A stretch of 64,000 bases of DNA, taken from assembly GCA_965240325.2 (NCBI GenBank), contig OZ251241.1:186001-250000 (forward strand). The letters are read 5' to 3'. The DNA is from Rebecca billardiae RCC1528 (lineage: Eukaryota > Protista > Haptophyta). The translations under genes and the position numbers were made by a program. The notes beneath the pieces are model-generated. The model was not told where the DNA came from, searched no databases, and saw only the letters and a list, made by a program, of their open reading frames with translations. Positions 1 to 64,000 of the stretch are shown here, piece by piece (position 1 is the first letter of the stretch; each line of letters begins with the position of its first letter).

Positions 1-83
1 GCGCGCGGCGCGCGGCGCCATCACGCGTCACTGGATCGAGGCGGCGGTGCCGCGCGCGGCGGCTCGGCGCGCGCGCGCCGCAC

Positions 84-595
84 CCGTGGTGCTCCGTCAC
101 GCGCACCACCCTCACGCTCGTGTGCTCGGCGACGGTGTAGAAGTCGTACTCGTCGGGGCAGACGCACAACACCTCCTTCGTCAGCTCGCCCGCCGGCCCG
201 AGCGCCGTCTGGTCAATGTCGAACACGGTGAAGCCGAAGCCGCGGCCGCGCAGCGGTGCGCCGCGCGCATCGACCAGCCTCAGCTCGAGCTCGAGGGCGT
301 GGTCGTTGAGGAGGTTGATCTGGGCGAAGAAGGGGCTGTCCGACTTGCCGTTCTTGCGCTCGTCGTACGCGGCGTACACGCCGGGCGACGTGATGCGCAG
401 CGCGTACGGCTCCCCGTCCACGGCGCCGACGCCCGAGAAGAGCATCTCGCCCACGCCGTGAGAGCCGAGGTCGTTGCCGCGCGTGGGAGCGGGCGACGGG
501 ATGGTCGAGCGGTTGAAGTCGAGCGTGAGCGCCCACGGCACGCACTGCGCGGCCGCGCCCAGGGCGAGCAGCTGCTGCGCTGCGGCGGCGAGCAT
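84..595 (-). CDS. Secreted/surface protein of unknown function, first exon (gene continues off the left window edge)
   Basis: ATG at 595 gives MLAAAAQQLLALGAAAQCVPWALTLDFNRS...GNDLGSHGVGEMLFSGVGAVDG...FAQINLL...FGFTVFDID...YDFYTV. It has a signal-peptide-like start and strong GC3 codon bias, and ends at a G|GTGCGG donor at 83. Absent from the ORF track, apparently because the frame runs off the edge. Confidence 0.7.
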
Positions 596-1272
596 GCTCG
601 TCGACGCCGCCGGGGCCGGCCGGCCAGGCGTCGAGCTCTCGTGAGGCGTGAGCGACTCGACCTGCGCTCGATTTTGGGCGGCGTGAGCCGTGAACTGGAG
701 CAGCTGTGCACGGCGGCAGCGCACAGAGCTGCCACTGTTCAACTTGCGTGAGTGGGGCAGCCGCTACTGTACCGCTATTGTACAGTCCGCTACATTCTAC
801 ACAGTGACACATGATACAGTAACAGTATGGCGGGTGAGTGGCACTTAGCCATACTGCTGCCAGCGTGTCAGTACTAGTCAGGCCAGCTAGAGGTTCAATG
901 GGTGCAGCATCACTGAGCCGAGCGTGCGCGATAACACTTGCAACATCCTGGGTCCACGCAGGTGCGTCACGAACCCATTGATAAAACGGCTATGCACTCC
1001 TCTCAGCCGTGGACGAAGACGTTGCAATGTGCCAATGTCGCCCACTGGGCATCGGCCATCGCCCACCGTGTCGCTGGCCACTGCACGGTCCGCAAGCGTG
1101 CCGAGAGCGACTGCTCGGTGCCATCGGACTGCGACTGCTCCACCGCTATCGCCGAGTTCACTCCAGCGGCCAATCGGGGCGGTCCTCCCCACCACTCCAG
1201 CCGTGCGCGTGCTGCTGCTCGGTACGCGCGCCGTCATCTCGCGCTCAGCCAGCTGGACTGTGCCCATGCCCC

Positions 1273-1844
1273 TCACTGCGCAGGCTTGGGCTTGCGCCAC
1301 AGGCCCTTGATCGTCTCGATCAAGCCAGGGCCCTGGAGGTTGAGGCGGAGCAGGCCGAGTGTAGTGATCGTCGTCACGCCCAGCATGCCCACGCGCGCCG
1401 GGCCCACCGCCGCGCTGCCGAAGAACTTCTTTGCATAGTCGGAGATGACGCAGTTCATCCCGATGTGCGCGTGCACCGGGAACGCGACGCCCAGGAAGAG
1501 GTCGAGCGGGAGGGTGAGCGGCGACGGGCTGACGGCGAACGCGACCGGTGTCGCTCCGAGCAGCGCGAGGTTGACGTAGTGGTACAGCTTGAGGCTCGCG
1601 CTCGACTGGTCCGCGTTGACCAGCGAGGAGACGATAGTGCGCGGGCTGCTGACGCTGCCCGCACGCCGCGCAATAATGCCTGCAGCCAGCGGGGCGTGGT
1701 CCGCGCGTGCGTAGGCGGGGCGCATGACGGGGGACAGTCACGAGACGGCCGGCCAAGACACAGCTCGGCCAGAGCCCCACGTGCGCGCGGCGATGGCGGC
1801 AAGAAGGGGCGCGCACCACCAGCCCGCCGAAGCAACGCGACCAT
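1273..1844 (-). CDS. SDH4: Succinate dehydrogenase cytochrome b small subunit (SDH4/CybS, Tim18-like); 2 exons (1817-1844, 1273-1679)
   Basis: LYHYVNLALLG...LDLFLGVAFPVHAHIGMNCVISDY matches the CybS heme-His and quinone-binding DY motif. A GT-AG intron at 1680-1816 joins an Arg-rich mitochondrial-type leader (MVALLRRAGGIIARR) in frame, 145 codons in total. Confidence 0.85.
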
Positions 1845-2135
1845 CCTGCCAAGCAGCAGTCCACCGCCGCCGCTTTCAGCTTGCCGCGCCGAGCCGCCGC
1901 CGACGCCTGGCGCGTCCGGACTACCCCGGCCGGACGGGAGCGTCGAATCGTCGATTCGCAGTCCTTGAAGAATTTGGATGTGGATCATCCGTTTGCCACC
2001 GCCGTCTCAGACTCTAAAACGACATCAGAACGTAACCCGTCTCAGCCGGATGAACAAGCTCACCGCGTCAGTCGGCGTCGATCATCGGCACGGTGGGGCT
2101 CATCGCCGCCGCGGCGCGTGTGCGGACGCCATCGT

Positions 2136-2801
2136 CTACGCCACGAGCTGCCCCTCGCCATACCCGTCCGCGCTGAGCACGCACTCGTAGTCCTCTGACA
2201 AGAAGCGTGCGTCGAAGCGATCGTCGCTCAGTCGGCAAAAATCGCCATGGCCAAAGAGCGTGCGCGCCTCCGAGGCCACGTCGCACAGCACGTCGCGCGC
2301 TGGCCTGGGCAGCGCGAGCGCGAGGGTGCCCGCGGCGGCGAAGAGCGGCGCGTACGCGGTGCCGCGGCCGAGCGCCGCCCAGATGCGCAGCACAGCGTCG
2401 GACTTGATGTACGCGTCGTCGCGGCAGCTGAGCACAATGGCGGACGTGTCGTCCTCACGCCGTCCCGCGCGCTTGAGTAGAGCGCGCCCGGCGGGGCTGT
2501 GCATCGACGCGAGGCGGAAGGTGCCCTGCACGTCGTCTGGCCGATCCCAGTCGAGGATGAAATTCACCGCGCCGTTGCACAGGTTGCACGTGCCATCGAA
2601 CAGGATCACCGGCCTGTCGTCCGCCGCGAAGATCGTGTCGCCTGGCCGCGCGCTCGGGCGCGACGCGGCCATCAGGGCGTGTGCGGGCTGCTGCGCAGCG
2701 TGACGGGTCGACCTCGCCATGCGCGGCGAGCTGACATGGAAGGCTCCCGACGTGTGGCTCCACACGAACAGCACTGCGAGCGTGGCGCGCACGACGCCCA
2801 T
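2136..2801 (-). CDS. DCC-family thiol-disulfide oxidoreductase (DUF393/YuxK-like), probably plastid-targeted
   Basis: PVILFDGTCNLCNGAVNFI (DxxCxxC) and YIKSDAVLRI motifs. Hydrophobic signal followed by SGAF and a Ser/Arg/Ala-rich transit-like region. Confidence 0.85.
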   Translation of the reverse strand: MGVVRATLAVLFVWSHTSGAFHVSSPRMARSTRHAAQQPAHALMAASRPSARPGDTIFAADDRPVILFDGTCNLCNGAVNFILDWDRPDDVQGTFRLASMHSPAGRALLKRAGRREDDTSAIVLSCRDDAYIKSDAVLRIWAALGRGTAYAPLFAAAGTLALALPRPARDVLCDVASEARTLFGHGDFCRLSDDRFDARFLSEDYECVLSADGYGEGQLVA

Positions 2802-3292
2802 GATGCCTCTTCGTGTTGAGATGTGTCAAACGGTTTAGCTGCTTCGCGCGCAGTCGCGGGCAAGTTTCGTAATTACCAACCGCCTTTTGATGCACGCGTT
2901 GGGCGGGCGAGGAATTGACGAGTTGTCACTGGCTGCCGCTTTGATTCTGAGCTCATTAGCTCGAGAGGGCGAAGTCGTGTGGTCGAAACCGCGTGCGCTG
3001 AATTAGCGCTCATTGGCCTGTCCAGCCGATTATTGCCTTTTTCCCGGCTCAAGCGGTGAAGCCGCTTGCATCAGGTATTCTCAGCGTATCAAGTACGGGT
3101 TTAAGCCGGGGAATTAGGCAAATTCAGCGCATTCTGGTCGCCGATCGGCCTTCTGGTGAGCTAATAATTACGCGCGCAAAATTCGTCCAGATGGAAGAGC
3201 CTCAGCCGAATAAACCGGACACGTCGCTCCGGCTGCCCACGGACGTGGCGACGACGGCGCAGCGGCTTGCATCAAACACTCGAGAGACGACG

Positions 3293-4822
3293 ATGCCGTC
3301 GCATCTCGCGCGGCGCGTCGCCGCGCTCACGGCGTTGGCAGTGTGGGCGGGCTGGCGCGCGCCGGGTGCGGGCGCGTTCCACTCGGCGAGTGGCGTGCAC
3401 ATGTCCTCGACGCGGAGCTACCTCGACTCGCTCAACGCGCTCACCTCGGCGGGCAGCCCCGCGCACCGCAGGCTGCGCACGCTGCATGCGCCCACGGGCG
3501 CGCGCGAGAGCGGCACGCTGCCAGTGGGCCCGGCCGAGGCGGGCCACGCGCTGTACTACGAGGTGCACGGCTCGACCGACCCGCACGCGCCCACCGCGCT
3601 CTTCCTGCACGGCGGCCCCGGCGCCGGCTGCTACCCGCGGCACGCGACCTTCTTTCGTCCCGAGCAGTGGCGCGTGGTGCTCTTCGACCAGCGCGGCTGC
3701 GGGCGGTCGCGCCCGGCGGGCGGCGCGGAGGCGATGCTGCGGGAGAACACGATCGACCACCTCGTCGCCGACTGCGAGGCCCTCCGCGCGCACCTCGCCC
3801 TCCCCCACTGGGACGTGCTGCTCGGAGGCTCCTGGGGCGTCGCGCTCGCGCTCGCGTATGCGCAGGAGGTGCCGCACGCGTGCCGCGCGCTGCTGCTGCG
3901 CGGCGTGTGCACGATGCGCGCGTCGGAGGTGCTGTGGGTCTTCGGCGCCGCCGGCGGCGCGGCCGCCCTCGACCCGCGCGGCTGGCACGACTTCGCCCAC
4001 CAGCCCTTCGTCAGCGACGAGGACCGCGCGGACGGCGGCAGCGGCGGCGTGCTGCGCGCGTACCTGCGCGCGCTGTGCTCCGACGTCGAGCGCGACGCGA
4101 GCGCGGCCGCGGGCGCGTGGGTGCGCTGGGAGTCGCGCGTCTCGGCGCTCAGCCGCGCCGTCGGCCCGTCCGCGCCCGACGCGCCCCCCGCGGGCGCGTA
4201 CTCGCTGACGGAGTTTGTGCCGGGCTCCGGCTGGGTGGTGGACGGCGTGGCGGAGGCGGAGCTGATCGCACGGCGGGAGGAGCGGCTGGCGCGGGCGAGG
4301 GAGGAGGCCGAGCGGCGGCGGCGAGAGGCGGAGGCGGCGGCGGCGGAGGCGGCGGCGGCGGCGGAGGCGGAGGGCGCGCCGCCGCACGCCGACGCGCCGC
4401 CGCCGCCGCCGCCCCCCGCCTTCGCCGTCTCCGCGCAGCCGCTGCTGACTGCGTTCTACTCGGTGATGGCGCTCGACTGGTCGGAGCGGGGCGGGCTCGA
4501 GTGCGGCGAGGGCGAGCTGCGCGGGCCGCTGCTCGCGCCGGAGCGCGTGGACATCCTGCGCGCGGCGGGCGTGCGCTGCACGATGGTGCAGGGCGCGCGC
4601 GACCCCGTCTGCCCCCCCACCACCGCGCTCGAGCTGCACCGCCTCTGGCCCGAGGCCGAGCTGCGGCTGTGCCGGGACGCGGGCCACTCGATGTACGAGC
4701 CGCCCATCACCTCAGAGCTGGTGCGCGCGCTCGAGGAGCTGCACGAGAGCCTCGCGCGGGGGCAAGGGACGGAGGGGGAGGAGGTGGGGGCCGCGGCGGC
4801 GGCGGCGGCGGCATACTCATAG
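3293..4822 (+). CDS. pip: Proline iminopeptidase (peptidase S33), with signal/plastid-type leader
   Basis: LYYEVHG, ALFLHGGPGAG, FDQRGCGRS, GGSWG nucleophile, ARDPVCP (Asp) and AGHS (His). True ATG is probably 3293 (MPSHLARRVAALTALAVW...GAGAF). Intronless. Confidence 0.9.
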   Translation: MPSHLARRVAALTALAVWAGWRAPGAGAFHSASGVHMSSTRSYLDSLNALTSAGSPAHRRLRTLHAPTGARESGTLPVGPAEAGHALYYEVHGSTDPHAPTALFLHGGPGAGCYPRHATFFRPEQWRVVLFDQRGCGRSRPAGGAEAMLRENTIDHLVADCEALRAHLALPHWDVLLGGSWGVALALAYAQEVPHACRALLLRGVCTMRASEVLWVFGAAGGAAALDPRGWHDFAHQPFVSDEDRADGGSGGVLRAYLRALCSDVERDASAAAGAWVRWESRVSALSRAVGPSAPDAPPAGAYSLTEFVPGSGWVVDGVAEAELIARREERLARAREEAERRRREAEAAAAEAAAAAEAEGAPPHADAPPPPPPPAFAVSAQPLLTAFYSVMALDWSERGGLECGEGELRGPLLAPERVDILRAAGVRCTMVQGARDPVCPPTTALELHRLWPEAELRLCRDAGHSMYEPPITSELVRALEELHESLARGQGTEGEEVGAAAAAAAAYS

Positions 4823-4981
4823 CCTCACGGTGTGTCAGCATGATGCACGGCCAAGCATTGTCAGATGGGAATCGTGTCAGACTCAGACTTCAGAGTCACG
4901 TTAACGGGTCTAGCAGGCGCGCGGATATGCTGCTATATGTATATATGTATAGTGAATAATGATGACGCGATGACAATAATG

Positions 4982-4984
<3 letters not shown>

Positions 4985-5021
<37 letters not shown>
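4985..5021. repeat. (TA)n microsatellite in AT-rich intergenic island
   Basis: Long uninterrupted TA run downstream of pip. Confidence 0.95.
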
Positions 5022-5023
<2 letters not shown>

Positions 5024-5539
5024 AATTCCCCTTTACTAACGGGCTCCGTGCTGACGGGTGATCACTCAGACTGGCGGCCGAAGCCGCTCCAGCCCTACCC
5101 TGGCCAGACAGCCCCGCGGACCAACCACCACCCAGACCACCCTCACCCAACCTCAAACCACTGCTGATCATGACCGAGACAATGCATCATATTGCATCAT
5201 GATGCTGCTAATAAAGAATTATAACTGCATCGCCTACCTGCCGGGCTACTTTACGACTACTATCTCCCTCCTGCCAGATGGGAGTGTCCGTCTGACGGTG
5301 TCTGTGCGTCCGCCTGATGCGCAAGGGCCTGATGCTTCTCCACAGGGAACCCCCGCTGGTGGCAGCCAGCGGCGCGAGGGAGGTGGTGGCGCGCCTTCTA
5401 AAGCTCCCCTGCATCCCGCCCCGAGCGCGCAAGTCGGCTCCGCCGGCGCGCCCGCTCGCCGCGCAGGGCTCGGGTACTGGAGTGCAGGCTGCAAACGGCG
5501 AGCAGCAGCACTCTCAGAAGCGGAAGATTCGGAAGAGAA

Positions 5540-6703
5540 ATGCACGCGACCTGGCTGCTGCCGCTGGCGGCGCTGCTCGCGCGCACAGCAGGCGGCGTAG
5601 AAGAGCAATCGGCGGGCAAGGAAGCAGATGGACCGACGTACCGCCTCGTCAACGGCAGCATCGAGCTCATCTGGCAGCTGCCAGCCGTGCGGGCGGAGAC
5701 GCGTGGCATCGTGTTCGTCGTGCACCCTTCAGGCAACGGGGCGCGACGCTACTGGAAGAAGTCCGCGGCATGCCCGGCGTGCAACGGCCTTGCCGAAAAG
5801 GCATGCATCCCGCGGACCCTTCTCCGCGCAGGCTTTGGCACGTTCATCGTCTCCGCGCCCATGCGCACCTTTGTGAACGGCTTTGCTTGGACGCCTCGAG
5901 GCGGGTGGAGGCCGCAGGATCTGCCGACGCTCGAGTGGGCGTTGGCCTTTGCCACGACCGAGGTGGCGGCCGCGCGTGGCGCGCCCCTCTTCCTGCTCTC
6001 CGAATCGTCGGGCGCTCCGCTCGCCTTTGCGCTCCTCTCGCGCCCCGACCACCCGTTCCGCGCTCACCTGTGCCTCATCCCCGCGGCGGTGCCCAAGACG
6101 ATGCCCGCGCACGCGCCACCCACGCTCTTCCGGTACAACCTGCGCGACGAGAGGCGCGCGAGGAATGTGAGGAGGGCGGTGCGCGCGCTGCGCGCGACGG
6201 GCACGCCCGCCGCCGAGCTCAAGATCTCCCCGCACCGCGTGGGCCCCGGCTACTTTGCCTCCTGCCTCGGGCCGGAGCGCGTTTCACCGGCGCTCAGCGC
6301 ACGCATGTGGCGGGCGCTCAAGGAGGGCGGCCTCCTCGACCCAGACGACTACCTGGTGCAGTTCAGCCCGTTCCCAACTGACGCCCAGCACGCGAGCGGG
6401 CTGCTCTGGAAGCGCGTGCTCCGCCCGATCACCAGCCCGCCTCCGCTGTCGGACCCGCTCACCTTCCAAGACAGCGACGTGGAGAACTGCATGGTCCTCG
6501 CGTTCAGCTACCACGGTGGGCGATGCGATGCGGCCGCGGACGTGCTCGCGGACTTCCTCGAGCGCGCGCGCCTCTCGCCGCCGTCGTGGCCCAGGCGCTG
6601 GACGTCGGCGGAGAATCGAGAGAGCTACGAGGCAGCGCACGCCTCGCGCGGGCGCCGCTGGGTGGGCTTTGCCCAGGTGTATCCCGACGACGAGCACGCG
6701 TGA
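5540..6703 (+). CDS. Secreted uncharacterised alpha/beta-hydrolase-like protein
   Basis: Signal peptide MHATWLLPLAALLA. IELIWQLP...GIVFVVH...YW...CPACNGLAE and LFLLSESSGA (nucleophile-elbow-like) recall a plant/algal uncharacterised hydrolase-fold family. Late His in FSYHGG. Confidence 0.7.
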   Translation: MHATWLLPLAALLARTAGGVEEQSAGKEADGPTYRLVNGSIELIWQLPAVRAETRGIVFVVHPSGNGARRYWKKSAACPACNGLAEKACIPRTLLRAGFGTFIVSAPMRTFVNGFAWTPRGGWRPQDLPTLEWALAFATTEVAAARGAPLFLLSESSGAPLAFALLSRPDHPFRAHLCLIPAAVPKTMPAHAPPTLFRYNLRDERRARNVRRAVRALRATGTPAAELKISPHRVGPGYFASCLGPERVSPALSARMWRALKEGGLLDPDDYLVQFSPFPTDAQHASGLLWKRVLRPITSPPPLSDPLTFQDSDVENCMVLAFSYHGGRCDAAADVLADFLERARLSPPSWPRRWTSAENRESYEAAHASRGRRWVGFAQVYPDDEHA

Positions 6704-7105
6704 GCTCATGGTGCGGCGTGGCGCGTGCCGCCACTATTGGCACTAAGCTACTGATGGCTGGGAGCGACGGCTTGCCGAGCGAGCCCGCCGAGCGGGCCAC
6801 GTGCGCTGTTGAACGCCTTGTCGCCCGGCCTTCTAGGCGGTCGTGCGCGTAGTAAGCACAGCCGGCGCATCATCGGCACCGCGCCGATCACGGCAAATCG
6901 CGGCCGCCGCGCCGCGCGCGTGAGCGCCGTGAGCCCGAGCATTGATCAGTTGTGCAGCATCCGCCAGTCGGCCCAGTCGCGTCTCAGCCGCGGCGGCTGA
7001 GCAGCACGCTGGTCGCTGCACTACGCGGCCAGCGCAGCGCAGCAACTAGATAGATGAATAATTGATAATTGAACTATATTTATTATAATATATATATGAG
7101 CCGAC

Positions 7106-7381
7106 GTCAGTTGTATTGCCGCTTTGGATAGTGTGGTCAGTTGTATTGCCAAAAGCACGTTATGACTACCGTGGTCAGTTGTATTGCCGTTTTCAGTAGT
7201 ATGGGTCAAGAATATTGCCGCTTTTGGATATAGTGTGTCAACAATATTGCCCCTCAAATACTGGTTTCAACCCAATGACCCTTTCACACTACTTGGTTCA
7301 CGAATATTGCCGTTTTCGAGCTTGAACATAGTCTGCTCAGAAATATTGCCCTTTCCATAACTATGTGTCAGTTGTATTGCC
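7106..7381 (+). repeat. Left subterminal array: 8-9 copies of a 15-bp motif GTCAGTTGTATTGCC, period ~29-39 bp
   Basis: Copies start at 7106, 7136, 7174, 7205, 7237, (7266 degenerate), 7297, 7336 and 7367. Confidence 0.9.
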
Positions 7382-7779
7382 GCCAGCAGCTGGTGGCTGG
7401 GGCACGACTCGCACTCAGACAAGAGACTCGCGCAGCCCGTGTGCGCGTGCGTGCAGAGCTGCGACTGCCTGCGCGCGGCATGCAGGATACGCGACTGCAA
7501 CCAACCGACATGCCATCATCATGCGGCCTGCGTAGCTCATCTTGACTTCCAGTAGCAGTCGGCGCTTCCCGTCGCCGTCGCGCTTGCCGCCCGCCTGCGG
7601 CCGGCCGCCAGCGCCATCGGGACTGCTGCTACTTCAGCGGCCACGTGAGCCGCATCGCGTCCCACGCCACTGCACGCGCCGCCTCAAGCTGCGACCGCGC
7701 TCGCCAAGCCTGCCACTCGGGTTCCAGCAGCAGCAGGAAGCGTCGCCTGCCCCTCCTGCTTGCTGGCTCGTCGAGGCGC

Positions 7780-8450
7780 GCGCGGCGCACCGCTCGCCGG
7801 TCGGTGCGTTGTGTCCCAGCTGGCAGTACGCCTTGGACTTCCTCCTCCACGGGCCAATCAGCCTGCGTTGACGAGTGCGACTGGCGCACGGTCAGCCACC
7901 TGCACACGGTTGGCCACAGGGCAGTCTGCTATTGGAGTGATGACAATCGCAAAAAGGCACGCGCCAGCAGTGTTGCACGAGCGAGAGCGACGCGCGTTGG
8001 TTGATCGCCACGGTGTGAATGACAGTCGATGGCAGGGAGTGAGGGGGACGCGCGTCGCGTTGGTCAAGCTCATTGAGGCCGTTGAAGAGCACACGCCCGT
8101 CGTGCACGTTCGACTCCCGCGAATCGGGGCGCAGCAACACACGCTCACCCTGCTTCACGCATGCACCTGCATGCGCTGCCGTCGCAATGTCATCGACTGC
8201 GCGCTTGACGGTCCCGGAGTCGAAGTGAGCACGGAGCAACGCCGATTCGATAGAAGTCGCGACGGATTCTCGCCCGTCTCCGCGTAGACGGCGAGTAGCC
8301 CGAGGTGCACGCGCGTGTTGCACTGCGCGCGCATGCGGCAGCGTTGTGCAGATTCCGGTCCACGGTTCAGGTCGTCGTTCGGCTTGATGATGTCGAGGAA
8401 CACGGCGCTACCCCGGCAGAGATCGTCGTCGTTGAACGTCACTCTTCTGG
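7780..8450 (-). pseudogene. Degenerate coding remnant inside the MULE (possible transposase C-terminal fragment)
   Basis: Fragmented frames contain CDCHHSNSRLPC (SWIM-like CxC...LPC, ~7915-7950) and RKSKAYCQLGHNAPT (decayed CCHC knuckle GHNxxT, ~7800-7850). No DDE core is recognisable. Confidence 0.4.
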
Positions 8451-8539
8451 CCTGGGATCAGCTAGGCCTGCTCAAGGGCACGCCGCGCACGCCGGCGGCG
8501 CGTGGGCGCCAGCGCCATCATCAGCGCGTGGGCGATCGC

Positions 8540-8790
8540 GGCAACAAACCTGAATCAAAGATGCGCAAACGGCAACACAACTGACCCACACTACGCGACG
8601 GCAATACAGCTGGACAAAGTATTGGGCCATCATCCACGGCAATACACCTGACACAAGTATTCGACGTTGGCAACAAGATTGACACGTGATTCCCAAACAT
8701 GGAAAACGGCAATACAACTGACCACGGTAGTCAAAACGTGCGTTTGGCAATACACCTGACCACACTTTCCAAAACGGCAATACAGCTGAC
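8540..8790 (-). repeat. Right subterminal array: 8 inverted copies of the same 15-bp motif (GGCAATACA(A/C/G)CTGAC)
   Basis: Copies start at about 8540, 8571, 8600, 8638, 8669, 8708, 8746 and 8776. Confidence 0.9.
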
Positions 8791-9000
8791 ATTATCTCTA
8801 TAGATATATATAATAATATTATATCAATCGCGTTGACTTATGACTGACTGCGGAACGGACTGATCATCAGCAGACTCATCACTGCGCCCGCCGCCAGGCG
8901 CCAGCCCGCGCGCACGCCGCGATCGCTCGGGCTGAGCTGATGTCAAGTGAGCGTGAGACAATAGTCAGCATCGGATCGGATCGGATGATCCGAGACGATG

Positions 9001-9195
9001 ATCCACCCGTCCCAGCCCCCTACATCAAGGCCCCTGGTATTGAAAAATACCCGCACGGCTGCTATTCGTTGCCAGTCCATTTCATAGTCACTGAGCTCAG
9101 AACCTACTACCCTCGGTAGGTTTCTGACGGCCCGGCTGACGAGACCGAAGACGGGAGTGAGTCAAGGGCTTTCTCAGTTTCTGGGACGGGTGGAT
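9001..9195. mobile_element. Candidate 195-bp MITE with 15-bp perfect TIR
   Basis: ATCCACCCGTCCCAG (9001-9015) ... CTGGGACGGGTGGAT (9181-9195). Internal hairpin TCAGAACCTAC...GTAGGTTTCTGA. The right end abuts a TA-rich tract. TSD is not clean. Confidence 0.5.
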
Positions 9196-9645
9196 ATTAT
9201 AATTATATATATACATATATATATTATATAGCGCGCAGCAGACTTTGACTCTCGGATGACGTGAGTCACTCTCGCCGGCAGTGCTAGTGCTGATTGCCTG
9301 TGACGATGAGTATAGTAGCATAGCAGGATGATCAGTGCGGATGATGAAATCAGACGCGCGACGACGAGTGAGTAGTGACAGCCCGCCGATTCTGATTCAT
9401 CTGCTGACTGCTGCTCCGCACTGACACTGTCTAGCGCGACGGGCGTGTAGCGCCAGTTATTCATCGTCAGTGACGACGCGATCGTCGACGCGATGATATA
9501 TATATGAGCATGCTGAGCGGTGATGATATGCGGGTACGTGCAGCTAAGCTGCTATGATGAATGAGTATGATGATCGCGACCGGAGTGACGACGCGATGAC
9601 GCCACGCGACGACGCGGCGACAACTGGCAACGCCGCACTCTCTGC

Positions 9646-11376
9646 TCAGCGCGAGTGTCCGCCCAGCAGTCCGTGGCGTGGTGCCGGGTGGTGTGTGAGC
9701 CACTCGGGCACTGGCTCGCCGCACTGCGCGAGCAGCGCGGCGAGCTCGCGCGCAAAGGGCGTGCCCACGGCGGCCGCGCCACCCGCGCCGGCGCCCTGCC
9801 TCGCGCCGTGCGCGCCCAGCGCTGCGCCGTTGGCGCGCTGCTGCTCGGCGGAGGCCGACGGGTCGAGCATGAGCGTGTACGCTGCGCCTGCCGCGCCCGC
9901 GCGCCCCGTGCGCCCGACCCGGTGCACGTACGCGTCCAGCGAGGGCGGCGCGTCGAAGTTGACGACCGCGCCCACCTCCGGGATGTCGAGGCCTCGCTGC
10001 GCCACGTCTGTCGCGACGAGCAGCGGCGCGCGGCCCTCCCTGAACTCCGCCAGCACCCACTCCCGCTCGAGCTGGGCCTTGTCGCCGTGGATGCACAGCG
10101 CCGGCCAGCCGTCGCGGCGCAGCGCGCTCGTGAGCTCGTCGACGCGCCGGCGGGAGGAGGCGAAGATGAGCGCGCGGCCGGTGCGCGCGGGCTGCGCGCG
10201 CTGCGCGGCCGGCGGCTGCTGCGGCTGCTGCGGCGGCTGCTCGCCGCCGTCGTCCAGCACCTCGCCCTCGAGCAGAGACACGAGCGCGCGCAGCTGGGCG
10301 CCCCAGCTGCCGCCCGGCGCGCTGTCGAGCGTGCCGCCGCGCTCAAGCGCGCCCTCGTGCGCGGGGTCCCACGGCACCGGCACCACACGCTGCGCAATCG
10401 AGCGCGGGATGGGCGCGCGCGCGCCCGAGCAGGGCAGGGCTGCGGGCGGGCGCGGCGACGGGGGCGCGGGCGGCGGCTCGTCCGGCGGCAGCGGCGGCTG
10501 CCCCGCCACGCGCTCGTCGCGTGCACTCGCGAGCCTCGCCCCCTCCGCCGCGCCGCCGCCCTCCATCGGCGCCGCCCCAGCCTCCCCCGCGCCGCCCGCC
10601 CCGCCCGCGTGCGCCGCCGTGCCCGCCTCGATGCGCACGGCGCTCGGCCGCACGAGCTCTCGCGCGAGGAAGGCGACCTCCGCGCTGAGCGTGGCTGACC
10701 AGAGGCTTGTCTGGCGCGTGGCGCTCGAGGTGGCGCGCACGACCTCGCGCACCTGCGCCTCCAGCCCGAGCGACAGCAGCCGGTCCGCCTCGTCGAGCAC
10801 GAGCAGCCGGCACGACGCGTGCAGCCGCAGCCGCGCGTGCGCAAGCAGGTCGGTCAGACGGCCGGGGGTCGCGACGACGACGTCGGCGCCGAGGCGGAGC
10901 GCGCGGACCTGGTCGGTGCGGGACATGCCGCCCTGGATGCACACGGTGTGCACGCTCGAGTCGAGCGCGCTCGCCTCGTCCGCGATCTGCCGCGCCAGCT
11001 CGCGCGTGGGCGCAAGCACGACCGTGCTCGGCCCCTCCGCCTCCGCCACTGGGCTGCTCAGGATGTGCGCGAGCGCGGGCACGAGGAATGCGAGCGTCTT
11101 GCCCGAGCCCGTCGGCGCGATGCCGACCACGTCGTGCCCCGCCAGCGCCGCGGGCCAAGCCTGCGCCTGGATGGGCGTGGGCACCACAAACCCGCGGCGC
11201 CGCAGCGCCGCGCTGAGCTCGTCCGGCAGCGCGAGCTCAGCGAGGGCCCGCACGGGCGGGGGGCAGCGCTCGCCGCGCACGTGCAGCCCGAGCGAGCGCC
11301 GAAGGGCGTCCGCGCCGTCAGTCGCGGCGTGCTTGGCCGCCGGCTCGTCGGCCGCGTCGCACGGCCTCTTACTCAT
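9646..11376 (-). CDS. DEAD-box ATP-dependent RNA helicase (DDX5/DBP2/DBP3-like)
   Basis: Q motif PTPIQAQAWP, APTGSGKT, APTRELA, TPGRL, DEAD, SAT, HGDKAQLER, ATDVAQRGLDIP and YVHRVGRTGRAG. ATG at 11376 (MSKRPCD). Intronless, with a Pro/Gly-rich interdomain insertion. Confidence 0.93.
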   Translation of the reverse strand: MSKRPCDAADEPAAKHAATDGADALRRSLGLHVRGERCPPPVRALAELALPDELSAALRRRGFVVPTPIQAQAWPAALAGHDVVGIAPTGSGKTLAFLVPALAHILSSPVAEAEGPSTVVLAPTRELARQIADEASALDSSVHTVCIQGGMSRTDQVRALRLGADVVVATPGRLTDLLAHARLRLHASCRLLVLDEADRLLSLGLEAQVREVVRATSSATRQTSLWSATLSAEVAFLARELVRPSAVRIEAGTAAHAGGAGGAGEAGAAPMEGGGAAEGARLASARDERVAGQPPLPPDEPPPAPPSPRPPAALPCSGARAPIPRSIAQRVVPVPWDPAHEGALERGGTLDSAPGGSWGAQLRALVSLLEGEVLDDGGEQPPQQPQQPPAAQRAQPARTGRALIFASSRRRVDELTSALRRDGWPALCIHGDKAQLEREWVLAEFREGRAPLLVATDVAQRGLDIPEVGAVVNFDAPPSLDAYVHRVGRTGRAGAAGAAYTLMLDPSASAEQQRANGAALGAHGARQGAGAGGAAAVGTPFARELAALLAQCGEPVPEWLTHHPAPRHGLLGGHSR

Positions 11377-11732
11377 AAGGGCACGCGCGCTCGGCGGACG
11401 CCATGCTGTCGACAAAACGAGCGCGGTTCCGGTTGCTCAGTTCACGCACAGTTTCGTTTCGTTTCCGACCGATGAATCGCGCGGAAAAAACCGATCGTTT
11501 CCTGCAAGTGTGACTGATGAGCGGACGCACGTGAGAGGGCGGAGGCGCGGAAATCTTGCAGGAGCAGGTGTCAGTAATTACTACAGTTACGGCAAGTCCA
11601 ACATGTCGCCGACATGCTCGGCTAGCTCCACTCTCCAGGGGCGCGACGGGTCCGGTCGTCGGCAGGCTACAAACGCATGCGCGCCCAAATCAAAGCTTCA
11701 GTCTCAGCAGCAGCCGTTTGACTAGCTCACGA

Positions 11733-12335
11733 TCAGAACTTCATCGAGTACGCGCTGCTGCCCCACTGCTGCGGGTTGGCGAGCACCCTCGAGCGCTTCA
11801 GGGATGTGTTCAGCCCGCCGTACGTGGTCATCCCTGCCTGCGAGAGCTTCGTCGTGAAGCGGCCGTTGAGCCCATTCTCCCGCGGCAGCCGGTACAGCAT
11901 GCCCGTGTATTTGCCCGTCACCTTGTTCTCGCCCGTCACCGGGTTGATCTGCGAGGCGAGCACGCCAAAGTTGGAGTTGGACGTGCGGTAGTACACCTCC
12001 GTCTCGGGCCTGTCGCCCAGGCCCCACGGCTTGGGCTTGGGCTCCTTAATGTCCATCAGCACGCGGTGCCCGATCGAGCCCTGGAACATGTGCTGCTTGA
12101 TCGAGTCCGGCTCCTGCGCCGCCATGCGGTGCATGTACTCCTCGGACGGCAGCGGCCGGAACGAGCTGCGCGCGATCGACTTCATGTCCTTCCGCGAGGG
12201 CATGGGGCGGGTGTGCGAGGGCTCGTCGTTGGGGAGCGGGGCCGTCATGCCCATCGCCTCCTCCTCGGGGACCGGCGCTTCAGCCTGGGCGGCCATCATG
12301 GCGGTGGCATCCGCCGCGGTCTCTTGGCCCTCCAT
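11733..12335 (-). CDS. PIERCE1/2 (C15orf65/FAP182)-like ciliary microtubule inner protein
   Basis: C-terminal YYRTSNSNFG...GLNGRFTTKLSQAGMTTYGGLNTSLKRSRV matches the PIERCE-family signature. ATG at 12335 (MEGQETAAD); the upstream part of the listed ORF is antisense to the SpoU gene. Confidence 0.75.
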   Translation of the reverse strand: MEGQETAADATAMMAAQAEAPVPEEEAMGMTAPLPNDEPSHTRPMPSRKDMKSIARSSFRPLPSEEYMHRMAAQEPDSIKQHMFQGSIGHRVLMDIKEPKPKPWGLGDRPETEVYYRTSNSNFGVLASQINPVTGENKVTGKYTGMLYRLPRENGLNGRFTTKLSQAGMTTYGGLNTSLKRSRVLANPQQWGSSAYSMKF

Positions 12336-12512
12336 GGTGATGTCCGCGACCGTCTCTGGAACAGCCGCGAATAGAAACGGTTCCTCATCACCACGCTGCC
12401 GCGGCGAGCTGGCTAGAGGTCTCAGAAGCAGACGCAAAGCAGGGCGAAAAAACAATACAGTACGGAATAACGGAAAGTAGTATCCCGCAAAAATGGCACG
12501 CTTTGCATCACG
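12336..12512. promoter_or_regulatory. Putative bidirectional promoter (PIERCE-like / SpoU)
   Basis: 177-bp, comparatively A-rich spacer between divergent ATGs. Confidence 0.55.
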
Positions 12513-13328
12513 ATGGCCGACGATGATTCCGCCCACGTCGCCGCGGCGCCTCGCCCTGATGACAGGCGCGCGATCCTGGTCCTGTACAACATCGCCAAGC
12601 GGCGAAACTACGGCGAGATTCTGCGCACGGCTGCCGCCCTCGGCGTCGGCGAGGTGGTCGTCGTGGGCATGAACAAGATCAGCACGCAGGGCGCGCACGG
12701 CGCGGACAAGTTCCTGACGTTCACGCACACGGAGAGCCTCGCGCAGGCGATGGCGTACGTGCGAGACGAGCGGGGCGCGCGCGTGTGCGGCATCGAGATT
12801 GTTGACGGCGCGACGCCAGTCACGGAGACGTCCTTCTCCGAGCGGACCGGTGCGTCGCCGGCGCGCGCGCACACCGCCGCGCGCGCGCACGCACGCCTCA
12901 CGCGCGCCGCGCGCGCTGGGCTCGCAGCGTTCATGCTCGGGAACGAGGGGCAGGGCATGAGCGAGCAGCAGCTCGCGCAGTGCGACCACTTCGTCTACAT
13001 CCCGCAGTACAGCGGCGCGACCGCCTCGCTCAACGTGAACGCGGCGTGCGCCGTCGTGCTCGCCACGTACGCGCGCTGGGCGGGGCTGCACGAGGCGGCG
13101 CGCGCGGGGCACAAGTACGTCGTGCCCGAGAGGGCGCCGTCCTCCGTGCCGCGCTCGGGCGTGGGGGTCCAGCAGATGCGCTCGCTCGCGCCCAAGCGCG
13201 GGCGCGAGGGTAGGGTGGAGGGCGGCGTCGCTGACGAGCAGAACGATGCTGGTAACAACGATGACGATGATGATGATGCGCATCAGCAGCACGCTGCCGC
13301 TGGCGGCCTGTTTGACGACGATGAATGA
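12513..13328 (+). CDS. SpoU/TrmH-family RNA 2'-O-methyltransferase; intron 12850-12927
   Basis: VLYNIAKRRNYGEILRTAAALG, AFMLGNEGQGM, VYIPQY and SLNVNAACAVVL SPOUT motifs. A 78-nt GT-AG intron with a CTCAC branch site restores SERTAFMLGNEG. Confidence 0.9.
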   Translation: MADDDSAHVAAAPRPDDRRAILVLYNIAKRRNYGEILRTAAALGVGEVVVVGMNKISTQGAHGADKFLTFTHTESLAQAMAYVRDERGARVCGIEIVDGATPVTETSFSERTGASPARAHTAARAHARLTRAARAGLAAFMLGNEGQGMSEQQLAQCDHFVYIPQYSGATASLNVNAACAVVLATYARWAGLHEAARAGHKYVVPERAPSSVPRSGVGVQQMRSLAPKRGREGRVEGGVADEQNDAGNNDDDDDDAHQQHAAAGGLFDDDE

Positions 13329-13802
13329 TGACGACGGCGCGACGACGACAACGACATCAACAGCATCACCGCCGAGCTCCTCACGTGCGCGCATGCATAT
13401 TGCTGAGTGTAATCATATATATATATATATATATAATAGATGCGCTGCTGATGCGGCGGCTCCGGCTCCGGTCCGCACCCGCCCCCGCCCCCGCGCCATC
13501 ATTTGAACGGCGCAGTAGCGCAGCAGACGATGCTGATGATGATGATGATGATGCGCTGATAATAATATAAATCATATCATCATTGATCAATATGACCGCG
13601 CCGCAGACCGGACGCGACCGCTGCGCGCCGTGCTGACGACGATCATCATAGGCATTGATGATCGCGCCACTGAGACGATGATCATAATGCGCGCTGCTAT
13701 ATATATATATATATGCTGATATGTACTCCACGGGCGACGACGTACGATACATCATATGATCGAATCGTAGCGTCGTCGTCATCGTCATTCATTCGATTCA
13801 GT

Positions 13803-14719
13803 TCAGATCACGTCTGAGAGCGCCGTGTACCTGAGGCAAGGCAGCAGGCACTCGCGCAGCTCGTGCAGCCGGGAGGCGACGGTGCCCACGTCCCAGCGCA
13901 TGCGCTCGGCCACGGCCTCCGCCTCGCGCACCGCGCCCGCGCCGTCGGCCTCGGCCGCCGCGACGGCCTGCGCGCCGCAGTGCGCCGCCCACTGCTCCGC
14001 AGCGCCGAGCACCGCGCGGCACCACTCGCCCAGCCAGTGCGCGCTCCACAGCGCGCGCTCGATGCCGGTCGCAAACGGGAACGTGGCGGCGGTGAGCTGC
14101 GCAACCTCCGCCGTGCCGCGCGGCCCGCCGCCGCCGCCGCCGCCAGCCGCGCCGCCGCCGGCCGCGGCCGCCGAGGCGGCCGTCCGGCCGACCGTGCGGC
14201 CAAGCTCCGCAAGCAGGTCCCCTGTGTGCGCGTGCGTGCGCGTGCGCGCGCGTGGGCGCGTGCGTGCGCGCGCGCGTGGGCGCGCGGGGCTCGAGGGGCG
14301 GCGCGCGGCGCGGCGCGGGCGGCCGCGGCTCGCGCGCGCCGCACCTTCCTCCGACTCGGCCGCCTGCCTGCAGCGCACGCCCACGCACAGCCCGAGGGCC
14401 AGGCCGTGCACCGCGCACGCCCCCAGCCCGAGTGCGCAGCACGCGCGCGCGCACGCGAGCGCGGCCGCGCCGCCGCCCGGCGCCTCGGCCTGCGCGAGCG
14501 CGCGCTGCAGCCGCGCGCGCAACACGTCCAGCTCGGCGTGGACGAGGGCGCGGAGCGCGCGCTCGGCCAGCGCGGCGGCGTCGGGCCCCGAGACGGCCGC
14601 GGCCGCGAGGGCTCGCGCCGCGTCGGCCGCCCGCCGCGCCGCGCCCGGCGGCTGCCCGCCCGCGCGCCCGCTCCCACCGCCACCGCCGCCGCCGCCGCCG
14701 TCGCCGCCGTCGCCGCCAC

Positions 14720-14752
<33 letters not shown>

Positions 14753-16301
14753 GGTCGAGCAGCGCGCTGATTGTGCCGTACGCGTCGGCGAGCGCAGCGC
14801 GCTGCGCCGAGCGCAGCCGCGCGCCCTTGCGCGCCTCGCGCAGCGCGCACGCGTCGCGCAGCGCGCCGAGCGCGCCGAGCGAGTCCGCGCAGCCGCGCGC
14901 GCGCAGCCAGCCCTCGAGCGGCGCCACGGGCAGCAGCGCGGGCGCGCGCTCGGCACCCTCGCCGAGCAGGCAGCCGTCCCACGCGCGCTCGGCGTCGGCG
15001 CCGTCCGCCGCGGGCGCGGCGGCGCGGCCGTCGGCGTGCGCGTGCATCCCCAGCTGGCCCAGCTGGCCGATGTGCTCCGCCGCCTTCGCGACGGGCGGCG
15101 CCCGCAGCTCCGTCCGACCTGACGTCTCGTCGCGCCGCGTGACGACTCGCAGCGCGGTCGCACCGACAGCCTCGAGCGCGCTCACGCCCGCGTCGAGGAA
15201 GGAGGCGCCGCCCTTGGCGCCCGCGCCGCGCGGGCCGGCGGGGGCGCCGCCGCGCGCCACGCGGCCCGAAGCGGCTGCCGCCTGCGCCGCCGTGGGCGCC
15301 GAGGTGGCAGGCGGCGGCGGCGCGGGCGTGGGCTGAGGAGGCGTGGGCGCGGGGCGCGAGGCGCGCGCGGCGCCGCCGCCCGCCGCGCCGCCGCCGCGCG
15401 CAGCCTCCGCCGCTCCGCCGCCCTCGCGCTCGCTTGGGCCGGGCTGGTCGGACGCGTAGGCACGCTCGGGCGGCGCGGGCTCGGCCTGCGGGCTCGGCTC
15501 GGCCGCTTGCGCCTCCGGCGGCGCAGCCGGGCCGCTCGGCTCGGCAGCGGTGCCCGCAGCGCGCGCGGCGGCGCCGGGCCCGCCGCCCGGCGAGCCGGCG
15601 CGTCCGCTGCCAGCGGTGACGCCCGCCACCGTCGAGACGAATTGGCGCAGGGTGGGCAGCGAGTGCTCGGGCTGCGCGCGCGCGAGCCGGTCGAGCGGGT
15701 TCCCGCCCGCCGCCGCCACGCCGCCGCTCCCGCCGCCGCGCGTCTCGCTGCCCTCCGGCCGCGCGGGCGACGCTGCCATCGGCTCTGACGACGTGGGCGC
15801 GGCCGGCGCGCTGGGCGGCTGGCCGCTCGGGTCGGCGGGCGAGCGCTCGGGCACGTCGAATTGCGCGTGCGCCGAGGCCACGGCGGCGCCCTCCCGACTC
15901 GAGGCGCCCGCGCTGCCCGCGCCGGTCTCGGCGGGTTCGGTGGGCAGCGGCCATTCCTCCCAGCCCTCCTCCTCCTCCTCCTCCTCGCCCCAGTCGTCGA
16001 CGAGCACGGGCTTTGCGGCCGTGGGCGCGGGCGGCACGCTGGGAGGCGCGCCGTCCTCGTCCGTCGCCGCGTCGACCACGCTGCCGATCCCGTCGAGCAG
16101 CTGCGAGAGGCTGCCGGTCGCCGGCACGGCCTGAGCCGAGCCGGCGGCCGCACCGCGGGCAGGCGCGGCGGCGGGGGCTCCAGTCGGAGCGTCGTCGACG
16201 AGGGACCACAAGGTCTTGTCCGCCTGCTGCACCACCTCCAGCGTCGACTTGGCCGCGCGCAGCCACCACGGCGTCTCGCCGCTGCCGCCGGATCCCGACA
16301 T
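13803..16301 (-). CDS. FAM114/Noxp20 (DUF719)-like protein with long disordered N-terminus; intron 14222-14344
   Basis: ATG at 16301 (MSGSGGSGETPWWLRAAKSTL). FLDAGVSALEAVGATALRVV and RGCADSLGALGALRDAC resemble the two conserved FAM114 blocks. 123-nt GT-AG intron. Confidence 0.6.
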
Positions 16302-16443
16302 CCCTGGCGTCGCCGCCTCGGCACGCGCGCCCGACGTCAACCAGTGAGGCAACCAGGCGGAGGCGTCGGCACGCCCCGGCAAGCACCGGGGCACCCGGCT
16401 TGCACACTGCGAGACTCAGCGAGAGCACAAGGCCGCCATCATC
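16302..16443. promoter_or_regulatory. Putative bidirectional promoter (FAM114-like / HTATSF1-like)
   Basis: 142 bp between divergent start codons. Confidence 0.55.
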
Positions 16444-17637
16444 ATGGCGTCCGCGTATGAGCGCGCGATGGCGGCGGAGAAGGCGCGCCTGGCGCAGGCG
16501 CGCGAACGAAACAGCGAGCTGATGCGCGAGCAGGTCGAGCGCGAGACTGGCATGTCCGCCGAGCTCGACCGCGCCTTCGAGCTCGCCTTCGAGGCGGGGC
16601 GCGACCGCTCGGCGCAGGGGCGGCTCGAGGGCGGCGGCGCGCAAGAGCGCAAGCGGAAGCGGCCCGAGGCGGACGACCCGGCCAAGTGCGCCGTGTACGT
16701 GCGCGGGCTCCCGCTCGACGCCACCTGGTCCCGCGTGCAGCAGCACTTCTCCAAGGCCGGCGACGTCAAGCGCGTCAAGCTGTACAAGGACGGCGGCGGC
16801 CGGCCCAAGGGCGACGCTCTCGTCGTCTTTGGCAAGGAGCGGCACGCGCGCAGCGCGGTTGAGCAGCTGCACGGCTCGGACCTGTTCGGCTACGTGCTCG
16901 ACGTCTCGGCCGCCGACTTCTCCGCCTCCGCCGCCGCCGCCGCCGCCGAGCGCACGGACGCAGACGCGATCGCCCAGGCGGTCGGGCAGCGCGCGCTCGA
17001 CCCGGAGGTTGCGCGCTGCGTCGTGCTGAGCAACGTGTACGCGGTCGAGGAGGCGGCGGCGTCGGCGCACCCGCCCACGTTCTTCGCCGAGCTGGAGGAC
17101 GACATGTGGCGCGGCTGCGCCGAGCTGGGCGAAGTCGAGCGCGCCAAGGCCCTCCCGGGGGACCCGGACTGCTGCGTGTGCGTGCGGTTCACGCGCGCGC
17201 GCGACGCGGCCGAGTGCGTGCGGCTGATGGGCGGCCGCTTCTTCAACGGTCGGCAGCTGCGCGCGGCGCACTGGGACGGCAACCTGCGGCGCAAGCTGCC
17301 CGCGGGCGTGGACGCTGAGCGGCAGGCGCGGCTCGGCGCGGGCGGCGCCGATGCCGCAGCGGCGGCGGTCGCGGCCCCGCCGCCGCCACCGCCACCGCCG
17401 GCGGCGGAGGCGGCGGCGGCAGGCAGCGCTGCTCCTGCCGGCGCGCCGGCGGCATCGGCCGCGGCGGGCGCTGGCGAGGCGGCTCACGCGCCCCCGCTGC
17501 CCCCGCGAGACGAGCTCGCCCGCCTCTCCGTCAAGGAGCTGCGCCGGCTCCTCGCCGAGCGCGCCATCGGCTACGCCGGCTGCGTCGAGAAGAGCGACCT
17601 CGTCGACCGGCTCCTCGGCGCTGGCGGCGCACCATGA
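16444..17637 (+). CDS. HTATSF1: HTATSF1/Tat-SF1/Cus2-like U2 snRNP-associated factor (RRM + UHM) with a C-terminal SAP-like helical domain
   Basis: AVYVRGLPLD...RVKLYKD...PKGDAL (RRM1), CVVLSNVY...ELEDDMWRGC...GRFFNGRQLRAAHWDG (UHM) and LSVKELRRLLAERAIGYAGCVEKSDLV. Confidence 0.82.
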   Translation: MASAYERAMAAEKARLAQARERNSELMREQVERETGMSAELDRAFELAFEAGRDRSAQGRLEGGGAQERKRKRPEADDPAKCAVYVRGLPLDATWSRVQQHFSKAGDVKRVKLYKDGGGRPKGDALVVFGKERHARSAVEQLHGSDLFGYVLDVSAADFSASAAAAAAERTDADAIAQAVGQRALDPEVARCVVLSNVYAVEEAAASAHPPTFFAELEDDMWRGCAELGEVERAKALPGDPDCCVCVRFTRARDAAECVRLMGGRFFNGRQLRAAHWDGNLRRKLPAGVDAERQARLGAGGADAAAAAVAAPPPPPPPPAAEAAAAGSAAPAGAPAASAAAGAGEAAHAPPLPPRDELARLSVKELRRLLAERAIGYAGCVEKSDLVDRLLGAGGAP

Positions 17638-18651
17638 GCGACCGCGCCGAGCCGACTGAGCATCGCTGCACGCAGCCGCAGGCGTAGGCGTGCGGCTGGT
17701 CCCTGGGAGGCTGGTCCCTGGGAGGGCGAGATGGACTGGCATGTCGCCGCGGGCTGCCAGCTGCCGTCGAGGCCGGAGGCTCGGCGGTGCTGAGGCGGAG
17801 CAGGAGCTCGGCACGGTGCCGCCCTGCGTCCTTTGGCTCTGCCTGCCGCAGGCGTAGAGATAAGAGAGCATGCCTGCAGGCAGCAGAGTCAAGGCTCTAC
17901 TCGGTCATCTATCTATCCGTGCCGAGTGCTGCTCCCGCTGCTCCGTGGGAACGGCGGCGAAAGCCTGAGCTCGGGCGAGCAGCCGCGGCGAGCGGCCCGA
18001 TGGCGCCGGCACCGCGGCAGGCAGCGGTCCCAGCGCGGGGCGTGGCGGGCCATGCAGTCCGAGCGCCGCGCGGTCGGCGGCGCTTCATCGGGCTGCGGCC
18101 GGGGCCCGGCGGCCGGCTGGCCGGCGGGGGCCGTGATGACTACGGCCGCACTCGCCACTCGGCGCGCATCGGATAATCCGACTTCCGCATCCGGCGGACG
18201 AGTTGTCAGCCGAGCGCCCACCAGCGTCACGCGCACGCGCGCCCGAGACCATCTCACGGCGTCTCATGCGGGTCGCGAGCGCGCGGCGGTCCACTGACCA
18301 CTGCCTCCGGCCGCTCGTGATAACGGAGCGGAACCGAGCTCTGACTTCTGAGCGTGAGAGCGTCCGAAGGCGTCGGAGCTCGATTTTCGAGCGAGGTCCG
18401 AGAAATAAAACGCTCCGCGCCACCCCAAAAGGCCGAGCCCGAGCGGGTGCCCGAGACGAAAATGCGCCGCCGCGGCTTATTTGATTATTTATTATTTATT
18501 ATAATAATATTATTATTTATTTGTAGTTTATATTAATAAATGCGCGATGATGGGCGGTTTATTGCGGGTGCCAGAAAGTTATATATATTAACGACGTGGT
18601 ATGCAACGGGCAGGCGTCATATGTGTAGTTCAGGCCGCCCCTATAAATAAG

Positions 18652-18700
18652 TACAGTTTACTAAGAATAAGAGACGCCACACAGCTCAGCCTCAGGCAGG
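18652..18700 (+). repeat. Short dispersed repeat, copy 1 (TACAGTTTACTAAGAATAAGAGACGC...CACAGCTCAG...GCAGGC)
   Basis: Near-identical to 24912-24954. Confidence 0.85.
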
Positions 18701-19194
18701 CACAGTAACTAGTAAGTATACAGCATTATTATAAGACTATTAGAGTCGCGTATTATTATACATATTATTATTATATATATATATATTTAATAACATTATT
18801 ATAATACGCTGATAATGTCTGACTGACTCGGATGGCATTAAGTCCGGGTACGACCGGATCGGCCGTCAGACGATCGGAGTTACTGAGTTACGGATGTGCT
18901 GAGCCTGCTGATGCCTGATTGACCCGGCGACGGTCCGTGTGACTCCGAGACTGGCCAGACTGCGCGCTGCCGGATGTTTCAACGACGCGTCATCCAGTGG
19001 CTGGCAACGCCACCCACCCACAGTCGCCAAGCGGGCAGCGCAGGCTCCTGCCGTGCGACTGGCCCTGCCCGTGGGCCGCGGTTACCGAATGATGCCGCCT
19101 ACCGGGTTACGCGACAGTGCGGGTCGCCGGCGAGACCTCGCGGATCGGGCATGTACATTCATGGGATCACTCTGCAGATGCAGGACGGCGCGGC

Positions 19195-19865
19195 CTAGAT
19201 GCAGATGCCGTACACGGTGGTGAGGCACTGCATCTGATTGGTCTCGTACTTGTACGTGACGTAGTTGTCGTTCGCTGTGTCCCAGTACTGCGACGTTGCT
19301 GTCTGCACAGATGCGCCCGTCTTTTGCGTGAGCGTCGTTGTGACTGCGCGCGCGGATGCGGCGGGATGGCGGGCGCCGGTCTGAGCAGCGGGGCGGCGCG
19401 CGAGCCTCGGGACATGCGCACATAGCGCACGGCACTCACCCACGTATTTGAACGGCTTCTGGATAGCGCTCAGCTCTTTCAAGCAGTTCTCAACAATGGT
19501 TGCTGTCCATTGTCCGATCTGCGGGCGCACCGGTCGCGCAGGGCGCACAGCGGGCCACGCAGCCGGTTTGCCGGCGGCGCGCGCGCTTCGAGGCGCACAG
19601 AGAGTGGGGCGACTAGCCATCTCCCGCGGCGCGCGCGGCTGACGCGCGCACCTTGCTGTGCAGGAAGCCCTGCTCGGCGAGGCACGCCTTGCAGACCTTC
19701 TCGATGATGAGCTGCACCTCCTCCGCGACGAAGACGTGCGCCTGCGCGCGCGGCGAGCGCGCGGCGGGGGCGAGGGCTGAGTCGGGCCGATGCACCTGGG
19801 CCGTGCGCGGACCCGCTGGCCCTGCGGTGCTCCGCGCGCACCTCCTCGTCGCCGCGCTCGTCCAT
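19195..19865 (-). CDS. DYNLT1: Dynein light chain Tctex-1 type; exons 19842-19865, 19652-19741, 19440-19518, 19195-19343
   Basis: Spliced product MDERGDEEAHVFVAEEVQLIIEKVCKACL...HSKIGQWTATIVENCLKELSAIQKPFKYVVTTTLTQKTGASVQTATSQYWDTAND...CLTTVYGICI. Three GT-AG introns; 114 codons. Confidence 0.92.
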
Positions 19866-20028
19866 GGCCAACGATGGCAGCCGCTGGCTGCTTGCCCAAG
19901 TGGAACCGTCAAAACCGCGCGCGGGACCAGCACCGGACTCCGCCGCCGGCTCGAGCCGGCGAAGCGAGGCAGCGAGCAGCTCCGGCCTCACCAGCACGGT
20001 CAGCGTTCGCGCCCAAACGACGGCAGCC
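19866..20028. promoter_or_regulatory. Putative bidirectional promoter (Tctex-1 / hydrolase)
   Basis: 163 bp between divergent ATGs. Confidence 0.55.
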
Positions 20029-21114
20029 ATGGCGAGGTCGCCAACGTCGGACTCGGCGGGGCAGCCGCAGTTCCTGACCACGGACGACGGCGTCCGGCTG
20101 CGCTACGTCGACCGCGGCCAGTTCAACGCGGGCGCGGGCTGCGTCGTCTTTCTACACGGCTGGTCCGCCAACGGCCGCTGGTTCGACCGAAACGTCTCGA
20201 TCTCGTCCGAGGTGCGCGTCGTGACGATGGACTACAGGGGGATGGGCGACAGCGAGCACCCGGGGCACGGGTTCCGCGTCTCGCGGCTGGCCGCGGACGT
20301 GCGCTGCCTGCTGAGCGAGCTCAACCTGGACAAGGTGGTGCTCGTCGGCACCAGCCTCGGCTTCACCGTCATCATGAACTACATCGAGCTGTTCGGCACC
20401 GCGCGCGTCGCGGGCGTGGCGTTTGTCGACCAGTCGGCGTGCATGTACTCGAAGCCGGGCTGGACGTGCGGCGCGCCCGACCTGTCGAACATGGCCCTCG
20501 TCGCCTCGCTCGACGCGCTGCTCGCCACCGACTTCCCCGCCCTCGCCGACGGCATCATCTCGTCCGGCTTTGGCGAGACGCCCCCGACAGACTCGGAGCA
20601 CGAGTTCTTCAAGCGGGAGGAAAGCGCATGCCGGCGCGCGGCGCGCGCGCGCGCCGGCGGGTGGCGCGCGGCGCGGCGCGAGCATCGCCCCGCGCCCCGC
20701 CCTCCCCGCCCCGCCCGCGCGCAGATCCTCAAGTGCGACCCGCGCGCGCTGGGCGCGCTGATGTATCACCACGCCAACCTCGACTTCAGGGACCTGCTGC
20801 CGCACGTCAAGGTGCCCGTGCTCAACTTCGTCGGGGGTGCGCGCGCGCGGCGGGCGGGCGGCGGCCGTGCCATGCGCGCGCGCGCGCGCGCCGCCCACGC
20901 GCCGCCCGCCGCGCCGCCCCCGCCAGGCGCGACCAAGTGCCACCACCCGCGCGGCATCGAGTACATCGGCGAGGTGTGCCCGCGCGCGCGCAACGTCACG
21001 TTTGAAAAGTCGGGCCACTGGCTGTACTGGGAGGAGCCGCAGCGCTTCAACGCGGAGATCCTGCAGTTCGTCAAGATCTGCTACGCCGTCGCGGGCGGGG
21101 CGCAGGACGCTTGA
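20029..21114 (+). CDS. Alpha/beta hydrolase (non-heme haloperoxidase/YdjP-like); introns 20620-20724 (GA-AG) and 20837-20926 (GT-AG)
   Basis: TDDGVRLRYVDRG, VFLHGWS, DYRGMGDS, LVGTSLG, FVDQS, DFRDLL and SGHWLYWEEPQRFNAEI. Removing two in-frame CG-rich inserts gives FFKREILKC and FVGGATKC. Confidence 0.88.
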   Translation: MARSPTSDSAGQPQFLTTDDGVRLRYVDRGQFNAGAGCVVFLHGWSANGRWFDRNVSISSEVRVVTMDYRGMGDSEHPGHGFRVSRLAADVRCLLSELNLDKVVLVGTSLGFTVIMNYIELFGTARVAGVAFVDQSACMYSKPGWTCGAPDLSNMALVASLDALLATDFPALADGIISSGFGETPPTDSEHEFFKREESACRRAARARAGGWRAARREHRPAPRPPRPARAQILKCDPRALGALMYHHANLDFRDLLPHVKVPVLNFVGGARARRAGGGRAMRARARAAHAPPAAPPPPGATKCHHPRGIEYIGEVCPRARNVTFEKSGHWLYWEEPQRFNAEILQFVKICYAVAGGAQDA

Positions 21115-21739
21115 CGCGGCTGCGCGCCAGCAGCTGCGCAGGGGGGCGAACGGCAGCCGGCCCGCCCTCAACAGCGCCGTGCTGATGCGGACACCTCGCA
21201 CACGCACGCGACGCCATCGCATCGCCAATGACGCCGGGCCTCTACCTGAAGCCATCATCAGCAGCGCGCCCGCGGCGCGGCCGGCGGCACTGCCACGACT
21301 CCTGAGGGCGAGGCCGCAGGCCCGCAGCTCACTCGAGTCGGCTGCCAAGACCAAGTCACTACGACAAGTAGTATAGTGCATACGCCGACGCGCGTGCGCC
21401 GACGATTGGCACGCGCTGATGCTGATGCGATTGCGGTCAGCGGTGCTGCCAGCCGCCCAGTGCCGACGTACGCCCGCTGCTGACCGTCGTCACTATACCG
21501 TAGTGCTCTGTAGCTTACAGCACACTGTACTAGCTATATCGCGGATCATGCCATATGCCCGTTAGGGCGCCACAGCAGTAGCCAGTACGCGTCACTTATA
21601 TATATCGCGTATCGTCTTATTATCGATCTGAGATTCTACTGCTGATTCAAGCGCTCATATCCGAGATATCACGCGACGCGACGGTTCACGGCATACCGAT
21701 TACCGGGCATACGGCGGCATACGATTACGCACGCCTGTT

Positions 21740-21816
21740 AATTATAATATTATATATATATATATACTACCGTATTAACATATTATAATATATATATATA
21801 TATATCGATATATATG
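21740..21816. repeat. (TA)n-rich island between convergent genes
   Basis: Several TA runs in an almost pure AT stretch. Confidence 0.9.
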
Positions 21817-21989
21817 AGCTCATCATCATCAGCGGCTTCCGAAGAGTGGCGGTAGTAACAAGTCGGTCAATCGGTGATCATCAGCAGCCGAGCAGTACGC
21901 TGTAGCCTGTACGGGATGACGCGGTGCCCGCGCGCGCGCGCGCGGCGCGGCTGCCATCGTCCGCGGAGCACCCCTCGACTACTCGGCGG

Positions 21990-24608
21990 TCAGCTCCCGA
22001 CGCGCATCGCCTGCTTCTCCGGCGAGGGGCTGGGGATGTAAGTCAGCGTGCGCGGCACGCGGAAGCCCATGGGCGAGCGCCGGTCTGCGCCGTCGGCCGG
22101 TGCGTCGTACCGCGCAAACAGCGTCTTTGCGCGCGCGCCCAGCGGGCGCGCGGGCGTGGCTGAGGCGAAGGCCGAGGGCAAGCCCGACAGCTGGTGGCCG
22201 GCGGGCGACTTGGGGCCCTTCGACCACGAGGAGGCGAGCGCGCTGCCGCCGCGCCGCTCCGGGCTGCCCATCGGCGGGCTGCGCATCGAGCGGAAGGAGG
22301 CGAGCCGCTCGGACAGCGGCAGGTTCGGGCTGGGCGCGCTGCCGCCGCCGCTGCCGCCGCCGCTGCCGCGCTGCTCGGCGCGCCACGACGCGCCGCTCCG
22401 GCGCGTGGATGCGCTGGAGAGCGACGAGGCGGAGAGGTACGAGCCGACGGGGAGCTCGGCGCCCGAGCTGCGCCGCGCGCGCGCCGCGTGCGCGTGCAGG
22501 AACTCCTTGCGCACGCAGCGCGCGCGCACCTCCGCCAGCACGGGCGCCACCGAGCGCGCGTACCACGCGTCCACGCGCGCGTCGTACCTGCGGCGCCACG
22601 CGGCGGTGGTGCCGAGGGCGGACGCGGGCGTGCTCGGCTCGTCGCGCTCGCCGTTCACCGCCTCGCGCTGCCAGCGCACGGGGTCGGCGCAGCGCAGCGC
22701 GGCCGCGAGCTCGCTCAGCCCGAGCTCGTCCGCGAGGCACGGCCACGGGTCAAAGTGCGTCGTGCGCACGCGCCAGCCGTGGCCGGCGTGCTGGCACGCG
22801 CTCACGGCGATCAGCGCGATCGCGCTCGACTGCGCAAACGCCTCGAACGCGGCCTCGGAGACGTACAGCTCGCGGATCTTGGCGAGCAGCGTCGCGCGGT
22901 CCGCCTCGTCCGTGCAGCGCGCGTCGGCCACCCTGAGCCGCCGCACCGCGTCCACGTACAGCTGCAGCGTCGACGCGCGCATGAAGTGGTCCGCGCACAG
23001 CCGCACGCGCCGTGCGTCGTGGAAGACGAGGACGAGGCACCACTCGTACAGGCACCACAGCCGCGAGAAGTACCCCCACGTCATCAGCACGACCATCTCG
23101 TCGCACCGCTTGACGAACTCGTGCAGCAGCCCGAGCGCGCGCGGCGTGAGCGCGTGCGACTGCGGGCAGCAGTTCTTGTCGATCCAGCAGGACACGCCCG
23201 CGAGGGTGGGCGAGAAGTCCGGCGCGTCCAGCGGCGGCCGCTCGTCAGGCCGGCGCGGCGGCTTGGGCAACGACTTGCGCGACTTGCGCGCCGCGCGCTG
23301 CGGCTGGCCGGGGCCGGCCGCGGCCTCGGCGGCCTCGCGCAGCGCGAGCGCGATGTCCTGCACGGCCGAGGCGAGCGCGACCGCCTTGATCGCGGCGTAC
23401 GAGCAGTTCGCGCCCATCTTCTCGTCCCAGTCCGCGGGCGGGTGCCACTCGTGGCTCACAAAGCAGTGCGCGCGCTCGGTCGGCACCGAGAGCGCGTAGT
23501 GCTGCATCGCGCCCTCGCGCGAGGCCCAGAAGGCCTCCGCCATCTCGAGCATGTCCGGCTCGAGCCAGCTCGCCGCCACCTCGCGCGCGGGGACCGCGCG
23601 CATCAGCGCGGCGGCCGGGTCGGCCATCTTGTCGATGCGCGTCGCGAGCTCGTCCAGCCGCGCCGTCTCCCTCTGCCCGAACGAGAGCGACGTGTCTCGC
23701 ACGGGCGCGAACGGCGTCGGGCCGGGCGGGGCGGGCGGGAGCGAGCCGTTGGAGGTGTTGGCCGCGGGGTCGTGGACCGTGTCGGCGTCGAGCGCGCAGC
23801 CCCACAGCCGCCCCTGCCGCCCGCCGCGGCGGCAGCTGCTGCCCTGCCGCTCCTCGCCCGCCTCGGAGAAGCTCGCGTCACTGACGCTCGCTCGGGCGGC
23901 GTCGGCGGCCGCGGCCGCGGGGCCGGGCGGCAGGACCGGCGCGGGCGGCGCCTCGGCCTCCTTGGCGGCGAGCGCAATGTGCCAGCACGTGGCCGCGCGC
24001 TTGTCCTGGTCGGAGAGCGGCGGCAGGTTGTGCGCGCACTCGCCGCCGCCGCCCTCGCTCACCTTCACGTCCCACGTCGCGCAGAAGCCGTGCTCGGCCA
24101 CGCTCGCGCGCTTCATGTGCAGGCACACGCCGTACATGAGCGCGCCGACCTCGGCGAGCGCGCCCTCGACGAGCGGGACGAGCGTCGCGCCGCGCACCGA
24201 GACGTACGAGATGCGCAGCTCGTCGTCCGCGCTGCGCCCCACCGAGATGGCCGGGAAGCTCGACTGGCGGAACGACGAGCGGCCGATCGAGTGGTGCAGC
24301 GCGTTGATGTTGTTGAGCAGCGAGACCATGTCGCCGCCGAACTGGCGCAGCGCGCGCAGGTTGTCGGTCACGTGCAGGAAGCGCACGAAGCTGCGGCCGA
24401 GGGCGCGGAGCGTCTCGTCCAGCGGCATGCCCAGCTCCACGGCCAGCGTGTTCACCACGCGGCACGTGTCCGAGTCGTCGTACTGCCGCAGCTCCATCAG
24501 CGCGTCGTCGCTGACGAGCTCGAGCGCGCGCAGCACGCTCGGCCACGTGCGCGCGTCGCCGAGCTCGTGCGCCAGGCGGCGCACAACAATGTGGATCAGC
24601 CCGTGCAT
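21990..24608 (-). CDS. H-NOX (HNOB) heme-sensor domain fused to a TIR/HET-like domain
   Basis: N-terminus: MHGLIH...W...YDDSDT...LGRSF...GGDMVSLLNNINALHH (proximal His), FPAIS, YVSVR (YxSxR heme motif), LVEGAL. Central region: CFVSHEW...K...CWIDKNCCPQ...LHEFVKRCDEMVVLMTWGYFSRLWCLYEW...ARCTDEADR. Intronless, 872 aa. Confidence 0.85.
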   Translation of the reverse strand: MHGLIHIVVRRLAHELGDARTWPSVLRALELVSDDALMELRQYDDSDTCRVVNTLAVELGMPLDETLRALGRSFVRFLHVTDNLRALRQFGGDMVSLLNNINALHHSIGRSSFRQSSFPAISVGRSADDELRISYVSVRGATLVPLVEGALAEVGALMYGVCLHMKRASVAEHGFCATWDVKVSEGGGGECAHNLPPLSDQDKRAATCWHIALAAKEAEAPPAPVLPPGPAAAAADAARASVSDASFSEAGEERQGSSCRRGGRQGRLWGCALDADTVHDPAANTSNGSLPPAPPGPTPFAPVRDTSLSFGQRETARLDELATRIDKMADPAAALMRAVPAREVAASWLEPDMLEMAEAFWASREGAMQHYALSVPTERAHCFVSHEWHPPADWDEKMGANCSYAAIKAVALASAVQDIALALREAAEAAAGPGQPQRAARKSRKSLPKPPRRPDERPPLDAPDFSPTLAGVSCWIDKNCCPQSHALTPRALGLLHEFVKRCDEMVVLMTWGYFSRLWCLYEWCLVLVFHDARRVRLCADHFMRASTLQLYVDAVRRLRVADARCTDEADRATLLAKIRELYVSEAAFEAFAQSSAIALIAVSACQHAGHGWRVRTTHFDPWPCLADELGLSELAAALRCADPVRWQREAVNGERDEPSTPASALGTTAAWRRRYDARVDAWYARSVAPVLAEVRARCVRKEFLHAHAARARRSSGAELPVGSYLSASSLSSASTRRSGASWRAEQRGSGGGSGGGSAPSPNLPLSERLASFRSMRSPPMGSPERRGGSALASSWSKGPKSPAGHQLSGLPSAFASATPARPLGARAKTLFARYDAPADGADRRSPMGFRVPRTLTYIPSPSPEKQAMRVGS

Positions 24609-24911
24609 CGTCGATCAGAGGCGTGCGCGCGCGGGAGGGCCTCGATCGCCTCCACGGGCGTCGCGGCACAACGCGTCGCGACGTGCGCAACTAGATCCCC
24701 CCCCGATGGTTAAAGCCGCCCCGAAATGAATCTCGCGACGAGACGCGCGCAATTGATAGTGCTCGTCGGCGTATGAATCGGGGTTGCTACTTATATCTCT
24801 GGAGCTGGATGTGGTATGATTCTTCGTCAAGAATGCATTCGGCCGAAGCCGATTGATAAAATGAAGCTCCTTGCGACGCACAAGAGAAGGCCGGCCATCA
24901 GTTGGGCTCAT

Positions 24912-24954
24912 TACAGTTTACTAAGAATAAGAGACGCACACAGCTCAGGCAGGC
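24912..24954 (+). repeat. Short dispersed repeat, copy 2
   Basis: Near-identical to 18652-18700. Confidence 0.85.
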
Positions 24955-25232
24955 GAGATTACCAGGTACTCATGATCTGAATTGCTGATGATGAGCCAGC
25001 GGGTGATGTGGATTAAATTTGCCGGTTCATCAAGTGCCCTTGATCAAGTACTATTCCGGACTTCCGGGTGCCAAGAGGGTTTCCGGATGGGTACTTCATA
25101 GTTCATAGGGTGGCTTTCAACAGGTTTCGTCAGCGCAGATAGGCATTGGACTTGAACCCCCTGCACCGCAGTGCCGCTTGGGCCGGCCAGGGTTCAGAAC
25201 GCCCGCCGTGTCGCGGCCGGCTGGGCGCCCAC

Positions 25233-27213
25233 CGACCCCCCTCTGCCGATACTCGCCTTGGACCCGCGCGCCGCCGGGCAGAGCGCGTAGCAATGCGCCA
25301 GGCCGAGGGCGGCGCGACCGCATACGCGCTTCCCACCGCCGACGACGACTCCGCCTCGCTCTCCTCGCGCTCGTCGTACGTGCTGATCGACGACAGCGCA
25401 TCCGAGCCGTTTGAACCGGTCTCGAGGCACGAGTCGGCGCCGACGGGCGCGCTCAGGCTGCCGCCGTGGGACGCGTGCGCCGAGCCGGTGCTGGACGACG
25501 CGATGGACGTACCCGCCATGCCACGCATCCCGCCGCCCTTTGCGTCCGACACGCACGCGCACGCTGACGCGGCCGAAGCGCTGAGCGCGCGCATCGGCAT
25601 GCGCTCCCCGCTCTCGCAGCCGTCCGCGCCGCCGTGGGACCTACGCCCCGCGCGCGCGCTGGCGGACGCGGGCCACGCGCACGCACGCGACGTGCTCATG
25701 CGTGCTCCCTGCGCCGCCGCCGCCGGCGTCGGCGCTCCGCCGACGCACGAGCTGCACGCGCTCCCGCCCTCGCTGCCGCCGCGCCATGCGCAGCCGCCGC
25801 CCGCGACCCATCAGCCAGCCGTGCTGCCCAGAGCGCGCGCGCGCTCGCCGCCGTGCGCGCCATTCGCCTACCCGGGCGTGGGCGCGCGCGCGCGCGCGAT
25901 CGACGACGGCGACGACGAGCCCGACGACGCCGGGCCGTCCCTCCACCCCGCCATGCACGCACGCGGCGGCTGGCCGTTTGACGGCGGAGGGTTTGGCGCG
26001 CACCCGCAGCCCGCGCCGCGCCGCGCGGCCGAGGAAGAGACGGCGCGCGGCGCGGACGGCGGGCTGGGCGCGCCGGCGGGCCCGCCGACGCGGCCGTCGG
26101 CGATCTCGGCCGCGGCGCGCGCCGACGTGGAGGCGCTCCTCCGCCTCGCGCGCGGCGAGGTCGAGCGCGTGCACTCTGCAGACATGCTCCTGCGCCCGCT
26201 GGTCGCGCCGCCGCCGCCGCCGCCGCCCGCGCATGCGGAGCTGTGCCGGCCGGCGGCGGGCTCGGCGGCTGGCGTGCGCGGCCGGGCGGCGGCGGTATCG
26301 GAGCTGCGCATGCATGGCGGCGCCTCGCCGGAGCGCACGCCCCCGCCGCCCCCGCCGCCGCCGCCGCTCTTCTCGGGGCGCGCGCACGAGGTGCGCCACT
26401 GCCTCCTGCCGCTGGCGATGCCGCCGCCGCCGCCGCCGCTCACGCAGACGGTGGAGAGCATGCACGCGGCGCTCGAGAGCGGGCTGGGCGCGATCGACGG
26501 GCGCGGGGCGCACCACGCGCCGTTCGGCGAGCCCGGCATGGGCGTGTCGCCGCTGATCATCCGCCTCGGCCACGCGCCCCCCGGCACGGGCGGCGGGCGG
26601 CACGCGCGCTCGCCCGCCGGCGGCGGGCTCGGCCCGGACGAGGCCGCTCCGTTCGACAAGCTGGGGCAGCACCGCCCGCGCAACACGGCGGCCACGATCC
26701 TGCTCTGGTTTGTCATCATCGCCGTCGTCGGGGGCGTGTCCATGCTGCTGCAGGTGCGCGCGCGCGCGCGCGCGCCGCGCGCCCGAGCCGGCGCGCCCGC
26801 CGCCCACACGCGCCGTGCCTCCGCGTCGTCCCCTGCGCCGCCGCGGCCGTGCTCGGCTTCAGGACTCGCTGCAGACGATGGACCCGCGCGCGTGGGCGCG
26901 GCCCGGCCAGACCGTGCGGCTGGAGGAGCAGATGGCGCGCGCCGCGCAGGCCGCCGCGCTCGACCCGCCGGCCGCCGCGCCGCACAGCGCGCCGCCCGAC
27001 CGCGCGCTGCCGCCGCCGCGCAGGCACAAGGGGCCGCGCGCCGCGCGCGAGCTCTCGCCCCCTACCGCAAGCCCTGCGGCCGGCGCGCCCGCGGCCGCCG
27101 CGGCGCTGGCGCTCGAGCGCACGCAGCTGCAGATGCACGCGGCGCCGCTGGTGCGGCCGATGCAGCGGCTGCTGCGCGTGGTGCTGTGGGCAGCGCCTAG
27201 TGCTGCGGACTGA
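25233..27213 (+). CDS. Hypothetical Pro/Ala-rich single-pass membrane protein; intron 26754-26862
   Basis: ATG at 25233, GC3-biased frame and a TM segment TILLWFVIIAVVGGVSMLL. The CAG|GTGCGC...TTCAG| intron joins DSLQTMDPRAW to the stop at 27213. Confidence 0.65.
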
Positions 27214-27616
27214 TTCTGACGGCCCGACCACATCGGCAACCGTAATAATCCGTATCGCCACCGGCATCGGTCGCGGGCTTCAATGGCAGCAGTGCTGAGC
27301 CAGTGTGAGTGTGATGGAATTGGATGCAGGCGCAGACTGAGAGTGAGACGTCGCAGTGCTGACGAGGCCCAGCATATATCAAGTCGTGCTCAGCAGTAGT
27401 CATGCGCAGCAGCGCATCGTCACGGGATAACCCCGCGGCGTCGTGAGTCATCAATATAATATAATAATATATTATTCTGATGAATCAGAATAATATTCAG
27501 ACATGGGCCGCCTGTCATTGTCAAGTGTCATGGGCCGCGCCGCGCGGCCAGCCCGCGTCGATCGTCAGCAGTCGTGTCGTTACCACATATCATATCGTCA
27601 TGATGACGATGCTGAT

Positions 27617-29487
27617 TCATGATCGTCGCGGCCTCGATCGACCTCGGCCGCGCAGTTGGCGGCGGCGGCCGCCGCCGCCGTCATCACCCCGATCCGCCGC
27701 CGCCGTCTCGTTCGCGGGCGGTGACGGCCGTGACGGCGGACGGTCGTGGGCGGAGGCGCCCTCGGCACTCGCGTTGGCGGCGGCGGGCTCGGCGGCGGCG
27801 AGCGCGGTGGCGTCGGTGCTGTTCGCGTCGTAGTGGAAGCCTCGCTCCGCGAGCAGCCGCAGCAGCGCCGCCACCGCGCCGTTCTCGCCCGCGGCCGCGC
27901 CCGCCCTGGCCGCGCCCGCGACCGCGTCCGCCAGCAGCTCGGCCATGCCGCCGCCGGCCGCGCCCTGCGCGCTCGTGCTGTTGGCGAGCACGCTGTTGAC
28001 CGCGTCGACGAGCGCCGCGCCGCCGCCCCCCGCCGCCGCCGCCGCGGCGAGCACGCTGCCCGCTAGCCCCGCGCCGGCGCCGCCGCCGTGCGCGTGCGCG
28101 CCGCCGCCGCCGCCGCGGATCACGTCGAGCACCGGGAGCACGACCGAGCCGTTGCGCTCGAGCTGCGCGGCGGTCGAGTTCTCGTAGTCCACGTCCTGCG
28201 CGTACAGCCGGGGGTAGTAGTGGCGGCGGTGCTCGATGTACGTGGCGAGGAACGCGACGGCGGCGAGCGCGGTGGCGACGAGCCACAGCCCGCACACGCA
28301 CGTCGCGCTCGCGAGCACGAGCTGTCGCAGCGAGCGCCCCTGCAGCCAGTGCCGCCAGCGCGCCTCCGCCTTGGTGCCGTCTGGCAGCACCTCGTTGCAC
28401 AGCCGGAAGCGCTGGTCGAGCGGCGGCAGGCCGAGCTTGCGCCGCACGTGCTCGCACTTGCGCACGTCCGCGGCGGTGACGTAGAAGCGCGCGGCGAGCT
28501 GCTCCTGGCTCATCGCGCGCTGCTTGCGGTACAGACCCACGAACACGGACGACTGGAAGACAAACGCGCCGCAGATCGAGATGCCCTTCACGACGATGAA
28601 GTTGAGCCACGCGGCGCCGAGCAGGCCCGCGCGCTGCATGTAGTTGTACGAGACGGCGAAGACGGCGGCGGCGGTGAGCCCCGAGAGGAAGAGGCTCCAG
28701 TGCGCCAGCCGCTCCCACCGGTGCCGCACCTTGGGCTCCTTGTGCTGGCAGCAGCCGCACGCCGCCAGCAAGAACCACAGCTGGCCGACCACGATCGACG
28801 CGATCGCAAACACCGTCGCGACGCCGCCGCCGCCCCAGCTGCGGTAGAGCCAGACGAGGCCGAGGTCCTCGCACATGCAGCACATGTACATGTCCGGCGG
28901 CTCGCGCCCCGCGCGCGCGCTCCCCGCCTCCGGCGCCGCGTACAGGTACGAGCCGTCGTCGCGCCCGTCGGGCAGGTCGATGTACAGCAGCGCCACGTGC
29001 TTCAGGAAGCCCTCGGTCGCGTTGGCGAGGGCGAGCGGGTCGCAGGTGGGCTCGAGGAGGCACTCGTGCGTCTCGACGGCGAGCGCAGCCATCAGCCTGC
29101 GCCGCCGCCGCCGCCATCGCCGCGGCAAGCCGCCGCGCGGGCCGCGTGAGCGCGCGCCAGGCGCGCGCGCGCGCTTGCGCGCGAACGCGCGCGCGGCCGA
29201 GCGCGCCGCGCGCACCAGTACGCGCAGATGAGCATGAAGTAGATCCAGTACCGCTCGAGCTTGCCTACGACGTGCAGCTGGTGCGAGGCGAACGCGGCGA
29301 ACACCGGGTGCGTGTTGCGCAGGAAGCACCACCAGTCCTGCAGCCAGTTCTCGTACCAGATCAGCCGGCCTGCCGCCATGTCGCGCCGCAGCGCGAGCTG
29401 CGCCTCGGTGAAGCCGTACTCGATGGCGTCGGAGAGGCGCTCGCCACGGCGGTACGAGAGGACCACCTCGTACAGGCTCACGTCCAT
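27617..29487 (-). CDS. Uncharacterised multi-pass membrane protein; intron 29097-29215
   Basis: Exon 1 MDVSLYE...DWWCFLRNTHPVFAAFASHQLHVVGKLERYWIYFMLICAYW is spliced (GT-AG) to LMAALAVETHEC. About 5-6 hydrophobic segments, a Cys-rich loop, and several NxS/T sequons in the C-terminus. Confidence 0.72.
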
Positions 29488-29828
29488 CGCGGCCCTCGCG
29501 CGCGCGCGCCGGCGGCACCAAGCGCGCGAGATCCGATGGCGGCGGCCACCCTAACGCGCCGCTGATCCGCCCGGCAGCCCTGCCCGTGCGGCTGCACCTG
29601 TTGGGCAGAAATCCGGCCACCCGCCATCAGGCATCGCAAATCGTCATCCGGATCAACGTGCTCCGGCGGCGGCGGCCCCCGGAATCATCTCCAAATCCCC
29701 GGTGTCCCGCGCAGTCAATGCAACTCGCAAGGCGGGTGGCGAAGCAGTCGTCGTCACCTCGTCACGACGGAGTCGGAGGACGAGTAGAATCCGAGCTGGC
29801 GAGCGGCGCGGGTCCAGCGCCGCCTCGT

Positions 29829-32800
29829 CTACGGTGTGCGCGCGGCGCTAGCTTTGCCGGCCGGAGTGCCCGCCGGCCGCACCTCCTGGGGCTGGGGGCG
29901 GCGTTGACTGCGGCCCGACGGCGACGCCGACGGCGACTGCGGGCCGCTGCCCTGCGGCGGCGGTGGTCGAGCGGGTGGCATGCCTGCGACCGGCCCTCCG
30001 CCGCCCACGCCGCCTACATGCGAACGCATACTACCGCCACCAATGGGCGTGCTGCCTGCGCCCGAGTAAGCCCTGTGCGGTATCCGGCGCGCGCGCACAG
30101 GGCGCCGCGGCGTGGACGGTGCGTGTGCCGTCAGCGGGCGATGCGCGGGGTCGCTGCCGGGAGCGGGGGCGGGGCGCACGAAGGCGCGAGGCTGCGCACG
30201 CGGGGGCGCACGCGCACGCGCCCGCAGGCGCACACACCTGCTCACGGTGGAGCGCGGAGTGCTCGCACTGATGCGAGAGGCACCCGAGTTGTAGCCTGCG
30301 CCGCCGCGCATGCTGCGGGGCACGGAGAGGGCGCGCGCGCACACGCGAGGTGCGCGAGTCAGGGCCATGCGCGGCGCGTGCAGCGCGCGCGCCCGCGCGC
30401 GCGGCGGCGCGCTGGCGCACGTGGCGCGGGGCACGGCCCAGGCGCACGCACCCGGCGCCTGCGGGCGAGGTCGCGCCGTAGATCGTGCGCCTGGGCGGCG
30501 TGCCGAGCGAGGGCATCGAGTAGATGTCGACCGCGCCCGGCTCGCGCGGCGGCTGCAGCCCGGCGCCGCCCGGCTCCGCGCCCTGCCCACGCGCGCCCAT
30601 CGACGGCGGCCGCCCTGCGGACGCGCAGCGACGTGCCGGCGAGGCGTCCTCCGCGCTGGCGCGCGTCGGCGTGACGGTGCCGGGCGCCGGGCCGCGCGGC
30701 GGCGGCCAGGGCTGCGACAGCGTGCGCGCGGGCAGCGTGCGCTGCGGCCGCGTGCGCTGCAGCTGCTCGCTGCCGCCCGCCAGCGCCCGCTCATGTCGCG
30801 CTCGCACCTCCTCGACCGAGGGCGGCGGCGGCGGCTGCCGCGCGCCCAAGAGCGCGAGGGGCTGCTCGCGCGAGGGCGAGGCGGGCGCAGCGCCGCCCGG
30901 CCGGCGCGCGGCCGCGCGCTCAGGCTGCTGCTGCGGCTGGCACTCGGGAACCACCGCGGCGAAGGTGCGAACGCCGGGCGCGACGGTCGCGGCCGGTGGC
31001 GGCGCCGCCTCGGGCGCGGGCGCCTCCGCTTCGGGCTCGACGCCTGTCTTGCGCGCGCGCCGCCTGGCGGCGGCGACGCAGCAGCAGCAGCAGATCAGCA
31101 GCAGTAGTAGTAGCGCGACGATGAAGCCAGGGCTGGACGCGTCCCCGTTCGCCCAGAAGGCTCGCTCCAGCCCGCCGAGCGGCGCTTCATTCTCGTCGAA
31201 GCTCGCCGCGGAAGAGAGCTCGCTCAAGTCGACGTCGCCGCCGTCGCTGCTGCTGCTGCCCGTGTCGCCCGCGCCGCCGGTGCCCGCGGGCAAGGGCGGC
31301 GTCGGCGGGCTGGGCGGTGGGCTGGGCGGCGGGCTGGGTGGCGGGCTGGGCGGTGGTGATGGCGGTGGCGATGGCGGCGGGCTGGGCGGCGGGCTGGGCG
31401 GCGGGCGCGGGCTGGGTGGCTCCTGCAGCGGCGGGGGCGACGGGCTCGGCGGCGGCGGCGGCGGCGGCGCGGGCGGCGGCGGGCTCTCGAGCGGCGTGCT
31501 GAGCAGCGGCGTGCTCGTCACCTGCACCACGGCCTCGAGTGCAGCCATTGACCCAAAGGTATTGCTCAGCGAGTCGACGTCGGAGGGCGCGCCGCCGGAG
31601 TCGGCCGCCGCCGCGACCGCGTCAGCAAACGCTCCCTGCAGCGCCGCGCTCACCTGCGCGACCGTGCCGAGCGCCGCCGCCAGCTCGGGCTCGGAGGCGA
31701 GCGCCCGGCGCGCGCCCGCGCGCCCGCTGTGCAGCAGCAGCTGCCGCCGGCCGCGCCTGCGCGCGCCCGCGCTCGCCGCCACCTCGGACAGCGCGCTCAC
31801 CGCGTCGGCCAGCGTGCGGAACGCGGGCGCGAGCACCGCCGGCAGCGCGGCGGACAGCGCGGCGGGCAGCGCGCGCGCCGCGCCGCCAAACAGCGACTCC
31901 GCCGCGTCGACCAGCTCAGACACCAGAGCCGCCGCGTCGGCGGTGCCGGAGACGGAGAACGGAGCGATGCCGCCGAGCGTGGGCACGGCGGGGTCGGTGG
32001 CGTTGGAGCCGCCGACCAGCGCGAGGTGCGAGCGTGCCCACTGCGCGTGCAGCGCGCGCGTCGCGTACGCGCGCGCGAGCGCGGCGTCGGCCGCGCCGCT
32101 CGCGTTCACAAACGCCGCGGCGATGACCGACGCCACAAACGCCGACTGCGCGCTGCTGAGCAGCAGCGGCGCCGCGAGCGCGACGTCCGGCGCGCCGCCC
32201 GTCGCCCAGAGCTGCGCGAGCGGGTCGTAGTCGAAGATGGACCACGGCACGGCGGCCGCGCCCGGCGGCGCCTCGGCCGGCGTCGAGCTGTCGGGCAGCG
32301 CAAACCACGCGCGCACGGCCGCCTCCGCGTCGGCGCGCGAGAGCGCCCCCTGCGCTTCGAGCGCGGCGGCGGCGGCGGCGCCCTGCGCGGTGCCCGCGCC
32401 CCACGAGGTGGGCAGCGGCGCGTCCGCCAGCTGCGCGACGAGCGTGCCGAGCGGCGAGGCGCTCAGCGCGCCGTCCGCCGAGAAGCGCACGGGCGCGTGC
32501 ACGCCCAGCGGCACGGCGAGGCCGGTGTAAGCGTCCACGCAGCCGGGCGCGCCCGCGGGGCGCGACGCGGCGTCCGTGGGCAGCAGCAGGAGCAGCGGCC
32601 GCGCCGCGCCGCCGCCCGCCGCGTCCGCCGCGGCCTCGCGCTCGAGCAGCTCGAGGGCGAAGGCGCCGGGCTCGAGGCCGAGCGCGGCGAGCGCGGCGCT
32701 CAGGTCGGCCACGCCCTCGCCGTCCGTGAGCGCGCTTGGCTCTGCCGCGCCCAGCACGCCGTCCCCGTCCACGTCCACGCCCAGCGTGCAGTTGGCCAGG

Positions 32801-35800
32801 TAGCCCGAGCCCAGCGCCACCACAGAGGTGGGGCCGAGGAAGGGCGGGGAGGGCGGGGAGGGCGGGGGGCTCGGCGCGCTCGGCGGCGAGGGCGGGACCG
32901 GCGGCGGCGGCGGCGGCGGCGGCGGTGAGGGCGGCGGGCTCGGCGGCGGGCTCGGCGGCGGCGGGCTCGGCCGCGGCAGCGGCGGCGGACTCGGCGGTGG
33001 ACTCGGTGGCGGTGATGGTGGAGGGCTCGGCGGTGACGATGGAGGCGGCGATGGCGGCGGGCTGGGTGGCGGTGGGCTCGGCGGTGGTGATGGAGGCGGG
33101 CTCGGCGGCGGCGACGGCGGCGGGCTCGGTGGCGGGCTCGGTGGCGGCGATGGCGGCGGGCTGGGCGGCAGCGACGGCGGCGGCAGCAACGGCGGCGGTG
33201 ACGGTGGTGGGCTCGGTGGCGGGCTCGGCGGTAGGCTTGGCGGTGGACTCGGAGGTGGCGAGGGTGGCGGGCTCGGCGGCGGGGATGGCGGTGGACTCGG
33301 TGGCGGCGAGGGCGGCGGACTCGGCGGCGGACTCGGTGGCGGCGGGCTCGGCGGCGGTGAAGGCGGCGGGCTCGGCGGTGGGCTCGGCGGCGGTGAGGGC
33401 GGTGGGCTGGGCGGCGGCGATGGTGGTGGTGACGGTGGCGGGCTCGGCGGCGGTGGGCTCGGTGGTGGTGATGGCGGTGGACTTGGCGGCGGCGAGGGCG
33501 GCGGGCTCGGCGGTGGCGATGGCGGTGGCGAGGGCGGTGGGCTCGGAGGCGGGGACGGCGGCGGAGGCGACGGCGGCGGCGATGGCGGTGGGCGTGGAGG
33601 TGGGCTTGGTGGCGGTGAGGGCGGCGGGCTGGGTGGCGGCGAGGGCGGTGGGCTCGGCGGCCGTGAAGGTGGTGGGCTCGGCGGCGGCGATGGTGGTGGG
33701 CTCGGCGGCGGGCTCGGTGGCGGTGGTGAGGGCGGCGGCGAAGGAGGCGGGCTGGGCGGCGGGCTCGGTGGTGGCGAGGGCGGTGGGCTTGGCGGTGGCG
33801 AGGGTGGTGGTGAGGGCGGCGGGCTTGGTGGCGGCGGGCTCGGTGGTGGGCTCGGTGGCGGTGATGGCGGTGGGCTCGGCGGCGGTGATGGCGGTGGGCT
33901 CGGCGGAGGGCTCGGCGGCGGGCTAGGCGGCGGAGTGGGCGGCGGGCTGGGCGGTGGCGAAGGTGGCGGGGACGGGGGCGGGCTGGGCGGTGGCGGCGAA
34001 GGTGGTGGACTTGGCGGTGGGCTCGGTGGAGGACTGGGCGGTGGCGAGGGCGGCGGATTCGGTGGCGACGAGGGCGGTGGCGAGGGCGGCGGGGAGGGCG
34101 GCGGGCTCGGCGGTGGCGAGGGCGGTGGAGAGGGCGGTGGGCTTGGCGGTGGCGGCGACGGCGGTGGCGATGGCGGCGGGCTTGGCGGCGGCGTAGGCGG
34201 CGGTGATGGCGGTGGTGATGGCGGCGGGCTGGGTGGCGGCGACGGTGGCGGCGAAGGCGGTGGGCTCGGAGGGGGAGAAGGGGGAGGGCTCGGCGGCGGG
34301 CTGGGTGGCGGCGGACTCGGCGGCGGCGACGGAGGTGGCAAGGGCGGCGGGCTTGGTGGCGGGTTTGGTGGCGGGCTGGGCGGCGGGCTGGGCGGCGGGC
34401 TGGGCGGCGGACTGGGCGGCGGCGGGCTGGGTGGCGGGCTCGGCGGCGGGCTGGGCGGCGGGCTCGGTGGCGGCGAGGGTGGCGGCGAGGGCGGCGGACT
34501 GGGCGGCAGTGAGGGCGGTGGCGACGGCGGTGGCAAAGGTGGCGGTGAGGGCGGAGGGCTCGGTGGAGGGCTCGGTGGAGGAGGGCTCGGTGGCGGGCTC
34601 GGCGGTGGTGATGGCGGCGGCGACGGCGGTGGCGACGGTGGCGGCGGGCTGGGAGGCGGCGAAGGCGGCGGGCTCGGTGGCGGCGAGGGCGGCGGGCGTG
34701 GTGGTGGGCTCGGCGGCGGCGACGGCGGCGGTGAAGGTGGAGGCGAGGGTGGCGGGCTCGGCGGTGGCGACGGCGGCGGAGATGGCGGCGGGCTGGGCGG
34801 CGGCGGCGACGGCGGCGGGCTTGGTGGCGGGCTTGGTGGCGGACTTGGTGGCGGGCTCGGCGGTGGCGACGGCGGTGGGCTTGGTGGTGGGCTCGGCGGT
34901 GGCGATGGTGGCGGCGGGCTCGGTGGCGGGCTAGGGGGCGGGCTCGGCGGCGGGCTTGGCGGTAGTGACGGCGGCGGTGGGCTTGGTGGCGGCGATGGCG
35001 GCGGGCTCGGCGGCGGCGATGGTGGCGGCGAGGGCGGTGGGCTCGGTGGCGGGCTCGGAGGTGGGCTCGGAGGTGGGCTTGGAGGCGGCGGGCTAGGCGG
35101 CGGGCTCGGCGGAGGCGATGGCGGCGGGCTTGGCGGAGGGTTTGGCGGTGGCGAGGGAGGCGGGGACGGTGGTGGGCTCGGCGGTGGGCTCGGTGGCGGC
35201 GGGCTTGGCGGCGGGCTCGGTGGAGGCGACGGTGGTGGGGTTGGAGGCGGGCTCGGTGGCGGCGAAGGAGGCGGGCTCGGCGGCGGCGATGGCGGCGGGC
35301 TCGGGGGTGGCGGGCTCGGCGGAGGCAAAGGTGGAAGCGACGGCGGCGGGCTTGGCGGCGGGCTTGGCGGCGGGCTCGGCGGCGGACGGGGCGGCGGGGA
35401 CGGCGGTGGCGACGGCGGTGGCGGGCTTGGCGGCGGGGACGGCGGTGGGTTCGGCGGCGGCGATGGTGGAGGGCTCGGTGGCGGCGAGGGAGGCGGGCTC
35501 GGCGGCGGCGATGGCGGCGGCGACGGCGGAGGCGGGCTCGGTGGCGGCGATGGAGGTGGGCTTGGCGGCGGCGACGGAGGCGGGCCTGGCGGCGGTGAGG
35601 GCGGTGGGCTTGGCGGCGGCGATGGAGGCGGGCTTGGCGGCGGCGACGGAGGCGGGCTTGGCGGCAGCGATGGAGGCGGGCTTGGCGGCGGCGACGGAGG
35701 CGGGCTTGGCGGCGGTGAGGGCGGTGGGCTCGGCGGAGGCGGGCTTGGCGGTGGGCGCGGCGGTGGGCTCGGTGGCGGCGAAGGCGGTGGTGATGGTGGC

Positions 35801-38800
35801 GGACTTGGCGGCGGATTGGGCGGTGGCGACGGCGGTGGGCTCGGAGGCGGGAACGGCGGTGGGCTGGGCGGCGGGCTCGGCGGCGGGCTCGGAGGTGGCG
35901 GGCTTGGCGGCGGGGATGGCGGCAGGCTGGGCGGCGGTGATGGTGGTGGACTGGGTGGTGGTGGGCTGGGTGGCGGGCTTGGAGGCGGGCTCGGCGGTGG
36001 GCTGGGAGGCGGCGAAGGGGGCGGGCTTGGCGGCGGGCTCGGCGGCGGTGAAGGAGGCGGGCTCGGCGGCGGGCTTGGCGGCGGGCTCGGCGGCGGGCTC
36101 GGCGGCGGGCTGGGTGGCGGCGGGCTGGGGGGCGGCGAGGGCGGTGGCGAGGGCGGCGGCGAGGGCGGCGAGCTGGGCGGCGGGCTCGGCGGCGGGCTTG
36201 GCGGCGGCGATGGTGGCGGCGATGGCGGTGGCGGGGAGGGCGGCGGGCTTGGCGGCGGGCTTGGCGGCGGGCTTGGCGGCGGGCTCGGAGGTGGGCTCGG
36301 TGGTGGTGACGGCGGAGGGCTCGGCGGCGGCAAGGGCGGCGGAGGCGACGGCGGTGGGCTCGGTGGCGGGCTTGGCGGGGGGCTGGGTGGAGGGCTGGGT
36401 GGTGACGACGGCGGTGGCGACGGTGGCGGGCTCGGAGGTGGGCTCGGCGGCGGTGGGCTCGGTGGCGGGCTTGGCGGTGGGTTCGGTGGTGGCGATGGCG
36501 GCGGGCTTGGCGGCGGGCTTGGCGGTGGAGACGGCGGTGGACTTGGTGGCGGCGAGGGCGGTGGCGGCGACGGCGGCGGACTAGGCGGTGGGCTTGGCGG
36601 TGGCAAGGGCGGTGGGCTCGGCGGTGGAGACGGCGGCGGGCTGGGCGGCGGGCTGGGCGGCGGAGATGGCGGCGGTGGGCTTGGCGGCGGGGATGGCGGC
36701 GGGCTCGGCGGCGGGCTTGGTGGCGGCAAAGGCGGTGGGCTCGGCGGCGGAGACGGCGGCGGGCTCGGAGGAGGGCTCGGCGGCGGGGATGGTGGCGGCG
36801 GGCTCGGCGGTGGAGATGGCGGCGGGCTCGGCGGCGGGCTTGGTGGCGGGCTGGGCGGAGGGCTGGGCGGTGGGCTCGGTGGTGGCGACGGGGGTGGAGA
36901 CGGTGGCGGCGGGCTCGGCGGCGGCGAAGGTGGCGGGCTCGGCGGCGGCGATGGTGGTGGGCTCGGCGGTGGCAACGGCGGCGGGCTTGGAGGCGGCGAT
37001 GGTGGTGGGCTTGGCGGTGGCGATGGTGGCGGGCTCGGCGGCGGCGACGGCGGCGGGCTCGGCGGTGGCGGGCTTGGCGGTGGCGAGGGAGGCGGCGATG
37101 GCGGTGGCGAGGGCGGAGGGCTCGGCGGTGGCGAGGGCGGTGGGCTGGGCGGAGGCGATGGCGGCGGGCTCGGCGGTGGCGGCGAGGGCGGTGGCGAGGG
37201 CGGCGGCGAGGGCGGTGGCGACGGCGGTGGGCTGGGCGGTGGGCTCGGCGGCGGCGATGGCGGCGGGCTTGGCGGCGGGCTCGGCGGTGGAGACGGCGGT
37301 GGACTTGGAGGCGGCGAGGGCGGTGGCGGTGACGGCGGCGGGCTCGGCGGCGGGCTTGGTGGTGGCAACGGCGGTGGGCTCGGTGGCGGAGACGGCGGCG
37401 GGCTCGGCGGCGGGCTCGGCGGCGGGGCTGGTGGCGGCGGGCTCGGCGGTGGAGACGGCGGTGGGCTCGGCGGCGGGCTTGGTGGCGGGCTGGGCGGAGG
37501 GCTGGGCGGTGGGCTCGGTGGTGGCGACGGGGGTGGCGACGGTGGCGGCGGGCTCGGCGGCGGCGAAGGCGGCGGGCTCGGCGGCGGCGATGGTGGTGGG
37601 CTCGGCGGTGGCAACGGCGGCGGGCTTGGAGGCGGCGATGGTGGTGGGCTTGGCGGTGGCGATGGTGGCGGGCTCGGCGGCGGCGACGGCGGCGGGCTCG
37701 GTGGTGGCGGGCTTGGCGGTGGCGATGGCGGCGGCGATGGCGGTGGCGAGGGCGGAGGGCTTGGCGGTGGCGACGGCGGTGGGCTGGGCGGAGGCGATGG
37801 CGGCGGGCTCGGCGGGGGCGGCGAGGGCGGTGGCGAGGGCGGCGGCGAGGGCGGTGGCGAGGGCGGTGGGCTGGGCGGTGGGCTCGGTGGCGGTGAGGGC
37901 GGTGGACTGGGCGGTGGGCTTGGCGGTGGCGGGCTGGGCGGTGGCGATGGCGGTGGGCTTGGCGGCGGCGACGGCGGTGGGCTCGGCGGCGGAGGTGATG
38001 GCGGTGGCGATGGTGGTGGCGATGGTGGCGGCGAGGGTGGCGGGCTCGGAGGCGGGCTTGGCGGTGGGCGTGGCGGCGGGCTTGGCGGCGGGCTTGGTGG
38101 CGGCGGTGACGGCGGTGGCGACGGTGGCGGACTCGGCGGCGGCGCGGGGGGCGGGCTAGGCGGCGGAGAGGGCGGCGGGCTCGGCGGTGGCGAGGGCGGC
38201 GGGCTGGGTGGCGGTGGGCTGGGCGGCGGCGAGGGCGGTGGCGAGGGCGGCGGCGAGGGCGGCGGGCTGGGGGGCGGGCTTGGAGGCGGGCTCGGCGGTG
38301 GCGATGGCGGTGGCGACGGTGGTGGAGGCGATGGTGGTGGCGACGGTGGCGGCGATGGCGGCGGCGACGGCGGCGGGCTTGGAGGCGGTGACGGTGGGGG
38401 ACTGGGCGGCGGAGACGGCGGTGGGCTGGGCGGCGGAGAGGGCGGTGGGCTGGGCGGCGGCGACGGTGGTGGCGATGGAGGCGGGGGGCTCGGCGGTGGC
38501 GATGGTGGCGGACTGGGTGGCGGGGATGGCGGCGGGCTCGGCGGCGGCGACGGAGGCGGGCTCGGCGGCGGCGACGGAGGCGGGCTTGGCGGAGGTGGGC
38601 TCGGCGGTGGGAACGGTGGAGGGCTCGGCGGCGGCGATGGCGGCGGGCTCGGTGGCGGCGGTGATGGCGGCGGTGATGGCGGCGGCGATGGCGGCGGCGA
38701 CGGCGGTGGGCTGGGCGGTGGGCTCGGCGGCGGCGATGGCGGCGGGCTTGGCGGCGGGCTCGGCGGTGGAGACGGCGGTGGACTTGGAGGCGGCGAGGGC

Positions 38801-41800
38801 GGTGGCGGTGACGGCGGCGGGCTCGGCGGCGGGCTGGGTGGTGGCAACGGCGGTGGGCTCGGTGGCGGAGACGGCGGCGGGCTCGGCGGCGGGCTCGGCG
38901 GCGGGGATGGTGGCGGCGGGCTCGGCGGTGGAGACGGCGGTGGGCTCGGCGGCGGGCTTGGTGGCGGGCTGGGCGGAGGGCTGGGCGGTGGGCTCGGTGG
39001 TGGCGATGGGGGTGGCGACGGTGGCGGCGGGCTCGGCGGCGGCGACGGCGGCGGGCTCGGCGGTGGCGACGGCGGTGGGCTCGGCGGTGGCGATGGTGGT
39101 GGGCTCGGCGGCGGCGACGGCGGCGGGCTTGGCGGTGGCGATGGTGGCGGGCTTGGCGGTGGCGACGGCGGCGGGCTCGGTGGTGGCGGGCTTGGCGGTG
39201 GCGAGGGCGGCGGCGAGGGCGGTGGCGAGGGCGGAGGGCTTGGCGGTGGCGAGGGCGGTGGGCTGGGCGGAGGTGATGGCGGCGGGCTCGGCGGGGGCGG
39301 CGAGGGCGGGGGCGAGGGCGGCGGCGAGGGCGGAGGCGAGGGCGGTGGGCTGGGCGGTGGGCTCGGCGGCGGTGAGGGCGGTGGACTGGGCGGTGGGCTC
39401 GGCGGTGGCGGGCTGGGCGGTGGCGATGGCGGTGGGCTTGGCGGCGGCGACGGCGGTGGGCTCGGCGGCGGAGGTGATGGCGGTGGCAATGGCGGCGGCG
39501 ATGGCGGCGGCAAGGGTGGCGGGCTCGGAGGCGGGCTTGGCGGTGGGCGTGGCGGTGGGCTTGGCGGCGGGCTTGGTGGCGGCGGTGACGGCGGTGGCGA
39601 AGGTGGCGGACTCGGCGGCGGCGCGGGGGGCGGGCTCGGCGGCGGAGAGGGCGGCGGGCTCGGCGGTGGCGAGGGCGGCGGGCTGGGTGGCGGTGGGCTG
39701 GGCGGTGGCGAGGGCGGTGGCGAGGGCGGCGGCGAGGGCGGCGGGCTTGGGGGCGGGCTTGGAGGCGGGCTCGGCGGTGGCGATGGCGGTGGCGACGGTG
39801 GTGGAGGCGATGGTGGTGGCGACGGTGGCGGCGATGGCGGCGGCGACGGCGGCGGGCTTGGAGGCGGTGACGGTGGGGGGCTGGGCGGCGGAGACGGCGG
39901 CGGGCTGGGCGGCGGGGAGGGCGGTGGGCTGGGCGGCGGCGACGGTGGTGGCGATGGCGGCGGGGGGCTCGGCGGGGGCGATGGGGGCGGGCTGGGTGGC
40001 GGGGATGGCGGCGGGCTCGGTGGCGGCGACGGTGGCGGGCTCGGCGGCGGCGACGGCGGCGGGCTCGGTGGTGGCGGGCTTGGCGGTGGCGAGGGCGGCG
40101 GCGATGGCGGTGGCGAGGGCGGAGGGCTTGGCGGGGGCGACGGCGGTGGGCTGGGCGGAGGCGATGGCGGCGGGCTCGGCGGAGGCGGCGAGGGCGGTGG
40201 CGAGGGCGGCGGCGAGGGCGGTGGCGAGGGCGGTGGGCTGGGCGGTGGGCTCGGCGGCGGTGAGGGCGGTGGACTGGGCGGTGGGCTCGGCGGTGGCGGG
40301 CTGGGCGGTGGCGATGGCGGTGGGCTTGGCGGCGGCGACGGCGGTGGGCTCGGCGGAGGAGGTGATGGCGGTGGCGATGGCGGTGGCGATGGCGGCGGCG
40401 AGGGTGGCGGGCTCGGAGGCGGGCTTGGCGGTGGGCGTGGCGGCGGGCTTGGCGGCGGGCGTGGTGGCGGCGGTGACGGCGGTGGCGACGGTGGTGGACT
40501 CGGTGGCGGCGCGGGGGGCGGGCTAGGCGGCGGAGAGGGCGGCGGGCTCGGCGGTGGCGAGGGCGGCGGGCTGGGTGGCGGTGGGCTGGGCGGTGGCGAG
40601 GGCGGTGGCGAGGGCGGCGGCGAGGGCGGCGGGCTGGGGGGTGGGCTTGGAGGCGGGCTCGGCGGTGGCGATGGCGGTGGCGACGGTGGTGGAGGCGATG
40701 GTGGTGGCGACGGTGGCGGCGATGGCGGCGGCGACGGCGGCGGGCTTGGAGGCGGTGACGGTGGAGGGCTGGGCGGCGGCGACGGCGGCGGGCTGGGCGG
40801 CCGGGAGGGCGGTGGGCTGGGCGGCGGCGACGGGGGTGGCGACGGCGGCGGCGGGCTAGGCGGTGGTGATGGTGGCGGGCTCGGCGGGGGCGACGGCGGC
40901 GGGCTCGGCGGCGGCGATGGTGGCGGGCTCGGCGGCGGCGACGGAGGCGGGCTCGGCGGCGGTGGGCTCGGCGGTGGGGACGGTGGAGGGCTCGGCGGCG
41001 GCGACGGCGGCGGGCTTGGCGGCGGCGATGGCGGGGGGCTTGGCGGCGGCGAGGGCGGTGGGCTTGGCGGCGGCGGCGAGGGTGGCGGTGATGGCGGCGG
41101 CGATGGTGGTGGCGACGGCGGCGGGCTCGGCGGCGGGCTCGGCGGTGGAGTTGGTGGTGGGCTTGGTGGCGGGCTCGGAGGTGGCGGGCTCGGCGGCGGC
41201 GAGGGTGGCGGGCTCGGCGGCGGCGAGGGCGGTGGGCTCGGTGGAGGGGGAGAAGGCGGTGGGAGTGGTGGTGGCGAGGGCGGAGGCGAGGGCGGCGGGC
41301 TTGGTGGCGGGCTCGGCGGCGGACTTGGCGGCGGGCTTGGTGGTGGGCTCGGCGGCGGTGGGCTCGGCGGCGGCGAGGGTGGCGGGCTCGGCGGCGGCGA
41401 GGGCGGTGGGCTCGGCGGCGGTGGGCTCGGGGGCGGCGACGGCGGAGGGCTCGGCGGCGGCGAGGGAGGTGGGCTCGGTGGTGGCGATGGCGGCGGGCTT
41501 GGCGGCGGCGAGGGAGGTGGGCTCGGTGGTGGCGATGGCGGCGGGCTTGGCGGCGGCGAGGGCGGCGGGCTCGGTGGCGGCGGCGAGGGTGGCGGTGATG
41601 GCGGCGGCGATGGTGGTGGCGACGGCGGCGGGCTGGGCGGCGGGCTCGGCGGTGGAGTTGGTGGTGGGCTTGGTGGCGGGCTCGGAGGTGGCGGGCTCGG
41701 CGGCGGCGAGGGTGGCGGGCTCGGCGGCGGCGAGGGCGGTGGGCTCGGTGGAGGGGGGGAAGGCGGTGGGAGTGGTGGTGGCGAGGGCGGAGGCGAGGGC

Positions 41801-44800
41801 GGCGGGCTTGGTGGCGGGCTCGGCGGCGGACTTGGCGGCGGGCTTGGTGGTGCGCTCGGCGGCGGTGGGCTCGGCGGCGGCGAGGGTGGCGGGCTCGGTG
41901 GCGGCGAGGGCGGTGGGCTCGGCGGCGGTGGGCTCGGCGGTGGGGACGGTGGAGGGCTCGGCGGCGGCGAGGGAGGTGGGCTCGGCGGTGACGATGGCGG
42001 CGGGCTTGGCGGCGGCGAGGGCGGCGGGCTCGGTGGCGGCGGCGAGGGTGGCGGTGATGGCGGCGGCGATGGTGGCGGCGACGGCGGCGGGCTGGGCGGC
42101 GGGCTCGGCGGCGGACTTGGCGGCGGGCTTGGTGGCGGGCTCGGAGGCGGCGGGCTCGGCGGCGGCGAGGGTGGCGGGCTCGGCGGCGGCGAGGGCGGTG
42201 GGCTCGGTGGAGGGGGGGAAGGCGGTGGGAGTGGTGGTGGCGAGGGTGGAGGCGAGGGCGGCGGGCTTGGTGGCGGGCTCGGCGGCGGACTTGGCGGCGG
42301 GCTTGGTGGTGGGCCCGGAGGCGGTGGGCTAGGAGGCGGCGAGGGTGGCGGGCTCGGTGGCGGCGAGGGCGGTGGGCTCGGCGGCGGTGGGCTCGGGGGC
42401 GGCGACGGCGGAGGGCTCGGCGGCGGCGAGGGAGGTGGGCTCGGCGGTGGAGATGGCGGTGGGCTAGGCGGTGGCGATGGTGGCGGTGAGGGCGGCGGTG
42501 GTGAGGGCGGCGGGCTGGGCGGTGGCGATGGCGGTGGCGACGGCGGTGGGCTGGGCGGCGGACTGGGCGGCGGCACCGGCGGTGGGCTCGGCGGCGGGCT
42601 CGGCGGCGGTGGGCTCGGCGGCGGCGAAGGCGGCGGGCTTGGCGGCGGCCAGGGCGGTGGGCTTGGCGGCGGCGACGGTGGCGGGCTTGGCGGTGGCGAT
42701 GGAGGCGGACTCGGTGGCGGCGGGCTTGGTGGCGGCGATGGCGGGGGGCTTGGTGGCGGAGAAGGCGGAGGGTTCGGCGGTGGCGACGGCGGCGGTCTCG
42801 GCGGCGGTGAGGGTGGTGGGCTTGGCGGCGGCGGTGAGGGTGGTGGCGACGGCGGCAGCGAGGGCGGTGGCGAGGGCGGTGGGTTCGGCGGTGGGCTTGG
42901 TGGCGGGCTTGGTGGCGGGCTCGGCGGTGGGCTTGGCGGCGGCGGGCTTGGTGGCGGAGATGGCGGTGGGCTCGGCGGCGGTGAAGGTGGCGGGCTTGGC
43001 GGTGGCGGCGACGGCGGCGGTGAGGGCGGTGGTGATGGCGGCGGCGATGGTGGCGGGCTGGGCGGTGGCGACGGCGGTGGACTCGGCGGCGGGCTGGGTG
43101 GCGGGCTTGGTGGCGGAGGGCCCGGCGGTGGAGATGGTGGTGGGAACGGCGGCGGGGACGGCGGCGGGCTCGGCGGCGGCGATGGAGGCGGGCTGGGCGG
43201 CGGCGAAGGCGGCGGGCTCGGTGGCGGGCTCGGAGGGGGGCTGGGTGGCGGTGAGGGCGGCGGGCTGGGTGGCGGGCTCGGCGGTAGGGTCGGTGGTGGC
43301 GGGCTCGGCGGCGGCGAGGGCGGCGGCGAGGGCGGCGGCGAGGGCGGCGGGCTCGGTGGCGGCGGGCTGGGCGGTGGACTCGGCGGCGGGCTCGGTGGCG
43401 GGCGGGGCGGGGGCGAGGGTGGCGGGTAAGGAGGCGGGCTCGGCGGTGGTGAGGGCGGCGGGCTCGGGGGCGGTGGGCTCGGCGGCGGGCTCGGCGGCGG
43501 GCTCGGCGGCGGGCTCGGCGGTGGGCTCGGCGGCGGCGATGGGGGCGGGCTCGGTGGTGGAGATGGGGGCGGGCTCGGCGGTGGAGGGCTGGGTGGCGGC
43601 GAGGGCGGTGGGCTCGGCGGCGGGCTCGGCGGCGGTGAAGGAGGCGGCGGGCTCGGCGGCGGACTGGGCGGCGGGCTGGGCGGCAGCGTCGGCGGGGGTG
43701 AGGGCGGTGGCGACGGCGGTGGAGACGGCGGCGGGCTTGGAGGCGGGCTCGGTGGAGGCGGGCTCGGTGGCGGCAAAGGCGGCGGCGATGGCGGGGGGCG
43801 GGGGGGCGGGGAAGGCGGCGGTGAGGGTGGCGGGCTCGGTGGCGGACTGGGCGGTGGCGTGGGCGGCGGCGGACTTGGCGGCGGTGATGGTGGCGGCGAG
43901 GGCGGCGGACTCGGCGGCGGTGACGGTGGTGGTGGGCTTGGTGGTGGGCTGGGTGGCGGTCGTGGTGGCGGGCTCGGCGGCGGTGACGGCGGCGGGCTGG
44001 GCGGCGGTGACGGCGGCGGGGTGGGCGGCGGGGATGGCGGCGGGCTAGGTGGCGGAGGGCTCGGCGGAGGCGATGGCGGGGGCGATGGCGGCGGCGACGG
44101 TGGCGGCGACGGCGGAGGAGGCGATGGCGGTGGCGAGGGTGGCGGCGAGGGTGGCGGCGACGGCGGTGGCAACGGCGGCGGCGACGGTGGTGGCGACGGC
44201 GGTGGGAGTGGGGGTGGTGACGGTGGTGGTGATGGCGGCGGCGATGGCGGCGGGCTTGGCGGCGGCGATGGTGGCGGCGGGCTGGGCGGCGGGGATGGCG
44301 GTGGCGATGGCGGTGGAGAGGGCGGCGGCGATGGCGGCGGTGGGCTCGGTGGCGGGCTCGGCGGTGGGCTCGGTGGCGGCGACGGCGGCGGCAGCGGAGG
44401 CGGTGGGCTCGGCGGCGGCGCCGGTGGCGGGCTCGGCGGAGGGCTGGGCGGTGGGCTGGGCGGCGGGCTGGGCGGCGGCACGGGCGGCGGGCTGGGCGGC
44501 GGCGCGGGCGGCGGCGGCGAGGGCGGCGGGCTCGGCGGCGGGCTTGGCGGCGGCGAGGGCGGCGGGCTCGGCGGCGGCGAGGGCGGCGGGGACGGCGGCG
44601 GCGAGGGTGGCGGGCGCGGTGGCGGGCTCGGCGGTGGGCTTGGCGGCGGCGAGGGCGGAGGGCGCGGCGGCGCCGGCGGTGGGAACGGCAACTGGCGCGG
44701 CGGCGGTGGCGGTAGCGGCGGCGGGGAGGGCGGTGGCGAGGGCGGCGGGGAGGGCGGTGGGCTGGGGGGCCGAGCAGGGGGCGGAGAGGGCGGCGGTGAT

Positions 44801-47658
44801 GGCGGTGGCGACGGTGGCGGCGGGCTTGGGGGCGGCGAGGGTGGTGGGCTCGGGGGTGGCGACGGCGGCGGCGACGGTGGTGGCGACGGCGGCGGGCTGG
44901 GCGGTGGGGACGGCGGCGGCGGGCTGGGCGGCGGAGAAGGCGGTGGCGATGGTGGTGGGCTTGGGGGCGGCGTGGGCGGTGGGGGGCTCGGCGGTGGACT
45001 CGGCGGCGGGCTTGGTGGCTGCGTCGGCGGTGGGGCCGGCGGCGGCGGGCTCGGCGGTGGCGAGGGTGGCGGTGATGGCGGCGGTGAGGGCGGCGGAGAA
45101 GGCGGGTGGCTGGGCGGCGGGCTGGGCGGCGGGCTGGGCGGCGGGCTCGGCGGTGGCGAGGGCGGCGACGAGGGCGGCGGCGGCGAGGGCGGTGGTGAGG
45201 GCGGCGGGTTGGGCGGCGGCAGCGGCGGCGGTGAGGGCGGCGGGCTGGGCGGCAGGCTGGGTGGTGGCGAGGGTGGCGGCGAGGGTGGCGGCGAGGGCGG
45301 CGGGCTCGGCGGCGGCAGCGGCGGCGGCGGCGAGCGCGCGGTGCCTTGCAGGTCGATCAAGCTGAGCGCCTGCGTGTACACGGCGCTCACCTCCGCGGCG
45401 GTCAGCACGCCCGTGTACACGCCCACGTCGTCGATCGCCCCCGAGAACTGGTCGCTGCTCGAGGCGACGGACGTGCACAGCTTGAGCGCGCTCGCCCCCG
45501 TGCTGAGCGCCGCGCCGAGCGCGCGCGTGCCGTACTTGCCGCCGTGCGCCGCGCCGCCGTCGACGGCGAAGGAGAGCGTGGTCACGCCGTCGTACGTGAC
45601 GGCGGCGTGTATCCACACGCCCGCGCTGCGCCCGTCCTCCCCCGAGCCCTCCGTCGCGCCGCAGTGCGTGTTCGCGATCCCGCCCGCCCACACGCACAGC
45701 CCGGCGCTCGTCGACACCAACACGTCAAATTGACCGTTGGTCACGCCCGGACTGCCCCACGAGACGACGGAGTCGGCGCCGCTGCCGCCCGCGCGCTTGA
45801 ACCACACCATCACCGAGCGCGCCACGGAGCCGCCGAGGGTACTCGCCGCGACCGCACCGTCGCCCGTCGCCGAGTCCGCCGAGCCGCACTGCAGCGCAGA
45901 GCCAATCCGCCCCTCGGCCGGGCTGCTCTGCGACGCGCCCGCGCTGAGCGTGAGGCCGATGGCGGCGGGGCCGAGGTCGAGGCCGGGCGTGCCGGACGCG
46001 TCGAAGGCGTAGTGGTGCTGCAGGCCCGCCGCGACGGGCGGCGGTGGGCTCGGCGGCGGCGGCGGCGGCGCGGGCGGCGGGCTGGGTGGCGGAGCGGGCG
46101 GCGGCGGGCTCGGCGGCGGCGAGGGCGGCGGGCTCGGCGGCGGGCTCGGCGGCGGGCTCGGCGGCGGCAGCGGCGGCGGCGGGCTCGGCGGCGGGCTCGG
46201 CGGCGGCAGCGGCGGCGGCGGCGACAGCGCCGCCCCGGTCAGATCGAGCCCGCCCGCCGCGTTGCTCACGATCGTCGCCAGCTGCGCCGCGGTGAGCACC
46301 CCGTAGAAAATACCCACGTCGTCCAGCTCGCCTCGGAAGAAGTCCGGTAGGAATCCGGCGGTGGGGCCTCCGACCGAGAGCACCGTGCTCGCGCCGTTGC
46401 CCGTGTTGAGCGCGCGCGCCTGGCTCACGCTCAGCGCGCCGTCCCGGTAGATCCGCACGTCCGAGCCGTCGTACGTCACGGCGACGTGCAGCCACACAGA
46501 GGCGCCCACCGCGCCCGCCTGCGTGCCCGCGCCGAGGAACCCAAAGTGCGCCACGAGCACGTCGCTGCTCAGCCCGAGCTCGAAGGCCTGCGCTGAGGCG
46601 GCCGAGCCATACGAGAGCGCGGCGGGCTGCTCGCCCGTCCCCGTCGCGTTGAGCCGCAGCCACAGCGCCACCGAGCGCGCCGCCGCGCCCGAGATCGTGT
46701 CGGTAAGGCCGGCAGGCGCGCTCAGCCGTGTGGAGCCGTCCAGCTGCAGCGCGCGCCCGACGCGGCCGTCGTCGGCGTACGCGACGGTGCCCGAGGCGAG
46801 GGTGAGCCCGCCGAGCTGCCCGTTCAGGCTGTACTGCGCGAGCAGCGCCGCGGCGGGCGCCGCCGACGAGTCGCCGTTCGCCGAGACCTCCGCCAGCCCG
46901 GCGGCGTACAGCGCGGCCGCCTGCGACGAGTTGAGCGCGGCCGCGTAGAGCGCCGCGTCGTCGAGCAGCCCGCCCCAGCTCTGCGTGGTGATCAGCCCGA
47001 CGCAGAGCTTGAGGTACACGGCCTCGGTCGCGAGCGTCGCCGCCGACGAGCTCGCCGACAGCGCGCCGTCGACGTACAGCGCCGTGGTGGTGGTGGGCGC
47101 GTCGTAGCTGAGCGCGACGTGCTGCCAGCTGCTGCCGTCGTAGCTGAGCGTGCTGGCCGGCGTGGAGAGCAGCGCGCCGCTGGCGAAGTTGGCCAGCACG
47201 TCGAGCGAGCCGTCTGTCAGCGCGCGCAGCTCGAGGTACACCTCGCCAAAGTTGAAGCCCGGGCCGACGGCCGCGACGCCGCGCGTCTGCGCGGGCGCGC
47301 TCGAGGGCGGGCGCAGCCACAGCGCGAGCGTCTTGGACGAGCCGCCGTTGAAGGCGGGCACGGCGTCACTCGAGCCGTCGCCCAGCGTGAGCGCGAGGCT
47401 CCCGCCGCAGTCCACGGCCTCGCCAATCTGCCCGCTCGTGTACGGCACGGGCTCCGCGCTCGCGCTGAGCGCGTCGGCCTGCGTAACGGCTGAGCTGAGG
47501 CCCTCGTCCAGCTGGTACAGGTGGACGAGCGGCTCGGAGACGGGCGCGCCGGCGTGGACGGGCACGCGCGTCGCGCACAGCGCGAGCACGACGAGCGCCC
47601 GGAAGGCGCGGCGCCGCGGCGCGGGCCGTCTGCCCGCGCACGGCGCGGCGGTGGGCAT
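29829..47658 (-). CDS. Giant type-I membrane surface glycoprotein: signal peptide, 3x LamG/ConA-like lectin domains, ~4,100-aa (SPPP)n stalk, bacterial-type beta-domain, TM + poly-Cys, cytoplasmic tail; 3' introns 30313-30451 and 30073-30237
   Basis: Uninterrupted ORF from ATG 47658. Three repeats of W.HVAVTYDG...F.G.LDD.G.Y...LT (~46900-47530, 46250-46840, 45350-46020), SPPP at 32935-45330, GYLANCTLGVDVDGDG..EPSALTD..G and FIVALLLLLLICCCCC. Two GT-AG introns lead to a stop at 29829 (or 29848 if one C is missing near 29915). Confidence 0.88.
32935..45330 (-). repeat. 12.4-kb coding minisatellite (12-bp unit encoding Ser-Pro-Pro-Pro) with internal higher-order duplications
   Basis: The + strand reads GGC-GGC-GGG-CTC variants continuously. 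Diagnostic variant blocks recur (e.g. near 38140, 39620, 40510; and 41147, 41655). Confidence 0.97.
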
Positions 47659-47910
47659 GGCTGGTGGCGCCAGCCGCCAGGAGCTTGCTGCTGCACGATT
47701 GCGGCTCGTCAGAGCCGGCTCCGCCCGGTCAACGGTTCATCGGTCGCGGTGCTTTGGGAGCACGATGGAAATGATGGAGGCGCAGGCGCCCCGAGCGAGC
47801 TGTCGGAGTGTGACTGTGATGGGCCGCGCAAAGAGTGTCGTTATCGCGCGCGGCAGCTCATCGTGACATCGTCGAATGAATCATATATCGATCGCCGTCG
47901 TCATCCTCTG

Positions 47911-47970
47911 TATATATATATATATATATACATCGGCGACGATATCAACATATGCTATATATATATACAC
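47911..47970. repeat. (TA)n island between the two surface-protein genes
   Basis: TA runs downstream of the gene ending at 48100. Confidence 0.9.
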
Positions 47971-48099
47971 ACAGTGATGCGGCGGCTGCGATGTACGTCC
48001 TGGCGGCGAGGCCAGGCTGCCAGTAGTCGTAGACTATGAGTGCGCGCGCGCCCTGCGACGCGCCGCGTCTCCATCGAGTACGGTCGCGTGTGCGCGGCG

Positions 48100-49624
48100 C
48101 TAGCTTTGATGCCGGCCGTAGTACCCACCGGCCGCGCCTCCTGGGGCCGGGGGCGGCGTTGACTGCGGCGGCGGCGGGCGAGCGGGTGGCATGCCTGCGG
48201 CCGGCCCTCCGCCGACGCCGCCTCCCTGCGGACGCACACCGCCACCAGCGGGCGTGCTGCCTGCGCCCGAGTAAGCCCTGCGCGGTATCCGGCACGCGCG
48301 CACAGGGCGCCGCGGCGTGGACGGTGCGTGTGCCGTCAGCGGGCGATGCGCGGGAGGCGCTACCGGGAGCGGGGGCGGGGCGCACGAAGGCGCGAGGCTG
48401 CGCACGCGGGGGCGCACGCGCACGCGCCCGCAGGCGCACACACCTGCTCACGGTGGAGCGCGGAGCGCTCGCGCCGATGCGAGAGGCGCCCGAGTTGTAG
48501 CCTGCGCCGCCGCGCATGCTGCGGGGCGGAGGGCGCGCGCGCATGACGCATTCGGGGCGCGCGAGTCAGGGCCCCGCGCGGCGCGCGCGGCGCGCGGCGC
48601 GGCGCACGCACCCGGCGCCTGCGGACGAGGTCGCGCCGTCGATCGTGCGCCTGGGCCGTGCGCCGAGCGAAGGAGTCGAGTAGATGTTGACCGCGCCCGG
48701 CTCGCGCGGCGGCCGCAGCCCGGCGCCGCCTGGCTCCGCGCCCTGCCCACGCGCGCCCATCGACGGCGGCCGCCCTGCGGACGCGCAGCGACGTGCCGGC
48801 GAGGCGTCCTCCGCGCCAGCGCGCGTCGGCGTGACGGTGCCGGGCGCCGGGCCGCGCGGCGGCGGCCATGGCGCGGTGCTGTATGGCTGCTGCAGCGGCA
48901 GCGGCGCGGGCTGCTCCGGCGGCGCCGCCGGCGCCGGGCGGAGCTGCTGCGCGGCCGGTGGCGGCGGCAGCGGCTGCAGCGGCTGCTGCGGCGGCGGCGT
49001 GCCGGCCGCGCGGGTGCTGAGCGGCGCGCTCGGCAGCGGCGTCGCGCCGCGCACCGGCGGCAGCACGGGCAGCTGCGGGCCGAGCGCGCCCGAGCCGCCG
49101 GCCCCCGACCGTTGCGACAGCGTGCGCGCGGGCAGCGTGCGCTGCGGCCGCTCCGCGCCGCCCGCCAGCGCTCGCTCCTGCGCGCGCACCTCCTCGACCG
49201 AGGGCGGCGGCGGCGGCTGCTGCGCGCCGACGAGCGCGGGCAGCTGCTCGCGCGAGGGCGAGGCGGGCGCGGCGCCGCCCGGCCGGCGCGCGGCCGCCCG
49301 CTCCGGCTGCTGCTGCATCTGGTACTCACGAACCGCGGAGGCGAACTTGCGGGCGCCGGGCGCGGCGCTCGCGGGCGGTGGCGGCGCCGCCTCGGGCGCG
49401 GGCTCCTCCTCCGCCTCGGGCTCGACGCCGGTCGTGCCCGCGCGCCGCCTGCGCGCGAGCAGCACCACGGCGGCGGCGACGCAGCAGCAGCAGCAGATCA
49501 GCAGCAGCAGTGTGACGATGAAGCCAGGGCTGGACGCGTCCCCGTTCGCCCAGAAGGCTCGCTCCAGCGCGCCGAGCAAAGTGTCGTTCTCGTCGAAGCT
49601 CGCCTCGGAGGCGAGGGTGCTCGA

Positions 49625-49659
<35 letters not shown>

Positions 49660-49799
49660 TGCTGCCCGTGTCGCCCGTGCCGCCCGTGCCGCCCGTGCCC
49701 GCGGGCGAGGGCGGCGTCGGCGGGCTCGGCGGCGGGCTGGGCGGCGGGCTGGGCGGCGGCATCGGCGGGCTGGGCGGCGCCTGCGGCGGCGCCGGCGGC

Positions 49800-49834
<35 letters not shown>

Positions 49835-52800
49835 CGAGGGCGGCGGGCTGGGCGGCGGGCGCGGGCTGGGTGGCTCCTGCAGCGGCGGGGGCGACGGGCT
49901 CGGCGGCGGCGGAAGCGACGGCAGCGGCGGCGCGGGCGGGCTCGGCGGCGAGGGCGGGCTCGGCGGCGACGGCGGCGGCGGCGCGGGCGGCGGCGGGCTC
50001 TCGAGCGGCGTGCTGAGCGGCGGCGTGCTCGTCGCCTGCACGACGGCGTCGAGCGCCGCCATCGACCCGAACGTATTGCTCAGCGAGTCGACGTCGGAGG
50101 GCGCGCCGCCGGAGTCGGCCGCCGCCGCGATCGCGTCGGCGAGCGCTCCCTGCAGCGCCGCGCTCACCTGCGCGACCGTGCCGAGCGCCGCCGCCAGCTC
50201 GGGCTCGGAGGCGAGCGCCCGGCGCGCGCCCGCGCGCCCGCTGTGCAGCAGCAGCTGCCGCCGGCCGCGCCTGCGCGCGCCCGCGCTCGCCGCCACCTCG
50301 GACAGCGCGCTCACCGCGTCGGCCAGCGTGCGGAACGCGGGCGCGAGCACCGCCGGCAGCGCGTCAGACAGCGCGGCGGGCAGCGCGCGCGCCGCGTCGC
50401 CAAACAGCGACTCCGCCGCGTCGACCAGCTCAGACACTAGAGCCGCCGCGTCGGCAGTGCCGGAGACGGAGAACGGAGCGATGCCGCCGAGCGTGGGCAC
50501 GGCGGGGTCGGTGGCGTTGGAGCCGCCGACCAGCGCGAGGTGCGAGCGCGCCCACTGCGCGTGCAGCGCGCGCGTCGCGTACGCGCGTGCGAGCGCGGCG
50601 TCGGCCGCGCCGCTCGCGTTCACAAACGCCGCGGCGATGACCGACGCCACAAACGCCGACTGCGCGCTGCTGAGCAGCAGCGGCGCCGCGAGCGCGACGT
50701 CCGGCGCGCCGCCCGTCGCCCAGAGCTGCGCGAGCGGGTCGTAGTCGAAGACGGACCACGGCACGGCGGCCGCGCCCGGCGGCGCCTCGGCCGGCGTCGA
50801 GCTGTCGGGCAGCGCAAACCACGCGCGCACGGCCGCCTCCGCGTCGGCGCGCAAGAGCGCCCCCTGCGCTTCGAGCGCGGCGGCGGCGGCGGCGCCCTGC
50901 GCGGTGCCCGCGCCCCACGAGGTGGGCAGCGGCGTGCCCGCCAGCTGCGCGACGAGCGTGCCGAGCGGCGAGGCGCTCAGCGCGCCGTCCGCCGAGAAGC
51001 GCACGGGCGCGTGCACGCCCAGCGGCACGGCGAGGCCGGTGTAAGCGTCCACGCAGCCGGGCGCGCCCGCGGGGCGCGACGCGGCGTCCGCGGGCAGCAG
51101 CAGGAGCAGCGGGCGCGCCGCGCCGCCGCCCGCCGCGTCCGCCGCGGCCTCGCGCTCGAGCAGCTCGAGGGCGAAGGCGCCGGGCTCGAGGCCGAGCGCG
51201 GCGAGCGCGGCGCTCAGGTCGGCCACGCCCTCGCCGTCCGTGAGCGCGCTTGGCTCTGCCGCGCCCAGCGCGCCGTCCCCATCCACGTCCACGCCCAGCG
51301 TGCAGTTGGCCAGGTAGCCCGAGCCCAGCGCCACCACAGAGGTGGGGCCGAGGAAGGGCGGGGAGGGCGGGGAGGGCGGGGGGCTCGGCGCGCTCGGCGG
51401 CGAGGGCGGGACCGGCGGCGGCGGCGGCGGCGGCGGCGGTGAGGGCGGCGACGCCGGCGAGGGCGGCGGCGGGCTCGGCGGCGGCGGGTGCGGGCTCGGC
51501 GGCGGCGGGCTGGGCGGCGGGCTCGGTGGCGAGGCCGGCGGCGGCGGCGCGGCCGGCGGCGGCGGCGAGGGCGGCGGTGGCGAGGGCGAGGGCGGCGGCG
51601 GGAAGGGCGGCGGGCGCGGCAGCCGCGGCGGCGGCGGCGGCGAGGGCGGCGGGCTCGGCGTCGGCGGCGGCGGCGAGGGCGGCGGCGCGGGCGGGCTCGG
51701 CGGCGGGAACGGCTCGGTGCGCGGCGGCGGCGGCGGCGCGGGCGGCGGCGAGGGCGGCGGCGGCGCGGAGGGCGGCGAGGGCGGCGGCGGCGTCGGCGGC
51801 GGCGCGGGCGGAGGGCTCGGCGGCGGCTTGGGCGGCGACGCCGGCGGCGCCGCGGGCGGCTTGGGCGCGATCGGCGGCGACGGCGGCGGCGGCGGGCTGC
51901 GGAAGCGCGGCGGCGACGGCGGCGGCGGACTCGCCGGCGGCGGGCTCGGCGGCGGGCTCGGCGGCGCGCCCGGCGGCGGCAGCGTCGGCGGCGGGCTGTT
52001 CTCTGGGAAGGCGTCGGGGAGTGGCGGCGGGCTCGGCGGCGGCGGTAGGCTCGGCGGGGGGAACGGCGGCGAGGGCGGGCTGGGCGGCGGCAGCGGCGGC
52101 GGCGGGCTGGGTGGCGGCGGCGGCGCGAACGGCGGCAGCGAGGGCGGCGGGCTCTTGGGCGGCGACGGCGGCTGCGCGGGCGGGCTGGGCGGCGAGGGCG
52201 AGCACAGCCCGCACGACAGCTCGCACTGCTGCGCCACAAACTCGTGGCTCACGCACCGCTCGAGGCGGCTGGCGCAGAATGTGGCGCCGCCGAGGTCGTA
52301 GCAGCCGGGCGGCGGCGCGGGCGGCACCGGCGGCGGCGCGGGCGGCGCGGGCGGCGGGCGCGACGGCGGCGGGGGCGAGGGCGGGCTCGGCGGGATCCGA
52401 AGCGGGTCGGGCGGCAGCGGAGGGTTGGGCGGGGTGGGCGGCGGCGGCGGCATGCTCGGCGGGAGCGGGGGCGAGGGCGGCGGCGGCGGCGGCGGGCGCG
52501 GCGGCGGCGGGCTCGGCGGCGGCGGGCGCGGCGGCAGCGGCGGCGGGCTCGGGCAGATCCCGCACGACACCTTGCACTGCTCCGCCACCTCCGCCGACGC
52601 CTCGCACTGCGCCAGCCGCGACTCACACCACACCGCGCCCGCGAGGTCGTAGCAGCCGGGCGGCGGCGTGGGCGGCGTGGGCGGCGGCGGCAGCGAGGGC
52701 GGGATGGGCGGCGGGAGCGGCGGCGGCGACGAGGGCACCGGCGGCGTGGGCGGCGGCAGCGGAGGCGACGGCGGCGGCGGCTGCGACGGCGCCGCCGGCG

Positions 52801-53054
52801 GCGAGTTGGGAGGCGGCGGCGACGGCGGGCGCGACGGCGGCAGCGACGGCGGGAGCGGCGGTGTGCGCTCGCCCGCCGGGCTGGGCGGCGGGCTGGGCGG
52901 CGCGGGCGGGCTGGGCGGCGTGGGCGGCGGGCTCGGGCACAGCCCGCACGAGACGCGGCACAGCGTCTGCACCTGCGCGCTCGAGCCGCACAGGTGCAGC
53001 CGGTTGTTGCAGTACACCGCGCTGCCCAGGTCGTAGCAGCCGGGCGGCGGCGAG

Positions 53055-53124
<70 letters not shown>

Positions 53125-54652
53125 AGGGCTCGGGCGGCAGCGCGGGCGGCGGTGGCGGCAGGTTGGGCGGCGTCGGCGGCGAGGGCGGCGAGGGCGGCGG
53201 CGCGGGCGGCGGCGAGGGCGGCGGCGCGGGCGGCGGGCTGGGCGGCGGCGGGCTGGGCGGCGGCGACGGCGGTGGCGGCGGCGGGCTGGGCGGCGGCGGG
53301 CTGGGCGGCGGCGCGGGCGGCGGGCTCGGCGGCGGCGGGCTCGGCGGCGGCGCGGGCGGCGGGCTCGGCGGCGGCGGGCTGGGTGGCGGCGTGGGTGGCG
53401 GCGAGGGCGGGCTCGGCGGCGGCGGGCTCGGCGGCGGCGAGGGCGGCGGCAAGGGCGGCGGCGGGCTGGGCGGCGGCGAGGGCGGCGGCGAGGGCGGCGG
53501 CGGGCTCGGCGGCGGGCTGGGCGGCGGCGAGGGCGGCGGCGGGCTGGGCGGCGGGCTGGGCGGCTGCCCGGGGGGCGGCGGTGGGCTCGGCGGCTCGGGC
53601 GGCGGGCTGGGCGGCGGCGAGGGCGGTGGGCTGGGTGGCGGCGAGGGCGGGGGGCTGGGCGGCGGCGGGCTCGGCGGCGGCGAGGGTGGCGGCGGGCTGG
53701 GCGGCGGGCTGGGCGGTGGCGAGGGAGGTGGCGGGCTCGGCGGCGGGCTAGGTGGCGGGGCCGGCGGCGGCGGCAGCGACGGGGGCGGCGGGCTGGGTGG
53801 CGGCGGCGACGGCGACGGCGGCGGCGGGCTCGGCGGCAGCGGCGGGCTGGGCGGCGGGCTCGGCGGCTGCGGCGGCGGGCTGGGCGGGCTGGGCGGCAGC
53901 GGCGGCGGCGGCGGTGGGCTCGGCGGGCTGGGCGGCGACGGCGGGCTCGGCGGCGGGCTGGGCGGGCGCGGCGGCGGGCTCGGCGGGCTCGGCGGGCTCG
54001 GCGGCGCCGGCGGCGGCGCCGGCACCACCTGCAGCGCTCGGCGCGCCGCCGCGCTCGCCTCGCCATGCTCCGTCCCGATCGGCCGCCCGAGCGCTGCGTG
54101 ATCAGTCGGCACCTCCGCGCGTGCGTACGAGAGCGCGCCCGAGGCGTCGGCGCAGACCGCCTCGAAGGCGGGCGGCGGCGCGGCACGGGACGGCGCGCCG
54201 TCGTCGGCGGGCGCCCACTCGAAGCGCACCGGCGAGCTCGTCCACTCGCCGCGCACGCAGCGCGCGCCGTCGGCAGCGGCCGCGGCCGCGGTGCTTCCGC
54301 CGGCCGGCGCGGGCGCGTGCGCGAGCAGACCGGCGGAGGCGTCGGCCCGGACGAGGTAGAGCACGTGCCCCGCCGGAACTTCGGCGAGCACGTGCGCCCC
54401 TCGGCCGTCGCTCGCGACGCGCAGCGCGCACGCGCGCGCCTCTGCGGGCGGCGGCGGCGCAAACCGCTGCGCGGCCGCCACGGCTGCGCGCAGGTCGGGT
54501 GTGGCGCACAGGGCGTCGGGCGGCCCTGGGCGCGCGTGTGCGGCGGCGAGCGCGCAGCTCGCCACCATGCACGCGCCGAGCAGCGCGCGCGCGCGCGCCC
54601 GGCCGGCTGGCCGGGGCGTAACGTGCGCCCGGTGCGCGCTCAGGCCGACCAT
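48100..54652 (-). CDS. Paralogous proline-rich type-I membrane protein: signal peptide, N-terminal domain, SPPP stalk with 3x ShK-toxin-like domains, same C-terminal cassette; introns 48519-48611 and 48278-48443
   Basis: ATG at 54652. GCYDLG..(Y/W/F)C..RL..C......C..SCG.C occurs three times (~52935-53040, 52555-52655, 52200-52305). C-terminal ~3 kb is nearly identical to 29850-32935, including introns. Ends GGYYGRHQS* at 48100. Confidence 0.85.
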
Positions 54653-55077
54653 GCTGCTCCTCTGCGGCTCGGTGGCCGCCAGCAGATGGAACTGGCGGTC
54701 CGGGGCCGAGTTGCCGAAAACGGGCGCGAGCAGGACTCGCGACGCTCTTGTGCTGTGCGCCGCGAACCGGCGCGGGCTCCCGGAGCAAAACGGCCCACTC
54801 GCTCGCAAGCGACTTTTCGTGGTGCGCTTTTCCACGGCTGGCCCTTTCGCATTTTTCGGCCGCGAGCTCCTCGCGGAAATTCATCACAGCCGCGTGGAGC
54901 GGAGGCCAGCTCCCGACGGGCGGCCAGCGAAACACGCTGTGCTGTCGTCCCTCGAGCGGCGGCCACTCAGCACCCGACGGGCGCGTCCAGGCCGGCGCAG
55001 CTCTCCCTCGCGCGCGGGCTCGCGCGGACGCGGCGCACACGCCCGCCGGCGGAGCGGCCCCGACTGCCCGCGCATCC

Positions 55078-58000
55078 ATGGAGCCCTCCGCCCCGCCCTC
55101 GCGCTCGCACACCGACCCGAACGGCCAGCCGAGCGAGCCGCCGCCGCCCGTGCGGCCTTCGCGCTCGGCAATCGCGTGGCTGCCCGGCTCGGCCAGCCGG
55201 GGCCACTCGCGGCGCGCGTCGAGCAACTCGGTGACGGACGCGACCGAGCCCGCCGACACGCTCGGCGCCAAGCCCGACCCCGCCGCCGAGGCGCCGCCCT
55301 CGCCGTTTGCGCGCGCGGTCGAGGCGGTCGAGCGGCTGCGGCCGCGCGCCATCTCGGCGGCGCCGCACGCGATGCGGGGCGTGGGCAGGCGGAGCCAGAC
55401 GGACGACAGCCACCTGAGCGACCCGGTGGTCGCCGAGCGCTCGCACCGCGCGCCGCACACGCCGCCGCGCGCCGCCACCTCCTCCCACGCGAGCACGCAG
55501 ACCGAGCCTGTGCGCGTGCTGCCGCCCTCGGCGCCCGAGGAGCAACAGGGCGCGCGCCCGCCGCCGCGCACGCCGCCGAGGGCGGAGGGCGCGCGCGGGC
55601 GCGCGGGCGCGGGCGAGCCGGGCGGCGCGCCGCGTCCCGCGCGCGGCGGCGCGCGCGCCGCGCTCGGTGCGATCGCGCTCGGCGTCGCGCTCGCGGCGGC
55701 GGCGGGCGGCGCGGCGGCGCACCCGGCGGCCTCGGCCGCGCGCCGCGCGCTCGGCGCCGCGGCCGAGCTGGGCGCGGAGGCGTGCCTCGCGCACCTGGGC
55801 GCGGCGATCGTCGCGGGCGCGCGCGTGCACGCGCGCGCGCTCAGCGGGCGCTCCGCCGCCGCCGCGCTCTGCCGCGCGGCCTTTGCCGCGGCCGCGCTGG
55901 GCGCGCGCGCCGCGCGCTGGTGCGGTGCCGCGGCGGCGCTCGCGCTCGGCCTTCGCTGGGGTGCCCGCAGGCTGCTGCGCCGCGCGGCGGGGAAGGGCAA
56001 GGGCGGCGCGGGCGGCGGCGCGAGCGGGAAGGGCGCGCGCGCGCGCGCGGCGGGCGGCGCCGCCGCCGGGCGGCCGGGCGCCGCCGCCGCCGCCGCCGCC
56101 GTGGGCGCGCGCGCGCGCTCGCCGCCCGCCCTCCTGGGCGGGGCGGGCGCGCCGCCCGGCGCGCTCGGTGGCGGCTCGGCGCGCGGCATGGCGCGGCGCG
56201 TGTCCAAGATGCTCGGCTCGGGCGGCGACCTGCTCAACCCGCTGCGCAGCTCGACCCCGCCGCCCTCCGCGCCCGTCGTCCAGGCCGGCGCCACCGGCTT
56301 CGCCGAGTTCCGCCCGCCAGGCGGCGCCGCCTCTGCGCCCGCCGACACGCAGCCGGCGGGCACGTGGGCGCTGCCCGCGCACGGCTCGTTCGCGCTGCGC
56401 TCGGGGGACTACCTGCGCTCGCGGCTCAAGGAGCCGAGCGCGGAGCCGCTGCTCGAGCTGATCGGTGCGCGCCCTCGCCGCGCCGCGCGCGCGCGCGCCC
56501 TCGCGGGCCGCCACGCTCACGGGCTGCGCCGTGTGCCGCGCGCCGCTGCGCGCCGCCGTGCGTGCCGCGCCCGCGCCGCGCCGTCCCGTGCCGCGCCGCG
56601 CGCGCTGCCTCGCTCACGCGCGCACGCACGCAGGGTTCGACATCTTCGAGACGGAGCGCAAGCTGTACGACATCGCCTCGCACGAGAGCCTGCGCCTCCC
56701 CGCGCCCATCTCCCGCCAGCCGGGCGCCGCCTCCGCCTCCGCCTCCGCCTCCGCCTCCGCCTCCGCCTCCGCGTCCGCGCCCGCGCCCGCGTCCGCGCTG
56801 CCGTCCGTGGTGGTGGTGAACGTGATGCTGTTCACCTACTCGCCCTCCGCAGCGTCGCTCTTCACGCAGGCGGAGGGGGAGGAGGAGGAGCAGGACGGCG
56901 AGGGCGGCTCGCTCGTGATGTACTTCCGCGTGCCGCCCGAGCTGGGCGAGGGCGAGCACGCCACGCCGGCCGCGCGGCTGCTGCGCAAGTGGCTGCTGCA
57001 CGCGACGGAGGTGCGTGCACACACCGCACACCACAGCACACCACCGCACGCACCGCACCGCACCACCGCACACCGCACCACTGCAAGCAAGCACCAGCGC
57101 GCACAGCGACGCGGCGCGGGGCGTGCCGTCGGGCGCGCCGGCTGGGCGGGGCGCCCGCGCGCCCCGCCGCCCCACGCGGCCCCGCGCGCCCCGCCCCGCG
57201 CGTGCACCCCCTCCGCCACCCCCGCCCCCTCCGCCCTGCACCCCTCCGCCACCCCCTCCCCCTCCGCCACCCCCGCCCCCTCCGCGCCCTCCTCCGCGCA
57301 GGACGAGGCGCTGCGCGACCGCCTCAAGATGATCGCGCGGCTCGACAACGTGGACGAGGTGCCGCTCAACGCGTTCGTCAAGCGCAACGTGCGCAAGTAC
57401 GCGGGCAAGCCGTTCATGACGCGGCCGGCCTTTGCAGTCTCGCGCGCGACGGACGCGCTCTCGGGCGTGCCGTACGTCGAGATCGACATCGACACGCACC
57501 GCTACTCGTACATCGTCAAGAAGACGATGACGGCGATGAGCGGGCACTTCCCGCAGTACCGCTTCTCGATGGCGTGGACCATCGAGGGGCGCGCGCCCGC
57601 GGAGCTGCCCGAGCAGGTGCGCGCGTGCGTGTGTGTGCGCGTGTGCGCGTGTGCGCGCGTGCGTGTGTGTGCGCGTGTGCGCGCACGACCTGCCGCGCGC
57701 GCGTGCTCGCGCTGACGCGCGCCCCCGCGCGCCCCCCCTGCGCCGCCGCAGCTGCTCGGCTGCGTGACCGTGTGCAAGTTCGACTGGACGATGCTGCGGC
57801 CCTTCCCGCCGCCGTCCTCGCTGCCGGGCGCGCGCGGCGCGGGCGTCGCCGCCGACTCCTCCTCGGAGGAGGCGGAGGAGGAGGAGGCGGCGGCCGGCCG
57901 CACATCCTTTGGGGCGGGCCGCCGCCGCTCCGCCTCGGCAACAGCCGCGAGCGCGGCGGCGGCGGCGGCGGCGGCGTGCGCGGCGCGCGGCGCGGCCGCG

Positions 58001-59460
58001 CCGCCCGCCGCGCCGCCCGCCGCGGACGCCGCCACGCTCGCCTTCGAGCGCGTGCTCCCGCAGGTGCGCGAGCTGGAGGAGCAGGGTGCGTACGCGGCGG
58101 CGTCCGAGTTGCTGGCGTCTGCGCTGCTCGAGGGCAAGCGCGCGGTGGACGCGGCGACGGGCGCGGCGGGCGGCGGCGCGGGGCAGGGGCGGGGCGCGCC
58201 CGGCGCGGCGTGGGCCGCCGCGGCGGCGGGCGCCGCGCCGCCGCCGCCCGCGCTCACCACGCAGCACTCCGACCCGGCCGTCCAGCCGGGCGCCGCCGTC
58301 ACCCGCCTCAAGCCTGTGCGCGCGGCGCGTGCGCGGTACGCTGGCCGACTGCACGTGCTCGCGCGCGGCGTGGACGGCATGAAGTGGCGCGCGCGCACGG
58401 CGGAGCTGGTGGGCACGGAGCTGCGGCTGCACCGCACGTCGCGCTCGCGCTCGGGGCGGCCGCGCAAGCCCGCGTTCGTCAAGGTGCGGCCCGCGCGCCA
58501 CACCGCCGGCGCCGCGCGCGCGCCGCGCACGCCGCGCGCCCTCACGCGCGCGCGCACGCCGCCCGCGCGCGCGCGGCGGCTGTGCCACTGTGCTGTGCGC
58601 AGGACCTGGATGCGGCGGAGGTGGCGCCGGTCGCGCGCACGCGCCACCCCACGCCCACGCCCTTCGTCTTCCAGCTCGTCACGCCGCAGCGCTCGCTCCT
58701 CTTCTGCGCGCCCGACGAGATGTCAGCGCACGCGTGGATGCACGCAATCCGCAGTGTCGCCACGCCGCCGCCGCTCGCGGCCGCGCGGCAGCGGATCGCG
58801 CCGCGCTCCCGCCTCGTGCTGCCCGTGCGCGTGGACGCGACCGAGGTGCGCGCTGCGCCACGCGCGCGCGCGCGCGCGCCAGCCGCCGCGCCCGCCCGCC
58901 CCGCGCCCGCCCACGCGCCCCAACCTGCGCCCGCCGCCGCCCCCAGGCGCACGTGACGACCACCTTTGCGTGGGAGTGGGCGGTGGGCGGCAAGGACATC
59001 GGCTTTGAGGGCTTCTTTGAGCCCGAGGACGAGGACGCGCAGTACCCCGTGCTGGTGATCAAGTGGGGGCGGCACGCGGCGCAGGCACGCGCGCGCGCAG
59101 CCGCGGGCGCGCGCGCGGGCGCGTGGGCGCGCGGCGCGAGACCGTCGCAAGCGCCCTCCGCCCACGCCTCCGCTCACGCCTCCGCGCCCTGCCTGCGCGC
59201 TGTGTGCGTGCGTGCGCGCGCGCGCTGCGTGTGTGTGTGCGTGCGTGCGTGCGCGTGCGCGCGCGCGCGCGCTGTGCGTGCGTGCGTGCACTATGCAGGC
59301 GGGCAAGGTGGTGGGCTCCTACACCGTCTCGAGGCCGGGCGTGCTGATGCTGTGCTGGGACAACACGTACAGCGTGCTCACGCACAAGGACCTCACCTAC
59401 AGGGTGACCAAGGAGTCGCAGGTCTTCGCAGTCGCGCCGCTGGACAAGCCGGACGCCTGA
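55078..59460 (+). CDS. EDR2 C-terminal-like (DUF1336) + PH + GOLD domain protein, putative lipid sensing/transfer; 6 introns (56465-56633, 57011-57301, 57617-57751, 58484-58602, 58846-58946, 59085-59298)
   Basis: W..P..GSFALRSGDYLRSRLKEPS, VVVNVML, SLVMYF, RDRLKMI, YAGKPFMTRP, YVEIDID and IEGRAPAELPEQLLG (EDR2_C). W.ARTAELVG...FQLVTPQRSLLFCA....AWMHAIR (PH). WEWAVGGKDIGF...GVLMLCWDNTYS (GOLD). Confidence 0.85.
57205..57292 (+). repeat. C-rich intronic tandem repeat (CCCTCCGCCACCCCC variants)
   Basis: About 4-5 imperfect copies within intron 57011-57301. Confidence 0.75.
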
Positions 59461-60369
59461 AGGCTGAAGGCTGAAGGCGCGCGCCTGGCCGAGCGCCGTG
59501 CCGATGCCGTGGCGCCGCGGCCAGTGTGCGCGCCCTGACTGCTGCTGCTGACGATATGCGCGCCACACTCCACGTCACGACATCTATTCGCAGCGGCAGC
59601 AACGCCGAGCTGCTCGCTGCTGCGGAGCGCGTCAGCATCGTGCATGCATCCCACGCCGATGGCTCGAGAGGCTCCGGCCGCTCGGCGCCTGGCCGAGCCG
59701 GGCGGTGCCGCTGATGTCAGTTCGGCACTGCTGACTGAATTGATGCCTGATGCCAATCGGATGACGACGTGAGATGACGCGATGCCTGATGGCTCGCTCG
59801 GGCCAGTCCGCCAGTCGGCGCTGCGGCCGCTGCGCGCGACGACAGTCGTGGCGGATTCCGCCATTTCGCCCCATTTCCAATTCCGGGGCCTGGCGGATGC
59901 GACGATATGTTACTACTATACGGTGACCGGTCGCATCATTATTCTGACGCGATGATGATGCGACGATGCGATGCGATGCGATATGCGTAGTGCATCAATA
60001 ATGCTGTATGACGCGCGGACTGAGTCTGAGCATTCTGCATTGTGAATGAGCATCGTCATCGAAGCGCACGACGTCGACGCGAGGACGGACAACGACCTTA
60101 CGACCCTGATGGCGGGCCTGATGCTCAGCAGTGCCGTCATCGACGGCGACGAGTGGGCCACGCGACCCGAACGGGACGACGACCAGGGTGCGCGTCCAGA
60201 GAGCCGTAGGTGTCCGCATGCCGGTACCGAGCTGTCGCCGCGACGGTGCCCCCCCGGCCCCACCCCCGCCCTGTCCGGCGCGGCGCACATGCGGCGGGCA
60301 GCGGGGCGATGCCGCGTCAGCCTCGTGCTCCGTGGGTGCGCGGTGCTGCGGCAGCGCCCGGCCACGCCG

Positions 60370-61086
60370 CTACTCGAGGTCGTCGTCGTCGTCGTCGTCG
60401 TCGTCATCGTCCCCGTCCGCCTCGGCGCCATCCGCCTCCCACTCGTCCTCGCCCTCGAGCGCGCCGTCCGCGTCCTCGTCCTCCTCGCCGTCGCCGTCGG
60501 CGCCGTCCTCCGCGCGCGCGTCGTCAAACGTCTTGGCGCGGCGCCGGCCAGAGAGGAGGTAGTCGTCGCGCAGGTACGGCGCGCCGCTCGGCTGCGTGGG
60601 CTGCTGCTTGAGCTGCTGCAGGAACGCCTCCTTGCTCAGCACCTCCTGCTCCCCGCCCTTCGCCCCCCTGGCCTTGGCCTCGGCCGCGGCCGCGCCGGCG
60701 CCGGCCGCGGGCGCCTGCGCGGCCGTGACGGCGTTGAAGAGGCGGACGACGCCGCGCGTGGCGACCTGGCGCATGAGCGCCTCGAGGCCCGCGTCATAGA
60801 TGGACTCGTCCGCGTCCAGCCCGCTGGCGTGCGCCGCGCGCGCGCCGAGTGGCACGTGGCCGCGCCGCTTGAGCTGGCGGCGCGCGCGCGACTCGGCCGC
60901 GTCCTTGGCCGCACGCCGCTTCGCCTGAGCGAGCCGCTCCTCGACGCGCTTACGCTTGGCGAGGATGGGCGTGGGCGAGGTGCCCGGGCCGGCCGATAGC
61001 TCCGGGAGCTCCTCCGCGAGCACGTCGGCGAGCACCGACCCGAGCGACTTGCCGGTGGCGGGGCCACGGCCACGCGCTTCCGCCAT
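60370..61086 (-). CDS. RRP15: Ribosomal RNA-processing protein RRP15-like
   Basis: [44 protein letters not shown] and an acidic tail. ATG at 61086. Confidence 0.85.
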
Positions 61087-61468
61087 TCTCAGTGTTTTCA
61101 CGCCCAGCCCTGCCGGTGCGGTTGGCTGGGCGCCCCCTCGTCGTCGGCCCTGCTGCCGCCGGAGTCCTTTGCCTTCCCAGGGCGGCCGTTCTGAGGCCTC
61201 CCCTTGGCGACAGCGGGGGCCGCCCGCTACCTGCCCGCTCGCAGCGCGCGTCCGCAAGCGAAGGAATTCAGAACTTGGTGCGCGCGTTGCACGGGAGATC
61301 TGGCGCAAGCCAGCTGGCGAGATCGTGCGGGCGGGTATCAACGGACGCGAGCAGCCCGAGCATCGCGCGGCATCTGCGCGTTGCGCATCAAGACGCCCTC
61401 CCTCCGCCGCGTCAGATTTCTTTGCGGCCGAGCCGAACGACGCTCGTCGCGCAATCATCTCCGTCGCC

Positions 61469-61985
61469 ATGTTCCGCACGCTCGTCCTCGCCGCCCTCGC
61501 CGCGTGCGCCAGCGCGTACACGACGCCGCTCGCGCACTCGCGCGTCGTCGCGCGCGCGGCCGTGAGCAAGTCGTCGGCCATCGCGATGAACGACGACGTC
61601 GCTGAGAAGGTGAAGGGCATCATCGCCGAGCAGCTCGGCGTCGATGCGGCCAAGGTCACGCCGGACGCCTCCTTCACGGAGGACCTCGGCGCGGACAGCC
61701 TCGACGCGGTGGAGGTGCGCCGCACGCCTCGCTCGCGGGCACGCCTTCGCCGTCGCGTGCCGCCGCCGCCGCCCCCGGCCGCTCCACGCGAACCCGCTCC
61801 ATGCGCGCAGCATGCGCGCCACGTCCCGCCGCGAGCGCGCTCAGCTCACGCGCCGCCCTCCGCCACGCGCCGCGCAGCTGATCATGGCGATGGAGGAGGC
61901 GTTCGGCGTCGAGATCCCGGATGAGGAGGCGGAGAAGCTCACCACGCCGGCGCAGTGCGTCGCGCTGATCTCGGCCAAGCAGTAA
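61469..61985 (+). CDS. acpP: Nuclear-encoded plastid acyl carrier protein; intron 61715-61877
   Basis: Bipartite leader [17 protein letters not shown]...; [12 protein letters not shown]...[16 protein letters not shown]|[20 protein letters not shown] with the phosphopantetheine Ser in DSL. Confidence 0.93.
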
Positions 61986-62751
61986 GCGCTGGCTGCGGAC
62001 AGGGCGCGGGCTGTGCGCGCGCGTGACGCCGCGGCTGCCAGCTGCACGCGCGCGCACGGCCGCGCCTCCGCCCGCCTGCCTTGGCGTCGACTTGGCCGGG
62101 TGCTGCTGCGCGCCTCGCCGGAAGCCTCTGTGCCCGGTCGTCGCCGCACGCCGCGCGCCCCGTTTGGGCCGCTGGTGGCGAGGCAGTGCCGGGCTGCTGC
62201 ACGGATGACGCCTCGGCCTCCTCCCGCTCAGCCGCTGGGCCCGGGGCCTGGCCCCTGGGCCTGGCCCAAGATCATGACTGCCACTGAGACTACTGTGACG
62301 ACGACGATGGATCTTGATACTATGGTGAGCAGATGCTCGGGTGTCGTCAGGACGGGGTGCCGTCCGTGACTAGAAGTGTGCCGTCATTGCTAGAAGACGC
62401 CGTAGCCTCTGGCGGCCATTCCGTAAACTCCAAAGCCGTGCAGGCCGCGCTGCCGGCGGTGCTGTGAGTGCTGGCAGCTGCGGCAGGCTGGTGCGCCTGC
62501 ACTGCAGTACGCAGCACACGCGCGCCGGCTGGCGCCTGATGGCGGTCCTCGCCGCACGTGCGCTCTTCGCTGATAGGGCCGCCTTGTGACAACCGCCTGC
62601 CCGCGGACGGCTCCGCCATGCGCCCGGCTGGCCGCGGCGTCAGGCCGCGAGCGCGTGCGCGTCGCGGCGCCGTGCGCTGTGCGGGCTTGTGCCGGCTGGG
62701 CGCGGGGCCGCCCACGGCCCCGCACGCGCCGGCCTCTGAGCCGCTGCGGGC

Positions 62752-63996
62752 TCACAAGAAGTAGGGCACCACGGAGCGCGGCGGCGTGGCGCCCGTGTTC
62801 GCCTCGACCTCCTTGAAGATGGCGTACGACTTGTTGTGCGCCTCGTCGATGGTCTGCGCGCGCGGTGGCGCAGCGGCGGCGGCGCGTCTCAGCCGGGCGC
62901 TTGTGTGCGAGCTGGCGCGCGCGGCGCGAGCGCGCGCGCACCAACAGTGCGGCGACGTTGCCGCAGCGGTAGCAGTAGTTCGGCGCGGACCAGACGGTGA
63001 CCAGCGTCTTGTTCGGGAAGGCGTACTTGTACCCCTCCTGCACCAGCTGGTGCGCGCGCGCGATCAGCTCGAGGCCGTTCAGCGCGTTGAACTCCTGCGT
63101 CACCTTGGCCCCAAACAGCCAGCCTGCGCCGCGTGGCGACACCGCCCACGCCTCGACGTCGTCTGGGTCGGACCACATCAGGTCTGCGCGCACCGCAGCG
63201 GCGGGGGCGGGCGCGGCGTGAGCGCGGCGTCGCACGCGCGCGGCGCCCCGCGGCGCGCCCCGCCCGCCCCCGCGCCCAGAGCCCCCGCCGCCCCGCGCGC
63301 GGCGCCGCACCGCAGAAGGCGCCCTCGTGCGGGATCTCCTGTGTGCGCTCGATGGTGCGCATCTGGTCGAGCGTCTTCACGTCGGGGGAGAGCCCGCCGT
63401 GCACGCACAGGATGCAGCCGTCGACGAGGGCGGCGAGGGGGCACCAGTCGAAGACGTCGGTGGTGTACTTCCACGGGTTCGCGTTGCCGTACTTGCGCTG
63501 GCACTCGTCGTAGAAGCCGTACACCTGCGTGATCTGGCGCGACTCGTGGTTGCCCCGCAGCAGCGTGATGCGCGACGGGTGGCGCGCCTTCAGCAGCAGC
63601 AGCAGGGTGATCGTCTCCACCGAGTTGTACCCGCGGTCGACAAAGTCGCCCTGCGCGCGCGCGCGCGCGCGCGGTAGCACGCCGGCACGCGTGAGCCTCG
63701 CCCCCGCCCGCGCACTCCGCCCCGCACGCACGCGCGCGCGCGCGCGCGCCGCCCACCATGAAGATGTAGGAAGTGTCCGGGCACTTTCCGCCCGTGCGGA
63801 AGAGCTCGAGCAGGTCGTGGAACTGGCCGTGGATGTCGCCGCAGATGGTGACGGGCGCGGCGACGGGCTGCACCGTCGACTCCTCGAGCATCAGCTCCTT
63901 CACGTACTCGCACAGCCGCTTGTACTCGAGCTCAGGCAGCAGCTCCATGCGCTCGATCTTCTCGATCCACTCGTCCAGACCGCGGCGCGCGGCCAT
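62752..63996 (-). CDS. PPP6C: Serine/threonine protein phosphatase 6 catalytic subunit (PP6/Sit4); introns 63651-63756, 63184-63310, 62854-62941
   Basis: [41 protein letters not shown] (PP6-type), [23 protein letters not shown] and C-terminal PYFL*. Confidence 0.93.
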
Positions 63997-64000
63997 GGCG

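Follow-up and report, generated by a model that had tools for sequence, protein, structure and literature searches.

The analysed window, a 64,000-nt stretch of contig OZ251241.1 of the haptophyte Rebecca billardiae RCC1528 whose numbering is used throughout, carries two giant tandem open reading frames, both on the minus strand (30031..47658 and 48566..54835 in the ORF list). The host genome is very GC-rich. Gene models were derived from the open reading frames, their translations and splice-site analysis (for gene A with intron phase), the exons of the two genes being read separately:

29829..47658, minus strand: gene A, predicted type-I membrane protein of ~5,841 aa
47658-30452, 30312-30238 and 30072-29829, minus strand: gene A exons, the last including the TAG stop
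30313..30451, minus strand: gene A putative intron 1 (139 nt, GTGCGT..CAG), holding a 47-nt non-3n indel relative to gene B
30073..30237, minus strand: gene A putative intron 2 (165 nt, GTGTGT..CAG), 97.6% identical to the gene B copy
48100..54652, minus strand: gene B, predicted type-I membrane protein of ~2,097 aa
54652-48612, 48518-48444 and 48277-48100, minus strand: gene B exons, with the stop at 48102-48100
48611-48519, minus strand: gene B putative intron 1 (93 nt), followed by exon 2 (48518-48444)
48443-48278, minus strand: gene B putative intron 2 (166 nt)

The two 3' introns proposed for each copy in the initial annotation are plausible in both genes, judging by their GT..AG ends, matching phases and the location of non-3n indels inside them, and the splice models agree with the gene ends given there (gene A stop at 29829, gene B ATG at 54652). 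The gene A frame is open over 5,875 codons with no N, and its head, rod and anchor all lie within one 17-kb exon.

The N-terminal heads of the two predicted proteins are composed as follows:

47551..47658, minus strand: gene A signal-peptide-like N-terminus, basic residues and then a hydrophobic run, read from the translation
45385..47550, minus strand: gene A head, three Laminin_G_3 (ConA-like lectin) domains, Pfam PF13385
45964-46266, minus strand: 101-aa SPPP linker between LamG2 and LamG3 of gene A, from the Pro-rich scan
53966..54652, minus strand: gene B head, an unnamed Cys-containing, beta-rich module of ~190 aa behind a signal-peptide-like start
53038-52937, 52654-52553 and 52303-52202, minus strand: three ShK-like six-Cys domains of gene B with Pro-rich linkers between them, from Pfam PF01549 and the Cys pattern

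The assignments are well above the family cut-offs, both for PF13385 in gene A (106 bits, E=2.6e-30, over two stretches, and 49.9 bits, E=5.1e-13; cut-off 27.6) and for PF01549 in gene B (40.9 bits; cut-off 20.9), where all three units match the pattern C-x-D...C...C...C...C..C. The gene B N-terminus, inspected by eye in the translation, likewise has a basic and then a hydrophobic stretch resembling a signal peptide. Its first ~190 aa matched no Pfam family even at E<=10, and the module has neither a paralog elsewhere in the genome nor a match in the ESM Atlas; its AF2 single-sequence model (pLDDT only 52) was judged too poor for a structure search. A Reeler-like nature, suspected by eye, found no support. 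The heads are thus unrelated, as had been claimed: three LamG domains on one side, an unnamed module with three ShK domains on the other. A genome-wide census counted at least 56 ShK domains, mostly in frames of 400-700 aa, and was uninformative.

Between head and anchor, gene A carries an extraordinarily long Pro-rich stalk:

32785..45369, minus strand: gene A stalk, 4,195 Pro-rich aa encoded by ~1,000 copies of a 12-nt unit

This rod, which accounts for 70% of the gene, consists of 74.5% Pro and 22.5% Ser (801 SPPP and 108 SPPPP units) and displays the repeated Ser-Pro(3-5) signature by which extensin-like hydroxyproline-rich glycoproteins (HRGPs) are recognized. At the DNA level it is a 12-nt minisatellite with higher-order periods of 99 and 111 nt; the array (12.4 kb) is degenerate, with a 66% match between adjacent units and a mixture of all four Pro codons. 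Only 2 Tyr and 0 Lys occur among its residues and the Tyr cross-link motifs (YXY, VYK) are lacking, so that the gene A rod is not a classical cross-linking extensin. A polyproline-II helix rises 0.31 nm per residue; at this value the rod would measure ~1.3 micrometres if fully extended in that conformation. Gene B has ~900 Pro-rich residues in four blocks (360+118+116+308), which bears out the earlier remark that the two stalks differ greatly in length. SPPP-coding DNA is also dispersed across the genome, with >570 matches at 75-83% identity and 1,300-1,500 candidates at first look.

Downstream of the rods both genes end in one and the same 3.1-kb cassette, an anchor common to the two as originally proposed, which comprises a 450-aa juxtamembrane domain (hereafter C-domain), a short SPPP linker, an acidic patch, a transmembrane (TM) helix, a tail and the two introns:

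32842..32960, minus strand: junction, the last ~120 nt of the gene A stalk (counterpart in gene B, 51356-51468)
31492..32841, minus strand: gene A C-domain, 450 aa, 97.9% identical to gene B 50006-51355
50006..51355, minus strand: gene B C-domain, 450 aa, the protein 97% identical to that of gene A
31231..31527, minus strand: gene A SPPP linker 2, 99 aa
31066..31125, minus strand: gene A TM helix with a CCCCC cluster, an acidic/Ser-rich patch before it and a basic stop-transfer stretch after it
49454..49522, minus strand: gene B TM helix with a CCCCC cluster

The cytoplasmic tail of both predicted proteins is Pro-rich and ~300 aa long, and exons 2 and 3 are short and of low complexity. No Pfam family was found in the 396-aa region past the TM helix; the cytoplasmic protein kinase domain of PERK-type receptor kinases is thus lacking by Pfam.

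Homology between the two genes sets in abruptly at 32960 of gene A and 51468 of gene B, rising from 64% upstream to 95-98% beyond; the reported onset at the stalk boundary therefore holds, placed within the final ~120 nt of the stalk. On the other hand, the description of the shared ~3 kb as almost base-identical applies to the C-domain only, which aligns gap-free and reaches 98.9% over 1.3 kb (gene A 32936 to 31630), while elsewhere identity falls to 78-95% and indels are numerous. Thus, linker 2 is 88.9% identical with 117 gap columns, the TM helix and tail 88-93% with an in-frame 207-nt indel, intron 1 only 78%, and the last exon 89.7% with a 44-nt indel leading to different stops. The comparison of synonymous and intron divergence called for at the outset gave a C-domain pS of 0.038 and pN/pS of 0.36, next to the strongly unequal introns.

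Such a pattern could in principle arise if part of a gene was duplicated in tandem and the copies then simply diverged, with purifying selection keeping the C-domain nearly identical and neither gene conversion nor exchange between loci involved. The genes adjoin on the same strand, the C-domain pN/pS is compatible with constraint, and faster evolution would be expected of a disordered tail and linkers. Yet the C-domain has diverged at synonymous sites by just 0.038 as against 7-12% in the adjoining coding parts, and the non-coding intron 2 is nearly identical when intron 1 is not. Together with a third discrepancy, met below in an unlinked gene, this makes simple duplication a rather unlikely account of the locus, albeit part of the higher C-domain identity could be due to constraint.

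The genome-wide distribution of the cassette bears directly on the proposal that the two genes represent a variable display family built on a constant anchor. Searches of the 72-Mb genome at both DNA and protein level returned only genes A and B as close copies. Three further C-domain paralogs show 31-35% identity, and their N-termini, short and of low complexity, carry no globular head, though in these distant paralogs, too, the C-domain is followed by a Pro-rich segment, an acidic patch, a TM helix and a tail. The C-domain family (conserved motifs GY..C.LG.D.DGDG, C.D.YTGL, DPL..LW, QW, RR.L and V..A.QG) thus counts five paralogs here, and its WW-tailed member has one ortholog in another organism. 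Beyond this ortholog, a profile search of 1.84 billion representatives yielded just a motif-only bacterial match, and the sole match in a word-index protein search was paralog P4 of the same species. No Pfam family matched the domain. Its AF2 model (pLDDT 59) suggests a beta module at the N-terminus and, after it, a bundle of long helices; Foldseek found zero PDB matches to this model at E<=0.001, the best shape match in the ESM Atlas (TM 0.56) belongs to an unnamed cluster, and the feature search likewise returned unnamed clusters only. An internal segment of a contig C15 sequence was considered as a further relative and not established as such (hhalign probability 3%, E=0.015). Judged from these sequence searches, the C-domain appears to be a new juxtamembrane domain family, seemingly confined to this lineage. 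The RR.L site is invariant and basic and is placed by the model in a poorly ordered loop; proteolytic cleavage of the domain would be speculation.

With two close copies and three headless distant paralogs, a family of many heads on one anchor is not supported, and the outcome that had been named as refuting it, only two copies and no further head variants, is very nearly what we found. A dedicated, actively diversifying display family, in which many heads would be swapped onto one anchor through the SPPP minisatellite in the manner of flocculins or adhesins, can point to two unrelated heads on one cassette with the junction inside the stalk, to the mosaic structure of gene A (see below) and to the plentiful SPPP arrays as possible substrates. 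Against it stand the copy number and the headless, distant state of the other three members, as well as a gene B head that is unique and a gene B 5' half for which no close partner was found in the genome. Moreover, divergence of 1-5% suits evolutionary events rather than frequent switching, and no sign of ongoing flocculin-like diversification was seen. We consider this possibility very improbable.

The history of gene A extends beyond its neighbor, as revealed by comparison with a LamG-rod gene on the unlinked contig C17:

43187..46968, minus strand: exchange tract 1 in gene A, an ungapped 3,782-nt match to G000:C17:1524885-1528666 at 94.8% identity

Within this tract LamG2-LamG3 are 97.9% identical (pS 0.050) and the first 2.1 kb of the stalk 92.6%, and colinearity ends at ~43250, inside the rod. 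LamG1 of the two genes is only 50-73% identical, and the 3' part of the C17 gene, with ~30 Cys repeats, a SEA-like segment and a TM helix, differs from the gene A anchor. This close paralog of the gene A head, sharing the LamG2-3/rod tract but sitting on a different base, supports an exchange of modules among rod genes in which heads and anchors have been re-assorted. Related heads on different bases are directly observed also in the LamG-rod genes of contigs C12 and C7, which end in MAM domains (E=1.2e-24). It is this 98% tract, in an unlinked gene whose LamG1 is so divergent, that plain duplication leaves unexplained. A search for a third partner for the remainder of the gene A stalk, a weak negative in which very few candidates were scored, gave only background matches at 73-75%.

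A mosaic running through 12.4 kb of low-complexity repeat raises the concern that two rod genes were mis-joined inside an SPPP array during assembly, the gene A head and the B-like anchor residing on separate molecules. The >1,300 similar candidate arrays in the genome and the 98% identity of part of the gene A head to the C17 gene would favor such a chimera. Nevertheless, the degeneracy of the array and the single uninterrupted frame argue otherwise, and the 72 Mb are assembled in 41 contigs, probably from long reads. In addition, LamG1 and the gene A variant of the anchor are both distinct sequences, so that each must exist somewhere in the genome. Overall, an assembly artefact seems distinctly improbable.

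We therefore favor, as moderately probable, a history in which rod genes exchanged sequence through ectopic recombination or gene conversion, and in which the joints that alter the architecture fall in SPPP-coding DNA. The products of genes A and B would be type-I membrane glycoproteins of the cell surface, of the chimeric-extensin type, in which a folded head (LamG, or ShK plus the unnamed module) is held off the cell by a Ser-Pro3-4 rod, presumably hydroxylated and glycosylated, and the rod is anchored via the 450-aa juxtamembrane domain, the acidic patch, a Cys-rich TM helix and the Pro-rich cytoplasmic tail. The older layer of the locus would be a local partial duplication giving the shared anchor (88-93% identity); later gene conversion may have re-homogenized the C-domain (98-99%, pS ~0.04), and gene A would additionally have become mosaic with the unlinked C17 gene by ectopic homologous recombination or gene conversion. 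The direction and order of these exchanges are inferred; the exchange itself is favored by the stepwise identity along the A/B alignment (64%, 95%, 97.9%, then 88-93%), by intron 2 at 97.6% versus intron 1 at 78%, and by the low synonymous divergence of both tracts in spite of a GC3 of 95%.

Because head, rod and anchor share one exon, in-frame and structurally tolerated joints are available only in the 12-nt SPPP repeat, a unit that, as a multiple of three, keeps joints in frame. The idea of SPPP as a recombination joint is sustained insofar as the switch in relationship does sit in SPPP-coding DNA. That the repeat homology actively brings the joints about, and does not just tolerate them, is conceivable, but only two of the five tract edges are located in SPPP-coding sequence (at its 3' side the 98.9% tract stops ~100 nt short of linker 2, and the other non-SPPP edges are in LamG1/2 and the 3' UTR). 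Nor does joint position prove a mechanistic role of the repeat, given the large share of gene A taken up by the rod and the selection to be expected against joints placed elsewhere. The sequence comparisons support a swapping of modules between rod genes, yet no large head family on one anchor.

Genes A and B extend an already known kind of protein, the chimeric extensin-like surface proteins. Sexual agglutinins are fibrils with a head and a shaft, and green-algal HRGPs in general (Volvocine GP1, pherophorins, sexual agglutinins) resemble genes A and B by architecture, with Ser-Pro3-4 rods bearing globular domains on secreted or surface proteins. They differ in that the gene A rod is far longer and free of Tyr cross-link motifs, that genes A and B have a type-I TM anchor and an unnamed juxtamembrane domain, and that the host is a haptophyte, not a green alga. 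In the plant chimeric extensins (LRX, PERK and class I formins) an extensin-like Ser-Pro stretch is likewise fused to a recognition or signalling module, and PERKs and formins also carry a TM helix; however, the tail of genes A and B has no kinase, LRR or FH2 domain by Pfam, the heads are LamG and ShK, and the rod exceeds theirs in length by one to two orders of magnitude. 'Long chimeric extensins' of green algae are described, in a passage of PMC10762512 that cites PMC4769139, as absent from land plants.

Yeast adhesin families (FLO, EPA and the Candida glabrata megasatellites, PMC2566889) have long coding tandem repeats in surface-protein genes, and their repeats and paralogs are both subject to reshuffling by gene conversion or unequal exchange, as may have happened here. 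However, these adhesins are multi-copy and combine a conserved ligand-binding head with a GPI or wall anchor and repeat units of 100-400 nt, whereas here the shared part is the anchor, present in two close copies, and the unit is 12 nt. Genes A and B show neither a constant module with many paralogs nor a GPI/wall anchor, having a TM helix and tail instead, and by contig position their locus, 216-241 kb into a 1.50-Mb contig, seems unlike the chromosome-end location of adhesin genes. A folded module between a long glycosylated stalk and a TM helix is familiar from mucin SEA and from GAIN/GPS (polycystin-1, adhesion GPCRs), and the C-domain would occupy the same place; Pfam, Foldseek against the PDB and the ESM Atlas detected no resemblance to SEA or GAIN, either in sequence or in fold.

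Animal exon shuffling has also combined LamG, MAM, ShK and SEA-like modules in varied orders in surface proteins. A single 17-kb exon leaves no place for phase-compatible introns as joints, and in-frame low-complexity coding repeats probably take their place here, which would make the locus a concrete and datable case of domain shuffling within one exon. More tentatively, the SPPP minisatellite might be a general in-frame recombination linker of this genome, playing a role like that of introns in exon shuffling. Ectopic exchange among hundreds of dispersed arrays would then have put together a combinatorial repertoire on micrometre-long rods, from heads such as LamG, ShK, LRR and RCC1 and membrane bases (C-domain, Cys-repeat/SEA-like, MAM, polycystin-like), the mosaic of genes A, B and C17 being a recent and legible instance; we hold this to be possible rather than likely.

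Apart from defining a new juxtamembrane domain family, the analysis leads us to predict that the surface of this little-studied alga bears lectin-tipped filaments of micrometre scale, which could serve in adhesion, in sensing through a layer of scales or mucilage, or in recognition between cells. A warning follows as well: rod genes will come out truncated or mis-joined when such genomes are annotated automatically.

The 72-Mb assembly of R. billardiae RCC1528 is resolved in 41 contigs, and the contig carrying the window (C24) is 1.50 Mb long. The window has a GC content of 60-87% (2-kb windows), and its plus strand is strongly G-skewed between 32 and 45 kb, consistent with minus-strand genes rich in proline codons. 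Two giant open reading frames occupy the minus strand (30031..47658 and 48566..54835). The predicted gene models agree with the outer ends proposed in the initial annotation (29829 and 54652), and translation combined with Pfam searches bore out its description of two tandem genes with unrelated heads and very different stalks (4,195 versus ~900 residues). The predicted products of the LamG-headed gene A and the ShK-headed gene B are ~5,841 and ~2,097 aa long, respectively; exons of the 3' gene models were translated individually.

Features of genes A and B
Gene A, 47658, minus: start ATG, followed by a signal-peptide-like segment
Gene A, minus: head of three Laminin_G_3 domains (Pfam E=2.6e-30 and 5.1e-13)
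Gene A, 32785-45369, minus: Pro-rich stalk of 4,195 residues
Gene A, 30451-30313, minus: putative intron 1 (GTGCGT..CAG)
Gene A, 30312-30238, minus: exon 2, predicted from splice boundaries
Gene A, 30237-30073, minus: putative intron 2 (GTGTGT..CAG)
Gene A, 30072 to TAG at 29829, minus: exon 3, predicted
Gene B, 54652, minus: start ATG
Gene B, minus: unnamed head module of ~190 aa
Gene B, minus: three ShK-type six-Cys domains (PF01549, 40.9 bits)
Gene B, 48611-48519 and 48443-48278, minus: putative introns (GTGCGT..CAG and GTGTGT..CAG)
Gene B, 48102-48100, minus: stop codon

The stalk, or rod, of gene A consists of 74.5% Pro and 22.5% Ser (801 SPPP and 108 SPPPP units, with only 2 Tyr) and is encoded by a 12-nt unit repeated ~1,000 times with higher-order periods of 99 and 111 nt. 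Its proline codons (32785-45369) are mixed: CCG 57%, CCA 27%, CCC 11% and CCT 6%. Gene B has four Pro-rich blocks (~900 residues altogether), and its head module matched no Pfam family, no paralog in the genome and no atlas entry.

Downstream of the stalks both genes encode the same order of modules: a 450-aa domain without a Pfam match (the C-domain), a short SPPP linker, an acidic/Ser-rich patch, a TM helix containing a CCCCC cluster, and a Pro-rich tail. Both putative 3' introns are common to the two genes, as initially claimed, with equivalent positions, GT..AG boundaries and phase. All indels between the stalk junction and A 30713 are multiples of three; those that are not (47, 1, 1 and 44 nt) lie only downstream of it. 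Exon 2 agrees in 22 of 24 residues, and the 44-nt indel in exon 3 shifts the frame of gene B, so that the two proteins end differently. One in-frame difference in the tail is a 207-nt Pro/Gln-rich insertion in gene B (49118-48912), absent from A at 30734 and having a short direct repeat (RTLPARTLSQ) on either side.

A/B nucleotide identity by segment, from a global alignment
Stalk above the junction: 64%
Last 120 nt of the stalk (A 32960-32842): 94.7%
C-domain: 97.9%, gap-free (98.9% for 32936 to 31630)
SPPP linker 2: 88.9%, with 117 gap columns
Acidic patch, TM helix and tail part 1: 88.1%
Tail part 2: 92.6%
Intron 1: 78.3%
Exon 2: 94.7%
Intron 2: 97.6%
Exon 3: 89.7%
Region downstream of A 29829: 48%

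Identity thus jumps within the last ~120 nt of the stalk, close to the boundary where it had originally been placed. The accompanying claim of an almost base-identical ~3 kb is overstated and holds for the C-domain, with intron 2 also at 97.6% and the rest at 78-95%. Judged from this alignment, the shared cassette is an apparently older homologous layer of ~3.1 kb overlaid by far more similar tracts at the C-domain and around intron 2. Protein-level constraint alone would be insufficient to produce this pattern, since the synonymous divergence of the C-domain is low (pS 0.038, pN 0.014, GC3 95%) and the intron is nearly identical. Both features suggest recent copying and point to gene conversion atop an older partial duplication.

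The head of gene A has its own relatives. Its first 500 residues are matched in other giant open frames on contigs C17 (77%, in an 8,174-aa frame), C15 (45%), and C12 and C7 (41%). The closest relationship extends from 46968 to 43187 of gene A against C17 1528666-1524885 (3,782 nt, gap-free, 94.8% DNA identity), with 50-73% identity in LamG1, 95-99% from LamG2 through LamG3 and 83-97% in the first 2.1 kb of the rod, before dropping at ~43250 to 75-83%, the background for any pair of arrays. The 5' flanks of the two genes are unrelated. For LamG2-3, pS is 0.050 and pN 0.009; in the proximal rod, pS reaches 0.17 with no indel across 2.1 kb, suggesting that synonymous change is fast while length is stable. 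The C17 gene ends in ~30 Cys repeats of 36-38 aa, after which come a SEA-like segment, a TM helix and a tail; the same repeats occur in the C15 gene, whereas the genes on C12 and C7 have a MAM domain (E=1.2e-24) at their ends. As these 3' modules differ from the cassette, a single kind of head is combined with three or more kinds of base. By these comparisons, gene A is a mosaic of a C17-type head segment and a B-type anchor, both relationships being recent and of apparently similar age.

Plain duplication followed by divergence does not explain this arrangement, leaving both the stepwise A/B identity and the C17 tract unaccounted for. An assembly mis-join within the SPPP array of gene A is a less likely explanation; against it, the array is degenerate, the reading frame is open all through, and the A-specific head and A-specific anchor variant are distinct sequences. 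The nearly identical proteins of the LamG(x4-5)-SPPP(384)-MAM pair (C12:2423633-2427997 and C7:2468321-2473360) can be explained by a duplication that is very recent or by haplotigs retained in the assembly, and haplotigs, if present, bear on every copy-number statement for this assembly.

Both junctions that change the architecture of gene A (the end of A/C17 and the start of A/B similarity) fall in SPPP-coding DNA, in line with the proposal that this minisatellite acts as a recombination joint. Since head, rod and anchor lie within one 17.2-kb exon, introns cannot have mediated the shuffling at these joints, and a 12-nt unit would allow homologous pairing between arrays to preserve the reading frame. 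On the other hand, of the five tract edges just two fall in SPPP DNA: the 98.9% tract stops short of linker 2 by ~100 nt, the A/C17 tract starts at the LamG1/LamG2 boundary, and A/B homology stops near the stop codon. Moreover, the rod makes up 70% of gene A and selection would remove joints in folded domains, so the positions, although as the model predicts, do not prove that the repeat drives exchange.

The cassette was further proposed to be a constant platform for many heads. A DNA search of the genome with the cassette, the check suggested at the outset, returned the window pair as the only copies (apart from these, the short SPPP linker of the cassette matched arrays throughout the genome >570 times at 75-83% identity), and a genome-wide six-frame search located the C-domain in five places: the window pair (100% and 97%) and, at 33-35%, three on C16 and C1. 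The distant three consist of a signal peptide, a short Pro-rich/low-complexity N-terminus, the C-domain, a Pro-rich segment, an acidic patch, a TM helix and a tail, with neither a globular head nor a long rod in any. A many-headed display family is therefore unsupported, and the cassette copy number contradicts active switching. The anchor is, on this sequence survey, a small, old family bearing heads on the tandem pair only. Overall, there is good evidence, at the level of sequence, for module exchange among rod genes and none for a dedicated diversity system.

The cytoplasmic tail of one distant paralog on C1 (P4) contains a WW domain, called by one Pfam hit; a second WW-like motif was seen by eye. 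A word-index protein search with the C-domain returned P0001 alone, which is identical to P4 and thus from the same species. A five-domain profile run against 1.84 billion representatives recovered P0001, a single true relative (P0002, E=6.8e-26) and a bacterial SdrD-like protein whose match is confined to the DxDGDG motif. P0002 comes from a read-archive assembly (Logan SRR30664515) of a less GC-rich organism; its WW-type tail and the upstream WD40 neighbour shared with P4 identify it as the P4 ortholog, which suggests that the form with a WW tail and no head is the ancestral one. A 2OG-Fe(II) oxygenase (P4H-type) gene lies close by on the P0002 contig.

Invariant motifs in the five-domain alignment are GY..C.LG.D.DGDG, C.D.YTGL, DPL..LW, QW, a basic RR.L site and V..A.QG. 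An AF2 model from six sequences, of middling quality (pLDDT 59, pTM 0.56), has a small beta module (residues 6-117) followed by a long-helix bundle, with RR.L in a low-confidence loop. Foldseek gave no PDB match at E<=0.001; the best Atlas match in shape (TM 0.56) was an unnamed eukaryotic cluster, followed at ~0.48 by hypothetical proteins of bacteria that carry calcium-binding modules (TSP_3 or Big_9). Tentatively, the C-domain may be a juxtamembrane module that is stabilised by calcium and that could be cleaved at the basic site.

Both products are predicted type-I TM proteins with a putative signal peptide, and would display a lectin-like or Cys-knot head on a polyproline-II rod. At the polyproline-II rise of 0.31 nm per residue, the rod of gene A would span ~1.3 micrometres. 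The near-absence of Tyr disfavours extensin-type cross-linking, making a free-standing filament more likely than a wall network. That the rod is hydroxylated and glycosylated is an assumption based on the analogous Ser-Pro3-4 proteins found in plants and green algae (PMC4769139, PMC10762512). Long chimeric extensins have been reported in green algae (PMC10762512), and A and B would fall in a comparable class of chimeric extensin-like surface proteins; repeat-mediated conversion and reshuffling have been described for yeast adhesin genes (PMC2566889). Literature searches on haptophyte HRGPs and on HRGP domain shuffling gave no description of such genes. New here are an anchor domain that has no name, a rod of extreme length on a TM protein, a host that is probably not green, and a three-way mosaic, still legible, indicating that rod genes, both linked and unlinked, have recently undergone exchange.

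The Cys-repeat arrays that follow SPPP rods (C17:1505078-1510300, minus; C15:925030-932000) have a 36-38-aa unit, GCTDS.A.NY....A..DDGSC, in ~30 to >60 copies and are covered by no Pfam family, a partial PsaN match (24.8 bits) being probably spurious. A 267-aa non-repeat segment within the C15 array (C15:927439-928239, minus) contains the motifs C.D..(S/T)G..AP..PL and GGRRRRL, as does the C-domain, but is not established as its relative, hhalign giving only probability 3% and E=0.015. A further giant open frame with LamG domains (6,172 aa; C15:937027-939349, plus) stands head-to-head with the C15 LamG-rod gene (925030-936165, minus), an arrangement that suggests another local rod-gene cluster.
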